Part shown: in pieces, positions 1 to 64,000 of the stretch
Layout of the letters: each line of letters starts with the position of its first letter
How positions within the stretch are numbered: the first letter of the stretch is position 1
Source of the DNA: Polyangiales bacterium
GTDB taxonomy: Bacteria > Myxococcota_A > Polyangia > Polyangiales > Ga0077539
Direction: 5' to 3'
Length of the DNA stretch: 64,000 nt
Assembly: GCA_044229975.1 (NCBI GenBank)
Contig: JBGARZ010000001.1
Location: 736,001 to 800,000 of the forward strand
Made by a program: the position numbers and the translations under genes
Notes under the pieces: generated by a model
Databases searched by the model: none
Told to the model about the DNA's origin: nothing
Seen by the model: only the letters and a program-made list of their open reading frames with translations

Positions 1-962
1 GCCTCGCGGATGGTCCACGCGTCGGCCGTGACGGCGAGCTCGACGAGGCGGCCTTCGAGCGCGCGGAGACGCGCGTTGGTCATCGCGCCGCGCAGTCCCA
101 TGTTGGGCGTGTGGCGGTTCTGCGAGAGCACGTTGATGTGTGAGAGCGGGGTCTGGAAGGTCTCGGTGATGAGGCCCTGCACCACGGAGATGTCGTTGGG
201 CGCCTCGTCGAGCACGACGATGTCCTCGAAGGAGAGAAACTGCGACGACAGCGCGTTGGCCGTGCTGAAGCGCAGCCGCCCGAAGGAGGTCGCGATGGTG
301 AGCGGCTGGTACTCGATGCGCGCGTAGATCTGGTCGGTGGTGATCATCCGCGTTCCCGCGGGGAGGTCACGCGCGGTGACGGCCGCGGTGTCGGAGGTCG
401 GGTGCACCGCGAGCGCGGGGCCGAAGAAGGCCACCTGCTTCACGGCGTTGTAGAGGGTCGAGATCATCGCGGCGGAGGCGGTGTCGTAGGGCGAGAACTC
501 CAGCGCCCACACGCCGGGGCCTTCGTAGTGGGTGACGGCCGCGAGGATGAAGCGCCGGTCGGGGCTGAAGTACTCCGTGGTGTTGAACACCGACAGCGAT
601 GGAACCACCGGCATCCCGTTGCCCGACAGGTGCGTGGAAACAAAGCGGTAGTGGATCTGGAAGCGCTGGCTGTTCTGGAAGTACAGGTTGCCGTTGGTGC
701 GGTCGTAGACGACCTTCACCGAGCGCGCACCGGGGAGCGTGGTGTCGAGCGGTGCCGACGCGAGGGCGTTGAAGTCCGCGCTGCACTGCACCTGCCGCAG
801 CGAGTCCGGCGCCATGGTCGGGTCCGCGACCTGGCAGGTGCCCTCGACCAGCGTGACGGGGGTGTCCGTCGTCGCGGCGGGGCTCTCGTCGTCGGTGCAG
901 CGGGCGAAGGCCAGCAGCAGCGCGAGGAGCCCGGCGAGGTGTGGCGGGAGCCGCGGGTTCAT
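1..962 (-). CDS. Exported (probable lipoprotein) PEP-utiliser / PEP-pyruvate-binding family protein, runs off the left edge
   Basis: Not in the ORF track because its stop is outside the window. Manual translation from ATG at 962 (ATGA overlap with the upstream stop) gives MNPRLPPHLAGLLALLLAFARC... and later GLITETFQTPLSHINVLSQNRHTPN, which resembles the phosphohistidine swivel motif (TSHAAIxARELGIP) of PEP-utilising enzymes. Confidence 0.7.
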   Translation of the reverse strand, partial: MNPRLPPHLAGLLALLLAFARCTDDESPAATTDTPVTLVEGTCQVADPTMAPDSLRQVQCSADFNALASAPLDTTLPGARSVKVVYDRTNGNLYFQNSQRFQIHYRFVSTHLSGNGMPVVPSLSVFNTTEYFSPDRRFILAAVTHYEGPGVWALEFSPYDTASAAMISTLYNAVKQVAFFGPALAVHPTSDTAAVTARDLPAGTRMITTDQIYARIEYQPLTIATSFGRLRFSTANALSSQFLSFEDIVVLDEAPNDISVVQGLITETFQTPLSHINVLSQNRHTPNMGLRGAMTNARLRALEGRLVELAVTADAWTIRE

Positions 963-1939
963 GGCGTGAGCGCGAAGCAGTAGAAGCCGCCGTAGCCGCC
1001 GCCCGAGCCCACCGTCGGGATGGCGAGGTTGGGGGGGCCCATCTCGATGAGGCTCACGCCCGGCGCGCAGCCGGCCTCGTCGAGGGACGACATCCAGTGG
1101 TCCATGCTGCCGCCACCACCGCCACCGCCGCCGGTGTTGCGCGGCCAGGAGTGACCCACGCGGGGTCGGCCCTCGGTGGTGCGGTTGCCGAGCGCGCTGG
1201 TCCAGTCGAGGCACGTCGCCGTGGCGCCGTAGAGGCGGCCCGAGGCGTTGCTGCCCGTGAGCATGTCGTGGTTGTCGACCTGCCCTGCGGTCGGATCGGG
1301 TCGATGGTTGGGCACGCCGTCCTCGTTGGGGAAGTCGTTGCGGATGGCCGAGTGCGCCATCGTCGGGCGCGTCGCCGTGATGTCCGAGAGGGTCGTTCCG
1401 AAGAGGCGGCCGAGGCGGTCGTACCAGGGGCCCGACCCGATGCGGGTGATGGCGTGCACCTGGGCGCCCGTCCCGTCGTTGGTCGCGCTCAAGAACGCTC
1501 GCCACTGCTTGCGGCTCGACCCCGGCATGCTGCGCTCGGCGATGGCCGCACAGATGCGATCGGCCCCGCGGATGCCTGCGTTGGCGCCGGTCTCGCCGTA
1601 GCGCAGGTCGCCGCCAAAGCCGCTCGCGCTGCCGGAGAGGTCTTGCAGCGCGCGCAGGCTGGTGACGAAGAAGCTGAAGCGCGGGAGCTCGCCCACGTCC
1701 CCCGCGACGCCGACGTCCGTCACGGCAGTGCCTGCGTCGACCACGGGAGTGATGCCTGCGTCGATCACCGGAGTCACGCCGACGTCGTTCGTGGTGGTGC
1801 TGCCTGTGTCGGTCGGGGTCACCGTCACGACGTCCGACCCGGCGCCGCTGTCGGTGTTCTGGATGATGATGATGTCGCCGCACCCGAGGGCGCCCAACGC
1901 GAGGCAGCCCAGCCAACGGTTCCAGTGTCGTGCGCTCAT
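959..1939 (-). CDS. Lipoprotein with endostatin/DUF1554-like (C-type-lectin-like) domain
   Basis: Start MSARHWNRWLGCLALGALGC (lipobox) with RBS AAGGAG upstream; GADRICAAIA...WRAFLSA...GPWYD...FYCFA pattern. The track ORF 959..2659 is over-extended. Confidence 0.7.
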   Translation of the reverse strand: MSARHWNRWLGCLALGALGCGDIIIIQNTDSGAGSDVVTVTPTDTGSTTTNDVGVTPVIDAGITPVVDAGTAVTDVGVAGDVGELPRFSFFVTSLRALQDLSGSASGFGGDLRYGETGANAGIRGADRICAAIAERSMPGSSRKQWRAFLSATNDGTGAQVHAITRIGSGPWYDRLGRLFGTTLSDITATRPTMAHSAIRNDFPNEDGVPNHRPDPTAGQVDNHDMLTGSNASGRLYGATATCLDWTSALGNRTTEGRPRVGHSWPRNTGGGGGGGGSMDHWMSSLDEAGCAPGVSLIEMGPPNLAIPTVGSGGGYGGFYCFALTP

Positions 1940-1953
1940 GGTCGTCGCTCCTT

Positions 1954-2967
1954 TCATCCGCAGGTGAGGTCGGCGCGGCAGGTGCCCGCATCGCCGCAGT
2001 CGGTGTCGCTGGTGCACGATCGCAGCCCGGGGATCGTCACCGGCGTCTCCACGCCCGACGACACCACCAGCTCGACGCGCCCCGCAGGCAGCGGCGCCGA
2101 CCCGATGGCCTCGCGCGTCACCACCACCGTGGGGTAGCCCGCGACGCCCAGCGCCAGCAGCCGCGTCACCAGGTTGGCCCCGATGCTGAGCTCGCCGTCG
2201 TCCGCGGTGTCGCACTCGATCTTGCCGCGCGTCCCGCCGTGGTGGCTGATGTCCAGGTGCACCAGCACGCGCTGCCCGGTCTGCGTCGGCGCCGTCCACC
2301 GCAACGCAAACGCCGTCCCGGTCGCCAGGTTGAGCGCGCCCGTCGCCAGCGCGAGCGGCGCGATGCCCCGCGTCTCCAGCGCAAACGCCGACGCCCACGC
2401 GCTGCCGCCCGCCTCGACGCGCAGCGCATCGCCCTCCGCAAACGCCGGGTACGGCAGCTCGACGGAGGTCTGATACGCGTTGGCCACGGTGACCATCTCG
2501 AAGCTCGTCGCGCCGTCCGAGGTGCGAACGCCGGTCACCCGCACCGTCCCTACGCTCTGCGACGCGGGGTACGGACGACAGGTGTTGTTCTCGACGCACA
2601 CCGCGCTGCCGCCGCACGGCGTCGCGCAAAACGGAACCCGCGGCGTGACCAGCCGACAATCACCATCGACCGCGGCCTCTTCCCACACGAGCTGCGCGGG
2701 CGTGGGGCCGTCCTGCACGCGACCCACGACCGAGGTGTACCCGGGGCCCGCGTCGGTGCCCGCGATGAGCTGAACCTGGAAGGTTCCGATGACCGCGTCG
2801 GTGGCGACGCCTCCGTCGGTGGCGGTGGTGCCGCGATCGGTGACGGCGCCCGCGTCGGTCACGCTGGCGTCGCTCGCGGGGGTGCTCGATCCGCAGGCGG
2901 ACAGGGCGAAGGCAAGGAGGGAGGGAGCGCACCAGCGGTGCGCACTCGAAGGCTTCAGTTCGGGCAT
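1954..2967 (-). CDS. Cys-containing lipoprotein of unknown function
   Basis: MPELKPSS...LLAFALSAC lipobox, DAS/DAG linker, C-terminal CTSDTDCGDAGTCRADLTC. Confidence 0.75.
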   Translation of the reverse strand: MPELKPSSAHRWCAPSLLAFALSACGSSTPASDASVTDAGAVTDRGTTATDGGVATDAVIGTFQVQLIAGTDAGPGYTSVVGRVQDGPTPAQLVWEEAAVDGDCRLVTPRVPFCATPCGGSAVCVENNTCRPYPASQSVGTVRVTGVRTSDGATSFEMVTVANAYQTSVELPYPAFAEGDALRVEAGGSAWASAFALETRGIAPLALATGALNLATGTAFALRWTAPTQTGQRVLVHLDISHHGGTRGKIECDTADDGELSIGANLVTRLLALGVAGYPTVVVTREAIGSAPLPAGRVELVVSSGVETPVTIPGLRSCTSDTDCGDAGTCRADLTCG

Positions 2968-2971
2968 TGGG

Positions 2972-3595
2972 TCATCCCTTCTCGACCGACCCATCCCGGG
3001 GACCGGGGCGGTAGGTCACGATGAGCTCGGCGCTGTCGTGGAGGAGGTCGACGTTTTCGACGACGACCCGTGAGCACTGCGCCCCGAGGCGCTTGGAGAG
3101 GTCGGCCAGCAGGGCGGCGCGCTGGTCGGCCTGGAGGAGTTCGAGGCGGTCGTAGCGGACCATCACGGTGTCCTCGTGGCGGCCCCACTGCCCGAGTTCG
3201 AGCACGGCGAGGACGGTGAGCAGCGCGGCGTCGATGAGCACCACCCGCGCGAGGTCGGCGGCGTGGGCCGCGACGCCGTTGAGGATCGCGAGCCCGATGA
3301 CCGTGAAGAGGTACGTGAGGTCGCGGATGCGCATCGCCTCGGTGCGGTACCGGAGGATGCCGAACACCGCGAAGAGGCCGAGCGAGAGGCCCATCTCGAC
3401 GCGCACGCCCGCGAGCATGTAGGCGACCGAGAAGGTGATGAGGTTGAGCAGCCAGTACGTGAACGCGTACTCGCGGCGCGGATAGAGCCGCACGTAGACG
3501 ACCTGCACCACGATGAAGGTGGCCACGAGGTCGAGGAGCAGGCGCGGCGCGAAGGAGACGAGGGCACTGAGGAGAAGCTCGAAGGCGTGGTGCAT
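2972..3595 (-). CDS. DUF4956-like membrane protein
   Basis: Several TM helices with GLSLGLFAVFGILRYRTEAMRIRDLTYLF; directly downstream of, and overlapping the stop of, a VTC-domain gene, the usual pairing. Confidence 0.85.
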   Translation of the reverse strand: MHHAFELLLSALVSFAPRLLLDLVATFIVVQVVYVRLYPRREYAFTYWLLNLITFSVAYMLAGVRVEMGLSLGLFAVFGILRYRTEAMRIRDLTYLFTVIGLAILNGVAAHAADLARVVLIDAALLTVLAVLELGQWGRHEDTVMVRYDRLELLQADQRAALLADLSKRLGAQCSRVVVENVDLLHDSAELIVTYRPGPRDGSVEKG

Positions 3596-4461
3596 CAGCG
3601 GCCCCTTTCGATGGCGCGGAGCGACGGGCGGAAGGCGTTGGCGGGCTCGTCGCCGAGCAGCGCGATGGCCATGCAGTACTTGCTGAACGAGAGCAGACGC
3701 GCCTGGTGCTGGCGCAGCGCGCACACGAGCGGTGAGGCGGGGCCGCGGCCGACGTCCTTCACCTCGACGACCACCATGGAGTCGACCACGCGCCGCGCGT
3801 CGGCCCGCTCGAAGGTGACCTGGAAGTCGAGGGTCGCGCGCTCGACGGAGGTTGCGTTGACCAGCATGAGGCGGTGGAAGAGCGTGCGCGCCTGCGGGAC
3901 GATCTCCCCGTCGGAGTAGATGCGCGGCACCGCGGCGAGCAGCAGCGCGCGGTCGGTGGACGTGAGCTCGGTGGTCATCTCGGGGCGCTTCCAGCGGAGC
4001 TTGCGGGTGTCGCCGCGCGCCGTCTTCTCCTTGTATTCGAGCATGGAGATTTCGCGGTCGACGTAGTTGCGCACGCGCAGCTTGAAGCGCGGGCGGCGGC
4101 CCCGGCGGTGGTCGTGGTAGCTGCGGAGCGACGCGGTATCGAAGTAGACCGTGTCGTAGAGGGCGAGGCGCTCTTCGCGCGCGAGCACCACGCGGTAGTC
4201 GTTGGTCAGCGCCCCGACGACGGCGAGCGCCTGGCTCGCGGGCAGCAGGAACTTCCGGTCGTAGCGGCGTTCGAGGGCGGCCCGTTCGAGCTCGGTGGCG
4301 CTGGCGACGGCGAAGCGCGCGGCGAGGTCGGCCATGGGGCCGGTGCGCGGGTCGACGGGAGGGGCGGGCGGGCGCGCGCTCACGATCGGGAAGGACCCCG
4401 AAGGGCGCCGCGAGTCAACGACGATGGGACGCGCGGCGGCGGGTTCGAGGAGCGACTGCAT
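3595..4461 (-). CDS. VTC (polyphosphate polymerase) domain protein
   Basis: RRYDRKFLL, YDTVYFDT, RFKLRVRNY, LEYKEK, ERATLDF, VVEVK and FSKYC motifs. The start could be further in (MADLAARF). Confidence 0.85.
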   Translation of the reverse strand: MQSLLEPAAARPIVVDSRRPSGSFPIVSARPPAPPVDPRTGPMADLAARFAVASATELERAALERRYDRKFLLPASQALAVVGALTNDYRVVLAREERLALYDTVYFDTASLRSYHDHRRGRRPRFKLRVRNYVDREISMLEYKEKTARGDTRKLRWKRPEMTTELTSTDRALLLAAVPRIYSDGEIVPQARTLFHRLMLVNATSVERATLDFQVTFERADARRVVDSMVVVEVKDVGRGPASPLVCALRQHQARLLSFSKYCMAIALLGDEPANAFRPSLRAIERGR

Positions 4462-4550
4462 GAAGACGACAGGGCCTCTCGGACGGCGTGCTGACCGACC
4501 GTGTGGAAGTGCGAGGAGGACTTCAGAGGGCGGGAGCGGCGCCCCTCACT

Positions 4551-4591
4551 CCATGAATGGGACCTGACCCGGGGTCGCTTCACGCAAAATC
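4551..4591 (-). promoter_or_regulatory. Putative ECF promoter GAAGC-N17-CATTC driving the VTC operon
   Basis: Minus strand GATTTTGCGTGAAGC-gaccccgggtcaggtcc-CATTCATGG; same layout and same CATTCATGG as the site before sigma-1. Confidence 0.65.
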
Positions 4592-4626
4592 CACCGCGAT
4601 GTTTCATGTTGCGATATGACCCCATC

Positions 4627-5616
4627 GTGGACCGCGCGTGGAGGCTCGCGACGCTGAGCCTGGCGTCGCTGTCGATGGCAGGGACGGCGGCGGGCGCCCA
4701 GGAGACCGGGCGGTTTCGCTACGCCTGGGCGCGCGACGAGGGCGCCGAACGCTGCCCCGACGGCCCCACCATCGCCCGCGACGTCGCGCGGCGGTTGGGT
4801 CGCGATCCCTTCGTGACGGTGAGCGGAGCGCCCTCCATCGAAGCGATGGTGCGCCGCGAGGGGTCGTCCTGGGTGGCCCGCCTCGTGGTGCGCGACGCGG
4901 GCGGCGGCCTCGTCGGCACGCGTGAGTTCACCAGCACCTCGGCCGACTGCACCGCCATCGCCTCGGCCGTCACGCTCGGGGTCGCGCTCTCCATCGATCC
5001 AGAGGCCGCGCTCCGACCGCCCCCGACCGAAGCGCCGCCCACCGCTCAACCAGTGACCCCGCCCGACGTCTCGCCTGCCCGCATCACACCGCCGACTCCC
5101 TGGTGGCGGCGGGCATCGGCGAGCGCGCGCGTGTCCGTGATGGCGGGACTGCTACCGGGCGCGGGCGTCGGGCTCTCGCTGGGCGCCGAGGGTGGGCCGC
5201 TGCCGTTGCTGCGAGTCGGCGCGGGGATGTCGTTCTTCCCCGAGTCGGCGACGACGTCGGGGGCGTACGCGTTCGGGTTGGCGACGGGCTGGGTCACCGC
5301 GTGTCTCGAACCATGGCGCGGTGTGCGCGCGGCGTTGGGGTTCTGCGCGCGGGTCGACGTGGGGGCGCTACAGGCCGTCGTGATGCGGGGCATCCCGCTG
5401 GGTGCCGGACAGCAGGTGTGGGGCGCGGTCACCCTCGCGCCGCGGTTGCGTCTCCACATCGCGGGGCCGGTTGCGGCCGAGCTCGGCGTCGAAGCGATGG
5501 TTCCCTTCGCGCGGCACCGCTTCAACGTCGACAGAAACACCGTGTTTCAGCAGGGAGTCGGCGGGAGCTTCGTGGCGCTCGGAGGATTCCTGGGGCTCGC
5601 CTTGCAGTTTCGCTGA
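4627..5616 (+). CDS. Secreted / outer-membrane beta-barrel-like protein of ECF module 1
   Basis: Signal peptide, N-domain WARDEGAERCPDG...RRLGRDPF...DCTAIASAVTLGVALSIDP, Pro-rich linker, amphipathic strands ending LALQFR. Paralog of 41737..42702. GTG start chosen tentatively. Confidence 0.7.
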   Translation: MDRAWRLATLSLASLSMAGTAAGAQETGRFRYAWARDEGAERCPDGPTIARDVARRLGRDPFVTVSGAPSIEAMVRREGSSWVARLVVRDAGGGLVGTREFTSTSADCTAIASAVTLGVALSIDPEAALRPPPTEAPPTAQPVTPPDVSPARITPPTPWWRRASASARVSVMAGLLPGAGVGLSLGAEGGPLPLLRVGAGMSFFPESATTSGAYAFGLATGWVTACLEPWRGVRAALGFCARVDVGALQAVVMRGIPLGAGQQVWGAVTLAPRLRLHIAGPVAAELGVEAMVPFARHRFNVDRNTVFQQGVGGSFVALGGFLGLALQFR

Positions 5617-5645
5617 AGGGGGGACAACCCCAACGACATTCATGG
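5606..5645 (+). promoter_or_regulatory. Putative autoregulatory ECF promoter GAAGG-N17-CATTC
   Basis: GAAGG at 5615-5619, 17-nt spacer, CATTC at 5637-5641, just before the sigma gene. Confidence 0.65.
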
Positions 5646-5650
5646 GCCGG

Positions 5651-6223
5651 ATGTACCAGACGCTCGCCAGCCCCCTGACCGCGGACGCCCCCCGAGCGCT
5701 CGACCTCAACGAGGTCTATGCCGCGCACGCGGACTTCGTGTGGGCCTCGCTCCAGCGGCTGGGGGTTCGGCCGAGCGACCTCGACGACATGCTCCAGGAA
5801 GTCTTCATGATCGTGCACCAGCGGCTGCACACCTTCGATCACAGCTCGAAGGTCACGACGTGGCTCTTCGGGGTGTGCCTGCGGGCGGCGTCGGACTACC
5901 GACGTCGGGCGTGGCGTCGGCGCGAGAGCGTCGGCGACGAGCCGGTGGAGGAGCCCGGTGGCTCGCACGAGACGACCCCCGAAGACGATGCAGCAGGCAG
6001 CGAAGCGAGGGAGCGCCTCGACGCCGTGCTCGACGAGCTCGACGTGGAGAAGCGCGCGGTGTTCGTGATGTTCGAGGTGGAGGAAATGGGCTGTGATGAG
6101 ATCGCCGCCCTGGTGGGCGTGCCCGTCGGCACCATCTACTCGCGTCTGCACTCCGCGCGAAAGCAGTTCGAGAAGGCGCTCGCCCGACAGAAGGCGCGGG
6201 ACGTTCATGGAGGTGCGCGATGA
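5651..6223 (+). CDS. ECF RNA polymerase sigma factor (sigma-1)
   Basis: Region 2 (HADFVWASLQRLGV...DDMLQEVF...TTWLFGVC) and region 4 (KRAVFVMFEVEEM...EIAALVGVPVGTIYSRLHSARKQF). An alternative ATG lies at 5642. Confidence 0.92.
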   Translation: MYQTLASPLTADAPRALDLNEVYAAHADFVWASLQRLGVRPSDLDDMLQEVFMIVHQRLHTFDHSSKVTTWLFGVCLRAASDYRRRAWRRRESVGDEPVEEPGGSHETTPEDDAAGSEARERLDAVLDELDVEKRAVFVMFEVEEMGCDEIAALVGVPVGTIYSRLHSARKQFEKALARQKARDVHGGAR

Positions 6224-7116
6224 GTGACCCGATTCGCTGGCGGGCGCCCGGCGGCGGCGCTCCCTCCGGGGCGCGCGACCTGCTCCGTCACGCCTCGGCG
6301 CCGAAGGCACTGAGCGCCGCACACCGGGCCCACCACGCGGCGGTGCTCGCGAAGGCTACGGCGGCGGTCGGCGCGGGCACCGGGGCGGCCGCGGGGACCA
6401 AGCTGGCCCTGGGCGCGAAGCTCTTCGCGAGCGGCAAGCTGGTGGTCATCGGGCTCGCGTCGGTGGCCGTCGTCGCGGTGGCCACGGCGACCATCCGCCA
6501 GCCCGCGGTGCAGCCCACGGCGCCGGTCGCGCAGGTCCACGTCGCGCCGCGCGAAGACGCACCCGTCTCGCCCGCGAGGGTCGCGGAGCCCGTGGTGCCG
6601 GAGACGTCGCCGCCGCCTGCGGTCGAGCCCGTCGCGGCACCTGTCGTCGAGCCGGTGGTTGCGGTCACAGCACCTGTCGCGCGCCACACTGCGCCATCGG
6701 TCGCTGCTCCCTCTGCGATCGCTGCGGCGAGCGGCGATCCGGCACCAGCGCCCACCGCCGAAACCACCGCTGACCCCACACCCGCCACGGGTGGTGGGGT
6801 CGTCGTCGCGCCGACGATCGCCACGGCAGCCGCGCCGATGCCGCCGGAAGATCCGCTCGCCGTCGAGGCGCGCCTCATGGAGCGGGCGTGGCGTTCGCTG
6901 GCGTCCGATCCGCACGACGCGCTCGCGATCGTCCAACAGCACGAGCGGGAGTTTCCCAACGGCCAGAGTGCTGCTGACCGTGACTGGATCGCCGTCCAGG
7001 CGCTCCGCTCGCTCGGGCGCACCGCCGAGACCCGCGCCCGCGCCCAGGCGCTCATCGCGCATCACCCGCGAAGTCCCTACGTCCAGCGCGCGCGGGATAT
7101 CCTCGACGCTCCATGA
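6220..7116 (+). CDS. Putative anti-sigma factor (one TM, Pro-rich linker, C-terminal TPR-like helices)
   Basis: ATGA-coupled to the sigma gene; C-terminus EARLMERAWRSLASDPHDALA...ALRSLGR...HPRSPY. Paralog of 40350..41105. Confidence 0.7.
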   Translation: MSDPIRWRAPGGGAPSGARDLLRHASAPKALSAAHRAHHAAVLAKATAAVGAGTGAAAGTKLALGAKLFASGKLVVIGLASVAVVAVATATIRQPAVQPTAPVAQVHVAPREDAPVSPARVAEPVVPETSPPPAVEPVAAPVVEPVVAVTAPVARHTAPSVAAPSAIAAASGDPAPAPTAETTADPTPATGGGVVVAPTIATAAAPMPPEDPLAVEARLMERAWRSLASDPHDALAIVQQHEREFPNGQSAADRDWIAVQALRSLGRTAETRARAQALIAHHPRSPYVQRARDILDAP

Positions 7117-8066
7117 GCTGGCCTCCCGCGTCGACCGCTCTGCTTCTCGCCGTCGCTCTCTCCGCCTGTACGCCCGACGTCGATCTCGCGACCTCCGCCG
7201 CACCCGATGCATCTCCGCCCCGCTGGGCCGTCGTCGCCAGCACCACGCCCGTCGACCTCCGCGCCATCCACGGCACCGCCGCCGATGACATCTGGGCCGT
7301 CGGCGACAATGGCGTCGCACTCCACTGGGACGGTTCCCGCTGGAGCGCCGTCGCCACCAACACGTCCGTCGACCTCGTCGGTGTCTGGGCCCACACGCGC
7401 GACGACGCCTGGGCCTTCGGTGGTGGCAACCCCGGCGGCCCGCGCTTCCTCCGCTGGAACGGCACCGCCTGGAACCCCGTCACCCCGAGCCTCCCCCGCC
7501 CCATCTTCCCGCGCGCCGTCTGGGGCGCCGACAACCACGTCTGGTTTGTCGGTGAAGCCATGGGAGGCGATCCGCCCATCTACCACTGGGACGGCACCAG
7601 CTTCGGGCCCGAGATGGTCCCGACCCGCCCGCAGCAGCTCGTCGGCATCACCGCCGCCAGCGCCGACGACGCCTGGACCGTCAGCGATCGTGTGATCGCC
7701 CGCCGGGTCAGCGGCAACTGGACCCTTCCCTTGCCGCCACCGCCCAGCGGTCCTCCCTTCGCCGGCGCGATGTGCGCGACCCGCGGCGGCGTGTGGGCCG
7801 CCGTCGAAGGCGGCCCCGTCCTGCGCGGCAACGGAAGCGGCTGGAACCCCACCACACCTCCCACCTCGACCACGCTGCGCGCCCTCTGGTGCGACCGCAC
7901 CGATGACGTCTGGGCCCTCGACGGCAGCGCCCGCATCCTCCACTTCCACGACTCCGCGTGGACCGTCGAGCCCTTGCCCCGCGGCGACCTCTCGGCGCTC
8001 TGGGGCGTCGGCAACGAGCTCTGGGCCGTCGGCGCCCGCGGCACCATTCTCCGGTCCAACCCGTAG
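7113..8066 (+). CDS. Beta-propeller repeat lipoprotein
   Basis: LSAC lipobox; repeated L-x-[AG]-[VIL]-[WH]-G...D-[AVI]-W-A-V-G...[LY]HWDG units. Confidence 0.8.
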   Translation: MSWPPASTALLLAVALSACTPDVDLATSAAPDASPPRWAVVASTTPVDLRAIHGTAADDIWAVGDNGVALHWDGSRWSAVATNTSVDLVGVWAHTRDDAWAFGGGNPGGPRFLRWNGTAWNPVTPSLPRPIFPRAVWGADNHVWFVGEAMGGDPPIYHWDGTSFGPEMVPTRPQQLVGITAASADDAWTVSDRVIARRVSGNWTLPLPPPPSGPPFAGAMCATRGGVWAAVEGGPVLRGNGSGWNPTTPPTSTTLRALWCDRTDDVWALDGSARILHFHDSAWTVEPLPRGDLSALWGVGNELWAVGARGTILRSNP

Positions 8067-8156
8067 TCCGCCTCCCCGCTCCGCACCTGTCACGCGAACG
8101 CCGCAATCGACCGCGGCGGCTCTGATAGACGTGGCCGCAGCGAGGTCAGCGAACCT

Positions 8157-9557
8157 GTGGTGAAGCGCGCAGCTCTGTGGTCCATCGCCCTGGCGGGCGT
8201 CTCGATCGGCCTCTCCCTTCCGCGGGAGGCCCATGCAGTCCGGGTGTGGGAGGAGGCACGAGCGGGATGGGTTCCGCCCGGCGGCATCGGCCCCGGGGGA
8301 CTCTCCCTCTCCAACATGTTCACGGGCTCCGGCGCGTCGCCCGACCTGCGCGCGCCCGACTTCGTGCCGCCCCTCGCCGCGGGCGGTCACGTGGGCTCCA
8401 GCCGCTACCCCGAAGGCGTCGCCGAGCGCTGGCTCGACATCGGCTTCTTCGCGCAGCCGCAGTTCATCTACCAGACCGGCTACGACTCCGATCAATCGTC
8501 CAACTTCTCGCTCCCCTTGGGCGTGAGCCTGCCGCGCACCCGCGTGGTCATCCACGGCCAGGTGCACCCGCTCCTCCAGATGCGCTTCGAGTTCAACATG
8601 TCGAACAACCTCGACCTGCTCGACGCCTACGCCCTCGTCCCCATCCGCCGCTGGCTCCAGGTGCAGATCGGGCAGTTCCGCGTGCCGTTCTCCCGCCAGG
8701 AGCTCGTCTCCGGGTCGCGCTACCAGTTCACCGAGCGCGCGCTCTGGGCCGGCAACGCCAACGCCTCGGGCGTGCGCTTCATCCCCAGCTTCGACCTCGG
8801 CGGCATGGTCTGGGGCTGGGTCGGCCCCCGCGACATCTTCGAGTACTACGCCGGCTTCTGGAACGGTAAGGGTCGCAACGCCGCCTTCAATCTGGACAGC
8901 AACCTCCTCTACGCGGGCCGCGTCGCCATCAATCCCCTCGGTCGTCCGCGCGCGTTGCAGGAAGGCGCCATCAACCTGCCGCAGACCGCCACCCTCGCCA
9001 TCGGACTCAACGCCGCGTACCAGGTGCGCCAGGTCGGGCTCGTCACGCTCCCCGGGCAGACCGCCGCCGTCCCCAACCGCATCGACGTCACTTCCCTCGG
9101 CGCCGACGTCTTCTTCGCCGCGCGCGGCTTCTCGGCTTACGGAGAGGTGTACTTCCGCGACACGCAGGAGACCGACACCGCGGCCGCGCCCAACACCCAG
9201 TCCCTCGGCTGGCTCGTGCAAGCCGGGTACTTCATCCCGACGCCCGCGCTACGCAACCACCTCGAAGTCGTCGCCCGCGCGCAGAGCTTCGACCCGTCCA
9301 ACTGCTACACGGTCAGCGCCGGCGACAACTGCGGTCAGCGACCGCCCGCGTCGCAGTCGCGCGAGGTGTACCGCGACTTCATGTTCGCCCGCGCCTACAC
9401 CTTCGGCGTCAACTGGTACCAGCTCGGACACGGTTTCAAGATCCAGGCGCAGTACACGATCAACACCGAGCACCGCGACGTCACCAACGACCGTCGCCCC
9501 GGTAGCGGTGTCGTCGCCAACGACCTCTTCTCCCTGCTCCTCACCGGCTCGTTCTGA
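8157..9557 (+). CDS. Phosphate-selective porin O/P family outer-membrane protein
   Basis: LLDAY, QVQIGQFRVPFSRQEL, YAGFWNGKG, GWLVQAGY, GVNWY and a C-terminal Phe. Confidence 0.8.
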   Translation: MVKRAALWSIALAGVSIGLSLPREAHAVRVWEEARAGWVPPGGIGPGGLSLSNMFTGSGASPDLRAPDFVPPLAAGGHVGSSRYPEGVAERWLDIGFFAQPQFIYQTGYDSDQSSNFSLPLGVSLPRTRVVIHGQVHPLLQMRFEFNMSNNLDLLDAYALVPIRRWLQVQIGQFRVPFSRQELVSGSRYQFTERALWAGNANASGVRFIPSFDLGGMVWGWVGPRDIFEYYAGFWNGKGRNAAFNLDSNLLYAGRVAINPLGRPRALQEGAINLPQTATLAIGLNAAYQVRQVGLVTLPGQTAAVPNRIDVTSLGADVFFAARGFSAYGEVYFRDTQETDTAAAPNTQSLGWLVQAGYFIPTPALRNHLEVVARAQSFDPSNCYTVSAGDNCGQRPPASQSREVYRDFMFARAYTFGVNWYQLGHGFKIQAQYTINTEHRDVTNDRRPGSGVVANDLFSLLLTGSF

Positions 9558-9575
9558 GCGCCGCGAGACACCACC

Positions 9576-11018
9576 ATGCGTACCCTCCGAACACTCCCGC
9601 TCGTCGCCCTCCTCTCCCTCGCCGCCTCCTGTCAGGAGACGCTCCAGACGCCCTCCAATGACGCTGGTGGCGTCGCGCCCAACGACCTCGGGTCATCCAC
9701 CGACAGCGCGGCCATCGCCCCCGACGACAGCGGCGAGCCCGCGGCCGACGACCGAACGCCCCTCTCGTACACGCCGATGGGGTGCATGCACACCGTCCGG
9801 TCGCTCGAAGGCAGCGTCAACAACCGGCGCGGCGACACCACCACCTTCGGCCCGATGCCCGACCCCCGCTTCGTGCACACGACGTGGCCGGCCGAGCCCT
9901 CCAGCACCGTCGCGTTTCTCTGGCAGACCGACCGCACCACGCGCGCGACGGTGGTGCAGTACGGCACCGACCCGATGCGCCTCGATCAGACCGCCATCGG
10001 CAGCGTGAGCACCGGTGGTGGTGGCGCGGCGGCCGAGGTCACCATCCACGAGACCCACGTCTGCGGGCTCATGCCCGACACCACGTACCACTACCGCGTC
10101 GGCGGCGAAGGCCACTGGAGCGCGGTGCAGCGCTTCAAGACGGCACCCGCGCCCGGTCGCACGGACTACGACGTCAACTTCGCCGTCACGGGCGACTCGC
10201 GCGACAACTTCACCACCTGGCAGCAGGTGCAGGAGCGCGTGCTGATGGGCGCGCAGCCCCCCGACTTCCAGATCTTCAGCGGCGACGCCGTGCTGCTCGG
10301 AACGCTACAGGGCGCGTGGCGCCAGTGGTTCGCGGGCGCGTCGAGCACCATGGCGGTGATGCCCTTCGTGATGGTGCACGGCAACCACGACGCGCTGGCC
10401 ATCAACTACCTCATCCAGTTTGCGCAGCCGCAGGTGGAGTCGCCCGCGCAGAGCGAGCTGTACTTCTCCTTCGACTACGGCCCCGTGCACTTCGTGGTGC
10501 TCAACGACACGCCGCTCCGCAACGACTACTCGGGCGACGTCGCCGGGACGCAGCTCACCTGGCTGCGCGCCGACCTCGGTCGGGCCCGCGCCAACCGGGC
10601 GCGCGTTCCGTTCATCATCGTGTCGCACCACAAGCCGTGCTTCGGCTCGGCGCGGCACTCCTCCACCGAGGACACCGTCTTCGTGCGCACGACGTGGCCG
10701 CCGATCTTCGACGAGTACGGCGTCGACCTCGTCATCAACGGCCACGAGCACGACTTCGAGCTGAGCAAGGAGGTCGACGGCCTCGGCCAGGAGGTGAGCG
10801 GCCGCCGCGGAACGCGCTACGTCGTGGCAGCAGGCGCGGGCGCAGAGCTCTACACGCTCACCGACGGCACCGCGCGCTCGTGGTCGGCCTACTACGAGAG
10901 CGTGGTCAACCTGCTGCGCGTCCACGCGACGATGACCCGCCTGGAGATCACGCCGTATCGCCTCGACGGCACCGTCATCAACCAGGGTCGACTCACCTTC
11001 ACCCCGCGCGGCACCTGA
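9576..11018 (+). CDS. Purple acid phosphatase family metallophosphoesterase lipoprotein
   Basis: LAASC lipobox; FN3-like GLMPDTTYHYRVG; motifs TGDSR, SGDAV, GNHD, SHH and GHEH. Confidence 0.88.
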   Translation: MRTLRTLPLVALLSLAASCQETLQTPSNDAGGVAPNDLGSSTDSAAIAPDDSGEPAADDRTPLSYTPMGCMHTVRSLEGSVNNRRGDTTTFGPMPDPRFVHTTWPAEPSSTVAFLWQTDRTTRATVVQYGTDPMRLDQTAIGSVSTGGGGAAAEVTIHETHVCGLMPDTTYHYRVGGEGHWSAVQRFKTAPAPGRTDYDVNFAVTGDSRDNFTTWQQVQERVLMGAQPPDFQIFSGDAVLLGTLQGAWRQWFAGASSTMAVMPFVMVHGNHDALAINYLIQFAQPQVESPAQSELYFSFDYGPVHFVVLNDTPLRNDYSGDVAGTQLTWLRADLGRARANRARVPFIIVSHHKPCFGSARHSSTEDTVFVRTTWPPIFDEYGVDLVINGHEHDFELSKEVDGLGQEVSGRRGTRYVVAAGAGAELYTLTDGTARSWSAYYESVVNLLRVHATMTRLEITPYRLDGTVINQGRLTFTPRGT

Positions 11019-11071
11019 ACGCCCCGCCCGCGGTAGACGCGAGCGGGGGCGTTGACTAGATTCCGCGCCCC

Positions 11072-12277
11072 ATGGCCGAGCCCAGCCTGACGACCGAAGC
11101 CCTCCGCGCCGCCGCGGACGAGCTCTCGCAAACCCCCGACGACGACCGCATCCACCGCGTCGCCGAGGCCGTCACCGACGCCCTCGTCGATCAGGCGCAG
11201 CACCGCAACCCCGTGGTCTCGCCCTCCGTCGTCGACGCCCGCGTCGCCGCGCTCAAGCTCAAGCCCGAAGACGGTTCGACGAAGACCGGGCGGCCGCTGG
11301 AGATCGTTCGGGGCGGGGCGCGCAACGCGGCCGAGCGGGCCCTGCTCGCGAGCCTCGTGGCGTGGCACCTGGAGACGCTCCTGCAACGGCGCGACGGTGT
11401 TCACGCGGTGCGCTCGCTCGTCGGCGCGCTCGACTGGATGGAGTTTGTCGGCCACGTGCCGCCGTACACCGCCGCCCGCGAGACCCTCGACGCCGACGTC
11501 GTCGAACGCCTCGACGCCGTGCTCGACGGCGCCCCCATCGAGGCCGCCACGCCCGCCGCCACCGCGGCCGTGCGTGCGTTGCGCGGCAAGGCCCCAGCCC
11601 CCGTCGCGGGTGCGAGCGTGACGCGAGACGGATCGCGCGCGGAGTCCGTGTCCATCGCCGGCGAGCTGGAGGGTGAAGACCGCCCCGGCTGGCGTCGCCT
11701 GCTCTGGGCGATGCTGTGGGCGCGGCCCGCGCGCGCGGTGCTGCGGGTGGTGTTCTCGCTGCGGTCGCCGGTGACGGTGTCGCTCGACGGCGACGCGCTG
11801 CGGGTGCACGGGCACACCGAGCTCCTCGGGCGAACGCTGCGAACCTGGGACGAGCGCTTCCCGCTGTCGGGCATGGCGATGCTGCGACGCGAGGCGAGGT
11901 TTCCGATGCTGCCGGTGGCGGCGTCGGTGTTCGCGCTGGGCTTCGGGTCGGTGCTCGGGGCGCAGCGCGCCATCGAGGGGCTGCGCGCGCACTACTTCCC
12001 GCTCGTGGCCTTCGGGCTGATCGCGGTGTTCGGCGGCGTGCTCTTCGACTGGATCATGCGGGCGGTGTTTCCGGGCGTGACGGGTCACACGCGGCTCACC
12101 GTGCGGGGGCGCGACGGCCGCGGGGCGGTGCTCACGGCGCTGCCGCTGGGCGAGCTCGACGCGCTGATGGACGCGGTCGACTCACGGCTGCGCGGCAGCG
12201 GTGGCGGGGCGGCGGTGCTGTCGAACGAGACGGTGCGGGATGAGGTTCCGGCGCCGTCGCGACATCGCGCGGGGTAG
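11072..12277 (+). CDS. Hypothetical membrane protein
   Basis: 401-aa ORF filling the gap, with two C-terminal TM segments. Confidence 0.7.
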   Translation: MAEPSLTTEALRAAADELSQTPDDDRIHRVAEAVTDALVDQAQHRNPVVSPSVVDARVAALKLKPEDGSTKTGRPLEIVRGGARNAAERALLASLVAWHLETLLQRRDGVHAVRSLVGALDWMEFVGHVPPYTAARETLDADVVERLDAVLDGAPIEAATPAATAAVRALRGKAPAPVAGASVTRDGSRAESVSIAGELEGEDRPGWRRLLWAMLWARPARAVLRVVFSLRSPVTVSLDGDALRVHGHTELLGRTLRTWDERFPLSGMAMLRREARFPMLPVAASVFALGFGSVLGAQRAIEGLRAHYFPLVAFGLIAVFGGVLFDWIMRAVFPGVTGHTRLTVRGRDGRGAVLTALPLGELDALMDAVDSRLRGSGGGAAVLSNETVRDEVPAPSRHRAG

Positions 12278-12314
12278 TCGGCGGGGAGGGACGTGTCGGC
12301 GTCCCTGAGGAGTC

Positions 12315-12884
12315 TCAGGACTTCGGGGCGGACTCGCGCATCGCGTTGGCGGCCGCGATGCCGTCCGCGATGCTCTGGCGAATCGCCGCGAAGAGCGCGG
12401 GCAGCTTGCGGTAGCGGTCGGCCAGCGCCGGAACGCGATCGACCCGGTGCTCGAACTCACGGTTGACCTCGGAGAGGGCGACGTAGAGGTCGTGCGTGAG
12501 AATCTCCGCGCGCTCGGCGTGGAAGGCCTGGAGCCGCTCGATGCGGTGCGCGGCGTCGAGGGTGCGCCGGAGCTCGCCCATCACCCACCTGATCTTGGCC
12601 GGGTCGGGGCCGAGACCGCCAAAGTCGACGTCGTAGCGGGCGGCCTGGGAGACGACCTCCTCGCCCGCGAGCAGCGCCTCGGCGCGGACATCGGACGAGA
12701 GGCGGCGCAGACGACGACGACGCTCCTCGTGGGGGGTCGAACGCCAGCCCTCCGGGCACATGGGGAGCGCGGCGACGGCCACCGCGGGCGCCTTGCGGGT
12801 GCTGTCGATGGTGTCATCGAAGTCGATGACGCTCGCGGCGGTGGTGGTGGTCGAGGACGAAGAGCGAGAACGGCGGGTGGTCAT
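12315..12884 (-). CDS. Hypothetical alpha-helical protein
   Basis: ATG at 12884 (MTTRRSRS...) with RBS AAGGAG; helical, coiled-coil-like composition. Confidence 0.7.
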   Translation of the reverse strand: MTTRRSRSSSSTTTTAASVIDFDDTIDSTRKAPAVAVAALPMCPEGWRSTPHEERRRRLRRLSSDVRAEALLAGEEVVSQAARYDVDFGGLGPDPAKIRWVMGELRRTLDAAHRIERLQAFHAERAEILTHDLYVALSEVNREFEHRVDRVPALADRYRKLPALFAAIRQSIADGIAAANAMRESAPKS

Positions 12885-13048
12885 GGCGGTGCTCCTTCGA
12901 GACGGACTCCGACCGGCCCGGCGGCGGTGTGCTGCAACCATTGCAGCGACGACCGGCGACGGTGCCGACGTGTCACGCGCTGTTGTCGGAGGGCCGTTTC
13001 CGGAGGTTGCGAGGCGGCGACGATTTTGTTGGAGCGGTTGAGTTCGAG

Positions 13049-13199
13049 GCGGTTGGGCGTCGACCACGGCGCGGGTTGGAGTCGAGCGCGACCGAGCGGG
13101 AGTCGAGTGCGACGCGGGTGGGGGTCAACCTCGACCCGGGTAGGGGTTGAGCACGACCGGGTCGAGGTTGAGTCCGATCGGGTCGGGGTCGACCTCGAC
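13049..13199. repeat. Seven degenerate 21-22 nt tandem units, consensus about CGGGTNGGGGTYGASYNCGAC
   Basis: Units start at 13049, 13071, 13093, 13114, 13136, 13158 and 13179; intergenic. Confidence 0.75.
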
Positions 13200-13344
13200 C
13201 GCCCTGTCTGTGCAGCGACCCCCACCCCGCACCGTGGTCGCCTACCCCATGGGGCGGTCATTCGCCGCACCCCTTTGACCACCTACCTCCCCGTCGTCGC
13301 CCGCTTTCCCGCGCGGCACGCCATCTGCCAGTGCCGTCCCGCCA

Positions 13345-14520
13345 ATGACACCACCAGATGGGCCACGCCTCAGGCGCTGGCTCGGGACGCTTGCCTTCGG
13401 AGCGCTCTGCGCGACCGCCACCTGGGTCGCCCGTAGCCCCGCCCCGGCCTCCCCCACCTCCCACGCCGCGACCGCCGCGACGCCCCGCCAGGGACGCCCC
13501 GAGGGGGGCCCGCGCGTGCGCGTCTCGGAGGAGTTCACCCGCCGCTTCGGGGTGCAGACCGCGTGCATCACGCCGCGCGCCCTCGCCCCCGCGCTCGACC
13601 TCGTCGGCTCCGTCGACTTCGACCCCGACCATGTCGCCGACGTCGGCGCCCGCATCCGCGGCCGGGTCACGCGCGTCCTCGTCGGCGCCGGCGACCCCGT
13701 CGAGATCGGAACCCCCCTCGTCGAGATCGAGAGCGTCAGCCTCGGCGACGTGCAGGCATCCCGCGTCGCCGCCCAGGCCCAGGCCGCCGCGGCCCGCGCC
13801 CGCCTCACCCGCGAGACCGATCTCTTCCGCCAACGCCTCACCACCGCCCGCGCCGTCGAGGACGCCCGCGCCGACCTCGCCCGCTTCGAGGCCGAGGCCA
13901 CCGGCGCCTCCCAGCGCCTCGCCGCCATGGGCGCGAGCGGCAGCGCGGGCCGTCACGTCGTGCTGCGGGCCCCCATCGCGGGACGCGTCATCCGCCGCGA
14001 CGTCATCGTCGGCCAGACCATCGACGACACCAACAGCGTGATGCGCATCGCCGATCTCACCCGCGTCTGGGTGCTGCTCGACGCCTACGAGACCGACCTG
14101 CCGCGACTCCACGTCGGCGACCGCGCGGAGATCACCTCGCGCGCCACCGAGGAGGAGACCCTCACCGGAACCGTCAGCCACGTCGACGCCACCATCGACC
14201 TGCGCACCCGTGCGGCGCGCGTCCGCGTCGAGGTGGTGAGCCCCGAGCAGCGCCTGCGGCCGGGACAGTTCGTGACGGCGCGCGTCCGGACGGCCGCCGA
14301 CGGCGTGCGCCCCGTGCTCGCGGTCCCGCGCAGCGCGGTCGTGCAGATCGACGGGCGACCCGCCGTGTTCATCGAGCGCGCGACGCGCGAGTACGAGGCC
14401 GCGACCATCGCCCTGGGCGAGGCCGACGGGGACAACATCGCCGTCGAGCGCGGACTGCGCGAGGGCGACATGGTGGTGACCGACGGGGCCTTCGCGCTGA
14501 AGAGCGAGCTGTTCCGATGA
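13345..14520 (+). CDS. czcB: RND efflux periplasmic adaptor (CzcB/CusB family)
   Basis: GARIRGRVTRVLVGAGDPVEIG, LRAPIAGRVI, IADLTRVWV and LRPGQF; upstream of a CzcA-like gene. Confidence 0.85.
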   Translation: MTPPDGPRLRRWLGTLAFGALCATATWVARSPAPASPTSHAATAATPRQGRPEGGPRVRVSEEFTRRFGVQTACITPRALAPALDLVGSVDFDPDHVADVGARIRGRVTRVLVGAGDPVEIGTPLVEIESVSLGDVQASRVAAQAQAAAARARLTRETDLFRQRLTTARAVEDARADLARFEAEATGASQRLAAMGASGSAGRHVVLRAPIAGRVIRRDVIVGQTIDDTNSVMRIADLTRVWVLLDAYETDLPRLHVGDRAEITSRATEEETLTGTVSHVDATIDLRTRAARVRVEVVSPEQRLRPGQFVTARVRTAADGVRPVLAVPRSAVVQIDGRPAVFIERATREYEAATIALGEADGDNIAVERGLREGDMVVTDGAFALKSELFR

Positions 14521-14541
14521 CGGCGGGGAGCGCGTAGCCCG

Positions 14542-17500
14542 ATGCTCGACGCGATCGTTCAGGCTGCGATCCGGTTTCGCCTCGCCGTCCTCGGCGTGAC
14601 GGGGCTGGTGCTGGTGATCGGTGCCGTCGTGGCGAAGGGCCTGCCCATCGACGCGGTGCCCGACGTCACCAACGTGCAGGTGCAGGTGCTCACCGACTCG
14701 CCGGGGCTCTCGGCCGAGGAGGTCGAGCGCTACGTGACGCTGCCCGTGGAGACCGGCCTCAACGGTCTGCCCAACCTGAGCGAGATCCGCTCGGTGACCC
14801 GCGCCGGGCTCTCGGCCGTGACCATCGTCTTCGACGACCGGGTGGACGTGTGGTTCGCCCGCCAGCTCGTCTCCGAACGCCTCCGCAGCATCGAGGCCGA
14901 CGTCCCCGCGCAGTTTGGTCGGCCGGAGCTCGCGCCCGTGTCGACGGGCCTCGGGGAGATCTACCAGTTCGTGCTGCGCAGCGACCGGCACTCGCCGATG
15001 GACCTCCGCACCATGCTGGAGTGGGACGTCGCCCCGCGGCTGCGCAGCGTGCCCGGCGTCATCGAGGTCAACGCCCTCGGCGGCGCGCGCAAGCAGTACG
15101 AGGTGGTGCTCGACCCGCACCGCCTGGCCGCGCACCGCATCACCATCGGGAGGGTTCTCGATGTGCTCCAGCGCAACAACGCCAACGTCGGCGGCGGCTG
15201 GATCGAACGCGGCGCCGAGCAGTTCACCATCCGCGGCGAGGCTCAGCTAAGAGATGTAGCCGACCTCAGCGCCGTGGTCGTTTCCACCGACGCCGACGGG
15301 ACGCCCGTGCAGATTCGCCACCTGGGAGAAGCCCGCGTCGGCGCGGCGCTGCCGCAGGGAGTGGTGACGCAGGACGGTCGCGGCGAGGTGGTCAGCGGCA
15401 TCGTCATGATGCTGCTCGGGCAGAACTCCCGCACCGTCGTCCACAACGTCCACGACCGCATCGCGGAGATCCGCCGAACGCTCCCCTACGGAGTGCGCAT
15501 CGACGAGGTGTACGACCGCGCGCAGTTCATCGACCGCACGCTCTCGACGGTGGAGCACAACCTCATCGAAGGCGCCGTGCTGGTGCTGCTGGTGCTGCTG
15601 GTGCTGCTCGGCTCGATGCGCGGCAGCGTGCTGGTGACGCTGGGGATTCCCTTCGCGATGATCCTGGCGATCTTCGGGATGCGGGCGCTCGACGTGTCGG
15701 GCAACCTGATGTCCCTCGGCGCCATCGACTTCGGCTTCCTCGTCGACGGGCCCATCGTGATGCTGGAGGCCGCGCTCGCCCGCCTCGCGCTGCAAGACAT
15801 CACCCAGAAGAACTACCGCGACGCCGTCGCCGACGCCGTCCGGCGCGTGGCGCGCCCGGTGGTGTTCTCGGTGCTCATCATCCTGCTCGTGTACCTCCCG
15901 CTGCTGTCGCTGGAGGGGACCGAAGGCAAGATGTTCCGCCCCATGGCCACCACCATGGCGCTCGCGCTCGGCGGGTCGGTGGTGTTCGCGCTGGTGGTGT
16001 TTCCCGCGGGCGCGGTGACCTTCCTGCGCCCGCCGAAGAAGCCCGGGTCGCACGGCCTCCTGCACCGACTGGAACGACCGTACTCCCGCGCCGTGACCTG
16101 GGCCGTGAGGCAGCGCACCGCCCTCTTCATCGCGGCCATCGCGGGCCTCGCGCTCACCATGCCCATCGCGGCGGGGCTCGGCGCCGACTTCGTTCCGCGC
16201 ATCGACGAGGGCGACATCGTGGTGGCCATCCGCCGCATTCCGTCCATCGGTTTTGCCGAGGCGCGGCGGCTCGACCTCGCGACCGAGCGGGTGCTCGCGC
16301 GCTTCCCCGAGGTGGTCACGTCCCTCGCGATGACCGGCCGCGCCGAGGTGGCGACGGACCCCGTCGGCATGGACAACACCGACATCCTGGTGCACCTGCG
16401 GCCGCGTAGTCAGTGGCGCACGGCGCACGACCTCGACAGCCTCGGCGAGATCATGAAGACCGCCATCGAGCGGGAGGTCCCGTCGACCTTCGTGTCCATC
16501 TCGCAGCCCATCGAAGACCGCACCAACGAGCTCATCTCGGGCTCGCGCGCCGACGTGGCGATCCACCTCTTCGGCGAGGACCTCACCGTCATGAGCGACC
16601 TCGGCAACCGCATCGGCCAGCTCATGCGGGCGACGCCGGGCGCGGGCGACGTGCGCGTCGAGCGGGCGCTGGGCTTCCCGATGATGCAGGTGCGCGTCGA
16701 CCGGCAGCGGCTGGCGCGGCACGGCATCGCGGCGGACGACGTGCTCGCGGCCGTCGAGGCGACGCGGCAGGGTCGGCGCGTCGGAGTGATGTTCGAGGGG
16801 CGGCGCCGCTTCGACCTGCGGGTGCTGCTGCCGCCGTTTGGTCGCGGGACCTCGAGCGTCGAGTCGCTCCCGGTGGGTGACCCCGAGGGCGGACTCGTTC
16901 CGCTCGGTCAGGTGGCCGACGTGACGGAGGAAGACGGCCCCGCGCAGATCAGCCGCGAGGGCATGCAACGCCGGCTGCGCGTCGAGGTGAACATCCGCGG
17001 CCGCGACCTCGTGGGCTTCGTCGACGACGCCCGCGCGCGGGTCGAGCGGGAGGTGCGATTGCCTCCCGGCTACCGCGTGGAGTGGAGCGGTCAGTTCGAG
17101 AACTTCGCCCGCGCGCGCGACCGCCTGGCGGTGGTGGTGCCGGTGAGCCTCGGGCTCATCGTGGCGATGCTGTTCTGGATGTTCGGTGACGCACGGTACG
17201 CGCTGGCGGTGTTCTCGGGGGTGCCCTTCGCGCTCATCGGCGGCATCGTGGCGCTCAAGCTGCGCGGGATGTCCTTCAGCCTCCCGGCGGCCATCGGGTT
17301 CATCGCGCTGTGCGGCATCGCGGTGCTCAACGGCGTGGTGATGGCGAGCGAGATCCGTCGACGCGTGGACGAGGGCGCCGAGCCCGATCAGGCGCTCGTC
17401 GACGGGGCGGTGACGGTGCTGCAACCGCTGCTGCTGACGGCGCTGGTGGCGGCGCTGGGCTTCGCGCCGATGGCGCTGTCGACGTCCGCGGGCAGCGAGG

Positions 17501-17637
17501 TGCAGCGCCCGTTGGCGACGGTGGTCATCGGCGGGCTCGCGTCGAGCACGCTGCTGGGGGTGTTCCTGCTGCCGGCGCTGCTTCGGGCGATCGCGGTGCG
17601 GCCGAAGCCCGCCGAGCCTGAGGTTGCCGCGGAGTGA
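14542..17637 (+). CDS. czcA: Heavy-metal RND transporter (CzcA/CusA family)
   Basis: LPIDAVPDVTNVQVQV, NLMSLGAIDFGFLVDG, EGKMFRPMA and GSEVQRPLATVVIGG; 1031 aa. Confidence 0.93.
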   Translation: MLDAIVQAAIRFRLAVLGVTGLVLVIGAVVAKGLPIDAVPDVTNVQVQVLTDSPGLSAEEVERYVTLPVETGLNGLPNLSEIRSVTRAGLSAVTIVFDDRVDVWFARQLVSERLRSIEADVPAQFGRPELAPVSTGLGEIYQFVLRSDRHSPMDLRTMLEWDVAPRLRSVPGVIEVNALGGARKQYEVVLDPHRLAAHRITIGRVLDVLQRNNANVGGGWIERGAEQFTIRGEAQLRDVADLSAVVVSTDADGTPVQIRHLGEARVGAALPQGVVTQDGRGEVVSGIVMMLLGQNSRTVVHNVHDRIAEIRRTLPYGVRIDEVYDRAQFIDRTLSTVEHNLIEGAVLVLLVLLVLLGSMRGSVLVTLGIPFAMILAIFGMRALDVSGNLMSLGAIDFGFLVDGPIVMLEAALARLALQDITQKNYRDAVADAVRRVARPVVFSVLIILLVYLPLLSLEGTEGKMFRPMATTMALALGGSVVFALVVFPAGAVTFLRPPKKPGSHGLLHRLERPYSRAVTWAVRQRTALFIAAIAGLALTMPIAAGLGADFVPRIDEGDIVVAIRRIPSIGFAEARRLDLATERVLARFPEVVTSLAMTGRAEVATDPVGMDNTDILVHLRPRSQWRTAHDLDSLGEIMKTAIEREVPSTFVSISQPIEDRTNELISGSRADVAIHLFGEDLTVMSDLGNRIGQLMRATPGAGDVRVERALGFPMMQVRVDRQRLARHGIAADDVLAAVEATRQGRRVGVMFEGRRRFDLRVLLPPFGRGTSSVESLPVGDPEGGLVPLGQVADVTEEDGPAQISREGMQRRLRVEVNIRGRDLVGFVDDARARVEREVRLPPGYRVEWSGQFENFARARDRLAVVVPVSLGLIVAMLFWMFGDARYALAVFSGVPFALIGGIVALKLRGMSFSLPAAIGFIALCGIAVLNGVVMASEIRRRVDEGAEPDQALVDGAVTVLQPLLLTALVAALGFAPMALSTSAGSEVQRPLATVVIGGLASSTLLGVFLLPALLRAIAVRPKPAEPEVAAE

Positions 17638-17692
17638 CACTTCGCCGTGGCGACCGCGGATTGAAAACCCACGGCAGCCACGGCGCAGCGCC

Positions 17693-18988
17693 TTACTCCC
17701 CCATCGCCCGATCGAGCTCGATGCGCGCGAGCCACGCCTCTCGCAGCACCTCCAGCGCCCGCGCCGCCAGCTCCAGCCGCTCGCGCCGCGCCTCCTGCAC
17801 CCTGAACCACTCCAGGTTGCCCGCGGCCCACGTCACCTCGGCCTGCTGCTCCAGCCGCGACGCCGCCGGCAGCGCCCGCTGCTCCAGCACATCGAGCTCC
17901 GCGAGCGCGCCCTCCAGCCGACGCGCCGCGGCCTCTACCTCGCGCGACACCACCCGCTGAAGCATCCGGGCGTCCGCCCGCGACGCCGACGCCTCGGCCG
18001 ACGCCACCGCCCGCTCGCCCTGCGCCCGCCGCACCACCGGCAGCTCCCACCGCAGCGACATGCCGAGGGTGTTGGCCGTCTCCTGCGGACCCACCGCCAC
18101 CTGCTGCGCCTCCAGGCCCACCACGAGCGGCGCCACCGCCTCGCGCCCCTGCCGCACCCCGCGCGCTGACGCCTCCGCCGCCGTCGCCGTCGCCGCCCGA
18201 ACCTCTCCGCGCCGTCTCGCCGCCACGCCTGCCGCGTGCGCCGCACCCTCCGCCGAAGAGCCCGTCGGGCGCTCCAGCGCGGCCACGTCGAGGTGGCTGT
18301 GCGACGGCAGGTCGAGCGCCATCCGCAGCGCATCGCCCGCCTCCATCCGCATCCGCGTCGCCCGCAACAGGTCGGCCTCCGCCTCGGCCCGCTCGCGCTG
18401 GACCAGCCCCCGATCGAGCGCCGTCGACTCGCCCGCGTCGACCCGCGCCTGCATCCGCGTCTCGGCCTCCTGCGCCGACGCGAGCCGCGCCCGCTGGATC
18501 GCCTCCAGCGCCCGCGCGACCCCCACCGCCACCCACGCGTTGCGCGCCTCGGCCTCGGCGTGCGCCCGCTCGGCGTCGAGCCGCGCCGTCCCCGCGACCA
18601 CGGCCGCCTCGACCTCCCGCGACCGCGCGCGACCGACGCCCACGAGGTCGATGGGCAACCCCAGCGAGACCGCGTACGTGAGCGCCCCGTAGTCGGGCAG
18701 ACCGGGCAGCGCCATCACGCCGATGGTGGGGTTGCCAACCCGCGGGAGATCACCCAGCACCCGACCCGCCTGCGCCACCCGCAGCGCGTGCTCGGCGCGC
18801 CGCACCCGGTACGCCGCTCGTCGCGCGCGCGTTCGGACCTCGGCGTCCGTCCACACGGTCGGGGACTCTTCGTGGGCTGCCTCGGGCAACGGTTGTGCGG
18901 CAACGGACCGCAGGGGGCTCACGCTCGCCACACCGGTGATGAGCGCCATGAGCGGGCATAGGCGCCACCGGGACTTCTGTCTGTGCAT
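17693..18988 (-). CDS. TolC/CzcC-like outer-membrane efflux protein
   Basis: Signal-like N-terminus, two helical repeats with GESTALD and AGNLEWFRVQEARR, and SLRWELPV strands; converges on czcA. The start may be ATG 18949. Confidence 0.75.
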   Translation of the reverse strand: MHRQKSRWRLCPLMALITGVASVSPLRSVAAQPLPEAAHEESPTVWTDAEVRTRARRAAYRVRRAEHALRVAQAGRVLGDLPRVGNPTIGVMALPGLPDYGALTYAVSLGLPIDLVGVGRARSREVEAAVVAGTARLDAERAHAEAEARNAWVAVGVARALEAIQRARLASAQEAETRMQARVDAGESTALDRGLVQRERAEAEADLLRATRMRMEAGDALRMALDLPSHSHLDVAALERPTGSSAEGAAHAAGVAARRRGEVRAATATAAEASARGVRQGREAVAPLVVGLEAQQVAVGPQETANTLGMSLRWELPVVRRAQGERAVASAEASASRADARMLQRVVSREVEAAARRLEGALAELDVLEQRALPAASRLEQQAEVTWAAGNLEWFRVQEARRERLELAARALEVLREAWLARIELDRAMGE

Positions 18989-19026
18989 TGGGCGGTCGCG
19001 TCAGCGAGACGCGTGCCGACCCCGGC

Positions 19027-20307
19027 TCAGCCCTTCGGCCAGGTGAAGCGGAAGCTCGCCCCGCGGCCCTCTTCCGACTCCAGCCACGCCGTCCCGCCGC
19101 CCGCCGTGACGATTCTCCGCACCACCGCGAGGCCCACACCGGTCCCCTCGATGCCGTCGCGCGAAGCAGTCTGAAACATCCCCCACACCCGCTCGTGCGC
19201 GCTCGGTGCGATGCCCGGCCCCTCGTCCGTGATCGCGAACTCCCACCACTCGCCCACGTCGCGCGCCGTCACGGTGACCCGCGCCCTCTGCCCCGGCCGA
19301 ACGCCGTGCTTCAGCGCGTTGCCGATGAGGTTGAGAAACACCCGCTGCAACGGAACCCTCGCCGTCCGCAACACGGGCATGCCCTCGCGCACGCTCACCG
19401 ACCCGGCGTTGGCCGCCGACGTCAGCATCCCCGCGACCTCCACGACCAGCGCCCAGACGTCGACCTCCTCGTCGCCGTCGCCCTGCTGCCGCGCGCGCGA
19501 GTAGCTGAGGATGCCCTCGACCAGCTCTTCCAGTCCCTTCACGCGACGACGCAACATCATCAGGTGCCCGCGCACCTCCGCCGGGAGGTCGTCGCTGAGG
19601 TCTTCCGCCACGCAGTCGGCGAGCACGGCGACGTTGCGCAGCGGCGCCCGCAGGTCGTGCGACGTGACGTACGCGAAGCGATCGAGCTCGGCGTTGGTGT
19701 GCTCCAGCGCAGCGATGAGCTCACCGCGGCGACGGGCTTCTTCCTCGGCCCGCGCGACGGCCCGCTGCGCGTCGCGGTAGAGCAGCGAGTTGTCCACGGC
19801 CACCGCCGTGTGCAGGGCGAAGTCCTCCGCGAGCGCGAGGTCGTCCGGCCCAAACACCCTCCCCGACACGTCCGTCGCGAGCGAGAGCGCGCCGACGATA
19901 CGGTCGCGCACCTTCAACGGAACGATGATGGACGAGCGCATCTGGAGACCGCGCAGCACCCGCAGGTGCTCGGCGTCGAAGGCCGCCCGCACGAGAAACT
20001 CGTCGGTGATCGACGGCACCAGCTCGGCGCGCCCCGTCTGCATCACCCGCGCGACGCCGTAGCGCGGATCGGGCGTGGCCACGTGTCGCGCGACGAGCTG
20101 ACCCGCGAGCTCGCGCAGCGCAGGGTCGACGTGGGCGACCTCCACGCGCCGGGCCTCGCGACCGTCCTCGGAGACGTACACCGCGCAGCCGTCGCAGAGC
20201 GTCGGCACCAGCAGGTGCGCCGCGCGGCGCAGCGTCTCCTCGAAGTCGAGCGACGACACGAGCTCGCGGCTCGCCTCCAGCAGAAACCGCTGCGAGCCGT
20301 CGGTCAT
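19027..20307 (-). CDS. GAF-domain sensor histidine kinase
   Basis: N-terminal GAF domain, H-box FAYVTSHDLRAPL, N-box NLIGNALKH, DEGPGI and GTGVGL. Confidence 0.92.
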   Translation of the reverse strand: MTDGSQRFLLEASRELVSSLDFEETLRRAAHLLVPTLCDGCAVYVSEDGREARRVEVAHVDPALRELAGQLVARHVATPDPRYGVARVMQTGRAELVPSITDEFLVRAAFDAEHLRVLRGLQMRSSIIVPLKVRDRIVGALSLATDVSGRVFGPDDLALAEDFALHTAVAVDNSLLYRDAQRAVARAEEEARRRGELIAALEHTNAELDRFAYVTSHDLRAPLRNVAVLADCVAEDLSDDLPAEVRGHLMMLRRRVKGLEELVEGILSYSRARQQGDGDEEVDVWALVVEVAGMLTSAANAGSVSVREGMPVLRTARVPLQRVFLNLIGNALKHGVRPGQRARVTVTARDVGEWWEFAITDEGPGIAPSAHERVWGMFQTASRDGIEGTGVGLAVVRRIVTAGGGTAWLESEEGRGASFRFTWPKG

Positions 20308-20356
20308 CGGGAGGACCTTCTTGAAGGGATGGAGGACGAGCGGAGGGAGCGAGCGA

Positions 20357-22408
<2,052 letters not shown>

Positions 22409-22505
22409 TACGATGGTCACCCTCTCCTTCGGCGCCCGCCCAGCGCGGGACGCCCTCGCATCGTAGGGTTTTTCGCCGCCCGTGGCCAGACGCGACTACG
22501 CCCGC

Positions 22506-23807
22506 CTACGGACCGTAGAGCGTGATGGCGCTGGCGCCCTGCGCCTGTTCGAGGTCGATGGTCAGGCACGACACGTCGGGCACCACCTGGCGCAGCCGCA
22601 GCTCGAACACCATCCCCGCGGCCATCCGCGTGAGCAGCGTCGGCGCGAAGGCCGTGTACGGCACCGTCACGGTCACCGGCGGCGCGAGGTTGGCGTCGAT
22701 GGAGAACGACGTCACCGCCGTGGTGCCCACCAGCAGATCGAACACCGCGCGCACCATGTTGCGGGGGCAGGTGGTGGTGTCGGACGAGAGGTTCCAGCGG
22801 TTGATGCGGAGCTGGAGACTGACGCCCGTGTACATGCCCTGCGGCACGTCGCGCACACCCAGGAACGACCCCATCGTCGTCGTCGCGCTCGCCGTCGTCG
22901 GGAAGTTCTCCCCCGACATCAAGTGCGGGAAGTACACCGTCCGCGCGACGTCGGTGTTGGTCTGGCACGCGCAGCGGTTGACCGGGCGCAGCGTCGTCGC
23001 AAAGGGCTCGATGCGCGCGGCGTTTTCGCCGACCCACAGCCGGTGCGCGCTGGTGGCCGCGTTGACGTCGAAGCCCGTCACGGCGAAGTACACCACCTCC
23101 CCCCGCCGGAGCGTCGGCGTGGCCGCGAGGTCGAGCGTGGACACCAGCGGCGTGCACGCGACGCCACCGTCCCCGCCGCCGCCGCCGCACGTCGGACAGC
23201 GGGCGGTGTCGCGGCCGTTGCTGAGGTCGTCAGCGCACCCGAGCGGGCTCGCGAGGTCGCCCGCGTTGCAAGACCACATCGCGTAGACGCGGGTGTCGAG
23301 CGTGGTGCAGTGCTGCGTGTTGGTGGTGGCCGTGACGCTGCCGCCCTCGACCACCTGGTAGCGGTAGATGCGCGTCGGCGGCGTGCGGACGTCGTCGCGC
23401 GTGGGGCAGCCCTGGAGCGTGACGCCGCCGTCGGTGGTCACCGTCGGCAGCCCGAGCATGGGCGCGCCCTGGAGGTTGTTGAGCGCCATCGCATAGGCCA
23501 GCGTCGGCGCAGGCTGTCCCCCCGAGCGCGGCGGCGCCACGGGCGGCGTCAACGGAACCGCCGAGACCCCGGTGGCGTTGCACGCTCCGACTCGCAGCGA
23601 ATCCTGGTCGACCACCCCGGCGTCGTTGGGACCGACGCCCTGGTCGGTCGACACGTCCGACGCCTGGACGTCCGGCGCGGTGCCCACGTCGACGCGCGGC
23701 CGATCGACGACCGCCGCGGCGTCGCGACGACGGAGGGCGTCGAGGTCGTAGCTGCAACCGGTGGCGACGACGGCGAGCGCCGCGAGACCGAGACACGCCT
23801 TCGTCAC
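22506..23807 (-). CDS. Cys-rich lipoprotein (PPC-like beta domain)
   Basis: GTG start overlapping the upstream stop, VTKACLGLAALAVVATGC lipobox; LDTRVY...LGCADD...VVYFAVTGF pattern. Confidence 0.7.
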   Translation of the reverse strand: MTKACLGLAALAVVATGCSYDLDALRRRDAAAVVDRPRVDVGTAPDVQASDVSTDQGVGPNDAGVVDQDSLRVGACNATGVSAVPLTPPVAPPRSGGQPAPTLAYAMALNNLQGAPMLGLPTVTTDGGVTLQGCPTRDDVRTPPTRIYRYQVVEGGSVTATTNTQHCTTLDTRVYAMWSCNAGDLASPLGCADDLSNGRDTARCPTCGGGGGDGGVACTPLVSTLDLAATPTLRRGEVVYFAVTGFDVNAATSAHRLWVGENAARIEPFATTLRPVNRCACQTNTDVARTVYFPHLMSGENFPTTASATTTMGSFLGVRDVPQGMYTGVSLQLRINRWNLSSDTTTCPRNMVRAVFDLLVGTTAVTSFSIDANLAPPVTVTVPYTAFAPTLLTRMAAGMVFELRLRQVVPDVSCLTIDLEQAQGASAITLYGP

Positions 23808-24583
23808 AGCGTCCCCTCCCACCCGAGCACGGCCCCGCCCTGCGTCGGAAGCACCGCCAGGCCCCGCAGCACGTCGCGCGCGACGCGCGGCCGGTCGCTG
23901 GTGCGATCGACGACCAGCGCGGTGATGGTGAGCGCCGCGAAGACCCCCGCGGCGACGATCGATCCGTTGACCAGCCCCTGGCGCAACTGCATGTCGCTGA
24001 TGTCCGACTCGTTGCAGCCCGTGGCGCTGCGGGCGCAGCCGCGCGCGAGGTCGTTGTAGCGCTGGTTGGCGAGCAGCCCGATGCCCACGGCGAGCCCGCC
24101 CGACACGACGGTGAGCCCCCCGGCGACCCAGGCGGTCACCTGCCACGGGCGCACCGAGTTGACGACCACGGGCCGCTCGACGACGACCACCTGCGGGGGC
24201 GGGGGAGCGACGGGCGGCGGCTCGTAGTTCTGGTGCTGGATCTCGACGTCGATGATGCGGATGCGCCCCTCGACCTCGGCCCGATCGGGCGCGTCGGAGA
24301 CGGCGTCGAGGTAGCGCTGGAGGGCCGAGCGGGCCTCATCCCACCGGTGCAAGCGCTCGTAGGTGGTGCCGATGTTGTAGAGGAGCTGCGCGCGCCGCGA
24401 GAGGGCGTAGGCGCGCTCGAACTCGGTCACGGCGGAGGCGAAGTCACCGCGGGAGAAGGCGTCGCGCCCGGCGGTGAAGTGGGTCCTCGCTTCGGCGTCG
24501 CGGTTGGGGTCGGCGGGCTGCGCGGACGCGACCATCGGGCACAGCGTCGCGGCGACGAGGGCGGTGGCGAAGGGGCGGCGCAT
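23804..24583 (-). CDS. Secreted TPR protein with C-terminal membrane segments
   Basis: EARTHFTAGRDAFSRGDFASAVTEFERAY...LLYNIG TPR, a common myxobacterial architecture. Confidence 0.82.
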   Translation of the reverse strand: MRRPFATALVAATLCPMVASAQPADPNRDAEARTHFTAGRDAFSRGDFASAVTEFERAYALSRRAQLLYNIGTTYERLHRWDEARSALQRYLDAVSDAPDRAEVEGRIRIIDVEIQHQNYEPPPVAPPPPQVVVVERPVVVNSVRPWQVTAWVAGGLTVVSGGLAVGIGLLANQRYNDLARGCARSATGCNESDISDMQLRQGLVNGSIVAAGVFAALTITALVVDRTSDRPRVARDVLRGLAVLPTQGGAVLGWEGTL

Positions 24584-24632
24584 GGCGCGCGGACTATACC
24601 GTCACGGCGCCGCGGACCAACAACAACCGCGC

Positions 24633-25727
24633 TCAACCCTGGCGTTGTGAGATGCGCTCTAGCAGTCGGGTGCGGGCGAGCGGCGGGAGGAAGGGGGTCA
24701 CGTCGCCGCCGAAGCTGGCGACCTCCTTCACGAGCGAGGAGCTCACGTAGAAGTACTCCTGCGCCGTCATGAGAAACACCGTCTCGACCCCGGGCGCGAG
24801 GTGGTGGTTCATGCACGCCATCTGGAACTCGTACTCGAAATCGCCGACCGCGCGCAGCCCGCGGATGATGGCCGTGGCGCCGCGCTTCTTGGCGTAGTCG
24901 ACGAGGAGCCCGTCGATGCGGTCGATCTCCACGCGGGGGTCGTCGGCGAGGATGGCGCGCAGCATCTCGACGCGCTCGTCGGCGGTGAAGAGCGACGCCT
25001 TGCGGGGGTTGCTGGCGACGGCGACGACGAGGCGATCGCAGAGGGCGGCGCCGCGGCGGATGATGTCGACGTGCCCGTTGGTGGGCGGGTCGAAGGAGCC
25101 GGCGTAGACGGCCACGCGCGCGGGCTTCGCTTCGGCCACGGGCTCCGGGTCGGGCTTCGCTTCGGTCGCGGACTTCGGGGAGTAGAGGCTCACGGAGGTG
25201 TCACCGTACGCGCGGGTGTCGGGCGGTCCGAGCGCCGCCGCGAGGGCGGTCGGGAGCGTGACGGTCTCCTTCGAGGCGTGCTCGACGACGACGACGGCGT
25301 CGGGCGCGAGGAGGTCTTCCTTCACCAGGACGGTGAGGGCCTCGCGTTCGAGGTGATGACCGTAGGGAGGGTCGATGAAGACGAGGTCGTACGGCCCGCC
25401 GCCGCGCTTCAGCGCGCGACGAACGTCACGCAGCACGACGGAGTAGAGGGCCGGGTCGCACTCGAGCTCCTGGAGGTTGGTCTCGACGGTCTGACAGAGG
25501 CCGCGGTCGCACTCGACGAAGGTCGCGTGGGCGGCGCCGCGCGAGAGGGCCTCGATGCCGAGGGCGCCGGTGCCTGCGAAGAGGTCGAGCACGCGGGCGC
25601 CGTCGATGCGCGACGAGACGATGTTGAAGACGGCCTCGCGCACACGATCGCTGGTGGGCCGGGTCTCCGCGCCCCGAGGTGGGCCGAGGAGACGACGGCC
25701 ACGCCAGGTTCCGCCGATGACGCGCAT
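24633..25727 (-). CDS. rsmD-coaD: Fused 16S rRNA m2G966 methyltransferase RsmD and phosphopantetheine adenylyltransferase CoaD
   Basis: MRVIGGTWRGRRL...RPTSDRVREAVFN...LDLFAGTGALGIEALSRGA...DPPY continues with no stop into VYAGSFDPPTNGHVDII...IRGLRAVGDFEYE...VSSSLVKE. Confidence 0.9.
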   Translation of the reverse strand: MRVIGGTWRGRRLLGPPRGAETRPTSDRVREAVFNIVSSRIDGARVLDLFAGTGALGIEALSRGAAHATFVECDRGLCQTVETNLQELECDPALYSVVLRDVRRALKRGGGPYDLVFIDPPYGHHLEREALTVLVKEDLLAPDAVVVVEHASKETVTLPTALAAALGPPDTRAYGDTSVSLYSPKSATEAKPDPEPVAEAKPARVAVYAGSFDPPTNGHVDIIRRGAALCDRLVVAVASNPRKASLFTADERVEMLRAILADDPRVEIDRIDGLLVDYAKKRGATAIIRGLRAVGDFEYEFQMACMNHHLAPGVETVFLMTAQEYFYVSSSLVKEVASFGGDVTPFLPPLARTRLLERISQRQG

Positions 25728-25743
25728 GGAGGGGGACGAACGC

Positions 25744-26814
25744 TCAGAAGGTGTACGAGAGCGACATGCCGTTGGTGGCGCCGATGATGGGCGCCACGTT
25801 GATGCGCGCCGAGGCGGGCAACGGCTGCGGGGTGGCGGGCGTCTCGGTGCGCGGGCGATCGACGACGATGAGCACCGCGCCGGCGACGGCGAGGACGGCG
25901 CCGCCGATGCCGAGCCCGAGGGCCAGCGAACGGGCGGTGCTGTTGGACGAGCAGAGGTCGCGCACCTGCGCGGCGTCGGCGCCCGAGCGCTGCTGGGCAA
26001 GGTCGCAGACCTCGCTGGCCGAACGGGTGCGGGCGTAGTTTTCGTTGGCCTGGAAGCGCGACCACGCGCCGTAGGGCTCGGCCGAGAGCGGCGTGGACTC
26101 GGTGGCGCTGCTCGACTGGCCCGACGAGATGACGGCCTCGACGATGCCGACGATGCCGAGCGCGGCGCCGACGCCGAGGGCGCCGAAGCCGATGTAGCGG
26201 AGCACCGGCGTGCGCGGGGGCGGCGGGCGCTCGATGACGACCTGCTGCACCTGAAGCGCCGGAAACGACGGGTTGGGGTTGACCGCCGGGTTGGTCGGCG
26301 TGACGGGCGCCGGGCGGTCGTTGGTGGAGATCTCGCCGAGGGCGCGGGTGGCGACGCCCTGGAGCTCGGTGGCGTTGGTGGCCTGGGCGCGCGTGAGCAC
26401 CTGGGAGAAGCGGTGCACCTCGCGGCGCGTGCCGTCGTCCCAGAGGCTGATCTCCACGTTGAGGGAGGCGTTGCGGCCGCGGCCGATGCGGGTGATCGAC
26501 CCGTAGATGACCTTCGGCGCGTGGATGTCATCGGCCACGAGGTGGAGACAGTCCGGGCCCGTCGACGAGCACCCGGCGACCGCCATCTCCTGCTCCATGG
26601 CGGGGGAGTTCTCCGGAACCTCGTAGCCAGCGGCGCGGGCCGCTGCGCGGAGCTGCACGCTGAGCTGCGTGGCGATCTCGTCGTCACCGTCAGGCGCGCG
26701 GAGACCGAGGACGTGGGCAGCGCCGTGGTTGGTGGTCTGCGCGGCGGCGAGGCTGCTGGAGAGGGAGAGGCCGATGGCGAGACCGAGGCCGAGACGAAGC
26801 GGTGACGGGCGCAT
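25744..26814 (-). CDS. Secreted/membrane hypothetical protein
   Basis: Signal peptide MRPSPLRLGLGLAIGLSLSSSLAAA and two C-terminal hydrophobic helices. Confidence 0.72.
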   Translation of the reverse strand: MRPSPLRLGLGLAIGLSLSSSLAAAQTTNHGAAHVLGLRAPDGDDEIATQLSVQLRAAARAAGYEVPENSPAMEQEMAVAGCSSTGPDCLHLVADDIHAPKVIYGSITRIGRGRNASLNVEISLWDDGTRREVHRFSQVLTRAQATNATELQGVATRALGEISTNDRPAPVTPTNPAVNPNPSFPALQVQQVVIERPPPPRTPVLRYIGFGALGVGAALGIVGIVEAVISSGQSSSATESTPLSAEPYGAWSRFQANENYARTRSASEVCDLAQQRSGADAAQVRDLCSSNSTARSLALGLGIGGAVLAVAGAVLIVVDRPRTETPATPQPLPASARINVAPIIGATNGMSLSYTF

Positions 26815-26963
26815 GCGGGACTCCTTCACGGGGCGTAGAGAGGGCGACCAGGCGATGGTCGTCCAGACGTTGGGGCGGATCATAGAAGACCCTCCGGGGA
26901 GAACGGAAGGGAATCCTCGGCGCAGGGTTGACGGACGCCCGCCGCGACGGGAGTGATGCGCCC

Positions 26964-27824
26964 GTGAGCGACCCATGGACCATCGGCCGGGTGTCCGCCT
27001 GGACCGCAAAAGACCTCGCGGGCCGAGGCATCGAGGGGGCGCGGCTCGACGCCGAGCTCATCGTCGCCCACGCCCTCAAGATCCGCCGCCTCGACGTGTA
27101 CCTGCGCTTCGAGCAGCCGCTGACCGAGCCCGAGCTCGCCACCATCCGCGCGCTCCTGGAGCGTCGCCGCAAGCGCGAGCCCATGGCGTACATCCTCGGC
27201 GAGCGGCACTTCTACAACCGCACCTTCAAGACCGACGCGCGGGCGCTGGTCCCGCGGCCCGAGACCGAGCTGCTCATCGAGGCGGCGCTGGAGCGCTTGA
27301 AGGCGCGCGGTGAGGCTACGCTGCGCGTGCTCGACCTCGGCACCGGAACCGGCGCCATCGCCATCACCCTCGCCCTGGAGTGCCCGAACGCCACCGTGGA
27401 CGCCGTCGACCTGAGCGAAGCGGCCCTCTCGCTCGCCCGCGAAAACGTCGCCCTCCACGGCCTCGAAGCCCGCGTCACGCTCCACCACGGCAGCCTCTTC
27501 AAGCCCGTCGGCGACGCCCGCTACGACCTCATCGCGAGCAACCCCCCGTACATCCCGACGGCGGAGTGCGACGAGCTCATGCCCGACGTCGCCCACTTCG
27601 AGCCCCGCCTCGCCCTCGACGGCGGCCCCGACGGGACCCTCATCCTCCGATCCCTCGTCATGGGAGCTCCCGCGCACCTGCTTCCGGGCGGTTCGCTCGT
27701 CGTCGAGCTCGGCCACGACCAGGGCCCCGCCGCCAAGGTCATCGCCGAGTCGGCCGGCTTCTCCACCATCGGAGTGATCCTCGACTACGCCCGCCTCGAT
27801 CGGGTGCTCACCGCTGACAAGTGA
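26964..27824 (+). CDS. prmC: Release factor glutamine methyltransferase
   Basis: EPMAYILG, LVPRPETE, VLDLGTGTGAIA, SNPPYI and EPRLALDGGPDG. Confidence 0.95.
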   Translation: MSDPWTIGRVSAWTAKDLAGRGIEGARLDAELIVAHALKIRRLDVYLRFEQPLTEPELATIRALLERRRKREPMAYILGERHFYNRTFKTDARALVPRPETELLIEAALERLKARGEATLRVLDLGTGTGAIAITLALECPNATVDAVDLSEAALSLARENVALHGLEARVTLHHGSLFKPVGDARYDLIASNPPYIPTAECDELMPDVAHFEPRLALDGGPDGTLILRSLVMGAPAHLLPGGSLVVELGHDQGPAAKVIAESAGFSTIGVILDYARLDRVLTADK

Positions 27825-27864
27825 CAAGTACTACTTGACGCTCAACGCTTACAGCCGCTAGAGA
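27825..27864 (+). promoter_or_regulatory. Palindrome CAAGTA-C-TACTTG overlapping a TTGACG -35 element
   Basis: Perfect inverted repeat at 27825-27837, TTGACG at 27835-27840 and TAGAGA 18 nt later; upstream of the reductase-MerR-diiron operon. Confidence 0.5.
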
Positions 27865-27893
27865 CGGTAGGCGAGCACGCTGGAGGTTTGTCG

Positions 27894-29093
27894 ATGGCCT
27901 TGAAGTCCTCATGGCTCGACCGCGCCCGCGGTCTGGTCCCTGATCGATGGTTGCGTGACGCCAAGATGGTCGTCGACGGCCTCGCGGGTCGGTCGCCGCC
28001 GCCGTTCTCGTCGCGTCCCGGTGGGCAGTCGCCCGCGACGCCGACCCCGTCCGCGGTGCTGGCCGGTGCTCGTCCGATGAAGGTCGTCACTGTCACCCGT
28101 GAGACCCACGACGTGGTCTCGCTCACCCTCGTCGATCCGCGCGGTGAGGCCATCGCCTACCGACCGGGGCAGTTCTTCACCTTCGCGGTGCGGATCAATG
28201 GTGAGCTGCTGCGACGCGCCTACTCCGCTTCGCTGCCCATGGAAGCGGCGACGCCCGCGGGGTCGGTTCGTCTGACCATCAAGCGCGTCACCGGTGGTCG
28301 GGTGAGCAACCACCTCGTCGATCACGCGGCCGTGGGCGACACCCTCGACGTCTTTGGTCCGTCGGGCAGCTTCGTCGTCGACACGCCCCCGAAGACCCTG
28401 GTGCTGCTCGCAGGCGGATCGGGCGTCACGCCGCTCCACGCCATCGCCATGGACGTCCTCACCCGTCATCCCGAGACGCGCATCGTGTTCGTGGTGGGCA
28501 ATCGCTCCCATGAGGACATCATCTTCCACGACGAGCTCAACGCCCTGGTCGAGCGCTTCCCCGCGCAGCTCTCGTTGCGACTGGTGCTGAGCGTTCCGCC
28601 GGAGGAGTGGGCGGGCGGTGTCGGCATTCTCGACGCGGCGACCACGGTGCGCGAGCTCGGAGCGCTGGAGGGCGACGTCGACGCCTACGTCTGCGGGCCG
28701 ACCCCGATGATGGACGCCGGGCGCGAGGCCCTGCTCTCCCTCGGCGTCGCGGCCGAGCGCATTCGCGAGGAGCGCTTCTCTTCACCGACCAACGCTCCAG
28801 CGACCGACCGCCCTCGCGGCGACGTGGCGGTGACGGCGGTGGTCGGAGGCAAGCGCTACTCGGTGGTCAACCGTTCCAACGAGACGGTGCTGGAGTCGGC
28901 GCTGGGGGCAGGCGTTCCGATGCCGTATTCGTGCACGATGGGCGGATGCGGGGCGTGTCGGGTGAAGCTCCTCGAAGGTGAGATGGTGATGGAGGAGCCC
29001 AATTGCCTGACGCCGCAGGAGCGGGCCGACGGGTACATGCTCATCTGCATCGGCCGGGCGACGAGGGCCGCGGTGCTGGAGTCGGCGCCGTGA
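27894..29093 (+). CDS. Ferredoxin-NAD(P)H reductase (FAD/NAD-binding plus C-terminal 2Fe-2S; PaaE/KshB-like)
   Basis: RAYS, GRVSNHL, AGGSGVTP, YVCGPTPMM and CTMGGCGAC...LICI. Confidence 0.92.
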   Translation: MALKSSWLDRARGLVPDRWLRDAKMVVDGLAGRSPPPFSSRPGGQSPATPTPSAVLAGARPMKVVTVTRETHDVVSLTLVDPRGEAIAYRPGQFFTFAVRINGELLRRAYSASLPMEAATPAGSVRLTIKRVTGGRVSNHLVDHAAVGDTLDVFGPSGSFVVDTPPKTLVLLAGGSGVTPLHAIAMDVLTRHPETRIVFVVGNRSHEDIIFHDELNALVERFPAQLSLRLVLSVPPEEWAGGVGILDAATTVRELGALEGDVDAYVCGPTPMMDAGREALLSLGVAAERIREERFSSPTNAPATDRPRGDVAVTAVVGGKRYSVVNRSNETVLESALGAGVPMPYSCTMGGCGACRVKLLEGEMVMEEPNCLTPQERADGYMLICIGRATRAAVLESAP

Positions 29094-29833
29094 CGAAGGG
29101 CGACGGGGAGGGCGTCGACCGGGAGAAGTATCCGTATCGAATGAAGGAGCTGTGCGAGAAGACGGGAGTGCCCCGGCAGGTGGTGCACTTCTACGTGCAG
29201 CAGGGCCTCGTGCCCGAAGGCTACAAGACCAGCCGCAACATGGCCTGGTACGGCGACGAGCACGTCGAGCGCATCCGGCTCGTGCGACAGCTCCAGCACG
29301 AGCGCTTCCTGCCGCTCAAGGCCATCCGCGCGATGCTGGAGCAGCGCGACGAGGTGTTCTCTCCGTCGCAACGGATGTTGCTGGGCGAGGTGAAGGCGCG
29401 GCTGCGCGGGCGCAGCGTGGTGCCGTCGGGCGACCGTCCCGACACGGTGGCGGCGGACGAGCTCTGCACCCGCGCGGGCGTGACGCCGAGCGACTTCGGC
29501 GAGATCGCCGACCTCGGGCTCTTTGCGGTGTTGGAAGAGGGCGGCCGACGGCTCATCGCGCGCGACGACGCGTGGATGATCGAGCTGTGGGGCGAGCTCC
29601 AGGCGGTGGGCTTCACGCGGGAGCGCGGGTTCACCCCGGCGGATCTGGCGATCTACGACGAGGCCATCACGCAGCTCTTCGACCGTCAGGCGCGGCTGAT
29701 GGCGGGGCGGGTCGCGCAGATGCCGGCGGACGAGGCGGCGCGGATGCTGGAGCAGGGTTTACCGCTGGTGGGGATGCTGTTGTCACGGCTGCATTTGACG
29801 AAGGCGAGAAACTTCTTCGCGGCGATGGGCTGA
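29090..29833 (+). CDS. MerR-family transcriptional regulator
   Basis: YRMKELCEKTGVPRQVVHFYVQQGLVP...FLPLKAIR HTH; GTGA overlap with the reductase gene. Confidence 0.88.
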   Translation: MTKGDGEGVDREKYPYRMKELCEKTGVPRQVVHFYVQQGLVPEGYKTSRNMAWYGDEHVERIRLVRQLQHERFLPLKAIRAMLEQRDEVFSPSQRMLLGEVKARLRGRSVVPSGDRPDTVAADELCTRAGVTPSDFGEIADLGLFAVLEEGGRRLIARDDAWMIELWGELQAVGFTRERGFTPADLAIYDEAITQLFDRQARLMAGRVAQMPADEAARMLEQGLPLVGMLLSRLHLTKARNFFAAMG

Positions 29834-29856
29834 ACGGACACTGGAGGCCAACGACG

Positions 29857-31035
29857 ATGATGTTCAATGAACGGCTGGTGAATCTCCTTCCGGGTCGGAT
29901 GCGCAATCAGGTCTCGCAGTGGTTCGAGGCGGCGGAGATCTTCGGCGAGATGCGCGACCCGAAGGTGCTCGCGGCCATCGGCCCGGCGGGCGTGCGGGGG
30001 TTGTTGTTCCAACGCGGCAAGCAGGGCGTCCCGACGCAGATGCCAGCCTCGCACCGGGCCCACTTCGACTGGAAGTACCCACACGACAACGCCGAGATGG
30101 CCGACCTCTACCGCCGCGCCAAGGAGGGCCAGTGGAACGGTGACTCCCTCCCCTGGCACATCGACGTCGACCCGCTCAACCCGGAGGTCCCGCTCATCCC
30201 GGAGGACTTCATCGACTTCGCGAAGCTGCGCTCGCTGGGCGTCGACCTCGGCGCGACCGACCAGATGAAGCTGCGCGCGTCGCTCGCTGCATGGATGTTG
30301 AGTCAATTTCTGCATGGTGAGCAGGGCGCCCTCTTCGCGGCGGCGCAGGTGACCGAGGCGGTGCAGTTCTTCGACGGGAAGATGTACGGCAGCACGCAGG
30401 TCATGGACGAGGGCCGCCACGTCGAGGTCTTCAATCGGTACATCGATACGAAGCTCAACAAGCTCTATCAGATCAACGACAACCTCTATGTGGTCATCGA
30501 CTCATTGATGACCGATGGCCGTTGGGACATGAAGTTCCTGGGGATGCAGATCATGGTGGAGGGACTGGCGCTCGGGGCCTTCGGCGTCCTTTACAAGCAG
30601 ACCCGCGAGCCCCTCCTCAAAGAACTCCTCCGCAACGTCATCCAGGACGAGGCCCGGCATGTCCACTACGGGGTCGTCGCGCTGCGCGAACACTTCCGCG
30701 ACCACCTCACCGACCGCGAGCGCAACGAGCGCGAGGACTGGGCCTACGAGGTGGCGCTGCTGATGCGCAACCGCTTCATGGGCTTCGAGGTCTACGACGA
30801 GTGGTTCACCCACCGGCTCACGCGGGCACAGTGGCGGGACTTCGTGGTCAGCTCCGCCGGGATGGCCGAGTTCCGCCATGTGATGTTCCGGCGGCTCATC
30901 CCCAACCTGCGCGCGATCGGGCTGATGTCCCCGCGCATCCTGCCGCACTACGAGCGCGCGGGGCTGATGCGCTACTACGAGGGCCGTTCGGCCGACCAGC
31001 TCACGGGCGAGCAGATCCTCGCCGACCTGCACTGA
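29857..31035 (+). CDS. Ferritin-like diiron oxygenase (AurF-like)
   Basis: FLHGEQGAL, MDEGRH, VEGLAL and QDEARH diiron ligand pattern; RBS GGAGG. Confidence 0.82.
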   Translation: MMFNERLVNLLPGRMRNQVSQWFEAAEIFGEMRDPKVLAAIGPAGVRGLLFQRGKQGVPTQMPASHRAHFDWKYPHDNAEMADLYRRAKEGQWNGDSLPWHIDVDPLNPEVPLIPEDFIDFAKLRSLGVDLGATDQMKLRASLAAWMLSQFLHGEQGALFAAAQVTEAVQFFDGKMYGSTQVMDEGRHVEVFNRYIDTKLNKLYQINDNLYVVIDSLMTDGRWDMKFLGMQIMVEGLALGAFGVLYKQTREPLLKELLRNVIQDEARHVHYGVVALREHFRDHLTDRERNEREDWAYEVALLMRNRFMGFEVYDEWFTHRLTRAQWRDFVVSSAGMAEFRHVMFRRLIPNLRAIGLMSPRILPHYERAGLMRYYEGRSADQLTGEQILADLH

Positions 31036-31212
31036 CGCCACACCTGTTCATCCCCGACACGGTGACTGTCCACTCCGGGACACGACCGGGGGTGTCCGCC
31101 GCGGTTCACGGTATGACCCCGATGTCAGGGGACCCGACGCCGCAGCGCATCGTTCGTGCGACGAGGCCGCTAGCACTTCTCACGGAACCTTCACCTCCGA
31201 TCGTGGTCGCAG

Positions 31213-31239
31213 GGAATGGCCCGGTTGTTGAAGTAGTTG
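31213..31239 (+). promoter_or_regulatory. Putative ECF promoter GGAAT-N18-GTT(G)
   Basis: GGAAT at 31213-31217, 18 nt, GTTG at 31236-31239, ahead of a small ORF. Confidence 0.45.
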
Positions 31240-31274
31240 GTGAGCGGAAGGTCGGCTCGCACGGAGGTTCGGTC

Positions 31275-31424
31275 ATGCGTCGAAGCAACAAGGCGGTTCA
31301 CACGGTTCGTCTGGTGCTGGGTCTGATCGCGGTTTCCCTCTCGGTGCTCGGCGCCGTCCGCAACACCCAGGACGTCCCGACCACCGCCGCGCAGACCGAA
31401 GCCGCCGTCCCCAACCACGGCTGA
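31275..31424 (+). CDS. 49-aa small membrane or secreted protein
   Basis: RBS GGAGG then MRRSNKAVHTVRLVLGLIAVSLSVLGAVRNTQDVPTTAAQTEAAVPNHG, with one hydrophobic helix. Confidence 0.6.
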   Translation: MRRSNKAVHTVRLVLGLIAVSLSVLGAVRNTQDVPTTAAQTEAAVPNHG

Positions 31425-31504
31425 AGCGCGCCAGCGCCTTCGAGCGTCGGGCACAACGTTGACAGCCAGCGCGGCCCCATGGGAGACCGCCGGACGTCAC
31501 GGGC

Positions 31505-31577
31505 GCCCTCATAGCTCAGTGGATAGAGCAGCGGCTTCCTAAGCCGAAGGTCGTAGGTTCGACTCCTACTGGGGGTA
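31505..31577 (+). tRNA. tRNA-Arg (anticodon CCT)
   Basis: Acceptor GCCCTCA/TGGGGGT, D-arm TAGCTCAGTGGATAGAGC, anticodon loop TTCCTAA, T-arm GTAGGTTCGACTCCTAC; CCA not encoded. Confidence 0.95.
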
Positions 31578-31585
31578 CAGCGTTT

Positions 31586-33577
31586 TCAGGGCTCGATATG
31601 ACGCCCGAGAAACTCCAACACCGCGCCATACCAGGCGACGGCGTTGCGGGGCTTCGCGATCCAGTGCCCCTCGTCGGGAAACACCACCAGCTCCGACGGC
31701 ACGCGATGGTGCTGCAACGCCTCGAAGAGCATCAGCGCTTCGGAGATGGGCACCCGGTAGTCGCGCTCACCGTGCAGCACCAGCGTCGGCGTCTTCCATC
31801 GCGCGATGCCGCCGTGCGGTGACCAGCGCTCGTGCGCGGCGACGTTCTCGTACGGGGAGACACCCATCATCGCGTACCACCACGCCGAGTGGTCGGTGGT
31901 GCCGCTGAAGGGTGACATCGCGTAGATGCTCGCGTGCGTGACCAGACAGCGGAAGCGCTCCGTGCTCACGCCGATCCAGTTGGTCATGTAGCCGCCGAAG
32001 GAGCCGCCCATCGCCGCGAGCTTGTCGCCGTCGACCGACGGGTGTCGGGCCAGCGCGTCAGCGGCCGTCATCACGTCGCGGTAGCACTGGTCGCCCCAGG
32101 TGTTGTTCCAGATGCCCTCGACGAAGGCCTGGCCGCGACCCGTGGAGCCGCGTGGGTTGGGCAGCGCGACGACGTAGCCCGCGGACGCTGCGACAAGGGA
32201 GTTCCATCGCCAGTGCCACGAGTCGGCCCATTGGGAGACGGGGCCGCCGTGGATCCACAGGAGCGCGGGCGCGGGACCCGTCGCGTCTCTGGGCACGACC
32301 ACATAGCTCTGCACCTCGGCGCCGTCGTCAGCCAGGAGCCACTGCGGAGTGACCGTCGCGAGCGCGTCGCCGTCGGCCTCGGTGAAGCCGCTCAGCGCGG
32401 TGAGCAGCACGGGCGTCGCGCCGGTCTCCATCGACGAATAGAACACCTCGGGCGGGTGCGTGATGCGATGCCGCAATCCCACGATGGCGTCGCCCGATCG
32501 CAGCGCCGAGACGTGGTCGTGGCTACCGCCCGCATCGGGTTGCGTGATGCGCCGTTGTGCGCCCGACGCCACGTCGATCGCGAACACCGGAACGGTCCCC
32601 TCGTCGTCGACGGTGACGATCAGCTCGCGACCGTCGACGGTGAAGCACGCGGGGACGGGCCAGCGGTCCCACTCGGCGGCGAGCTCGCGACCGTCGCCCG
32701 ATGCGACGTCGAAGATCCACAACATCGGCTTGCCGTGACGACCGGGCGTGCGGCGTTCGAGGACGCACGCGAGCGAGCGACCGTCGCGAGAGAAGCAGGG
32801 GTTGCGGACCGACACGCGAGCCTCGTCGACAAGCGAGCGGCGGGTGCCCGTCGCGGGGTCGATGAGCGCGAGAGCGTACTCGACGATGCGCTCGGCCGAG
32901 AGGCGCTGCACCGTGATCGCGACGTGAAGTCCGTCGGGTGAGAGCGCCCACTCGCTCTCGTCGCGGAAGTCGGTGTCGGCGTCGGGCGTCAGGTCGACAC
33001 GACCACCGCCGCGCTCGTCGAAGGCCACGAGGTGGGGCGCGGCGCGCGGCAGCCAATGGTCCCAGTGGCGGATGGGTGTCGAGGTGTAGCGGAGCAGCGA
33101 TGGGCCCTTCTTCGCGAGCTCGGCGGCGCGCGAACGCTGCGCCTCGAAGGGGACGCCCGGCAGCGCATCGGCGAGCACCACGAGACGATCGGCGGCGGCC
33201 GCGAAGGCGAAGGCGTTGACCCCGAGCGGCTCGTCGGTGAGCGGCTCGGCCTCGCCGCCGTGAGCGGGGAGCACCCAGACCTGCGCCCGCTCGTCGTCGC
33301 CCTCCTCCGCCTTCCCCTCGCGCGGAACCCGGTTGCTCAAGAAGCCCAGCGCGCCGTCGCGACGAAACGCGGGCGCCCGGTCGTTGGACGCGCCGCGCGT
33401 GAGGCGGGTCGTGGCGCCGTTGGTGAGGGAGACCCGCCAGAGCTCGGAGACGTAGCGGACGCCCTCGTGGTCGAGGCGGGCGAGCGCGACGGCGAGCCAG
33501 CTTCCATCGGGCGAGGGCACGACGTGCTGCACGCGACGGAGGGAGACGAGGCGTTCGGCGGTGAGCGGAGTGGCCAT
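31586..33577 (-). CDS. S9 family peptidase (acylaminoacyl/dipeptidyl peptidase)
   Basis: Beta-propeller N-terminus, IHGGP, NPRGSTG, GGSFGG nucleophile, HGERDYRVP and FPDEGH. Confidence 0.92.
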   Translation of the reverse strand: MATPLTAERLVSLRRVQHVVPSPDGSWLAVALARLDHEGVRYVSELWRVSLTNGATTRLTRGASNDRAPAFRRDGALGFLSNRVPREGKAEEGDDERAQVWVLPAHGGEAEPLTDEPLGVNAFAFAAAADRLVVLADALPGVPFEAQRSRAAELAKKGPSLLRYTSTPIRHWDHWLPRAAPHLVAFDERGGGRVDLTPDADTDFRDESEWALSPDGLHVAITVQRLSAERIVEYALALIDPATGTRRSLVDEARVSVRNPCFSRDGRSLACVLERRTPGRHGKPMLWIFDVASGDGRELAAEWDRWPVPACFTVDGRELIVTVDDEGTVPVFAIDVASGAQRRITQPDAGGSHDHVSALRSGDAIVGLRHRITHPPEVFYSSMETGATPVLLTALSGFTEADGDALATVTPQWLLADDGAEVQSYVVVPRDATGPAPALLWIHGGPVSQWADSWHWRWNSLVAASAGYVVALPNPRGSTGRGQAFVEGIWNNTWGDQCYRDVMTAADALARHPSVDGDKLAAMGGSFGGYMTNWIGVSTERFRCLVTHASIYAMSPFSGTTDHSAWWYAMMGVSPYENVAAHERWSPHGGIARWKTPTLVLHGERDYRVPISEALMLFEALQHHRVPSELVVFPDEGHWIAKPRNAVAWYGAVLEFLGRHIEP

Positions 33578-33675
33578 GAGGGCGCCGAGTCTAGGCGGAG
33601 GCTGGCCGTGTCCGCGAGGGACGTCGCCGCCGTCCCGTTGCCTCGCGCGCGGGACGTCGCGGTACAACCGCCGCG

Positions 33676-35868
33676 ATGCGCTCCCTCGCCCGCGGTCTCC
33701 TCGCCCTCTCCCTCGTCGGGTCGTCGCTCCTTCGCGGCGACGACCTCCGCGCGTGCGGCGGCGGCATCGAAGGCCCCGTCTACGTCAACCGACGCAACCC
33801 CGACCTCCCCCTCGACCGCGTCTTCGCGGGCCACCCCGGCTACCTCGGAACGTGGTCCACCAGCTACCAGGTGCTCGCGTGGAGGGTGCTCACCGACGCG
33901 CCCTTCGACACCGCCGAGCGCACCGCCTTCGTGCTCCGCGAGCGGACCATTCGCAGTGAAGTTCCGGCGCTCGCCTTCGACGCCGCGACGCCCGTCGGCG
34001 CCGACCCCAACGTCGACGCCTACAACCTGGAGGGCGGGTACGCCCCGAGCGACGGCCCCTGGCGCACGGCGCGCACCGAAGTCCTCGGAGCCGCTGGCCC
34101 CGCCATCCCCAACGGGTGGTCGCAACACGAATCGTGGACGCCCAACTGCCTCGACGACGCCTTCGCCAACGCCGCCCTCGCGCTGCGACAGCGGGTGGCC
34201 CGCGACGGCGCCCGCAGCGACGCCGTGCGCGCCTGGATCGACGCCCAGGACGCCGTGTTCTCCAACTGCGGACCCACGCCGGGGCGTTCGCCCATCGCGC
34301 TGCAGGAGTCCGCCCCACCGGAGCAGCGTCGCGACCGCGCGTACCAGATCGCCGCGGCGCACTTCTATGCCGGCCGCTACGACGCCGCCGAGCGCGACTT
34401 CGCCGCCATCGCCGCCGACACCGCCTCCCCGTGGGCGTCCGTGGCGCGCTACCTCGTGCTGCGCTCCATCACCCGCGCGGCCCAGCGCGGACGCGCGACC
34501 CCCGACCCCGCCCTCCTCGCTCGCGCCTCGCAGCTCGCGCGCGCCCTCCTCGCCGACGCCAATGGCGCACCGGTGCACGACATGACCCGGCGCTACGGCT
34601 CGCTCATCGACACGCTCCGTGACCCCAGCGGGCGTCTCCACACGCTCGGCGCGAGCCTCGCCCGGCCGGGCCTCGGCGCGCTGCTCGGACGGGACCTCCA
34701 CGATTACGTGCACCTGTATGCGACGCATCGCGTGACCCGCGACGACGCCGACCCGATGACCACCTGGATCGCCCTCCGCGACGAGAACCAACGCTCCGAC
34801 GACGACCGCGCGACGGCGCTCGCGCTCCTCCAGCGAACCCACGCGCGGCAGTGGCTGGTCGCCGCGCTCCAATCGTCGGGCACCGGGCTCGCCTCGGCGC
34901 TCGACCCCGCGCTCGAAGCCGCCGCGACCATCGCGCGCTCCGACCCGGCCTTCGTGACGGCCCGCTACGAGCGGCTGCGAGTGCTCGTCGAGCGAAGGCA
35001 GCCCGTCCACGCAGAGATCGTCGCCACCGCGAACCAGCTCACCCCGGAGGACGGACTCACCGCCCGCAACCTCTTCCACGAGCTCGCGCTGCGGACGGCG
35101 GGCAACGTCGATGAGTTTGTTCCGTTTGCGTACGGTCGGCCCGCCGGGTGGCTGCCAGAGACGGGGCCCGTGCACCCTGACGCGACCCTCGCGGAAGACC
35201 TGTCTCCCGCCGCCGCCAGCGCCCTCTCGCTCCGCGTCCCGGTGTCGGTGCTGCTGCGCGTCGCAGCCCACCGCTCGCTCCCACCCGCGCTGCGCGATCG
35301 CATCGCCAACGTCGCCCTCCATCGCGCGGCGGTGCTCGGCGACGAGGTGCCCTTCCAGGCCGCGGCCGCCCTGGTGGTGCGCCTCTCCGAGACGGCACAG
35401 CGACCGCTGCGGGCCCTCGCCCAATCCCCCATCGGAGACGCGCGCTCCCTCGCGCTCTTGCGCTCGCTGCTCGACGGCGCCGGCGCGCTCATGTTGGAGA
35501 CGTCCATGATCGACGAGCGCGACACGACGGGCGACCTCTGGACGACGCGCTGCACCCGCTCGGCCGAGGCCACGCCGGCGTGGTTTCTCACGGCGGCCGA
35601 GCGCACGGCCTTCGCGCGAGAGCAGGCGCGCTGGGTCGCCCTCGGTGACACTGCCACCTGGGCGGCGACGGAGGCGGCCCGGCTCGCCCCGCGGATGCCC
35701 GCCGAGCCCGCGCTGCCCGACCTCCTCGCCGCCGCGATTCGACAAACCCGCCCCAACGCCTGCCCCCCGGCGGCGACCATCCACCGGGCGTCGCGCGCAG
35801 CGTTCAATGCGCTGCATCGGCACTTCCCGCGGTCGCCCGCGGCGCAGGCGACCCGGTACTGGTACTGA
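33676..35868 (+). CDS. Large secreted helical/TPR-like protein
   Basis: Signal peptide, NCLDDAF, WIDAQDAVFSNC, RAYQIAAAHFYAG; ends AFNALHRHFPRSPAAQATRYWY. Confidence 0.8.
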   Translation: MRSLARGLLALSLVGSSLLRGDDLRACGGGIEGPVYVNRRNPDLPLDRVFAGHPGYLGTWSTSYQVLAWRVLTDAPFDTAERTAFVLRERTIRSEVPALAFDAATPVGADPNVDAYNLEGGYAPSDGPWRTARTEVLGAAGPAIPNGWSQHESWTPNCLDDAFANAALALRQRVARDGARSDAVRAWIDAQDAVFSNCGPTPGRSPIALQESAPPEQRRDRAYQIAAAHFYAGRYDAAERDFAAIAADTASPWASVARYLVLRSITRAAQRGRATPDPALLARASQLARALLADANGAPVHDMTRRYGSLIDTLRDPSGRLHTLGASLARPGLGALLGRDLHDYVHLYATHRVTRDDADPMTTWIALRDENQRSDDDRATALALLQRTHARQWLVAALQSSGTGLASALDPALEAAATIARSDPAFVTARYERLRVLVERRQPVHAEIVATANQLTPEDGLTARNLFHELALRTAGNVDEFVPFAYGRPAGWLPETGPVHPDATLAEDLSPAAASALSLRVPVSVLLRVAAHRSLPPALRDRIANVALHRAAVLGDEVPFQAAAALVVRLSETAQRPLRALAQSPIGDARSLALLRSLLDGAGALMLETSMIDERDTTGDLWTTRCTRSAEATPAWFLTAAERTAFAREQARWVALGDTATWAATEAARLAPRMPAEPALPDLLAAAIRQTRPNACPPAATIHRASRAAFNALHRHFPRSPAAQATRYWY

Positions 35869-35872
35869 CCCG

Positions 35873-36589
35873 GTGAGGATCTCCGCCGCGCTGCTCGCCT
35901 TCACGCTCGCCTCGTCGACGGCGAGCGCCGACCCGCCGCCGTCGCTCATGCTGTGGGCGTGGGAGCGCCCCGAAGACCTGCGTTTTCTCCCCGCGAACGT
36001 GGGCGTCGCCTACCTGCGAGCGACCGTCGACGTGCGCCCGACGGGGGTGCGCGTGGCGCCGCGGAGGCAGCCGTTGCGGGTGCGCGACGAGACCTTCGTG
36101 ATGGCCGTGGTGCGGGTCGAAGCGCGGCCGCGCGGACTGGCGCTGACCGATGCGACCCGGGCGCGCGTCGTGGAGGCGCTGGTCGAGGCCGCGCGCTCAC
36201 CGGGCGTGCGTGCGGTGCAGATCGACTTCGACGCGGGGGCCTCGCAGCGCGGCTTCTATCGGGCGCTGCTCGCCGACGCGAGGCGGGCGCTCGGCGCGGG
36301 GACATGGCTCTCGATGACGGCGCTGGCGTCGTGGTGCGAGGGAGACGACTGGCTCGATGTCGGTGCGCTGCCGGTCGACGAGGTGGTTCCGATGGTGTTC
36401 TCGATGGGCGCCGATCGCGAGGCTGTGCTGCGGGTGCTGCGCGACCGACGAACGTTTCGGGCGCGGTCGTGCCGCGGAAGCGTGGGCTGGGCGTCGGGTG
36501 AACCCACGGTGCCGCTGCGCGGCGTGGCCCGGCGGTACGTCTTCAACGCGCGACCCTGGACCGCGGACGCCGCCCGCGTCTGGTACTGA
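35873..36589 (+). CDS. DUF3142-like secreted protein
   Basis: LWAWERPEDLRFL, VQIDFDA, SMTALASWC and VDEVVPMVF. Confidence 0.75.
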   Translation: MRISAALLAFTLASSTASADPPPSLMLWAWERPEDLRFLPANVGVAYLRATVDVRPTGVRVAPRRQPLRVRDETFVMAVVRVEARPRGLALTDATRARVVEALVEAARSPGVRAVQIDFDAGASQRGFYRALLADARRALGAGTWLSMTALASWCEGDDWLDVGALPVDEVVPMVFSMGADREAVLRVLRDRRTFRARSCRGSVGWASGEPTVPLRGVARRYVFNARPWTADAARVWY

Positions 36590-36597
36590 CCGACGGC

Positions 36598-36963
36598 CTA
36601 CCGGTACCCGCGGACGGTTGCGTCGTGCTGCGACGACGGCACGTGCATCACCCGGACGTAGAGCGCCACGTCGTCGATGCGCTCACCCATGAGCCGCGCC
36701 ATGAACACCGTCGCCAGCGCACGTCTCCCGACCGCCACGAGGTCTTGCCGGGGCGTGGATGGGTCCATCACCAGGTAGCGCATGGCGAGGGCCGCGCGCT
36801 GGCGGTCTTCCCGCGTGTAGCGCTGCGGGTCGAAGGCCTGAAACACCGCCCAGGGCCCGACGTGGTGATGCTCCGGGGGGTCGGGGTCGCGCTCGCCGAA
36901 GTCGATGGAGTTCTTCCCGAAGCCCGGCACCGGGCTGACGCTCTGACCCATGCAGTGACCCAT
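36598..36963 (-). CDS. Hypothetical small protein
   Basis: 121-aa ORF with ordinary composition, converging on the previous gene. Confidence 0.5.
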   Translation of the reverse strand: MGHCMGQSVSPVPGFGKNSIDFGERDPDPPEHHHVGPWAVFQAFDPQRYTREDRQRAALAMRYLVMDPSTPRQDLVAVGRRALATVFMARLMGERIDDVALYVRVMHVPSSQHDATVRGYR

Positions 36964-37241
36964 CGGTCGCCGCGCACCGATGCTTGAGCCCGACCCCGAA
37001 GATCCTGCGGGTCAGAGGCGACCACGTCGCACGTCGACATACCTTGCGGCGGACGATCACGTCCCGACCGCGCGACGTGGTGCCCCGTGTCGCGTCGCGC
37101 AACACGGTGGCTTTGGATCCTCACTGATGTGTCGGTGCGCGTCTTTTCCGCACCCCCTTCCAATCGTTGACCCTCGCGCGAGACGCGTGTTGCGATCGTC
37201 ACGTCTCCGCCTTTTCACCCTCCGAAAGGGGTCCCTTTCCC

Positions 37242-40200
37242 ATGATCGAAATTCAACGTCTCAGCAGATGTCTGTGGGCGCTGCTCACCGTCGCGGCCCT
37301 GGGCTGTGGCAACAGCGCGTCGGTCGTCGGTGGCGACGCAGCCGTCGCGACGGACATCACCCCGGCCTGCACGTCGCCCCGCACCACCTGCGGCGGCAAC
37401 TGCGTGAACCTGCAGGACGACGCGACCAACTGCGGCGCGTGCGGCCGTGCCTGCGGTCGCGCCGAAGCCTGCGTGATGGGTACCTGCCAGACCGAGTGCC
37501 CGACGGGCCAGGTCGCCTGCGGCGGTCGCTGCGTGTCCGTCGAGACCGACCGCGCCAACTGCGGCGCGTGCGGCACCGCCTGCGCCGCCGGCCTCGTGTG
37601 CGCGGCGGGGGCCTGCGCCATCGAGTGCGGCGCCTCGCTCGCCACCTGCACCGCCGGGAGCGACGCGGGCGCGGGCAACGACGCGGGCGCCGGGCGCTAC
37701 TGCGCCGACACGCGCACCGACCGCACCAACTGCGGCGGCTGCGGCGTGGCCTGCGGGCAGGGCGAGATCTGCGCGGCGGGCGTCTGCACCCTCACGTGTG
37801 CCGCGGGCACCACGACCTGCGCCGGCGCGTGCCGCGACTTCCAGAACGACCGGCTCAACTGCGGGTCCTGCGGCAGCGCCTGCGCCGCGGGCCAGGTGTG
37901 CTCGCTCGGCCGCTGCGAGCTGAGCTGCGCGACGGGCACCACCAACTGCTCGGGCTCGTGCCGCGACACGCAGACCGACCTCGCCCACTGCGGCGAGTGC
38001 GGCAACGCCTGCGCCGCGGGCCAGGTGTGCGCCGCGGGCCGCTGCCTCGCGAGCTGCGGGGCGGGCCTCTCGGAGTGCTCGGGCACCTGCCGCGACCTCC
38101 AGACCGACCGCGCCAACTGCGGCGCCTGCGGGACGGGGTGCGAGGCCGGGCAGGTGTGCTCGGCGGGCGCCTGCCAGGTGAGCTGCGGCGGCGCCCTCTC
38201 GGCCTGCGGCGGCGTGTGCCGTGACCTCCAGACCGACCGCGCCAACTGCGGCGTGTGCGGCCTCACCTGCGCCGCGGGCCAGGTCTGCTCGGCGGGCTCG
38301 TGCGCGGTGTCCTGCGCGACCGACCTCACGCTGTGCTCGGGCACCTGCCGCGACACGCAGACCGATCGGCTCAACTGCGGCGCGTGCGGCACCTCCTGCG
38401 CGCCGGGTCAGGCCTGCACGGCCGGCGTGTGCAGCCTCACCTGCGCGGCGGGCTTCACCAACTGCTCGGGCTCGTGCCGCGACCTCCAGACCGACCGCGG
38501 CAACTGCGGCGTCTGCGGTACCACCTGCGGCGCCGCCAACGTCTGCACGGCGGGCGCGTGCGTGCTGTCGTGCCCGACGGGGCAGAGCGAGTGCTCGGGC
38601 GCGTGCTTCGACCTCCAGACCGACCGGCGCAACTGCGGCGCCTGCGGGACGAGCTGCGCCCCCGGCCAGGTGTGCAACACCGGGACGTGCCAGACGAGCT
38701 GCGTGGCGGGCCTCACGGAGTGCTCGGGCACCTGCCGCGACCTCCAGACCGACCGCGCCAACTGCGGCGCCTGCGGGACGGCGTGCGGCGCCGGGAGCAT
38801 CTGCGTCGCGGGGGTCTGCACGCTCTCGTGCACGACGGGTCAGACGGCGTGCTCGGGCGTCTGCCGCGACACGCAGAGCGACCAGAGCAACTGCGGCGCG
38901 TGCGGGACGGTGTGCCCCGCGGGCCAGGCGTGCCGCAGCGGCGCGTGCACGGTGGTGTGCGGCACCGGCCTCACGGCGTGCTCGGGCGTCTGCCGCGACA
39001 CGCAGACCGATCGCGCCAACTGCGGCGCGTGCGGGACGACGTGCGGGGCCGGTCAGGTGTGCTCGGCGGGCGTCTGCGCGGTGAGCTGCGCGGCGGGCCT
39101 GACCAACTGCTCGGGGGTGTGCCGCGACACGGCGACCGACGAGGCCAACTGCGGCGGCTGCGGGACGACGTGCCCGGCGCTCCAGGTGTGCCTGTCGAGC
39201 CGGTGCCAGGTGGTGTGCGCGGCGGGGCAGACGAGCTGCTCGGGGGTCTGCCGCGACACGCTGACCGACCGCGCCAACTGCGGCGCGTGCGGGGTGACCT
39301 GCGGCGCCGGCCAGGTGTGCTCGGCGGGCGCCTGCGCGGCGAGCTGCGGCGCGAGCCTCACGGCCTGCTCGGGGAGCTGCGTGAACACCACGTACGACCC
39401 GGCCAACTGCGGCGCGTGCGGTCGCGCGTGCGGGACGCGGGAGGCGTGCGTGTCGGGCCTCTGCCGCCGGCTCGCGGGCTTCTCGGGTCAGACCGGGACG
39501 ACGTGGACGCCGGTGCCGGGTCTGTCGTCGGCGCCGCGCGGGTTGCAGGCGTGGGTTCCGCTCGGTGAGCGGTACATCCACACGGGCAACGGCGGCTCCT
39601 TCGGGCGCATCGAGATCGCGACCGGGGCCTTCGGCGCGCTGGCCTCGGTGCCGGGGCCGGGCCTCGCGTCGTGGGGCTCGCCCGCCCTGTCGCTCGGTGA
39701 CATCTGGACGCTGAAGGGCACCGCGGTGCTGCGCTACTCGGTGTCGGCCAACAGCTGGACGGTCGTTCGCAACGACCTCTCCAACGCCGACCGCGAGTCG
39801 ATGACGGTCACCGACCGCGACAGCAACCTCTGGATCATGGCGGACGGCGCGCGCCTCCTCCGCTACAACCCGACGACCAACGTCGCGACCTACTTCGCGA
39901 CCGGCGTGAGCACCGACCTGTACGAGACCCGTCTCGGCTACGACGAGCTCACGCACAGCATCTACTTCGGCGGCTTCGCGGCGGCGAACCTCTACCGCTT
40001 CGACATCACCACGAGCGCGGTGACGGCGATGACGAGCCACCCCGAAGGGGCCCTCAACGACATCTTCTGCTCCGACCACTCGGGCCACCTCTACTCCGCA
40101 GGCGGCTTCGACGGCACCACGATCTGGCAGTTCAACATCCTGACCAACACCTGGGCGCGCATCCCCGACTTCACCGTCGACCAGGGGAACAACGGGTCGT

Positions 40201-40277
40201 GCGGCGTCGCCGAAGAGGGCTTCCTCTACATCGAGACCGGCTCGCTCGGAGACCTCCGCCGCATCCCCCTCTTCTGA
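37242..40277 (+). CDS. Lipoprotein with 16 tandem 8-Cys repeats (Stig1-like) and a C-terminal beta-propeller
   Basis: ALGC lipobox; 43-aa unit CSGxCRDxQTDRANCGACGxxCxAGQVCSAGxCxxSC; about 265-aa Kelch-like C-terminus. Confidence 0.9.
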   Translation: MIEIQRLSRCLWALLTVAALGCGNSASVVGGDAAVATDITPACTSPRTTCGGNCVNLQDDATNCGACGRACGRAEACVMGTCQTECPTGQVACGGRCVSVETDRANCGACGTACAAGLVCAAGACAIECGASLATCTAGSDAGAGNDAGAGRYCADTRTDRTNCGGCGVACGQGEICAAGVCTLTCAAGTTTCAGACRDFQNDRLNCGSCGSACAAGQVCSLGRCELSCATGTTNCSGSCRDTQTDLAHCGECGNACAAGQVCAAGRCLASCGAGLSECSGTCRDLQTDRANCGACGTGCEAGQVCSAGACQVSCGGALSACGGVCRDLQTDRANCGVCGLTCAAGQVCSAGSCAVSCATDLTLCSGTCRDTQTDRLNCGACGTSCAPGQACTAGVCSLTCAAGFTNCSGSCRDLQTDRGNCGVCGTTCGAANVCTAGACVLSCPTGQSECSGACFDLQTDRRNCGACGTSCAPGQVCNTGTCQTSCVAGLTECSGTCRDLQTDRANCGACGTACGAGSICVAGVCTLSCTTGQTACSGVCRDTQSDQSNCGACGTVCPAGQACRSGACTVVCGTGLTACSGVCRDTQTDRANCGACGTTCGAGQVCSAGVCAVSCAAGLTNCSGVCRDTATDEANCGGCGTTCPALQVCLSSRCQVVCAAGQTSCSGVCRDTLTDRANCGACGVTCGAGQVCSAGACAASCGASLTACSGSCVNTTYDPANCGACGRACGTREACVSGLCRRLAGFSGQTGTTWTPVPGLSSAPRGLQAWVPLGERYIHTGNGGSFGRIEIATGAFGALASVPGPGLASWGSPALSLGDIWTLKGTAVLRYSVSANSWTVVRNDLSNADRESMTVTDRDSNLWIMADGARLLRYNPTTNVATYFATGVSTDLYETRLGYDELTHSIYFGGFAAANLYRFDITTSAVTAMTSHPEGALNDIFCSDHSGHLYSAGGFDGTTIWQFNILTNTWARIPDFTVDQGNNGSCGVAEEGFLYIETGSLGDLRRIPLF
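37366..39465 (+). repeat. Coding tandem repeat, 16 units of about 129 nt
   Basis: Recurrent gaccgaccgcgccaactgcggcgcgtgcgg; unit 3 carries a short DAG insertion. Confidence 0.85.
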
Positions 40278-40349
40278 CCTCCCCCTGACGTCGCAGCGCG
40301 CTCCATCGCAGGCGCGCTGCCCACGTCCCTCCCCACCGTCACCACATCG

Positions 40350-41105
40350 CTATGGCAGCAGCCACCGGCGCACGCGCTCGGCGTAGAGGCTGCGCGGATG
40401 GCGCTCGATGAAGCGCTGCCCCCGCGCGCGCAGGGCATCCCCTCGCCCCATGCGACGGAGCGCGTCGAGGGCGATGAGCTCACGCTCTTCGGCGAGCGCG
40501 GCGGACGACACCGACTCGGCGATGCGGAGCGCCTCCGCCGGGTCGCTGGCGAGAAGCTGCCGCGCGCGTTCGAGGGTGCGCTGGTCGTCCTCCATCGGGT
40601 GCGCGACGACCGGCGCAGCGACCGATCCGACCGGGGCCGAGGCGATGACCGTCGGCGCGACGACAGGCGCCGCGGGCATGGGCTCCACCGGGCGCGCCGG
40701 CGACCTCGCAGGCGACACGACGGGGCGGGCGGGGCGGACCGCCACCACCGGCGCGACCTCCGCGGGCGGCAGCGACGGACCGAACATCGGCGCGGGCGGC
40801 TCCTCGACGCGCACCGCGACCGGGGCCGACACCACGCGAGGCGCGACCCGCACCGGCACCGGCGACGGAGTCGACACACGATGGGCGACCGCGACGCCCA
40901 CGCCTCCTGCGACGAGGGCCGCCGCCAGCAACGCGCCCTTCCACGACAACCACGCGCCGCCTGCGACCACCGGGGCCACCGCGAGGCGGGCCACGCGCTG
41001 GGTCGTGCGTCGTCGCTCATCGGCGGTGCGGGGGCGCGGCGCGGAGGCGCGGTCGAGCAGCGCGCGCGCGGCGGGAGAGAGTCCGTCGTGGGGGTCGTGG
41101 GTCAT
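40350..41105 (-). CDS. Putative anti-sigma factor of ECF module 2
   Basis: ATGA-coupled to the sigma gene; TM, Pro-rich linker, LERARQLLASDPAEAL...ALRRMGR...HPRSLY. Paralog of 6220..7116. Confidence 0.7.
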   Translation of the reverse strand: MTHDPHDGLSPAARALLDRASAPRPRTADERRRTTQRVARLAVAPVVAGGAWLSWKGALLAAALVAGGVGVAVAHRVSTPSPVPVRVAPRVVSAPVAVRVEEPPAPMFGPSLPPAEVAPVVAVRPARPVVSPARSPARPVEPMPAAPVVAPTVIASAPVGSVAAPVVAHPMEDDQRTLERARQLLASDPAEALRIAESVSSAALAEERELIALDALRRMGRGDALRARGQRFIERHPRSLYAERVRRWLLP

Positions 41106-41674
41106 CGCCGGCTCCGGTGGGCGTCGCGCGCGTCGAGGCGCCGCAGGGTCTCGTCAAACTGCCTTCGCGCGGCGTGGAGGCGCGAGTAGACGGTTCCGAC
41201 GGGAACGCCCACGATGGCGGCCACCTCGTCGGCGGGCATCTCCTCGATGACGCTCATGACGAAGACCGCGCGACGATCGAGGTCCATCGCGTCGAGGACT
41301 TCTCGCAAGCGCGCCTCGGCCTCGACCTGTTCGAGGGAGCGATCGGGCGAGTCGGCGGCGGGCGCGACGGCCTCCGGGGGATCGTCGGTCGCGCGCTCGC
41401 GGCGCACCCACGCGCGGCGGCGGTGGGCGGCCATCACGCGAAGGCAGATGCCGAAGAGCCACGTGGTGATGCGGCTGCGGCCCTCGAACTCCCCTCCCCG
41501 CTGGTGCACCACCAGGAACACCTCCTGGAAGCGGTCTTCGAGGTCGGCGTCGCGCGCGCCGAGGCGCTGGAGCGAGGCCCACACGAAGTCCCCGTGCGCC
41601 GCGTGCACGGACACGACGTCGACTCCGGTGACGGTCGGTGCGGCGATGGGGAAGGTCTCGGCCACGGTCTTCAC
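41102..41674 (-). CDS. ECF RNA polymerase sigma factor (sigma-2)
   Basis: HGDFVWASLQRLGA...FQEVFLVVHQR...TTWLFGIC...GVPVGTVYSRLHAARRQF. Start moved to GTG 41674 because the track start (41704) lies inside the promoter motif. Confidence 0.9.
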   Translation of the reverse strand: MKTVAETFPIAAPTVTGVDVVSVHAAHGDFVWASLQRLGARDADLEDRFQEVFLVVHQRGGEFEGRSRITTWLFGICLRVMAAHRRRAWVRRERATDDPPEAVAPAADSPDRSLEQVEAEARLREVLDAMDLDRRAVFVMSVIEEMPADEVAAIVGVPVGTVYSRLHAARRQFDETLRRLDARDAHRSRR

Positions 41675-41685
41675 GTCGGTCGTCG

Positions 41686-41725
41686 GGTGAGTGCGCTGCG
41701 CCACCGACGGCCTTCAGCGAATCGT
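41686..41725 (-). promoter_or_regulatory. Putative autoregulatory ECF promoter GAAGG-N17-CACTC
   Basis: Minus strand ACGATTCGCTGAAGG-ccgtcggtggcgcagcg-CACTCACC. Confidence 0.7.
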
Positions 41726-41736
41726 ACGCTCCTCGC

Positions 41737-42702
41737 TCAGGGCGAGCGGACGCCGACCTCGACGCCGCCTCCGCCCGAGAGCAACGGCTGCGCGTAGATC
41801 TCGCTGGCGTCGGGGTTGAACTGGTACCTCGCCCGCAGCACCGCGACGGACGCCTCTGCGCGCAGCCCGACGTACCAGCGCGGCGACGGATTCCATTGGA
41901 TGCGCGCGGCCGCGGTGGCTCCGAGCCAGAGCCGGTCGCCGGCTTCGCGGGCGAAGACGTCGCGCGCGGCCGCGTGGATGACGGCGCCCGACGCTCCCGC
42001 GCAGAGCGACAGGCGCAGCGAGTCACCGCGCGCAGGATCGACGCACCCCAAGGCGGCAGCGCGGGTGAAGCCGAAGGCGAAGCGCGGGTCATCGGACGCG
42101 AGCGCCGGGGCGAGGTCGACGTGGCCGCGCAGGCTCCACAACGGTGAGAGCTCGACGGCGACGCCGAACCCCGCCGCGGGAGCGACCGAAGGCGTGAGAC
42201 CGACGACGACGCCTCCCTGGATGCCAAAGGAGACGGGACGCGCAGGCGGGCGGGGGGGAGCCGCGGGGCGGCGGGGTCGACGCGTCGGCACGCGGGGCAC
42301 CGGGGCGCGGGGCATCTCCTCGATGGTGGCGTCGGGATCGACCGCGAGCGCGATGGCGAGCGCGCTGGCCTCGACGATGGGCTCGCAGCGGTCGCCTTCG
42401 CGGGTGAGGGTGCGCTCGCCGAGGAGGGCTCCCTCGCGGTCGCGTACACGGAGCACGGCGCGCCAGCCGGGGCCGACGCGATCGACGACGGCCTCGATGC
42501 TGCGCGGGCCGTCGTCGTCGAAGGGGTCGCGTCGGAGGCGGCGGGTGACCTCGTCGCGCAGCCACGCGCCGTCGGGGCAGGCGTCGGCCTCGGCGCCGCG
42601 CACCCACGCGAGTCGCACCGTCGCGGGCACGGGGTCACCTCGGACCGCCATGGGGAGCGAGGCCAGCGTGAGCGCGGCGGCAAGCAGGGCGGGTCGGGTC
42701 AC
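41737..42702 (-). CDS. Secreted / outer-membrane beta-barrel-like protein of ECF module 2
   Basis: GTG start overlapping the upstream stop; LAWVRGAEADACPDG...RRLRRDPF...RCEPIVEASALAIALAVDP. Paralog of 4627..5616. Confidence 0.72.
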   Translation of the reverse strand: MTRPALLAAALTLASLPMAVRGDPVPATVRLAWVRGAEADACPDGAWLRDEVTRRLRRDPFDDDGPRSIEAVVDRVGPGWRAVLRVRDREGALLGERTLTREGDRCEPIVEASALAIALAVDPDATIEEMPRAPVPRVPTRRPRRPAAPPRPPARPVSFGIQGGVVVGLTPSVAPAAGFGVAVELSPLWSLRGHVDLAPALASDDPRFAFGFTRAAALGCVDPARGDSLRLSLCAGASGAVIHAAARDVFAREAGDRLWLGATAAARIQWNPSPRWYVGLRAEASVAVLRARYQFNPDASEIYAQPLLSGGGGVEVGVRSP

Positions 42703-43844
42703 AGATCGGGTTGTCGCACGATCTCGAACCCGTAGAAGTCGGCCAGCCCCGTATCGGCACCCGCCTCGGCGGCGCACTCGGGGGCGAAGGTCCCGACGGC
42801 GTGCGTAAACACGAGGTTGTGGAACGAGTACCTCCCACTCGCGCCGCCGAACACCGCCGTCTCCCTCGGCTGCACTGCGCGCCCCCCGGTTACGCCCGAC
42901 ACATCCATACCGAAGGCGCCATCGGTGAGGCCGCATCTCGGCGCCCCGTCGTCGACGCAGGCGGGCTTCGCGGCGCGCTGCACGCCGATGTTGCCCAAGG
43001 GGAAGGGAGCGGCGCCGTTGTACCTGGCGTCGCGGACGGTGTTGGCCACGACCATGAGCACGGCCTGGTCGCCCGCCCGCCGTAGGATCAGCGTCACGTT
43101 GCCGGGGCGGGGGATCGCCACGGGCCCCCCCTCCGCTTGCAGCCGCAGCACCACTTCCGTCCCCACCGCGACGCTCGGCAGCGACTCGAACGCTACGCTG
43201 GTGAGCCACTCTACCGGCATGCCCGCGTCGCCGTCGGGTTGCACGCGGATCACCGCGTCGGGGTGGCACGCGGGGTCGCCCGCCACGGGGGCCGCGCAGT
43301 CCACGGTGAGCGGGGTCGCAAGTCGGCGTGGTGCGATCCACCGACCCTGCACCTCGAAGGGCCCCCCGAACGGGAAGAGCACGCCCGTGTCGGGCGGCGG
43401 CTGAACCACGGCGCGGGGGTAGTAGTCTTCAGCGGCGCAGTAGGGGGCGGCCAGCACCACGTCGTCGACGGGCGTGGGCCCGCCGTCCGCGTCCGTGGTG
43501 CACCCGCCGGTGTGCAGGAACGGCCGGTCGGGCGTGAGGCACCCGCTGACGAAGGTCTGCCCATCGCAGCCGCAGTACTGGAGAGCGATGGCGTCGGCGC
43601 ACGTGTTCACCGCGCACACCCGCACGACGCTGCCGCAGCCCGGCGCGTAGAGGCAGTCGAGGCCCGTCGGCCCGCCGCACGCCGCGCAGACCGCGGGCGC
43701 TGGCGCGTCCAAGATCGGCCCGTCGTCATGAACGGGCGCGTCGCTCGCGCCGCCGTCGCGCTTGTCCGCGAGGAGCACCTTATCGACGCAGCCAGAGAGG
43801 AGGGGAAAGGCGGTCGCAAGCAATCGGGAGAAGTTCTTGTTCAT
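42699..43844 (-). CDS. Cys-rich lipoprotein with a Kazal-like motif
   Basis: LLSGC lipobox; YCGCDGQTFVSGC. Confidence 0.75.
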   Translation of the reverse strand: MNKNFSRLLATAFPLLSGCVDKVLLADKRDGGASDAPVHDDGPILDAPAPAVCAACGGPTGLDCLYAPGCGSVVRVCAVNTCADAIALQYCGCDGQTFVSGCLTPDRPFLHTGGCTTDADGGPTPVDDVVLAAPYCAAEDYYPRAVVQPPPDTGVLFPFGGPFEVQGRWIAPRRLATPLTVDCAAPVAGDPACHPDAVIRVQPDGDAGMPVEWLTSVAFESLPSVAVGTEVVLRLQAEGGPVAIPRPGNVTLILRRAGDQAVLMVVANTVRDARYNGAAPFPLGNIGVQRAAKPACVDDGAPRCGLTDGAFGMDVSGVTGGRAVQPRETAVFGGASGRYSFHNLVFTHAVGTFAPECAAEAGADTGLADFYGFEIVRQPDL

Positions 43845-43853
43845 CGGGGGGAG

Positions 43854-43910
43854 CACCACCCTTTCACCCGTTGAGTGCGCAGGGCGTCTCCCGGCCTTCG
43901 CGAAATCGTC
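43854..43910 (-). promoter_or_regulatory. Putative ECF promoter plus leader/RBS (GAAGG-N17-CACTC...AAAGGGTGGTG)
   Basis: 57-nt element matching 51795..51851 except for a 13-nt spacer segment and two bases. Confidence 0.75.
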
Positions 43911-43925
43911 GAGTGCCGCCCCCGC

Positions 43926-44684
43926 TCAGCCCGTCGGCGGCGCGGGGTCCGGCGCGGGCGGCTCCGTCACGACCGTGGCGGCGGGGCGTTGCCACTCGGT
44001 GAGCGGGCGCAGCAGCTTCGACGCGCGCTCGGCTGTCTCGGGCGCGTTCGGGTGCACTGAGGCGACCACCTGCACCACGTAGTAGCGGAGCGCGACGGTG
44101 ATGGCGTCGAGCGCCGAGCGCACCGCGGGGCTGTCGTCGGAGGGGAGCGAGGCCGTTCCGCCGGTGGCGAGGCCGTAGGCGACGTGGGACGTGCGGAGGT
44201 GGTCGAGGAAGACGCCGCCGCCGAGCCCGGTCACGACCTCGGCGAGACCGCGCGCGTCGAGCGCCTTCAGGCGGGTGTCCACCTCCGACCACTCCACCAA
44301 CGGAACAAACGTCAGGAACCCGAGCCCCTGCTTCTCGTCGGTGAGAACCGGGAGCACCGAGGCGGCCTGCGCCGACTGCGGGAACTCCCCGGGCGGCAGC
44401 CGCGCGAAGGCGCGCACGAAGTCCACCAGCGCGCCGTAGGCGTTGTCCTCGACGCGGTCGGCGTCGCGCACGCCCGGTCGCGCCGCGGCCTCCGTGGGAC
44501 CGAGTTCACGGGCGAGTGGGTCGATCGTGGTCGCGACGCCATCGGCCGCGGCGGTCACGTTGGAGGGCAGGCCGGGCTCCTGCCGCGCGACGGCGACGAG
44601 CGCGCGTCCCACCGCGAGGGTCTCGCGGGCCTTGAGCGTCGGCAGAGCAACCAGGGTTCCGGGGTCGTAGGTACGGGTGGTCAT
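43926..44684 (-). CDS. Hypothetical alpha-helical protein
   Basis: MTTRTYDPGTLVALPTLKARETLAVGRALV...ADRVEDNAYGAL...GLGFLT; 252 aa. Confidence 0.78.
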   Translation of the reverse strand: MTTRTYDPGTLVALPTLKARETLAVGRALVAVARQEPGLPSNVTAAADGVATTIDPLARELGPTEAAARPGVRDADRVEDNAYGALVDFVRAFARLPPGEFPQSAQAASVLPVLTDEKQGLGFLTFVPLVEWSEVDTRLKALDARGLAEVVTGLGGGVFLDHLRTSHVAYGLATGGTASLPSDDSPAVRSALDAITVALRYYVVQVVASVHPNAPETAERASKLLRPLTEWQRPAATVVTEPPAPDPAPPTG

Positions 44685-44706
44685 GTTCGGCAACGTGCCT
44701 GGGTTG

Positions 44707-44803
44707 CCGGGAGGTCTGCAATCGCGAAATGAACGTCGGAGAGGGAGACCGGGAGGTCTCGATAGATGACCCGCGAGTCGGTGGAGGGAGACCGGGAGGT
44801 CTC
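44707..44803. repeat. Direct repeat GAGGGAGACCGGGAGGTCTC x2 plus a partial third copy, 42-43 nt period
   Basis: Exact 20-mers at 44741 and 44784; core CCGGGAGGTCT at 44707, 44749 and 44792; internal inverted repeat GAGACC/GGTCTC. Confidence 0.8.
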
Positions 44804-44860
44804 ACCGGGCGAGGTGCGGGTGGCCTTGCCTGTCGAATGCCTCCGATTGGACGGCAGACG

Positions 44861-45021
44861 GTCGCTACGCGTCGACCCAGATCGACGCGCGCAACGACGC
44901 GAAGAGCCGTCGGGCGTCGGCGGGCGTCGGCAGCCCGAGCGGGTTGACCGTGCGCGCGACGGCGACGAGCGCGCGTCCCAAGGCGACGGTCTCGCGGGCC
45001 TTGAGCGTCGGCAGGGCAACC
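44861..45021 (-). pseudogene. Chimeric gene remnant (5' piece of a 43926-like gene joined to the 3' piece of a 50618-like gene)
   Basis: VALPTLKARETVALGRALVAVAR matches the start of 43926..44684, followed in frame by LGLPTPADARRLFASLRASIW matching the end of 50618..51784; high nucleotide similarity in both parts. Confidence 0.8.
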
Positions 45022-45103
45022 CGGATTCCTGGGGTGGGTGGAGGGCAACGTGCGAGGTCCCCGGACGCGGCGCTCGGGGCGCCGATGCGAGACTGCGGTC
45101 GAC

Positions 45104-45763
45104 TCACTCGGCGAGTGCGGCGACGCGCGACAGCCCCGCGTCCGCGAGGGCGGTGCGACAGAAGGCGCTCTCGAAGTACCGGTCGGGCACGACATTGTTG
45201 GGATCGGGACTCGCGTTGGCGCACGTCACGTTGAGGACTCCGCGGACCTCGGCCACGGCGGTCGGCGCCGAGGGCCTCGTGGTGCCGTCTTCGAAGCGGA
45301 AGACCGGCCCGAGCGTCGCGCGGAGGGTGATGGTCGCGTCGTCGTTCCAGACCAGCTCGATCTGGCGCATCCACCGCGAGACCGCCGGGTGCAGCGGGTC
45401 CCGGCCCCCGGGCAGGAAGTAGGTGACCGCTCCCCCGGTCGGCGGGTCTGGGCGGATCACGGTGCCGCCGGCCATGAGGAGGCGCACGTCTTCGAGGCTC
45501 AGCGGCGTCTGAAACGACAGGAGCGCGGGCTCCATCGTCGCCGTGTCCCTGTAGCCGCCGGAGACACTGATCTCGTAGTGCGCGTGCCCGTCGCCCTCCC
45601 GCACGTTGAATCCCCCGTGTCCGGGGAACGGTTGGGCGGCGTCGGACACCGTGGCGCTCGCGGTGGCCGACGGTCCTGGGAACGAGCCCGTCGACCATGG
45701 TCCCCTTTCACCGCAGCCCGCGACACCGAGAATCACCAGCATTGCGAGGGTGTGCTTCAACAT
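45104..45763 (-). CDS. Lipoprotein of unknown function
   Basis: RBS GGGAGAGG, MLKHTLAMLVILGVAGC lipobox. Confidence 0.75.
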   Translation of the reverse strand: MLKHTLAMLVILGVAGCGERGPWSTGSFPGPSATASATVSDAAQPFPGHGGFNVREGDGHAHYEISVSGGYRDTATMEPALLSFQTPLSLEDVRLLMAGGTVIRPDPPTGGAVTYFLPGGRDPLHPAVSRWMRQIELVWNDDATITLRATLGPVFRFEDGTTRPSAPTAVAEVRGVLNVTCANASPDPNNVVPDRYFESAFCRTALADAGLSRVAALAE

Positions 45764-45846
45764 CGCGACCTCTCCCTTCCTCATCCGATCGTCTGGCTCA
45801 TGGCCGCGAAGAGCGCCGAGCTTCGCCTGTGTCGCGCCACGAACCT

Positions 45847-47193
45847 CTACGCGAGCGCCGCGTGCAGCGACGCGACGAGGTGCGCGGCGAGCCCAGGCGT
45901 CGGGAGCCCCAGCGCCTCCCCGAGGACCGGGTCGTACCCACGCGCGACCTTGGCCTCGAGCGCGGCGCGGGCGCCCTCGCGGGCCTCGCAGACGGCGGTC
46001 CGCTCGGTCTCGGTGAGTTGCAGCTCCAGCCACGCGGCGACCTGCCAGGCGAGCGACGCGTGGCGCATCTCGTCGTCGGCGATGGCGCCCATCGTCGCGG
46101 CCACGCCCGGCCGTGCGGCCCGCTCGGACTGGACCAGCGCCTCCATCGCAGCCCAGGTCTCATGCACGCAGCCCTCGACCGCGTTCTCCAGGGCGATCGC
46201 GAAGGCCGTGCGTGCGCGCGGCGTCTCGACCTCGACCGGGGGCACCGCGGCGCTCGCCCGCTCTGCGAGGCGGCCCATCATGCGCGCGTGGCGGCGCTCG
46301 TCGTCGGCGCTGCGGCGCGCGGCGTCGATGAGAGACGCGGGGGCGCCGAACTCTGCGAGCTCGCGCGCGAGCGATTCGAACGCGAACACCGACGCGGCCT
46401 CCATGTGCGCAGCGCGGGCGAGCCAGCGGCCCACGGCGTCGGGCGCGTCGAGGCGAGCGTCGCGTAGTCCGTCCGGGCGGCGGCCGGGAACGCCACACCA
46501 GCCGCCATCGGCGGTGCTCCCTTGGGTCGATGTCGTCGCGCCGTCCGGCGCAACGCGGATGACCCAGCCCGTGACCACGTATTGTCCGGAGGGGCAGCGG
46601 GTCGTCGTGCCGCTCACGTCCCACCCCCCCGAGGGGAGCGGGCGCACGGAGCCGAGGCAGGGCACCGCCACGCCGTGTCGATACACCGCGACGAACGCCG
46701 CCTCGGTGACCGTGTCGATGGGCGCGTACAGCCGTACGAAGTCGTCGACGCTGCGGATCGCGCCGACCTCGTCGCCGCGCGTGTACACGAGGATCCACGA
46801 GTCACGCGTCCCGGACGCGGGGTCGTTCGCGAGCGCGGCGAAGGCCGACTCGCAGCTGGCCGCCGAGGTCGTGTTCGCGCAGCGCGCGCCCGACGTGCCG
46901 ATGGTCATCCACGTGCCGTTGGGGTTGATCCCTCCGTCCCAGTGCCGTTCAGCGTTGGTCTTCAGCTCCAGGTAGTCGAAGCGGGCGGAGCTTCGCAGCG
47001 GGTCGAGCTGGGAGGAGAGCGAGTAGTAGGTCTGATCGGCGGGGCAGGCGTTCGCGCCGGGCGGGCCCGCGCCCGGCGTCACGGACTCGGTGCAGCCCTC
47101 CGCGGCGACTGCCGCGACGAGGATCGAACGAAAGAGCGTCGGGAATGACGCGGGCTCTGGGGATCGGGCAAGGCGACTGCGTCTCGCAAACAT
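45847..47193 (-). CDS. Lipoprotein with C-terminal ferritin-like (diiron) domain
   Basis: AAEGC lipobox-like, Cys-rich N-domain, GRRPDGL, HMEAASV, DDERRH, ENAVEGCVHE and DDEMRH. Confidence 0.85.
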   Translation of the reverse strand: MFARRSRLARSPEPASFPTLFRSILVAAVAAEGCTESVTPGAGPPGANACPADQTYYSLSSQLDPLRSSARFDYLELKTNAERHWDGGINPNGTWMTIGTSGARCANTTSAASCESAFAALANDPASGTRDSWILVYTRGDEVGAIRSVDDFVRLYAPIDTVTEAAFVAVYRHGVAVPCLGSVRPLPSGGWDVSGTTTRCPSGQYVVTGWVIRVAPDGATTSTQGSTADGGWCGVPGRRPDGLRDARLDAPDAVGRWLARAAHMEAASVFAFESLARELAEFGAPASLIDAARRSADDERRHARMMGRLAERASAAVPPVEVETPRARTAFAIALENAVEGCVHETWAAMEALVQSERAARPGVAATMGAIADDEMRHASLAWQVAAWLELQLTETERTAVCEAREGARAALEAKVARGYDPVLGEALGLPTPGLAAHLVASLHAALA

Positions 47194-47225
47194 GTGGGCT
47201 CTCCTCGTCGATCACGGCTCACGCT

Positions 47226-47258
47226 GGCACAGCGCGCGTACTGTTTCCGCGCTGTGCC
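47226..47258. other. Perfect 11-bp intergenic hairpin
   Basis: GGCACAGCGCG-N11-CGCGCTGTGCC between two co-oriented genes; no clear U-tract. Confidence 0.55.
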
Positions 47259-47317
47259 CGCGCGATGTTGGGGACGGGAGGCTCTGTTCTGCACGCCGCG
47301 GACCGCGGACGCGCGTG

Positions 47318-47803
47318 TCAGCGGCGTCGCACGCGAGCGAGGGCGGCGATGCCGACCAGGGCCGCGAGTACGGCGACGGGAGAGCCCGCCGCGCGATCGC
47401 CGGGCGCGCGCACCGTGCATCCATCGCCGCCACCGCCACCACCGCCCACGTCGACGGTCCCGCCACCGCCCGCGTCGACGGAAGCGTCGGTCCCCGTCGG
47501 GTCGGGACACACGAACGGCGGCCTCGAGCAGGTACTCCCGGGCGACCACGTGAAGCAGCCGTGGCACCCGCTGTCGTCGCACACGCTGGCGGGTGACGCC
47601 TCGCGCGAGCCGCAGCCGCAGGTCGCCCCCCCAGTGCAGTACTGCCCTTCGGGGCACTGCGCGTGATCGGTGCAGCCGATCCACTGCGCACCGCCGTCGT
47701 TGCAGGCCCTGTTGGGCGGTCCCCCGTCGCCGCAGGCGAGGGCCGCCGCGGGCGCGGCGAGCAGGGCGAAGGCGAGCGAACAAACAATCAGGCGCGCGTT
47801 CAT
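47318..47803 (-). CDS. Small Cys-rich secreted protein with MYXO-CTERM-like sorting tail
   Basis: MNARLIVCSLAFALLAAPAAALAC..., ends GGDGCTVRAPG...VAVLAALVGIAALARVRRR. Confidence 0.8.
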   Translation of the reverse strand: MNARLIVCSLAFALLAAPAAALACGDGGPPNRACNDGGAQWIGCTDHAQCPEGQYCTGGATCGCGSREASPASVCDDSGCHGCFTWSPGSTCSRPPFVCPDPTGTDASVDAGGGGTVDVGGGGGGGDGCTVRAPGDRAAGSPVAVLAALVGIAALARVRRR

Positions 47804-47919
47804 CGAAGATCTCCCAAAGGTGGACTGGTCTTTATCGAGCAAGGCGCGACGCGCGACGCACTCAGCCGCCGTGCCGCACGCCGTCGAGAGCGCTGCCGCT
47901 GCCGCAAGCAACCTGAGCC

Positions 47920-50457
47920 TCATGTGCACGACCTCATACGATCCCGGCGCGACCCGGAGCGGCGACGGGCGAGCGCGAGTCCGAACGCCGCAAGGACGAC
48001 GAGCCCGCGATGGGTGGTGCGCCCCGGAGTACCGCCGACGTCGCAGATCGCGCCGTCGTCGTGGGGTGTACCTCTGCCGGTCCCGACGTCTGCCGCATCC
48101 GCGATCGTTGCGTCCACGACCGATGCGTCCACGACCGATGCGTCCACGACCGATGCGTCCACGACCGATGCGTCCACGACCGATGCGTCCACGACCGATG
48201 CGTCCACGACCGATGCGTCCACAACCGGCCCGACGCCGACGTCTCGGGGCGCGTCCAACGGGGCGCCCGCGTCGGGGATCGTCCCGCCATCGTCGTGGAA
48301 GAACGCCGCGCGCACCTGTCCCCCCGCGAGGTCGGGATCGAAGGCGGTGTACACGAAGGCGGTGGTCCCGTGGCCGTCGGACGCCATGACGGGCGGCGCT
48401 GCGCGGACCGGCTGCGCGTCGTCGCCGATGATCGCGAGGGGCGTCGGGTCGAGCACCACGCCCGCGGGGGAGACGCGGACGGCGCGCAGCGACCCGTCGC
48501 CCGAGCCGGTCCACACCACCAGGAAGTTGATGCCGTCGAACACCACCTCCGGGTAGTCGCCGATCGAGGTGCCGAGCGGGACGTTGGCGCCGAGGCTGCC
48601 GTCGGGCGCGAGCAGGGTCGTCCCCAACGTGTCGCCGGCCTTCCAGGCGACGAGGTAGGTGCCCCCGCCGTACGCAAGGTGGAGGATGGTGGCGCTGCGG
48701 AGCGACGGCAGCTCGCGAGCGCGCGTGTCGAGCAGGACGCCGTCGCGGTTCAGCCGCGCGAGGTATGTTGAAAAGTACGGCCCCCCCATCCGGAAGACGA
48801 TGGCGAAGTTCGTCCCGTCGGAGGCGGCGACCGGGTTGGGGAGGTTCGAGAAGCCCGCGGCGTAGCAACTCTCCGCCGGAACGAGGGCGGCCCACGAGGC
48901 GTCGAAGCGCCTGGCGCACTCCCTCAAGAACAGCCGCTGCGAGCCCCCGCGGACGACCCCGCTCGGGCCGACGGCCATGGTCACGGGTGGGGCACCGGTG
49001 CGCGTCGCGAAGTTGATCGTCTGGCGCTCGTGCTGACCCGCCACGTCGAGGAAGCGGAAGGCGTCCGCGTGGTCGCCGTCGTAGACGAGCCCGAACCCGT
49101 AGATCGTACCGGCCGTCAGGGGGAGCGCGAGCGGTGCCGCGTCGATCGCCGCACCCGCGGTGCTGAGCCGCACGAAGGACTGGGTGGCCGGGCGCCCCGC
49201 GGCCGGACGGAGGTTGTACCAGGCCGCGAGGAAGTCCGTACCGTTCGAGGAGATCGCGACCCCCGAGGGCGGCGAATAGCCCTGCACCACTGGCCAGGGC
49301 GTCCCCTGCGGGGCGCCGAGGGCGTTGTAGCGGACGAGTGGACTCCCCGCCCGGAAGAACCCGCCGCGAGCGGGGACCACCGCCCCGAAGGCGCTGTCCA
49401 CCGCCAGCCGTTGGGGGACCGCGTCGACGCGGGCGCCCGTCGCGTCGAAGCGCACCACCTGCCGCGGCCCTCCGCTGGACGTGGAGGTGCCGTGCTGGAC
49501 GTAGTGGGTGCCGTCCCACCACAGGTCCAACTGGTACGGCGCCGCGCTGAGGTCGGCGTGGTACGCGAGGGCGGAGATGGGGTTGAGGTCGGCGTCGAAG
49601 AGCCGCGTGTACCAGCCCGCCGGGTTGGAGCCCGAGGCCCTGGCGTACCAGCTCATGAACACTCGCGTCCCGTCGGTCGCGATGCGCAGGTTCAAACGCG
49701 CCGCGCCGACGGCGCCGAGGTCGCGGCCCCCGAGGTCGAGCACGCGCCCGTCGGCCATCACCCGCGCGGCCACGACGTTCGATGGCGAGCCGGATAGCTC
49801 GGTGGTCCATGCCACGATGAAGCGGTCGGCGAGGGCGACGACCATCGGGGTCGACCTGGCCCACCATCCCAACGCGAGCGGAACGGCGTCGAGCAGCCGA
49901 CCGTCGGTGCCCACCCGCTGCGCCGCTACCGAGGTGTTGGGGTCCGCGTCGGGGTACTGCCCGTAGACCGCGAGGCAGGTCGACGGGGTGCAGGCGAGCC
50001 CGAGGTCGTTGCTGTCCACGAGGCTCGGCGAGCCCTCGGGTCGCAGCACGATGGGCGCGCGGTCGAGAGATACCCCCGAGGGCTGCACGCGCGCAGCGGA
50101 GATCCCATCCGACGCCGTCAGGGCGACGACCATGGCGCCGGCTCCGTAGGAGGCGACCCTGTACGACTGGACGTTGGCAGGGTGGTAGTCGATCGGGCCG
50201 AGCGCGGGCACACCGCGGAACGACCTCGCCACCGGCGCCCCGGACGGGTCGTAGGCTTGGACGGTCACGGCCCCGACGCCGCCCACGGGCGTCACGCTGA
50301 ACAGCAGCGTGGACGTGTCGGTCCAGACCGCCAGCATGGTGCCCATGTCCAAGGTGCCCGGCTCCGCGTCCGGCACCGAGGGTGACAGGTTGATCGCTGC
50401 CGCAGCCCCTGGGACGAGCGCCACTACGAGCGCCAAGGAGAGAAGTCGCTGGTTCAT
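47920..50457 (-). CDS. Large secreted beta-repeat surface protein with MYXO-CTERM-like tail
   Basis: Signal peptide; repeated [AS]xDGxxF[LA]VxW...A.RV..DG.VLD units; (VVDAS)n linker; AICDVGG...LVVLAAFGLALARRR. Confidence 0.85.
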   Translation of the reverse strand: MNQRLLSLALVVALVPGAAAAINLSPSVPDAEPGTLDMGTMLAVWTDTSTLLFSVTPVGGVGAVTVQAYDPSGAPVARSFRGVPALGPIDYHPANVQSYRVASYGAGAMVVALTASDGISAARVQPSGVSLDRAPIVLRPEGSPSLVDSNDLGLACTPSTCLAVYGQYPDADPNTSVAAQRVGTDGRLLDAVPLALGWWARSTPMVVALADRFIVAWTTELSGSPSNVVAARVMADGRVLDLGGRDLGAVGAARLNLRIATDGTRVFMSWYARASGSNPAGWYTRLFDADLNPISALAYHADLSAAPYQLDLWWDGTHYVQHGTSTSSGGPRQVVRFDATGARVDAVPQRLAVDSAFGAVVPARGGFFRAGSPLVRYNALGAPQGTPWPVVQGYSPPSGVAISSNGTDFLAAWYNLRPAAGRPATQSFVRLSTAGAAIDAAPLALPLTAGTIYGFGLVYDGDHADAFRFLDVAGQHERQTINFATRTGAPPVTMAVGPSGVVRGGSQRLFLRECARRFDASWAALVPAESCYAAGFSNLPNPVAASDGTNFAIVFRMGGPYFSTYLARLNRDGVLLDTRARELPSLRSATILHLAYGGGTYLVAWKAGDTLGTTLLAPDGSLGANVPLGTSIGDYPEVVFDGINFLVVWTGSGDGSLRAVRVSPAGVVLDPTPLAIIGDDAQPVRAAPPVMASDGHGTTAFVYTAFDPDLAGGQVRAAFFHDDGGTIPDAGAPLDAPRDVGVGPVVDASVVDASVVDASVVDASVVDASVVDASVVDASVVDATIADAADVGTGRGTPHDDGAICDVGGTPGRTTHRGLVVLAAFGLALARRRSGSRRDRMRSCT
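48106..48225. repeat. 15-nt VNTR (CGATGCGTCCACGAC) x8, coding VVDAS
   Basis: Six perfect units flanked by two single-mismatch units. Confidence 0.95.
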
Positions 50458-50617
50458 GTTTCGTCCTCGTGCAAGCGGGTCACCACGTCAAACGCCTTGA
50501 ATTCGAGTCTTTCGCACCGACAATTTGTGCCGAACTGGGTCAGCGATCTCTCCAGTGAGCGTGAGGGGACGCCCAACGGGCGGCGGGCGTTCGTCCCGGT
50601 CGCGCGCCAGAGCCGAC

Positions 50618-51784
50618 TCAAGAGCACACCGTCGCTACGTGTCGGGCCCAGAGTGACGCGCGCAGCGACGCGAAGAGCCGTCGCGCGTCGTCGGGCGTCG
50701 GCAGGCCGAGCTCGCCGACGAGCACCGCCGGGGCGGGCGCCTCTACCGACGCCGCGAGCGCGTCGACAGCCCCGCGCATCGCTGCCGACAGCGCGGCGCC
50801 GTCCGCGTCGGCGCGTGACAGGAACCAATCGCGCACAGACCACGCGAGCGCCGCGTGGCGTGTCTCGTCGTGGGCAATGCGTCGCTGCGCGGCGGCCACG
50901 TCGGGCGCGCTGGCGTGGTCGGCCTGCCACCACGCCACCATCGCGGCCCAGGTCTCGTAGACGCAGCCTTCGACGACGTTCTCCCGCGCCACCGCGTCGA
51001 GCGTGCGTGCAACCGGGGCGTCGACGCGAGCCGTGACCTCGGCAGCCCCGCGACTGCGCGCCAGCGCACCGACGACCGCGGCGTGGCGCACCTCGTCCTG
51101 CGCCGAGGCGCGCGCGGCGACCACCAGCGACTCGGGAGCGCCGTGCGTGGCCAGCTCGCCCGCGAGGCGCTGGAAGGCGACGACCGACGCGGCCTCCAGC
51201 GAGGCCGTCCACGCCAGGAACGCGCCTGCGTCGTCGCCGCTCGCGAGCGCGGGCATCGCGAGGCCCTCGGTGCGCCGTCCGTAGCAGCACGTGCCACAGT
51301 GGACGACGAAGGGGCGCGCGTGGCGGCTCGTGATCTCGCGACAGAATCCCGCGACGACGGTGCCCGAACTGTTCGAACCCGCGCAGAGCGCCCGGCAGGC
51401 CGCGTCGCTCGTCCGGTCCTCGACCCTGGCGTCCAGGCGGGCGATCTCGTCATCAGGGAGTCCGCAGGGGAAGACGACGGTCTGCTCGTAGCCACAACTG
51501 CCGGGCGGGGGTTCGTAGCGCCGCGCGCACGCGCTGGCGTCCGCAACGGCGTCGGGCGCGACTCCCTGGTCGTCGTAGGCGCGGGCGTCGGGTGGCGAGT
51601 AGCCGCAGCGGTTCGCATCGAAGACATCCAGCCCGGGTGAATCGGACGTTGAGGCATCGCCCGAGTCCGTCACGTCAGGCGTGGCAGCGACGCCCGGGGA
51701 ATCCTTACATCCCACGGGGAGCGACGCGGTCAGCGCGACCTGAAAGATCGCGCGCAGGTGCAGGTTGTGTTTGCGAAGGTCCAT
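50618..51784 (-). CDS. Lipoprotein with C-terminal ferritin-like (diiron) domain, paralog of 45847..47193
   Basis: LPVGC lipobox, Cys-rich N-domain, GRRTEGL, LEAASV, QDEVRH, ENVVEGCVYE and HDETRH. Confidence 0.85.
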   Translation of the reverse strand: MDLRKHNLHLRAIFQVALTASLPVGCKDSPGVAATPDVTDSGDASTSDSPGLDVFDANRCGYSPPDARAYDDQGVAPDAVADASACARRYEPPPGSCGYEQTVVFPCGLPDDEIARLDARVEDRTSDAACRALCAGSNSSGTVVAGFCREITSRHARPFVVHCGTCCYGRRTEGLAMPALASGDDAGAFLAWTASLEAASVVAFQRLAGELATHGAPESLVVAARASAQDEVRHAAVVGALARSRGAAEVTARVDAPVARTLDAVARENVVEGCVYETWAAMVAWWQADHASAPDVAAAQRRIAHDETRHAALAWSVRDWFLSRADADGAALSAAMRGAVDALAASVEAPAPAVLVGELGLPTPDDARRLFASLRASLWARHVATVCS

Positions 51785-51794
51785 GGGATCAGGT

Positions 51795-51851
51795 CACCAC
51801 CTTTTCACCCCTTGAGTGCGCGGCCCTCCGCTTCGCCTTCGCGAAATCGTC
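51795..51851 (-). promoter_or_regulatory. Putative ECF promoter plus leader/RBS (GAAGG-N17-CACTC...AAAAGGTGGTG)
   Basis: Minus strand GACGATTTCGCGAAGG-cgaagcggagggccgcg-CACTCAAGGGGTGAAAAGGTGGTG. Confidence 0.75.
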
Positions 51852-52678
51852 TACGGGCTCTTCGCCTCGGCCGGGGGTGGGCACTTCAGCCGGTCGCGTC
51901 GCATGTACCGGCGCACCCGTTGGAAGGGCTCCGGGTCGACCTTCCAGTCGCCCGAGAAGGAGTCGTCGAGGTCGCGCACCACGTACAGGACGTGCGAGAC
52001 CGCGCCCGCCATGGCGCTGGTGATGAGCGCGTGGATCCAGACGTTTTCGACCTCGAAGAGCCACATCGAGCCGACCACGATCACCGCGCCGCCGTAGAGC
52101 AGCAGGTGCAGCGCGAAGGGGATGCGCGCGACGGCGCTGCTCAGCCGGTCGGCGCGGGCGTCGGAGAGGTCGTTGAAGCGCTTGAGGCACTCGTCGAAGA
52201 GGGCGACCTCGCGCGCCGTCTTCGGTTCGAAGACGTGCAGGGCCTCCCAGGTGTCGTCGAGGATGTGCCCCACCTCCTCGGAGTGGTCGATGTGGCAGCG
52301 CTCCATCGCCGTCCATTCGCTGTCGAGCACCTCGTCGACGTAGCGGCGCAGCCCGTCGCGCACGGCGCAGCGCTCCAGCCCGTGCAGCGCTTCGACCGTT
52401 CGGTAGAGGTCGAGCACCTCGTTGGCCTCGCGGTCGACGAGGCCGCGCACCTCGTTGAACTGCCCCCACACCACGTAGACGACGAAGGCCAGCAGCACGG
52501 CGTAGATGGAGCCGAGCGTCTGGAGGTAGTTGCCGACGACGTCGTTGCTCTTGTGCAGAACGTCCTGCGGCACGAGGTGGCGCACCGCGAGGAGGCCGAG
52601 CAGCGAGAGCGCGGACGCCCCGGCGATGACCGTGAGGAGCGAGCGCAGCGCGAAGATCCAACGCCCGATGCGTCGCAT
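51851..52678 (-). CDS. DUF4239-like membrane protein
   Basis: LGSIYAVLLAFVVYVVW...EANEV...YVDEVLDSEW...LSDARADR...DLDDSFSG. Confidence 0.8.
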   Translation of the reverse strand: MRRIGRWIFALRSLLTVIAGASALSLLGLLAVRHLVPQDVLHKSNDVVGNYLQTLGSIYAVLLAFVVYVVWGQFNEVRGLVDREANEVLDLYRTVEALHGLERCAVRDGLRRYVDEVLDSEWTAMERCHIDHSEEVGHILDDTWEALHVFEPKTAREVALFDECLKRFNDLSDARADRLSSAVARIPFALHLLLYGGAVIVVGSMWLFEVENVWIHALITSAMAGAVSHVLYVVRDLDDSFSGDWKVDPEPFQRVRRYMRRDRLKCPPPAEAKSP

Positions 52679-52679
52679 G

Positions 52680-53618
52680 TCAGCGGAAGAACTCCGCCTG
52701 ATCGACGAAGCGGATGCCCGCCCGCGCGGCGAAGGTGCGGTCGGTGGTCATGTCGCCGACCATCAGCGTGTGGGCCCGGTCGAGCTTGTACTTCTCGATG
52801 AAGGCCACGCCGAGTCCCGGCATCGGCTTGCGGCACCAGCAGTTGATGGGAGCCGGCTCGTGCGGGCAGAACGACACCTCGATGTCGATGCCGAGCAGCT
52901 CGTTGGTGCGCGCGAAGCACGCCTGCGCCGCTTCGAGCGAGAGCGTCTTCTTGGACACCGCGCTCTGGTTGGACACGCCGAGCAGGCGATAGCCCTCGGC
53001 CTGGTACTTCTTCAGCACCTCGGTGCGCCCCGGCAGCACCTCCACGTCGTCGGGCGTCAGCGGGTACTTGTCGCCGCTCTTCGTCTTGCGGAGCGTGCCG
53101 TCGTAGTCGAGCAGCAGCGCCTTGCCCGTGTACCCGGCCGCCTGCGCCCCGCGCTTGAAGGGGACCTTCTCCACGCTCGCAAAGCCCTCGGCCATCGTCG
53201 GCGCCTCGAGGGCCTTGCGGTACTTGAAGAGCACCGCGGGGCTGTACGTGTTGGGGTCCCCCCTGCCCGCCTTCTTGATCTCGTCGGGCGTGAGCAGCCG
53301 ACCGTGCTTGCGGACGAGGCGCTCGACGGCGTTGTACTGGGCCTGCTCGATGGACGCGTCGAGCCACACGCAGCGCACCGGAACCCCACGCTGCTGCCCG
53401 AGCGCGACGAGCGGCGCGCGCGAGTCACGGGTGGCGTAGGTGTTGTCGAGCACCACCGAGGCGCCGTCGTCGAGCGCGGCGGCCACCAGCGGGACGAGGT
53501 CGGCGAGGGAGCTGTCGCCGAGGGTGTCGCGGTTGATGCGGCGGTGATGGGGGAAGTTCGCGGCCGTCCACGTCGACTTGCCCGACGCGGGATATCCCAT
53601 GAGAAGGACGATCTCCAT
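52680..53618 (-). CDS. Bifunctional P-loop kinase plus HAD-IIIA phosphatase (polynucleotide kinase/phosphatase-like)
   Basis: GYPASGKST, INRDTLG and VVLDNT, then LLDYDGTL, VSNQS, CPH...CWCRKP and MVGD...D. Confidence 0.85.
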   Translation of the reverse strand: MEIVLLMGYPASGKSTWTAANFPHHRRINRDTLGDSSLADLVPLVAAALDDGASVVLDNTYATRDSRAPLVALGQQRGVPVRCVWLDASIEQAQYNAVERLVRKHGRLLTPDEIKKAGRGDPNTYSPAVLFKYRKALEAPTMAEGFASVEKVPFKRGAQAAGYTGKALLLDYDGTLRKTKSGDKYPLTPDDVEVLPGRTEVLKKYQAEGYRLLGVSNQSAVSKKTLSLEAAQACFARTNELLGIDIEVSFCPHEPAPINCWCRKPMPGLGVAFIEKYKLDRAHTLMVGDMTTDRTFAARAGIRFVDQAEFFR

Positions 53619-53650
53619 GGGCCGACCGTATCACCAGGGCGGCGGGTGTT

Positions 53651-54364
53651 TCAGGTGGTGAGCTCGAGCACGATCTCGGGGGCGCCCGGTGGGCCGTGCG
53701 GGCCCTCGAAGCGGACGAGCCGGTGCGGCGCGGCCTTCTCATACCAGAGCTTGTATTTCGGCAGGAACGGCTTGGCCAGCTCGCTCACCACGCGCCCGAG
53801 CTTCACCCAGTCGTTGAGGTCCGGGTACATCGACAGCTCGCGCGTCTCGAAGCGCCCCGCGGGGACGTCGACGGTCACCGGCTTGAGCTCTTCGTAATAG
53901 ACCTTGGCGATCATGCGGTCGGCGATCCAGGCGTGCAGCGTGCGGCGCTGGCCGTCGAACGCAGTGCCGCGGAGCAGAAACGGCAGGCAGACCTCGGGGT
54001 ACGTGTCCGTGGGGAAGCGCAGCGGGCCGCGGGTGAAGTCGGCCGTCTCGCGGCGACACTCGGCCCCCTGCTCGTCGAGCATGGTGCGGTCGAAGACCTT
54101 CGCGCGCACCGTCGGGCGGGCGTCGCACTCCAGGGTCTCGCGGATGACGCCGCGGAGGATGTTCTGCTCGATGGTGACGGTGAGCGCCTCTCCGGTGACG
54201 CGGGTGGTGACGACGGCGAGGTGCGTGCGCTTCGGGTCGAGCAGGTCGTGCGCGTCGAGCACCGTGTGAAACGAGCGCTGCGGCCGCGCGCGGATCACGT
54301 ACCGGGTGATCTCCTCTCCCTTCACCGGAGGGAGCCCGAGGGCGTGTGCCTGGTCAGTCTTCAT
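53651..54364 (-). CDS. Hypothetical beta-rich protein
   Basis: MKTDQAHALG...VTVDVPAGRFET...LWYEKAAPHRLVRFEGP. Confidence 0.7.
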   Translation of the reverse strand: MKTDQAHALGLPPVKGEEITRYVIRARPQRSFHTVLDAHDLLDPKRTHLAVVTTRVTGEALTVTIEQNILRGVIRETLECDARPTVRAKVFDRTMLDEQGAECRRETADFTRGPLRFPTDTYPEVCLPFLLRGTAFDGQRRTLHAWIADRMIAKVYYEELKPVTVDVPAGRFETRELSMYPDLNDWVKLGRVVSELAKPFLPKYKLWYEKAAPHRLVRFEGPHGPPGAPEIVLELTT

Positions 54365-54432
54365 GGGGGGTGTTGGCCGCGGAGGATAGCGAAACCGCGG
54401 CCGAGGCGGGGAGACGATCGGGGCGGGCGCGC

Positions 54433-56265
54433 TCAGCGGTTGTTGGTGACGCGCAGGGCGGAGAGCTCGTTGAGGTAGCACTCCAGGTTGGTGTACCCGG
54501 CGACGCCGGTCATCGCGACGGAGACGGTGGTGCCGTTGTGGTCCTGCGCGTTGGGGTTGAGGCCCTTGGCGCGCTCCCACGAGTCGGGCATGCCGTCGTT
54601 GTCGGTGTCGACCGGGGCGGCGGGCGCGGCGCCGGTGAAGGCGGTGCGCAGCGCGTCGTTGGCCGGGTTGGTGTTGCTCGCGCGGCTGTCGAAGGTCCCG
54701 GCGCTCACGTTGCCCATGAGGCGCGTGTCCATCGGGTCGCGCGGGAAGGCGCCGGCGTTGGCGACCGCGTAGGGACGAACGTTGGCCGAAGGCATCACCG
54801 TCACCGCGGGGAAGGCGTGGCGGGTGGTGCGCGCCCAGGAGGGGCGGACCGCGGTGCTGCCGTTGTAGTCCGAGCAGCAGTAGTTGAGGTCCCAGTCGGC
54901 GCGGGTGGGCCAGAGGTTGGAGCGGTTGTCGTTGAAGTACGCCGTGGTGCCGCCCGCGGAGGGCTGTAGCCAGATGGAGCCGAAGCGGTTGCTGCTCGGG
55001 GCGAAGGAGGAGTTCCCGATCCAGTTCATCTGGTAGTAGACCCACGACCCCGCGTTGGACCCGGAGATGTTGGTCGGGTTCACGTCGATGAAGTAGCGCT
55101 GATCCCACAGGAGGTTGTTGGTCAGCTCGACGCGCATGGTGGAGCCCGCCACCGCCGCGCCGCTCTCGCGCGAGAACTCCGGGTAGCGGCCCTGGAGGCG
55201 GTTCCAGACGTTGCGGACGATGGCGAGGTTGTCGAGCGCGTAGCCCGCCGCGGGGTTGCTGTAGTTGATGAGCATCCCGCCGTACTGCGCGTGGTCGCCG
55301 ATGGTCTCCGCCAGGATGCTGTCCTGGATGGTGACGTTGTTGGTATACGAGATCTCGACGGCCTCGTCGGCGGCGTTGCCCATGGAGAGGTGGTCGATGA
55401 CGCCGTTGCGGGCGTAGCGGAGGCGCAGGCCATCGGGGAAGTCACCGCCGGCCGGGCGGCTGCGCAGGTGGCGCACGATGAAGTTGCTGACGCCGCGCGC
55501 GTTGGCGCCGCACTGCTGGTCGCAGTAGTTCGCCTCGGTGGTGTGGAAGCCGCGCACCGTGATGCCGCCGGGGGAGGTCTGGCCCGCGATGGTCACGTCG
55601 CCGCTGTTCATCTGGACGTCGCTGTTGATGACGCCGCTGACCTTGAAGAGGATGTACCGCGGGCCGGTCTGCTGGACGGCGTCCTGAAACGACCCCGCGC
55701 CCGACGCGTTGAGGTTGGTCACATAGATCACCCGACCGCCGCGGCCGCCCGTCGCAGTGGCGCCGAAGCCCTCCGCGCCGGGGAAGGCCCGCAGACCCGA
55801 GGACGGGGTCGTCGTGCTGGTCACGCCGCCCGCATCGGCGGCCGGGGTCACCGGCGGAGCGGTGGTGCCTGAGCCCGCGTCGACCGCACCCGTGTCGCGA
55901 ACGCCCGTGTCCCGAACCCCGGTGTCCCGAACGCCCGTGTCGCGGACCCCGGTGTCGCGGACCCCCGCGTCCTGCGCGCCGGTGGTCACGGTGATGGCGG
56001 TGCAGGCGACGTAGCCCGAGAGGCGATAGCAGTCGTTGTCGCCGTCGCAGAAGCACTTCGCCTCGCCCGGCCAGCAGTTGCGGATCTGCCCGGCCGCGTT
56101 GCGCGGGTCGCCGCGGCCGTCGCGGACGACGACCTCGGGGCAGAGCCGAACGGTCAGCCCGCTGGAGGCGGACTCGGTGTCGTCGACGTCGTCCATCGGG
56201 GCGCAGCCGACGGCCGAGAGCAGCGAGAGCGAGGCGACAAACAACGTGGTCAATGGGCGGTACAT
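54433..56265 (-). CDS. Pectate lyase (PL1-like) lipoprotein
   Basis: AVGC lipobox; AFPGAEGFGATATGGRGGRVIYVTNLN, TIAGQTSPGG, DTDNDGMPDSWE and GYTNLECYLN. Confidence 0.88.
   Translation of the reverse strand: MYRPLTTLFVASLSLLSAVGCAPMDDVDDTESASSGLTVRLCPEVVVRDGRGDPRNAAGQIRNCWPGEAKCFCDGDNDCYRLSGYVACTAITVTTGAQDAGVRDTGVRDTGVRDTGVRDTGVRDTGAVDAGSGTTAPPVTPAADAGGVTSTTTPSSGLRAFPGAEGFGATATGGRGGRVIYVTNLNASGAGSFQDAVQQTGPRYILFKVSGVINSDVQMNSGDVTIAGQTSPGGITVRGFHTTEANYCDQQCGANARGVSNFIVRHLRSRPAGGDFPDGLRLRYARNGVIDHLSMGNAADEAVEISYTNNVTIQDSILAETIGDHAQYGGMLINYSNPAAGYALDNLAIVRNVWNRLQGRYPEFSRESGAAVAGSTMRVELTNNLLWDQRYFIDVNPTNISGSNAGSWVYYQMNWIGNSSFAPSSNRFGSIWLQPSAGGTTAYFNDNRSNLWPTRADWDLNYCCSDYNGSTAVRPSWARTTRHAFPAVTVMPSANVRPYAVANAGAFPRDPMDTRLMGNVSAGTFDSRASNTNPANDALRTAFTGAAPAAPVDTDNDGMPDSWERAKGLNPNAQDHNGTTVSVAMTGVAGYTNLECYLNELSALRVTNNR
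55890..55972. repeat. 15-nt coding repeat, about 5 x D[AT]GVR
   Basis: QDAGVRDTGVRDTGVRDTGVRDTGVRDTG in the lyase linker, with synonymous variation between units. Confidence 0.85.
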
Positions 56266-56624
56266 GCCGCGGAAGAAACAGCCACTCCCGCGTTGTGGCA
56301 AATCGAAAATCATTGGCGACACGATGGCTACATCGTTGAGAGATGTCGGCAATGAAGCGCCCTCTGTGCCGCTGGGTGACCGCGGTCGGCTGCGCGCCGG
56401 AGATGTAGGTTGTGGCGTTATGGTGGCAACGCGATCCTCCCCGGGGAGCAAACGCGGAGACACAGCCGACAACGGGGTGGCACAAGGTGCCGACCGCACC
56501 GACAGACGAATTCTTCCGGCTCGGGACGGTTTCGGTCCCGGTGCGCGTCGACCGCCGCGAGCGGATCGGCCTCGACTCGGTCGGTGACGGGCAGTGGGGC
56601 GGGGAAGTAGAGTCCGCGCCGCCG

Positions 56625-58415
56625 ATGTCGACGCTCCTGAATGACGAAGCGATGTCCCGCGCGCGCGCCGCGATGCGGGCCTCGCAGCCGCACAATGCCG
56701 TGCTCATCCTGATGGGGGCCGCGGGGCAGACGCACCTCCAGGCGCGCGACTACGACGAGCTCGTGCGGCTGCTGGCCGACGCGCTGCAACAGATCGGGCT
56801 CCTGCGGGCGGCGGCGTCGGTGTGGCTCTACCTCCGCGACGGCAACCGCATGGCGCAGGTGAGCGGCGGCGAGCCGAGAGACCTCGCGCGCGCCGCGACG
56901 CTGGCGGGCAACCACGGCCTCGCCGCGCAGCACTACCGGGCCGCGCGCTGGCCCGCGCACGCGGCCATCTCGGCGGAGAAGGCCCAGCTCTTCCCGCAGG
57001 CGCGCGTGCTGTGGGAGGAGGTTCAGGCCGACCCGCGGCTGCGGGAGGACCCGTACAACGCCGCGCTGGTGAGCTTCAACGCGGGCCGGGTGCTGGCGCA
57101 GCTCCGCGACGCGGCCGGGGCGCAGCGCGGTCGGGTGCGCGCGATGCGACTGCTGGAGGAGGCGGCCGACCTCTTCGAGGCGCGCGGTCTGCGCGAGCGG
57201 GCCTTCGACTGCTTCCAGGTGCTGCTCACGCTCGGGGCCGAGACCGGGAGCTTCGAAAACCTCGCGGAGGGCTACCTCAACTGCATCCGCATCCTGCGCG
57301 AAGACCACCTGAAGTATTACGCGCTCCAGTATTACGAGGACTTCATCGGGCGGGCCGCGCGCGCGCAGGAGCACCACGCCGTCGCGACCATCGTGCACGA
57401 GGCGGCGGACTACGCGCGGGCGCTCGGGCTGCCGTTTCACCCGACGCTGCGGATGCGCGAGGCCGAGGCGTGGCGCGCGGCGGCCGAGCACATCCTGCGG
57501 ACGGGCGGCTCGGTCGAGCTCGCGGAAAACGCGCTGCTTGCGGCGGTGGGCGCGTACTCGGGCGTCGGGATGCACGCGCGGGCGGTGGGGGTCTTCGGGA
57601 TGCTGGCGCGCATGCCGGGCATCGAGGACGAGCGGGCCCGGCGCTACGCGCGCTTGAGCGAGCGCTACGGCGAGGCGAAGGACGAGGCGATGCGGGTGCC
57701 CACGGTGCCCGAGTACCTGAAGCAGCCGGTGGCGTACCCCGACATCTGGAACGTCGACGTCATCGAGTGGGAAGAAGACGGCGACGCGGTGGAGACCTGC
57801 GGGGAGATTCTCCTCGACACCACGCTGCCGGACTTCGTGCGGCGCAAGGCGCTGCTGGCGAGGTTGGTTCCGTTGACGGCGCGGGAGCCCAACCACCCCA
57901 ACACGCTGGCGCAGCTCGCCGAGGCGCTCGGGCAGGTGCAGCTCTACGCCGTGCTCTCGCCGCTGGAACACCTCTTCGAGCGGGGCCGCGGCGACGTGCG
58001 GGTGGCGGTGCTGCGGGCGGCGCGGTCGCTCTTCTTCAAGCGCACGTACACGCTGCTCATGCGGGGTGTGGCGGAGGGCGAAGCCGCGGTGCGGATGGCG
58101 GTCATCGAGGCCATCCAGATCCTCCATTTCCCGCACGCCTTCGACCCGCTCTCGCGGCTGCACCGTGATCAGTCCGATGTGCAGATCAGGGCGGCGGCGC
58201 TCAACTCCATCGGGCGCATCCCCTCGCTCGAAGCGGTGGAGTACCTCATCGGAACGCTCCGCCAGGGCTCAGCCGAGGAGCGACAGATCGCCGCCGATCT
58301 CCTCTCACGCCACGACGCGATGGAGGCGACGAGCGCGCTCCAGGCGGCGGCGGCGCAGGAGACCGGGGAGATGCAGCAGATCCTGCACAACGTTCTTCGA
58401 CGACGCGTGCGCTGA
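56625..58415 (+). CDS. TPR/HEAT-repeat protein
   Basis: All-helical; C-terminal HEAT-like units (DVRVAVLRAA, VRMAVIEAI, QIRAAALNSIGRI). Confidence 0.8.
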   Translation: MSTLLNDEAMSRARAAMRASQPHNAVLILMGAAGQTHLQARDYDELVRLLADALQQIGLLRAAASVWLYLRDGNRMAQVSGGEPRDLARAATLAGNHGLAAQHYRAARWPAHAAISAEKAQLFPQARVLWEEVQADPRLREDPYNAALVSFNAGRVLAQLRDAAGAQRGRVRAMRLLEEAADLFEARGLRERAFDCFQVLLTLGAETGSFENLAEGYLNCIRILREDHLKYYALQYYEDFIGRAARAQEHHAVATIVHEAADYARALGLPFHPTLRMREAEAWRAAAEHILRTGGSVELAENALLAAVGAYSGVGMHARAVGVFGMLARMPGIEDERARRYARLSERYGEAKDEAMRVPTVPEYLKQPVAYPDIWNVDVIEWEEDGDAVETCGEILLDTTLPDFVRRKALLARLVPLTAREPNHPNTLAQLAEALGQVQLYAVLSPLEHLFERGRGDVRVAVLRAARSLFFKRTYTLLMRGVAEGEAAVRMAVIEAIQILHFPHAFDPLSRLHRDQSDVQIRAAALNSIGRIPSLEAVEYLIGTLRQGSAEERQIAADLLSRHDAMEATSALQAAAAQETGEMQQILHNVLRRRVR

Positions 58416-58462
58416 GCGGACCGTCGTCGACGCCCACACCGAATACCCAACACGAGGATCGC

Positions 58463-59773
58463 ATGGAGTTTCCGAAGCGGGGAATGTCGAAGGACGAGGT
58501 GCTCTCGACGCTGAAGGGGCGGCAGGGCGGCGACGCCGACTGGCGCAACGGGCGCACGTTTTCGCTCGTGTACTACGCGGGGCCCGAGGCGCTCGATGTG
58601 CTCTATGAAGCATCGCGCGCGTACTTCTCGGAAAACGCGCTCAACCCGATGGCCTTTCCGGGCTTGCGGCAGTGCGAGACCGACGTGGTGGCGATGACCG
58701 CCGCGATGTTTCACCACCCCGACGCCGCGGGCACCATGACCACCGGCGGAACCGAAAGCATCCTGATGGCCGTGAAGACGGCGCGGGAGTGGGCACGCGC
58801 CACGAAGCCCGAGATCACCCATCCCGAGATGCTGGTCCCCATCACGGTACACCCCGCTTTCGAGAAGGCGGCGCACTACTTCGACGTGAAGGCGGTGCAC
58901 GTCCCAGTCACGGGTGACTACCGCGCCGACATGGCGGCCGCGCGCTCGCTGGTCAATGACAACACCATCCTCATCGTCGGGTCGGCGCCACAATATCCGC
59001 ACGGGGTGGTCGACCCCATCGCCGAGCTCGCGGAGCTGGCGCAGCAGCGCGGGATTCTCTGTCACGTCGACGCCTGCCTCGGTGGGTTCTTGCTCCCGTG
59101 GGTGGAGAAGCTCGGGTACCACGTTCCGACTTTTGACTTCCGCGTACCGGGTGTGACCTCGATGAGCGCGGACGTGCACAAGTATGGCTATGCGGCCAAG
59201 GGCGCCTCGGTGGTCCTTTATCGCGATCGCGACCTGCGGCGCTTCCAGTTTGTCGCCTATGCCGACTGGCCGGGGGGCTTGTACGGCTCGCCGTCGATGT
59301 GCGGGACGCGCGCGGGAGGCCCCATCGCGGCAGCGTGGGCGATCATGAACCACCTTGGCGAAGAGGGTTATCTCCGCATCACCAAGACGACGATGGAGAC
59401 CGCGCGTCGCTTGATCGATGGCATCAACGCCATCCCGGGCCTGGCGGTGTTCGGTGATCCGGTGGGGAGCGTGTTCGGCTTTGGCTCCGACGAGATCGAC
59501 ATCTTCGCGCTGTCGGAGGCGATGGACGCGCGCGGCTGGCACCTCGATCGGCTCCAACGGCCCTCGGGCCTGCACATGATGATCACGCCCGCGCACGCGC
59601 CGCTGGTCGATCAGATTCTCGCTGACCTGCGTGAGGCGACGGAGCTCATCCGACTCAACGGCACCACCGCCGAAGGCGCCGCCGCGATGTACGGCGCGCT
59701 CGGAACGATGGAAGACCGCGGGACGGTCAACGACTTCATCCTCGGGTTTCTCGACAACATCGACGCGCGGTGA
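58463..59773 (+). CDS. Sphingosine-1-phosphate lyase-like PLP-dependent enzyme
   Basis: NALNPMAFPGL, GGTESILMA, HPAFEKAA, SAPQYPHGVVDPI, HVDACLGGF and SADVHKYGYAAKG. Confidence 0.85.
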   Translation: MEFPKRGMSKDEVLSTLKGRQGGDADWRNGRTFSLVYYAGPEALDVLYEASRAYFSENALNPMAFPGLRQCETDVVAMTAAMFHHPDAAGTMTTGGTESILMAVKTAREWARATKPEITHPEMLVPITVHPAFEKAAHYFDVKAVHVPVTGDYRADMAAARSLVNDNTILIVGSAPQYPHGVVDPIAELAELAQQRGILCHVDACLGGFLLPWVEKLGYHVPTFDFRVPGVTSMSADVHKYGYAAKGASVVLYRDRDLRRFQFVAYADWPGGLYGSPSMCGTRAGGPIAAAWAIMNHLGEEGYLRITKTTMETARRLIDGINAIPGLAVFGDPVGSVFGFGSDEIDIFALSEAMDARGWHLDRLQRPSGLHMMITPAHAPLVDQILADLREATELIRLNGTTAEGAAAMYGALGTMEDRGTVNDFILGFLDNIDAR

Positions 59774-60492
59774 TCGCGCTCTTCGCGCTGGTGATGGTGG
59801 CCATCGCGGTGGAGTCCGTGGTGGGCTTCGGCGCGACGGTGCTGACGCTCGCCGTGGGCGTGTGGCTCATGCCGGTGACGGAGCTGCTCCCGGCGTACAT
59901 CCCGGCCAACATGGTGCTGTCGGCGGCCATCGCGTGGAGCGATCGCAGGCTCATCGATCGGGCGCTCATCGGGCGGCGGGTGCTGCCGCTCGTGGGGGCG
60001 GGGCTGCTGGTGGGGCTGTGGCTGTATCGATACGCGGCGCGGCCGGAGTTACAGCGGGCCTTCGGGGTGATGGTGGTGCTCATCGGGCTCAACGAGCTGC
60101 GGCGGGTCCTATGGCCGCCGAAGGGGCCGGGCGCGGGCGCGGCGCTCGCCAACACGCTGCTGGTGACGGGCGGCGTGGCGCACGGGATCTTCGGCGTAGG
60201 CGGCGTTCTCATCGTGGCGGCGCTGGCGCGGGAGCGGCTGGAGAAGTCGACGCAGCGGGCGACGGCGGCGGCGCTGTGGCTGCTGATGAACGTCGCGATG
60301 CTGGCCAACTACGTGGTGCGCGGTGACCTCGGCGCGGCGTCGCTGCGGCGCACGGCGATGCTGCTGCCCGCGGTGGTGATCGGCGGCTGGGTCGGCAACG
60401 CGGTTCACCGGCGGGTGGCCGAGCGGCCCTTCCGGGTGGGCGTGGCGGTGGTGATGACGGTGGCGGGCGTGGCCGCGCTGCTCAAGCGATAA
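59770..60492 (+). CDS. TauE/SafE (TSUP) family transporter
   Basis: About 8 TM helices with VVGFG and GIFGVGG motifs. Confidence 0.8.
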   Translation: MIALFALVMVAIAVESVVGFGATVLTLAVGVWLMPVTELLPAYIPANMVLSAAIAWSDRRLIDRALIGRRVLPLVGAGLLVGLWLYRYAARPELQRAFGVMVVLIGLNELRRVLWPPKGPGAGAALANTLLVTGGVAHGIFGVGGVLIVAALARERLEKSTQRATAAALWLLMNVAMLANYVVRGDLGAASLRRTAMLLPAVVIGGWVGNAVHRRVAERPFRVGVAVVMTVAGVAALLKR

Positions 60493-60506
60493 GCGGGTGA
60501 GATGGT

Positions 60507-61340
60507 ATGTCCGATGAACCATTGGTGATATTGGGTTGTGGCTTCACCGGGCTGGCGGCGGCGCGCAAGGCGTTGGCAGCAGGGCGCACGGTGCGGGCGA
60601 CGGTGCGGAGCGAGACGGGTGGGGAAGCGCTGCGGGCGCTGGGGATTGAAGCGTGGGTCGGCGAGAGGCTCACCGCGGAGGTGGTGGAAGCGCTCATCGG
60701 GGACGGCGCGACGGTGCTGGCGACCTTTCCACCGGACGGGGTGACCGATGAGGCGGTGGCTGCGGCGACGCGGCGAGCGCGGGCCGTCGCGTATGTGTCG
60801 AGCGCGGGCGTGTACGGAGAGCGTACGGGGCGCATCGATGAGGAGACGCCGACCGATGCGCGCGACGCGAAGGCGGAGGGGCGGTTGAGGGCAGAGACGA
60901 CGTGGCGTGACGCGGGTGCGACGGCCCTACGCGCGGCGGGCATCTACGGGCCGTGGCGGGGCCTGCACCGGAGGCTGTTGGAGGGGAGCTATCGGGTTCC
61001 GGGCGATGGGTCGCGGGTGGTGTCGCGGGTGCACGTGGAGGACCTCGCGGCGATGGCGCTGGGCTGCCTGGAGAAGGGGCTGCGCGGGGAGGTGTTCGTG
61101 GCAGCGGACGACGCGCCGGTGCCGCAGGGCGAGGTGGTGCGCGGGCTGTGCGGGTGGCTCGGGTTGGCGCTGCCGGCGTCGGTGGCGTTGGGCGACGCGC
61201 CGGAGACGCTACGGCACGACCGGACGGTGGTGAACACGCGGGTGAAGCGCGTGCTCGGGATGACGCTGACGTATCCGAGCTGGCGAGAAGGCTTCGCGCA
61301 GTGCCTCGCGGCGGAGGGCGTCGTGGTGAAGGCGGGGTGA
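60507..61340 (+). CDS. NAD-dependent epimerase/dehydratase (atypical SDR, YeeZ-like)
   Basis: ILGCGFTG, YVSSAGVYG, LRAAGIYGP, SRVHVEDLA and YPSWREG. Confidence 0.88.
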   Translation: MSDEPLVILGCGFTGLAAARKALAAGRTVRATVRSETGGEALRALGIEAWVGERLTAEVVEALIGDGATVLATFPPDGVTDEAVAAATRRARAVAYVSSAGVYGERTGRIDEETPTDARDAKAEGRLRAETTWRDAGATALRAAGIYGPWRGLHRRLLEGSYRVPGDGSRVVSRVHVEDLAAMALGCLEKGLRGEVFVAADDAPVPQGEVVRGLCGWLGLALPASVALGDAPETLRHDRTVVNTRVKRVLGMTLTYPSWREGFAQCLAAEGVVVKAG

Positions 61341-61343
61341 TCG

Positions 61344-62255
61344 CTACCGCTTGCGGCGCCGTGACGTCTCCTCGGCTCCCCTGGGCGCAGCGCCTCCCTC
61401 GACCTCATCGGCCGCGTCGACCCGCGCGCCTGGCGCCAACACAGCATGAAGCACCCGCACCGCGGGCGATCGACCCATCGCGGACAGCGCCGCGGCCAAC
61501 ACCCGCGCGTGGCGGGCGACCAGCGCCCCCACGTCGGACTGAGCCCGCTGCGTGTCGAGTTCGAAGGCCGTCCCGTCGTCGCGCAGCAGCTCCAGGCGCA
61601 GCTCGTCGTGGCCGCGGCCGAAGACCAGCACCGCCAGTCCGAAGGCCACCGCCGCGACGTTGACCGCGGCGCTCCATCCCGCCACGACGCCACCGATCGC
61701 TGCCAGCGTCATCATCCCGCCGAACCTGTACGGCCCGCGCGTGTCGCGCGTCGCGGCAGGCCACATCCGCACCCGGATGCCGCGCACCTCCGACAGCGGC
61801 AGCGCGTCGTCTTCGTCCGCTCCGACGCGATGGATGACGTCGCCGTCGAGGCGGTACCGCGCGCCCACGATGTCGGTCGGGCGGCCGTCACCGAGCGACG
61901 CCTGTCGGTAGTGGATCACCGCCGCAGGCCGCGGGGCGCGCTCGCGCAACGACCCGGCGCACGGGGCGCAGAGCGACGTCGCGCCGAGGAGCTCGGCGAA
62001 GGCAACGTCTCCCCAGTCGTCTCGACCACACCACGCGCAGGCCTTGGGAGGCAGCATCAGCGGAGTGGCCCTCGGCGGACCCTTTCCTTCGACCAGCAGC
62101 AGCGACACGGACTCGAAGTACGGGCTCACGGTTGCGGCCCCGCGCAGCGCGGCGTCGATGGCGGCGAGGCAGCGCGGGCACACGGCCGCGGCATCCCCTG
62201 GGGCGCGGTGATGATCGGACTGGGCGTCGAGGGCGGCGCAGAACGAGCAGCGCAT
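61344..62255 (-). CDS. Hypothetical protein with two ClpX-like C4 zinc fingers and two TM helices
   Basis: MRCSFC...VCPRC and CAWC...LCAPC; start uncertain. Confidence 0.6.
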   Translation of the reverse strand: MRCSFCAALDAQSDHHRAPGDAAAVCPRCLAAIDAALRGAATVSPYFESVSLLLVEGKGPPRATPLMLPPKACAWCGRDDWGDVAFAELLGATSLCAPCAGSLRERAPRPAAVIHYRQASLGDGRPTDIVGARYRLDGDVIHRVGADEDDALPLSEVRGIRVRMWPAATRDTRGPYRFGGMMTLAAIGGVVAGWSAAVNVAAVAFGLAVLVFGRGHDELRLELLRDDGTAFELDTQRAQSDVGALVARHARVLAAALSAMGRSPAVRVLHAVLAPGARVDAADEVEGGAAPRGAEETSRRRKR

Positions 62256-62411
62256 CGGTGTACGGAACCGTTGTGCCAGACAGGCGGCCTGATGGGCGAC
62301 GGTTACTTGCCCTCGCGGTGGGCTTTTGCTACCGCCGGGTTCGCGATCGTTGCTCGCCATGATTGCCCGGTCGGTCGGGTGCAGGGGCCGCGGCGGCGGT
62401 CGACGGATGTC

Positions 62412-62687
62412 ATGGCGAAGCAGATCCATTGTCTGGTGCGAGGTCGGGTGCAGGGCGTCTTCTTCCGCTCGTCGACGCAGCGAGAGGCCAAGCGCCTCGG
62501 GCTGACGGGCTGGGTGAAGAACCTCGCCGATGGCACCGTGGAGGTCGTCGCCGAGGGCGAGGACGAGGCGCTGAGGGAGCTACTGGGATGGTTGCAGCGA
62601 GGTCCGACGGCGGCGCGGGTCGAGCGCGTGGACTCCCGATGGCGCGGGTACCTGGGCGAATGGGGATCGTTCTCCATCATCGACTGA
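62412..62687 (+). CDS. acyP: Acylphosphatase
   Basis: VRGRVQGVFFR...GLTGWVKNLADGTVEVVAEG...GP; 91 aa. Confidence 0.95.
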   Translation: MAKQIHCLVRGRVQGVFFRSSTQREAKRLGLTGWVKNLADGTVEVVAEGEDEALRELLGWLQRGPTAARVERVDSRWRGYLGEWGSFSIID

Positions 62688-64000
62688 CAGCCCTCGCGCT
62701 GACCGGGGCCCTCCTCGCGTGGGCTCCGTCCGTCCGCGCACAGCAGCCCGCGACGCCCGTTGCGACAGCGGCAGCCGTCGCCGATGAGTCCGTGGGGCGA
62801 ACCCCCGCCGAGCTCGACGCCATGCTCGGGCGACTCACCGATGGCAATGCGCGGGAGCGCCGCACCGCCGCCGACGAGATCATCCGCTCGCTGGAGCGCG
62901 AGGACATCCCGGTGATCCGGCAGCGCCTGCTCGCCCCGTGGCGCGTCGAGGTCGACCCGCTGCGATTGAAGATCGTCCGGCTCATTCGCGCTGCCACCGA
63001 CGGCCGCGAAAACGCCGAGTACGACCTGCTCACGCTCCTCATCAACGCCCCGCGGTCGGCCGACATCCAGGGCGCCGTCGAGCGGATCGTCTTGTGCCGC
63101 GCGCTCGGGACGATGCAGTCCGCCGACGCGGGCCGCGCCCTCGTCGCGCTCGCCCCGCAGTACGGCGCCATCTTCCGGCAGGAGATCGGGCGCGTGATCC
63201 GGGGACAGCTCCGCGACTACGCGCTGCCCGCGCTCATCGAGCTGCGCAACCCGTCGGAGATGATGCGGGTGTTCATGCGGCAGACGCGCGAGGCGCTGCG
63301 CAAGGTGACGCCGGGCGAGTCGGTGCAGCAGCACGACAACGCCCTGCTCGCGGAGATTCTCCGGGCGTACGGGTCGATCCGTCAGCCCGACGCGATGCAG
63401 GTGGCGGTGAGCTTCGTCAACAGCGACCGCGCGCAGGTGCGCGACGCCGCGCGGTGGGCCGTCACGCAGTACGGGCGCGAGTCCATCAACGCCCTGCGCT
63501 CGGCCTACGAGATGTACGAGGGCCACGACCCCAACCCGCAGTGGGGCTGGGAGCGCACGGCCACGGAGCTGTACCTCGCCAACGACCGGCGCCGCATGGC
63601 GGAGGTCACGCAGCGCCTCGACGCGGGCCTCGCCGCGGGCCGCGGTGGACGCCCGCAGGACATGCTCGGTCACTTCCGCTGGGTGCTCGCGCGACACCCC
63701 GACCTCGAACGTCGCGGCGAGATGGTGGCCCCGCTCATGGCCTACGCGCGCTCGCTGGAGTCCGAAGACGCGGCGCGGGCGCAAGCCGTGTGGCGGCTCG
63801 CGCTGTGGGTCGAGCCCGAGGGGACGCACGCGCGGGAGATTCGCGCGGCGGTGCTCTTCATCGAGGCCGAGCAGGCGATGGGGCGCGGCGTGGCCGACCC
63901 GGAGCTGTACGATGCCGTGCTGCGGGTCGATCCGAGCCACGCGCGGGCGCGGGCGCAGCGCTCGGTGGTGGCCCAGGACGAGGTGCTCCACTCGCGACGA
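62660..64000 (+). CDS. Secreted HEAT/TPR-repeat protein, runs off the right edge
   Basis: Not in the ORF track because no stop falls in the window. Manual translation: MGIVLHHRLTALALTGALLAWAPSVRAQQP...MLGRLTDGNARERRTAADEI...QVRDAARWAV; overlaps acyP by 28 nt. Confidence 0.75.
   Translation, partial: MGIVLHHRLTALALTGALLAWAPSVRAQQPATPVATAAAVADESVGRTPAELDAMLGRLTDGNARERRTAADEIIRSLEREDIPVIRQRLLAPWRVEVDPLRLKIVRLIRAATDGRENAEYDLLTLLINAPRSADIQGAVERIVLCRALGTMQSADAGRALVALAPQYGAIFRQEIGRVIRGQLRDYALPALIELRNPSEMMRVFMRQTREALRKVTPGESVQQHDNALLAEILRAYGSIRQPDAMQVAVSFVNSDRAQVRDAARWAVTQYGRESINALRSAYEMYEGHDPNPQWGWERTATELYLANDRRRMAEVTQRLDAGLAAGRGGRPQDMLGHFRWVLARHPDLERRGEMVAPLMAYARSLESEDAARAQAVWRLALWVEPEGTHAREIRAAVLFIEAEQAMGRGVADPELYDAVLRVDPSHARARAQRSVVAQDEVLHSRR

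Follow-up and report, generated by a model that had tools for sequence, protein, structure and literature searches.

Five copies of a bipartite motif stand before gene starts in a 64,000-nt stretch of a Polyangiales genome (the window), which also encodes a pair of paralogous ECF sigma factors. Are these sites promoters of the two sigmas, and what would keep such similar circuits apart? A sequence-only reading had proposed two sub-regulons, each sigma reading its own -10 variant through a one-base code. We find that all five probably serve the two sigmas as promoters, and that each sigma likely switches on its own gene set, because one promoter letter tracks one short loop across relatives. 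The two sigmas share one -35; what probably keeps them mostly separate is the flipped -10 base, helped by the base at -13.

A window scan for GAAG[GC]-N17-CA[TC]TC returned exactly the five matches first claimed, one on the plus strand (5615-5641) and four on the minus strand (4555-4581, 41689-41715, 43873-43899 and 51814-51840), all five in sense orientation upstream of a gene start. The constant 17-nt spacer was borne out too: spacers 13-16, 20 and 21 gave no match, and 18 and 19 one each. Chance would give 0.44 +/- 0.64 sites, and five were reached in 0/100 shuffles, for a pattern picked after the data had been seen. A matrix of the family, in which the T/C base was masked and whose training set included the two autoregulatory sites but not the three target sites, scored the five at 24.8-28.4 and the next site in the window at 16.0. 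We use the putative ECF-promoter register TGAAGS, 16 nt, N(-13) C(-12) A(-11) Y(-10), with the start 10 nt past Y; a pyrimidine-purine step lies precisely 10 nt past the variable base at all five sites. The TGG of CATTCATGG, once taken as conserved, did not hold up: other T-type sites have CATTCAC or CATTCAG, and in orthologs the sequence is CATGC or CATCC. A CAYTC-N3-GRGTG pseudo-palindrome at three sites was rejected as an operator, since neither autoregulatory site has it and the -1/+1 step is predicted to fall on its TG.

Sigma-1 (5651..6223, +) and sigma-2 (41102..41674, -; 53% identity to sigma-1) match PF04542 and PF08281 above cut-off and lack region 3, placing them among the ECF (group IV) sigmas; TIGR02937 scores 91 and 75 bits (cut-off 42.9). 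Sigma-1, with loop FDHSS and Asp82, lies between barrel-1 (4606..5616, +) and a predicted anti-sigma-1 (6220..7116, +), followed by a predicted lipoprotein gene (7113..8066, +) that would be co-transcribed with sigma-1 and is kept in orthologous cassettes. Its predicted autoregulatory promoter (TGAAGG-N16-ACAT; 5607..5643, +) overlaps the barrel-1 stop, the TT and TGA of the site being the final Phe codon and stop codon of that gene; the predicted start, 5649, is 2 nt ahead of the ATG. On the minus strand, a predicted sigma-1-type promoter (TGAAGC-N16-CCAT; 4553..4589, predicted start 4547) precedes the VTC operon. This putative target operon begins with a VTC-domain gene (3595..4461, -; PF09359, E 9e-21), continues with a DUF4956 membrane protein (2972..3595, -; PF16316) and two predicted lipoprotein genes (959..2967, -; 1954-2967, and 959-1939 with weak DUF1554), and runs on left of the window through PPDK_N-domain, DUF2252 and DUF2490 genes. 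The operon adjoins sigma-1 orthologs in three other genomes; the CCAT-type site upstream of VTC is kept in 3/3 other genomes with the operon in the locus, one with a relocated operon among them. A search of 3500-12500 gave no sigma-70-type promoter or terminator, and a literature search found no publication on VTC together with DUF4956.

Sigma-2, with loop FEGRS and Ala at the Asp82 position, has its own barrel-2 (41737..42702, -; 32% identity to barrel-1) and predicted anti-sigma-2 (40350..41105, -; 35% identity to anti-sigma-1 over 200 columns), and a predicted autoregulatory promoter (TGAAGG-N16-GCAC; 41687..41723, -; predicted start 41681). The first gene of the sigma-2 operon is a predicted lipoprotein (42699..43844, -), whose homologs in L122 (two copies) and L200 also have a GCAC promoter; it lies behind a predicted sigma-2-type promoter (CGAAGG-N16-GCAC; 43871..43907, -; predicted start 43865). 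The other predicted site of this type (CGAAGG-N16-GCAC; 51812..51848, -; predicted start 51806) precedes a putative target whose sequence predicts a lipoprotein with ferritin-like ExxH motifs (50618..51784, -), 50% identical over 211 aa to a paralog at 45847-47193. The label of diiron lipoprotein given to it earlier goes too far: Pfam has no match, and only the paralog at 45847 has a sub-cutoff rubrerythrin match (E 0.0012). The two sigma-2 target sites are 73% identical across 78 nt and so may be one duplicated promoter.

The pair belongs to a larger family than first supposed, with ten paralogs in this genome, every one of them in its own cassette (barrel : sigma : anti-sigma = 10:10:10). 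A promoter site was called for 115 of 144 sigma homologs, with a spacer of 17 in 89, 16 in 14 and 18 in 12. In 64/115 sigmas the first in-frame start codon lies 10-13 nt past the variable base, and at that distance start codons were in frame in 70 cases vs out of frame in 4. A bipartite, fixed-spacer motif recurring upstream of the sigma's own gene across homologs is what is expected of ECF-dependent promoters.

Unbiased mutual information tied the variable base to sigma residues 63-70, the base preceding CA to Asp82, and the fourth -35 base to Gly160/His167. These positions align with loop 64-72, Asn84 and Gly168/Phe175 of RpoE, described as DNA-reading (10.1101/2020.06.23.168245; PMC8103513). 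We predict that the variable T/C is the flipped -10 base and is recognised by the loop in region 2.3. Among relatives, sigma-1-like loops occur with T in 19/20, sigma-2-like loops with C in 46/48 and proline loops with A in 18/19; hybrid loops [FY]DG[RK] occur with A (3), C (2) or T (4). A rule fixed beforehand was applied with both bases masked to 49 held-out sigmas, of which 18 had no called promoter and were left uncounted; it was right at -10 in 27/31 promoters and at -13 in 30/31. Non-autoregulatory sites near 29 of 67 sigmas had the predicted base in 30/32. Control spacers in this nearby-target test gave 0-4 matches, except spacer 21 with 14, which probably come from the second CA of CATTCA or CACTCA at true sites. 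At the sixth hexamer position, the Tyr163 equivalent goes with G in 33/34 of the family and His with C in 17/20; sigma-1 and sigma-2 have common -35-reading residues. The earlier two-sigma promoter reading thus stands as to likely ECF promoters, a common -35 and a T/C base that tracks the region-2.3 loop, nearby targets included. Its one-base code was too simple: at least two bases differ, at -10 and -13, mostly as CCAT vs GCAC.

The sites could be real promoters and yet form one overlapping regulon, both sigmas and a third GAAG paralog reading both variants well, with T/C mainly reflecting co-inheritance of sigmas with their promoters and tuning strength only. We regard this as unlikely, although several observations fit it. 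The tree tests are underpowered, independent pairs on well-supported branches numbering just 3, 2 and 5, too few to reach significance. Sharing of a full promoter address is found in 5/162 within-genome pairs vs 5.9% between genomes, and its avoidance among same-genome paralogs is not significant (permutation p 0.14; GAAG clade 0.07). Hybrid loops are ambiguous, the pair of sigma-2 targets may have arisen by duplication, and B. subtilis ECFs differing at -10 are described as still overlapping on many promoters (PMC5758882). Against it, the covariation maps to the known specificity loop and nowhere else, targets found at varied positions retain the local base, and RpoE has been redirected by loop swaps (PMC8103513). 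On the best, unsupported tree, moreover, the base differs in about 10 of 12 loop-class contrasts vs the same base in 30/33 same-loop sister pairs.

The genome-wide motif scan that the sequence-only reading had proposed showed no enrichment of the bare CACTC pattern: spacer 17 gave 64 matches, and spacers 11, 14, 20 and 23 gave 68, 65, 62 and 53; the bare pattern shows a three-base periodicity. Because 49 of the 64 lie deep within ORFs and enrichment is absent, the upstream TT extension is needed, and the bare motif is of no use for genome scans. At a matrix score of at least 21, the genome holds 9 matches with spacer 17 vs 0-3 with other spacers. All six T-type sites in the genome have the 17-nt spacer, and 5/6 have C at -13; in 3/6 the base that is usually G alongside Tyr163 is C, and sigma-1's own promoter has A rather than C at -13, so stringency is not absolute. 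One top-scoring T-type site (C39:253083) faces antisense into the end of a gene. Sigma-1-type sites thus occur outside the window too, and a third paralog, C32:1083743, could read them, which qualifies the two sub-regulons as drawn earlier.

Perhaps, then, the third paralog reads the T-type sites mainly or jointly, and the first sub-regulon is not sigma-1's alone. It has the same -35 residues and PVGTVYSRLH recognition helix, the T-type loop FDGSS, and a promoter of its own reading TGAAGG-16-CATCC. We consider this rather doubtful, since the spacer of that promoter is 16 nt and its -13 base is T, and the paralog lacks Asp82, whereas the T-type sites mostly have C at -13 and always 17 nt, and the VTC operon remains beside sigma-1 orthologs elsewhere.

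Two controls of the calls themselves proved weak or worse. A re-learned matrix made 43/91 calls in far-upstream regions, and an inside-gene control (78/94 calls) was discarded, because homologous coding sequences converge to a common pattern and so make it invalid. Both gave way to a fixed matrix, which called 2/49 shuffled and 4/96 far-upstream regions vs 31/49 true upstream regions. That the motif is no promoter at all, only a by-product of how the barrel gene ends (a Phe codon, then a TGA stop) together with the periodicity of codons and local duplication, as the overlap with the barrel-1 stop, the periodicity of the bare pattern and the re-learned matrix might suggest, is very improbable, given the fixed-matrix controls, the genome-wide excess at spacer 17, the pyrimidine-purine step and start codons in register, and the position of 4/5 window sites and the nearby target sites away from any barrel stop.

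Both barrel and anti-sigma are present at 101 of 120 sigmas with sufficient flank. Barrel-1 (336 aa) has a signal peptide, a periplasmic alpha/beta domain, a Pro linker and a predicted eight-stranded barrel; its model (pLDDT 92.7) is OmpA/OmpW-like, matching OprF, OmpW and NspA in structure (OprF barrel: Z 16.8, rmsd 2.1, 133 aligned). The predicted anti-sigma-1 has a short N-terminal domain, one hydrophobic helix, a Pro-rich linker and a C-terminal helical domain. Modelling predicts binding between the barrel's periplasmic domain and the anti-sigma: the modelled complex of the barrel-1 domain with anti-sigma-1 scored 0.72 vs 0.01 for the best control, against a mark reached by 116/157 solved pairs and 2/215 mismatched pairs, with at least 93% of contacts agreeing between runs and partner pLDDT of at least 86. 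Pfam and NCBIfam gave no family match for barrel or anti-sigma, and an Atlas search gave unnamed Myxococcota clusters only; named relatives among the matches listed were Polyangiales and Polyangiaceae MAGs, Minicystis rosea and Polyangium jinanense. We found no publication on the cassette or motif; the promoter tables of PMC7776599 (sd01, sd02), outside the search, may already hold these promoters.

In the mechanism that we propose, a single-pass anti-sigma would hold each sigma, and its C-terminal domain, in the periplasm, would dock on the periplasmic domain of its own dedicated eight-stranded barrel in the outer membrane. The sigma would be set free by a signal at the surface, probably via proteolysis, and would then transcribe a near-leaderless mRNA of its own along with a few genes for exported proteins. 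Loop FDHSS would select T and loop FEGRS C at -10; at the Asn84-equivalent position, Asp82 would favour C at -13 and Ala G. The sigma-1 regulon would take in the cluster from VTC to DUF2490 as well as two or more distant lipoprotein genes, and that of sigma-2 two lipoprotein units. More tentatively, and with slightly less than even confidence, we suggest a so far undescribed Polyangiales family of TonB-independent trans-envelope signalling, made of a small eight-stranded barrel, a single-pass anti-sigma and an ECF sigma and expanded to ten channels in one genome, each insulated by a combinatorial promoter address (the -35 variant, the bases at -13 and at the flipped -10 position, and the spacer) that evolves via repeated loop switching; if so, any member's regulon would be readable from a few residues.

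In FecA/FecR/FecI cell-surface signalling, an outer-membrane protein with a periplasmic signalling domain is joined with a single-pass anti-sigma and an ECF sigma. The same three-part layout is predicted here; unlike that system, the receptor is a predicted eight-stranded barrel and no TonB-dependent transporter with its large plugged barrel, and neither anti-sigma has a Pfam match to FecR or TPR at E 0.05. In place of a TonB-dependent transporter, such a surface-signalling design would use a small barrel. Bacteroidota have dual-membrane anti-sigmas, termed Dma, that likewise combine an inner-membrane helix, a long disordered periplasmic tether and an eight-stranded barrel, but as a single polypeptide (PMC10927553); here anti-sigma and barrel are two ORFs flanking the sigma with predicted periplasmic docking, a likeness in layout.

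Among classified groups, ECF210, described as limited to Sorangium, Sandaracinus and Chondromyces, is listed without regulator or conserved promoter (PMC7826278). The present family, compared with it by description rather than by group model, is centred on Polyangiales and has a conserved +1 anti-sigma, barrel and motif; those three genera are not among the named matches listed for it. ECF267 is described with a FecR-like anti-sigma with TPR at +1 (PMC7826278), which neither anti-sigma here resembles in the Pfam search above. ECF25 of the 157-group classification was also among the nearest groups considered (PMC7826278). Our results offer a promoter motif and candidate regulator for myxobacterial ECFs that have neither in the current classification.

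As in the Clostridium thermocellum SigI/RsgI system, there are many paralogous pairs per genome with their own promoter variants and exported targets; specificity there is reported to lie mainly in the -35 region, with loop 3 no determinant (PMC10575876), whereas here -10 and -13 vary and the -35 is fixed. The ECF recognition code has loop L3 reading one flipped -10 base, the Asn84 position reading -12/-13 and the Arg171 position reading -31, with Tyr for G (PMC8103513; 10.1101/534826; 10.1101/2020.06.23.168245). The Tyr/G and His/C pairings given above agree with it; the reported rule that an acidic residue at Lys56 goes with A at -11 fails, this residue being Val in 98/115. Those studies relied on laboratory swaps and on statistics across bacteria; in the present case a single paralog family has three loop classes that switch between T, C and A. 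Crosstalk avoidance in expanded sigma families is usually studied pair by pair; with >100 natural sigma/promoter pairs on a shared -35, three loop classes tracking T, C or A, the loop code is directly testable and could supply orthogonal switches.

The closest parallel in promoter logic is B. subtilis SigW, SigX, SigM and SigV, paralogous ECFs with a common TGAAAC-like -35 that are told apart by the -10 elements CGTA, CGAC and CGTC (PMC5758882). Here, by sequence comparison, the core of the -10 reads CA-Y, its A lying at -11, there are ten paralogs per genome, and the T-tract lies upstream of the spacer rather than inside it. Single-base -10 discrimination is already known from B. subtilis SigW/SigX and from loop swaps; what is new here is the family motif, the natural loop-base code and the small-barrel cassette.

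A sequence-only reading had claimed five sites of the form GAAG[GC]-N17-CA[TC]TC in the window, and we found them at 4555-4581(-), 5615-5641(+), 41689-41715(-), 43873-43899(-) and 51814-51840(-), with an invariant 17-nt spacer (neighbouring spacers yield 0-1 matches) and, in all five cases, in sense orientation upstream of a gene. The genes behind them are the VTC operon, sigma-1 (an ECF sigma at 5651..6223 (+), loop FDHSS), sigma-2 (41102..41674 (-), loop FEGRS), the lipoprotein first in the sigma-2 operon, and a ferritin-like lipoprotein. Shuffling the window gives an expectation of 0.44 ± 0.64 matches, and none of 100 shuffles reached 5. The bare pattern did not hold up as specific at genome scale: in its CACTC form, spacer 17 is no commoner (64 matches, 49 of them deep inside ORFs) than spacers 11, 14, 20 and 23 (53-68). 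A family matrix, consisting of the motif plus the upstream TT tract with the T/C base masked, scores the five sites at 24.8-28.4 and the next-best window site at 16.0; genome-wide, scores of at least 21 number 9 at spacer 17 versus 0-3 at each other spacer from 12 to 23. The five sites are very probably real promoters.

Promoters were called upstream of 94 family sigmas without use of protein sequence, and 72 of these regions scored at least 10, versus 12-17 in shuffles. Mutual information between promoter bases and sigma residues, computed over all columns, links the variable base to residues 63-70, the base before CA to Asp82, and the fourth -35 base to Gly160 and His167; the RpoE equivalents by alignment are loop 64-72, Asn84 and Gly168/Phe175, with Arg171 corresponding to Tyr163. 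This loop is known to read a single flipped -10 base, and a loop swap redirects RpoE (PMC8103513, in the portion available); -12/-13 is known to be set by Asn84, and Tyr at the Arg171 position leads to G at -31 (10.1101/2020.06.23.168245). Within the GAAG clade, the sixth hexamer base is G with Tyr163 in 33/34 and C with His in 17/20. Because these residue-base pairings match RpoE positions known to read DNA, the promoter register would be TGAAGS, 16 nt, N(-13) C(-12) A(-11) Y(-10). Read this way, 64 of 115 sigmas have their first in-frame start codon 10-13 nt downstream (starts at this distance are in-frame in 70 cases versus out-of-frame in 4), and the pyrimidine-purine step, present in all five window sites, peaks at 10 nt downstream (59 versus 21 for the reverse step).

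Using the first set we fixed a rule (A if residue 67 or 70 is Pro; otherwise T if residue 63 is Asp; otherwise C) and tested it on 49 further sigmas, masking the -10 and -13 bases. A site was called in 31 and the other 18 were without call; the -10 base was correct in 27/31 and the -13 base in 30/31, and fixed-matrix controls gave calls in 2/49 and 4/96. Among all 144 sigmas the rule agrees with 105 of 115 called sites: T follows sigma-1-like loops in 19/20, C follows sigma-2-like loops in 46/48 and A follows Pro loops in 18/19, with mixed bases for hybrid loops. At -13, C accompanies Asp82 in 41/46 and G accompanies Ala in 24/28. A scan of 778 kb flanking 67 sigmas in other genomes yielded 32 non-autoregulatory sites near 29 sigmas, 30 with the locally predicted base (permutation p 5e-5, a value overstated by the non-independence of kin). 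On a tree built without the trait columns, well-supported independent pairs were too few (3, 2 and 5); the best tree, its branches unsupported, gives 12 contrasts with the base differing in about 10, and same-loop sister pairs share the base in 30/33.

Of the proposed one-base code insulating two circuits, what stands is that the -10 base tracks the loop; the difference spans at least two bases, -13 as well as -10. As far as sequence can indicate, -10 plus -13 probably insulate the two circuits largely. The promoter of sigma-1 itself carries A at -13, and 3/6 T-type (CAT, sigma-1-assigned) sites carry C where Tyr163 usually pairs with G, and therefore recognition appears not fully stringent. 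A third paralog (C32:1083743) combines the -35 residues of sigma-1 and sigma-2 with a T-type loop. As to avoidance of shared addresses within genomes, 5/162 paralog pairs share the full address versus 5.9% between genomes, a deficit that is not significant. The promoters of the two sigma-2 targets could be copies of a single element that was duplicated. A weak GAAGC-N17-CATGA site at 45763-45826 (-), sigma-1-type with C at -13 and without the TT tract, precedes, in the sigma-2 neighbourhood, an unlisted ORF for a lipoprotein with its start at 45763; it may be a chance occurrence, since 0.66 such patterns are expected per 64 kb.

The genome's eight top-scoring sites all have spacer 17, three being GCACTCA (all within the window) and five CATTCA. 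To the left of the window, at a distance of 2.4 kb, a DUF2490 gene is preceded by a sixth CATTCA site. Of the other CATTCA sites, two, on contig C33, stand upstream of the genes for a dioxygenase-like exported protein and for a predicted lipoprotein of 682 aa. A high-scoring sigma-1-type site at L206:7048-7092 (-) (G000:C39:253083 of this genome) points antisense to the gene next to it, into that gene's 3′ end, and is a possible antisense promoter. In other genomes, the VTC operon adjoins sigma-1 orthologs at loci L126, L202 and L125, each with a CCAT site; L126 and L202 also retain the DUF2490 site, and L122 (twice) and L200 the GCAC site of the sigma-2 lipoprotein. The remaining paralogs of the genome use other addresses (TGACGG, TCACGG, TGAGAC, TGAGAA with CAC, CAA or CAT), and for some of them matching sites stand upstream of genes for exported proteins. 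Two of this genome's paralogs, G000:C39:132086 and G000:C20:103203, have the address TGACGG / CCAC in common and differ solely in spacer (18 versus 17), a pattern that recurs in G001; the length of the spacer could be one more digit of the address.

Sigma-1 and sigma-2 are 53% identical ECF sigmas and belong to a set of ten close paralogs in the 10 Mb genome, which also holds exactly ten barrel and exactly ten anti-sigma homologs, every one in a cassette with a paralog sigma. Among the 144 family sigmas collected, 120 had sufficient flank for a cassette check (barrel 103, anti-sigma 111, both 101). Named relatives are Polyangiales; matching protein clusters number 2018 at an E-value cutoff of 1e-30, with Minicystis rosea and Polyangium jinanense proteins among them. 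Barrel-1, from the sigma-1 cassette, has a confident predicted structure (pLDDT 92.7, pTM 0.64) in which a Pro linker joins an alpha/beta domain to an eight-stranded barrel; the predicted barrel resembles OprF (Z 16.8, rmsd 2.1, 133 aligned) and OmpW, and for the N-terminal domain the matches, with TolB, TraT and the curli channel, are only middling (Z about 8). In the anti-sigma both the short N-terminus and the helical C-terminus are conserved, and between them lie a single hydrophobic helix and a Pro-rich linker. Modelling supports, short of demonstrating, binding of the barrel periplasmic domain to this C-terminus: the predicted complex scores 0.72 (best control 0.01), contact agreement between runs is at least 93% and partner pLDDT at least 86; the complex-score mark is reached by 116/157 solved pairs versus 2/215 mismatched pairs. 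Gene order and known ECF systems suggest anti-sigma function, a signal and proteolytic release.

Downstream of the sigma-1 cassette lie a porin O/P-family gene and a purple-acid-phosphatase-like gene (8157-11018 (+)), with no family promoter in the window and absent beside the sigma-1 orthologs examined. A predicted lipoprotein with a PPDK_N (PEP-synthase nucleotide-binding) domain, unusual in an exported protein, extends into the window's left end (L208:5406-7460 (-)) and shows 72-74% conservation in three other genomes; these three genes with VTC hint at a phosphate theme. Converging on anti-sigma-2 is a 1036-aa ORF (37167-40277 (+)) whose Cys-rich repeats are STIG1 / MXAN_6577-like and whose end is Kelch-like, and similar genes lie near several other cassettes. 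A second ferritin-like lipoprotein (45847-47193 (-)) shares 50% identity with the 50618 gene across 211 aa; the family-matrix scan found no family promoter directly upstream. Side by side at 44876-45033 are a 65-nt copy (91%) of the 50618 lipoprotein gene end and an 81-nt copy (91%) of the 43926-44684 gene start, which are rearrangement scars. At 48056-48265, a 15-nt tandem repeat in the gene of an 845-aa exported protein encodes a VVDAS-type spacer.

No publication describing the cassette or its motif emerged from our literature search, which did not extend to two large supplementary tables in PMC7776599. The nearest classified group, compared by description only, is ECF210, for which the available part of PMC7826278 lists no regulator or motif. 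The cassette resembles a Dma protein split in two, yet is not one (PMC10927553, in part). It is predicted to work like cell-surface signalling, but the TonB-receptor test was negative for it. SigW promoters have a spacing of 16 nt. Their geometry is that of the register here, with elements TGAAAC and CGTA, and the paralogous ECFs SigW and SigX of B. subtilis are an established case of discrimination by one or two -10 bases, with substantial overlap (PMC5758882, in the portion available).
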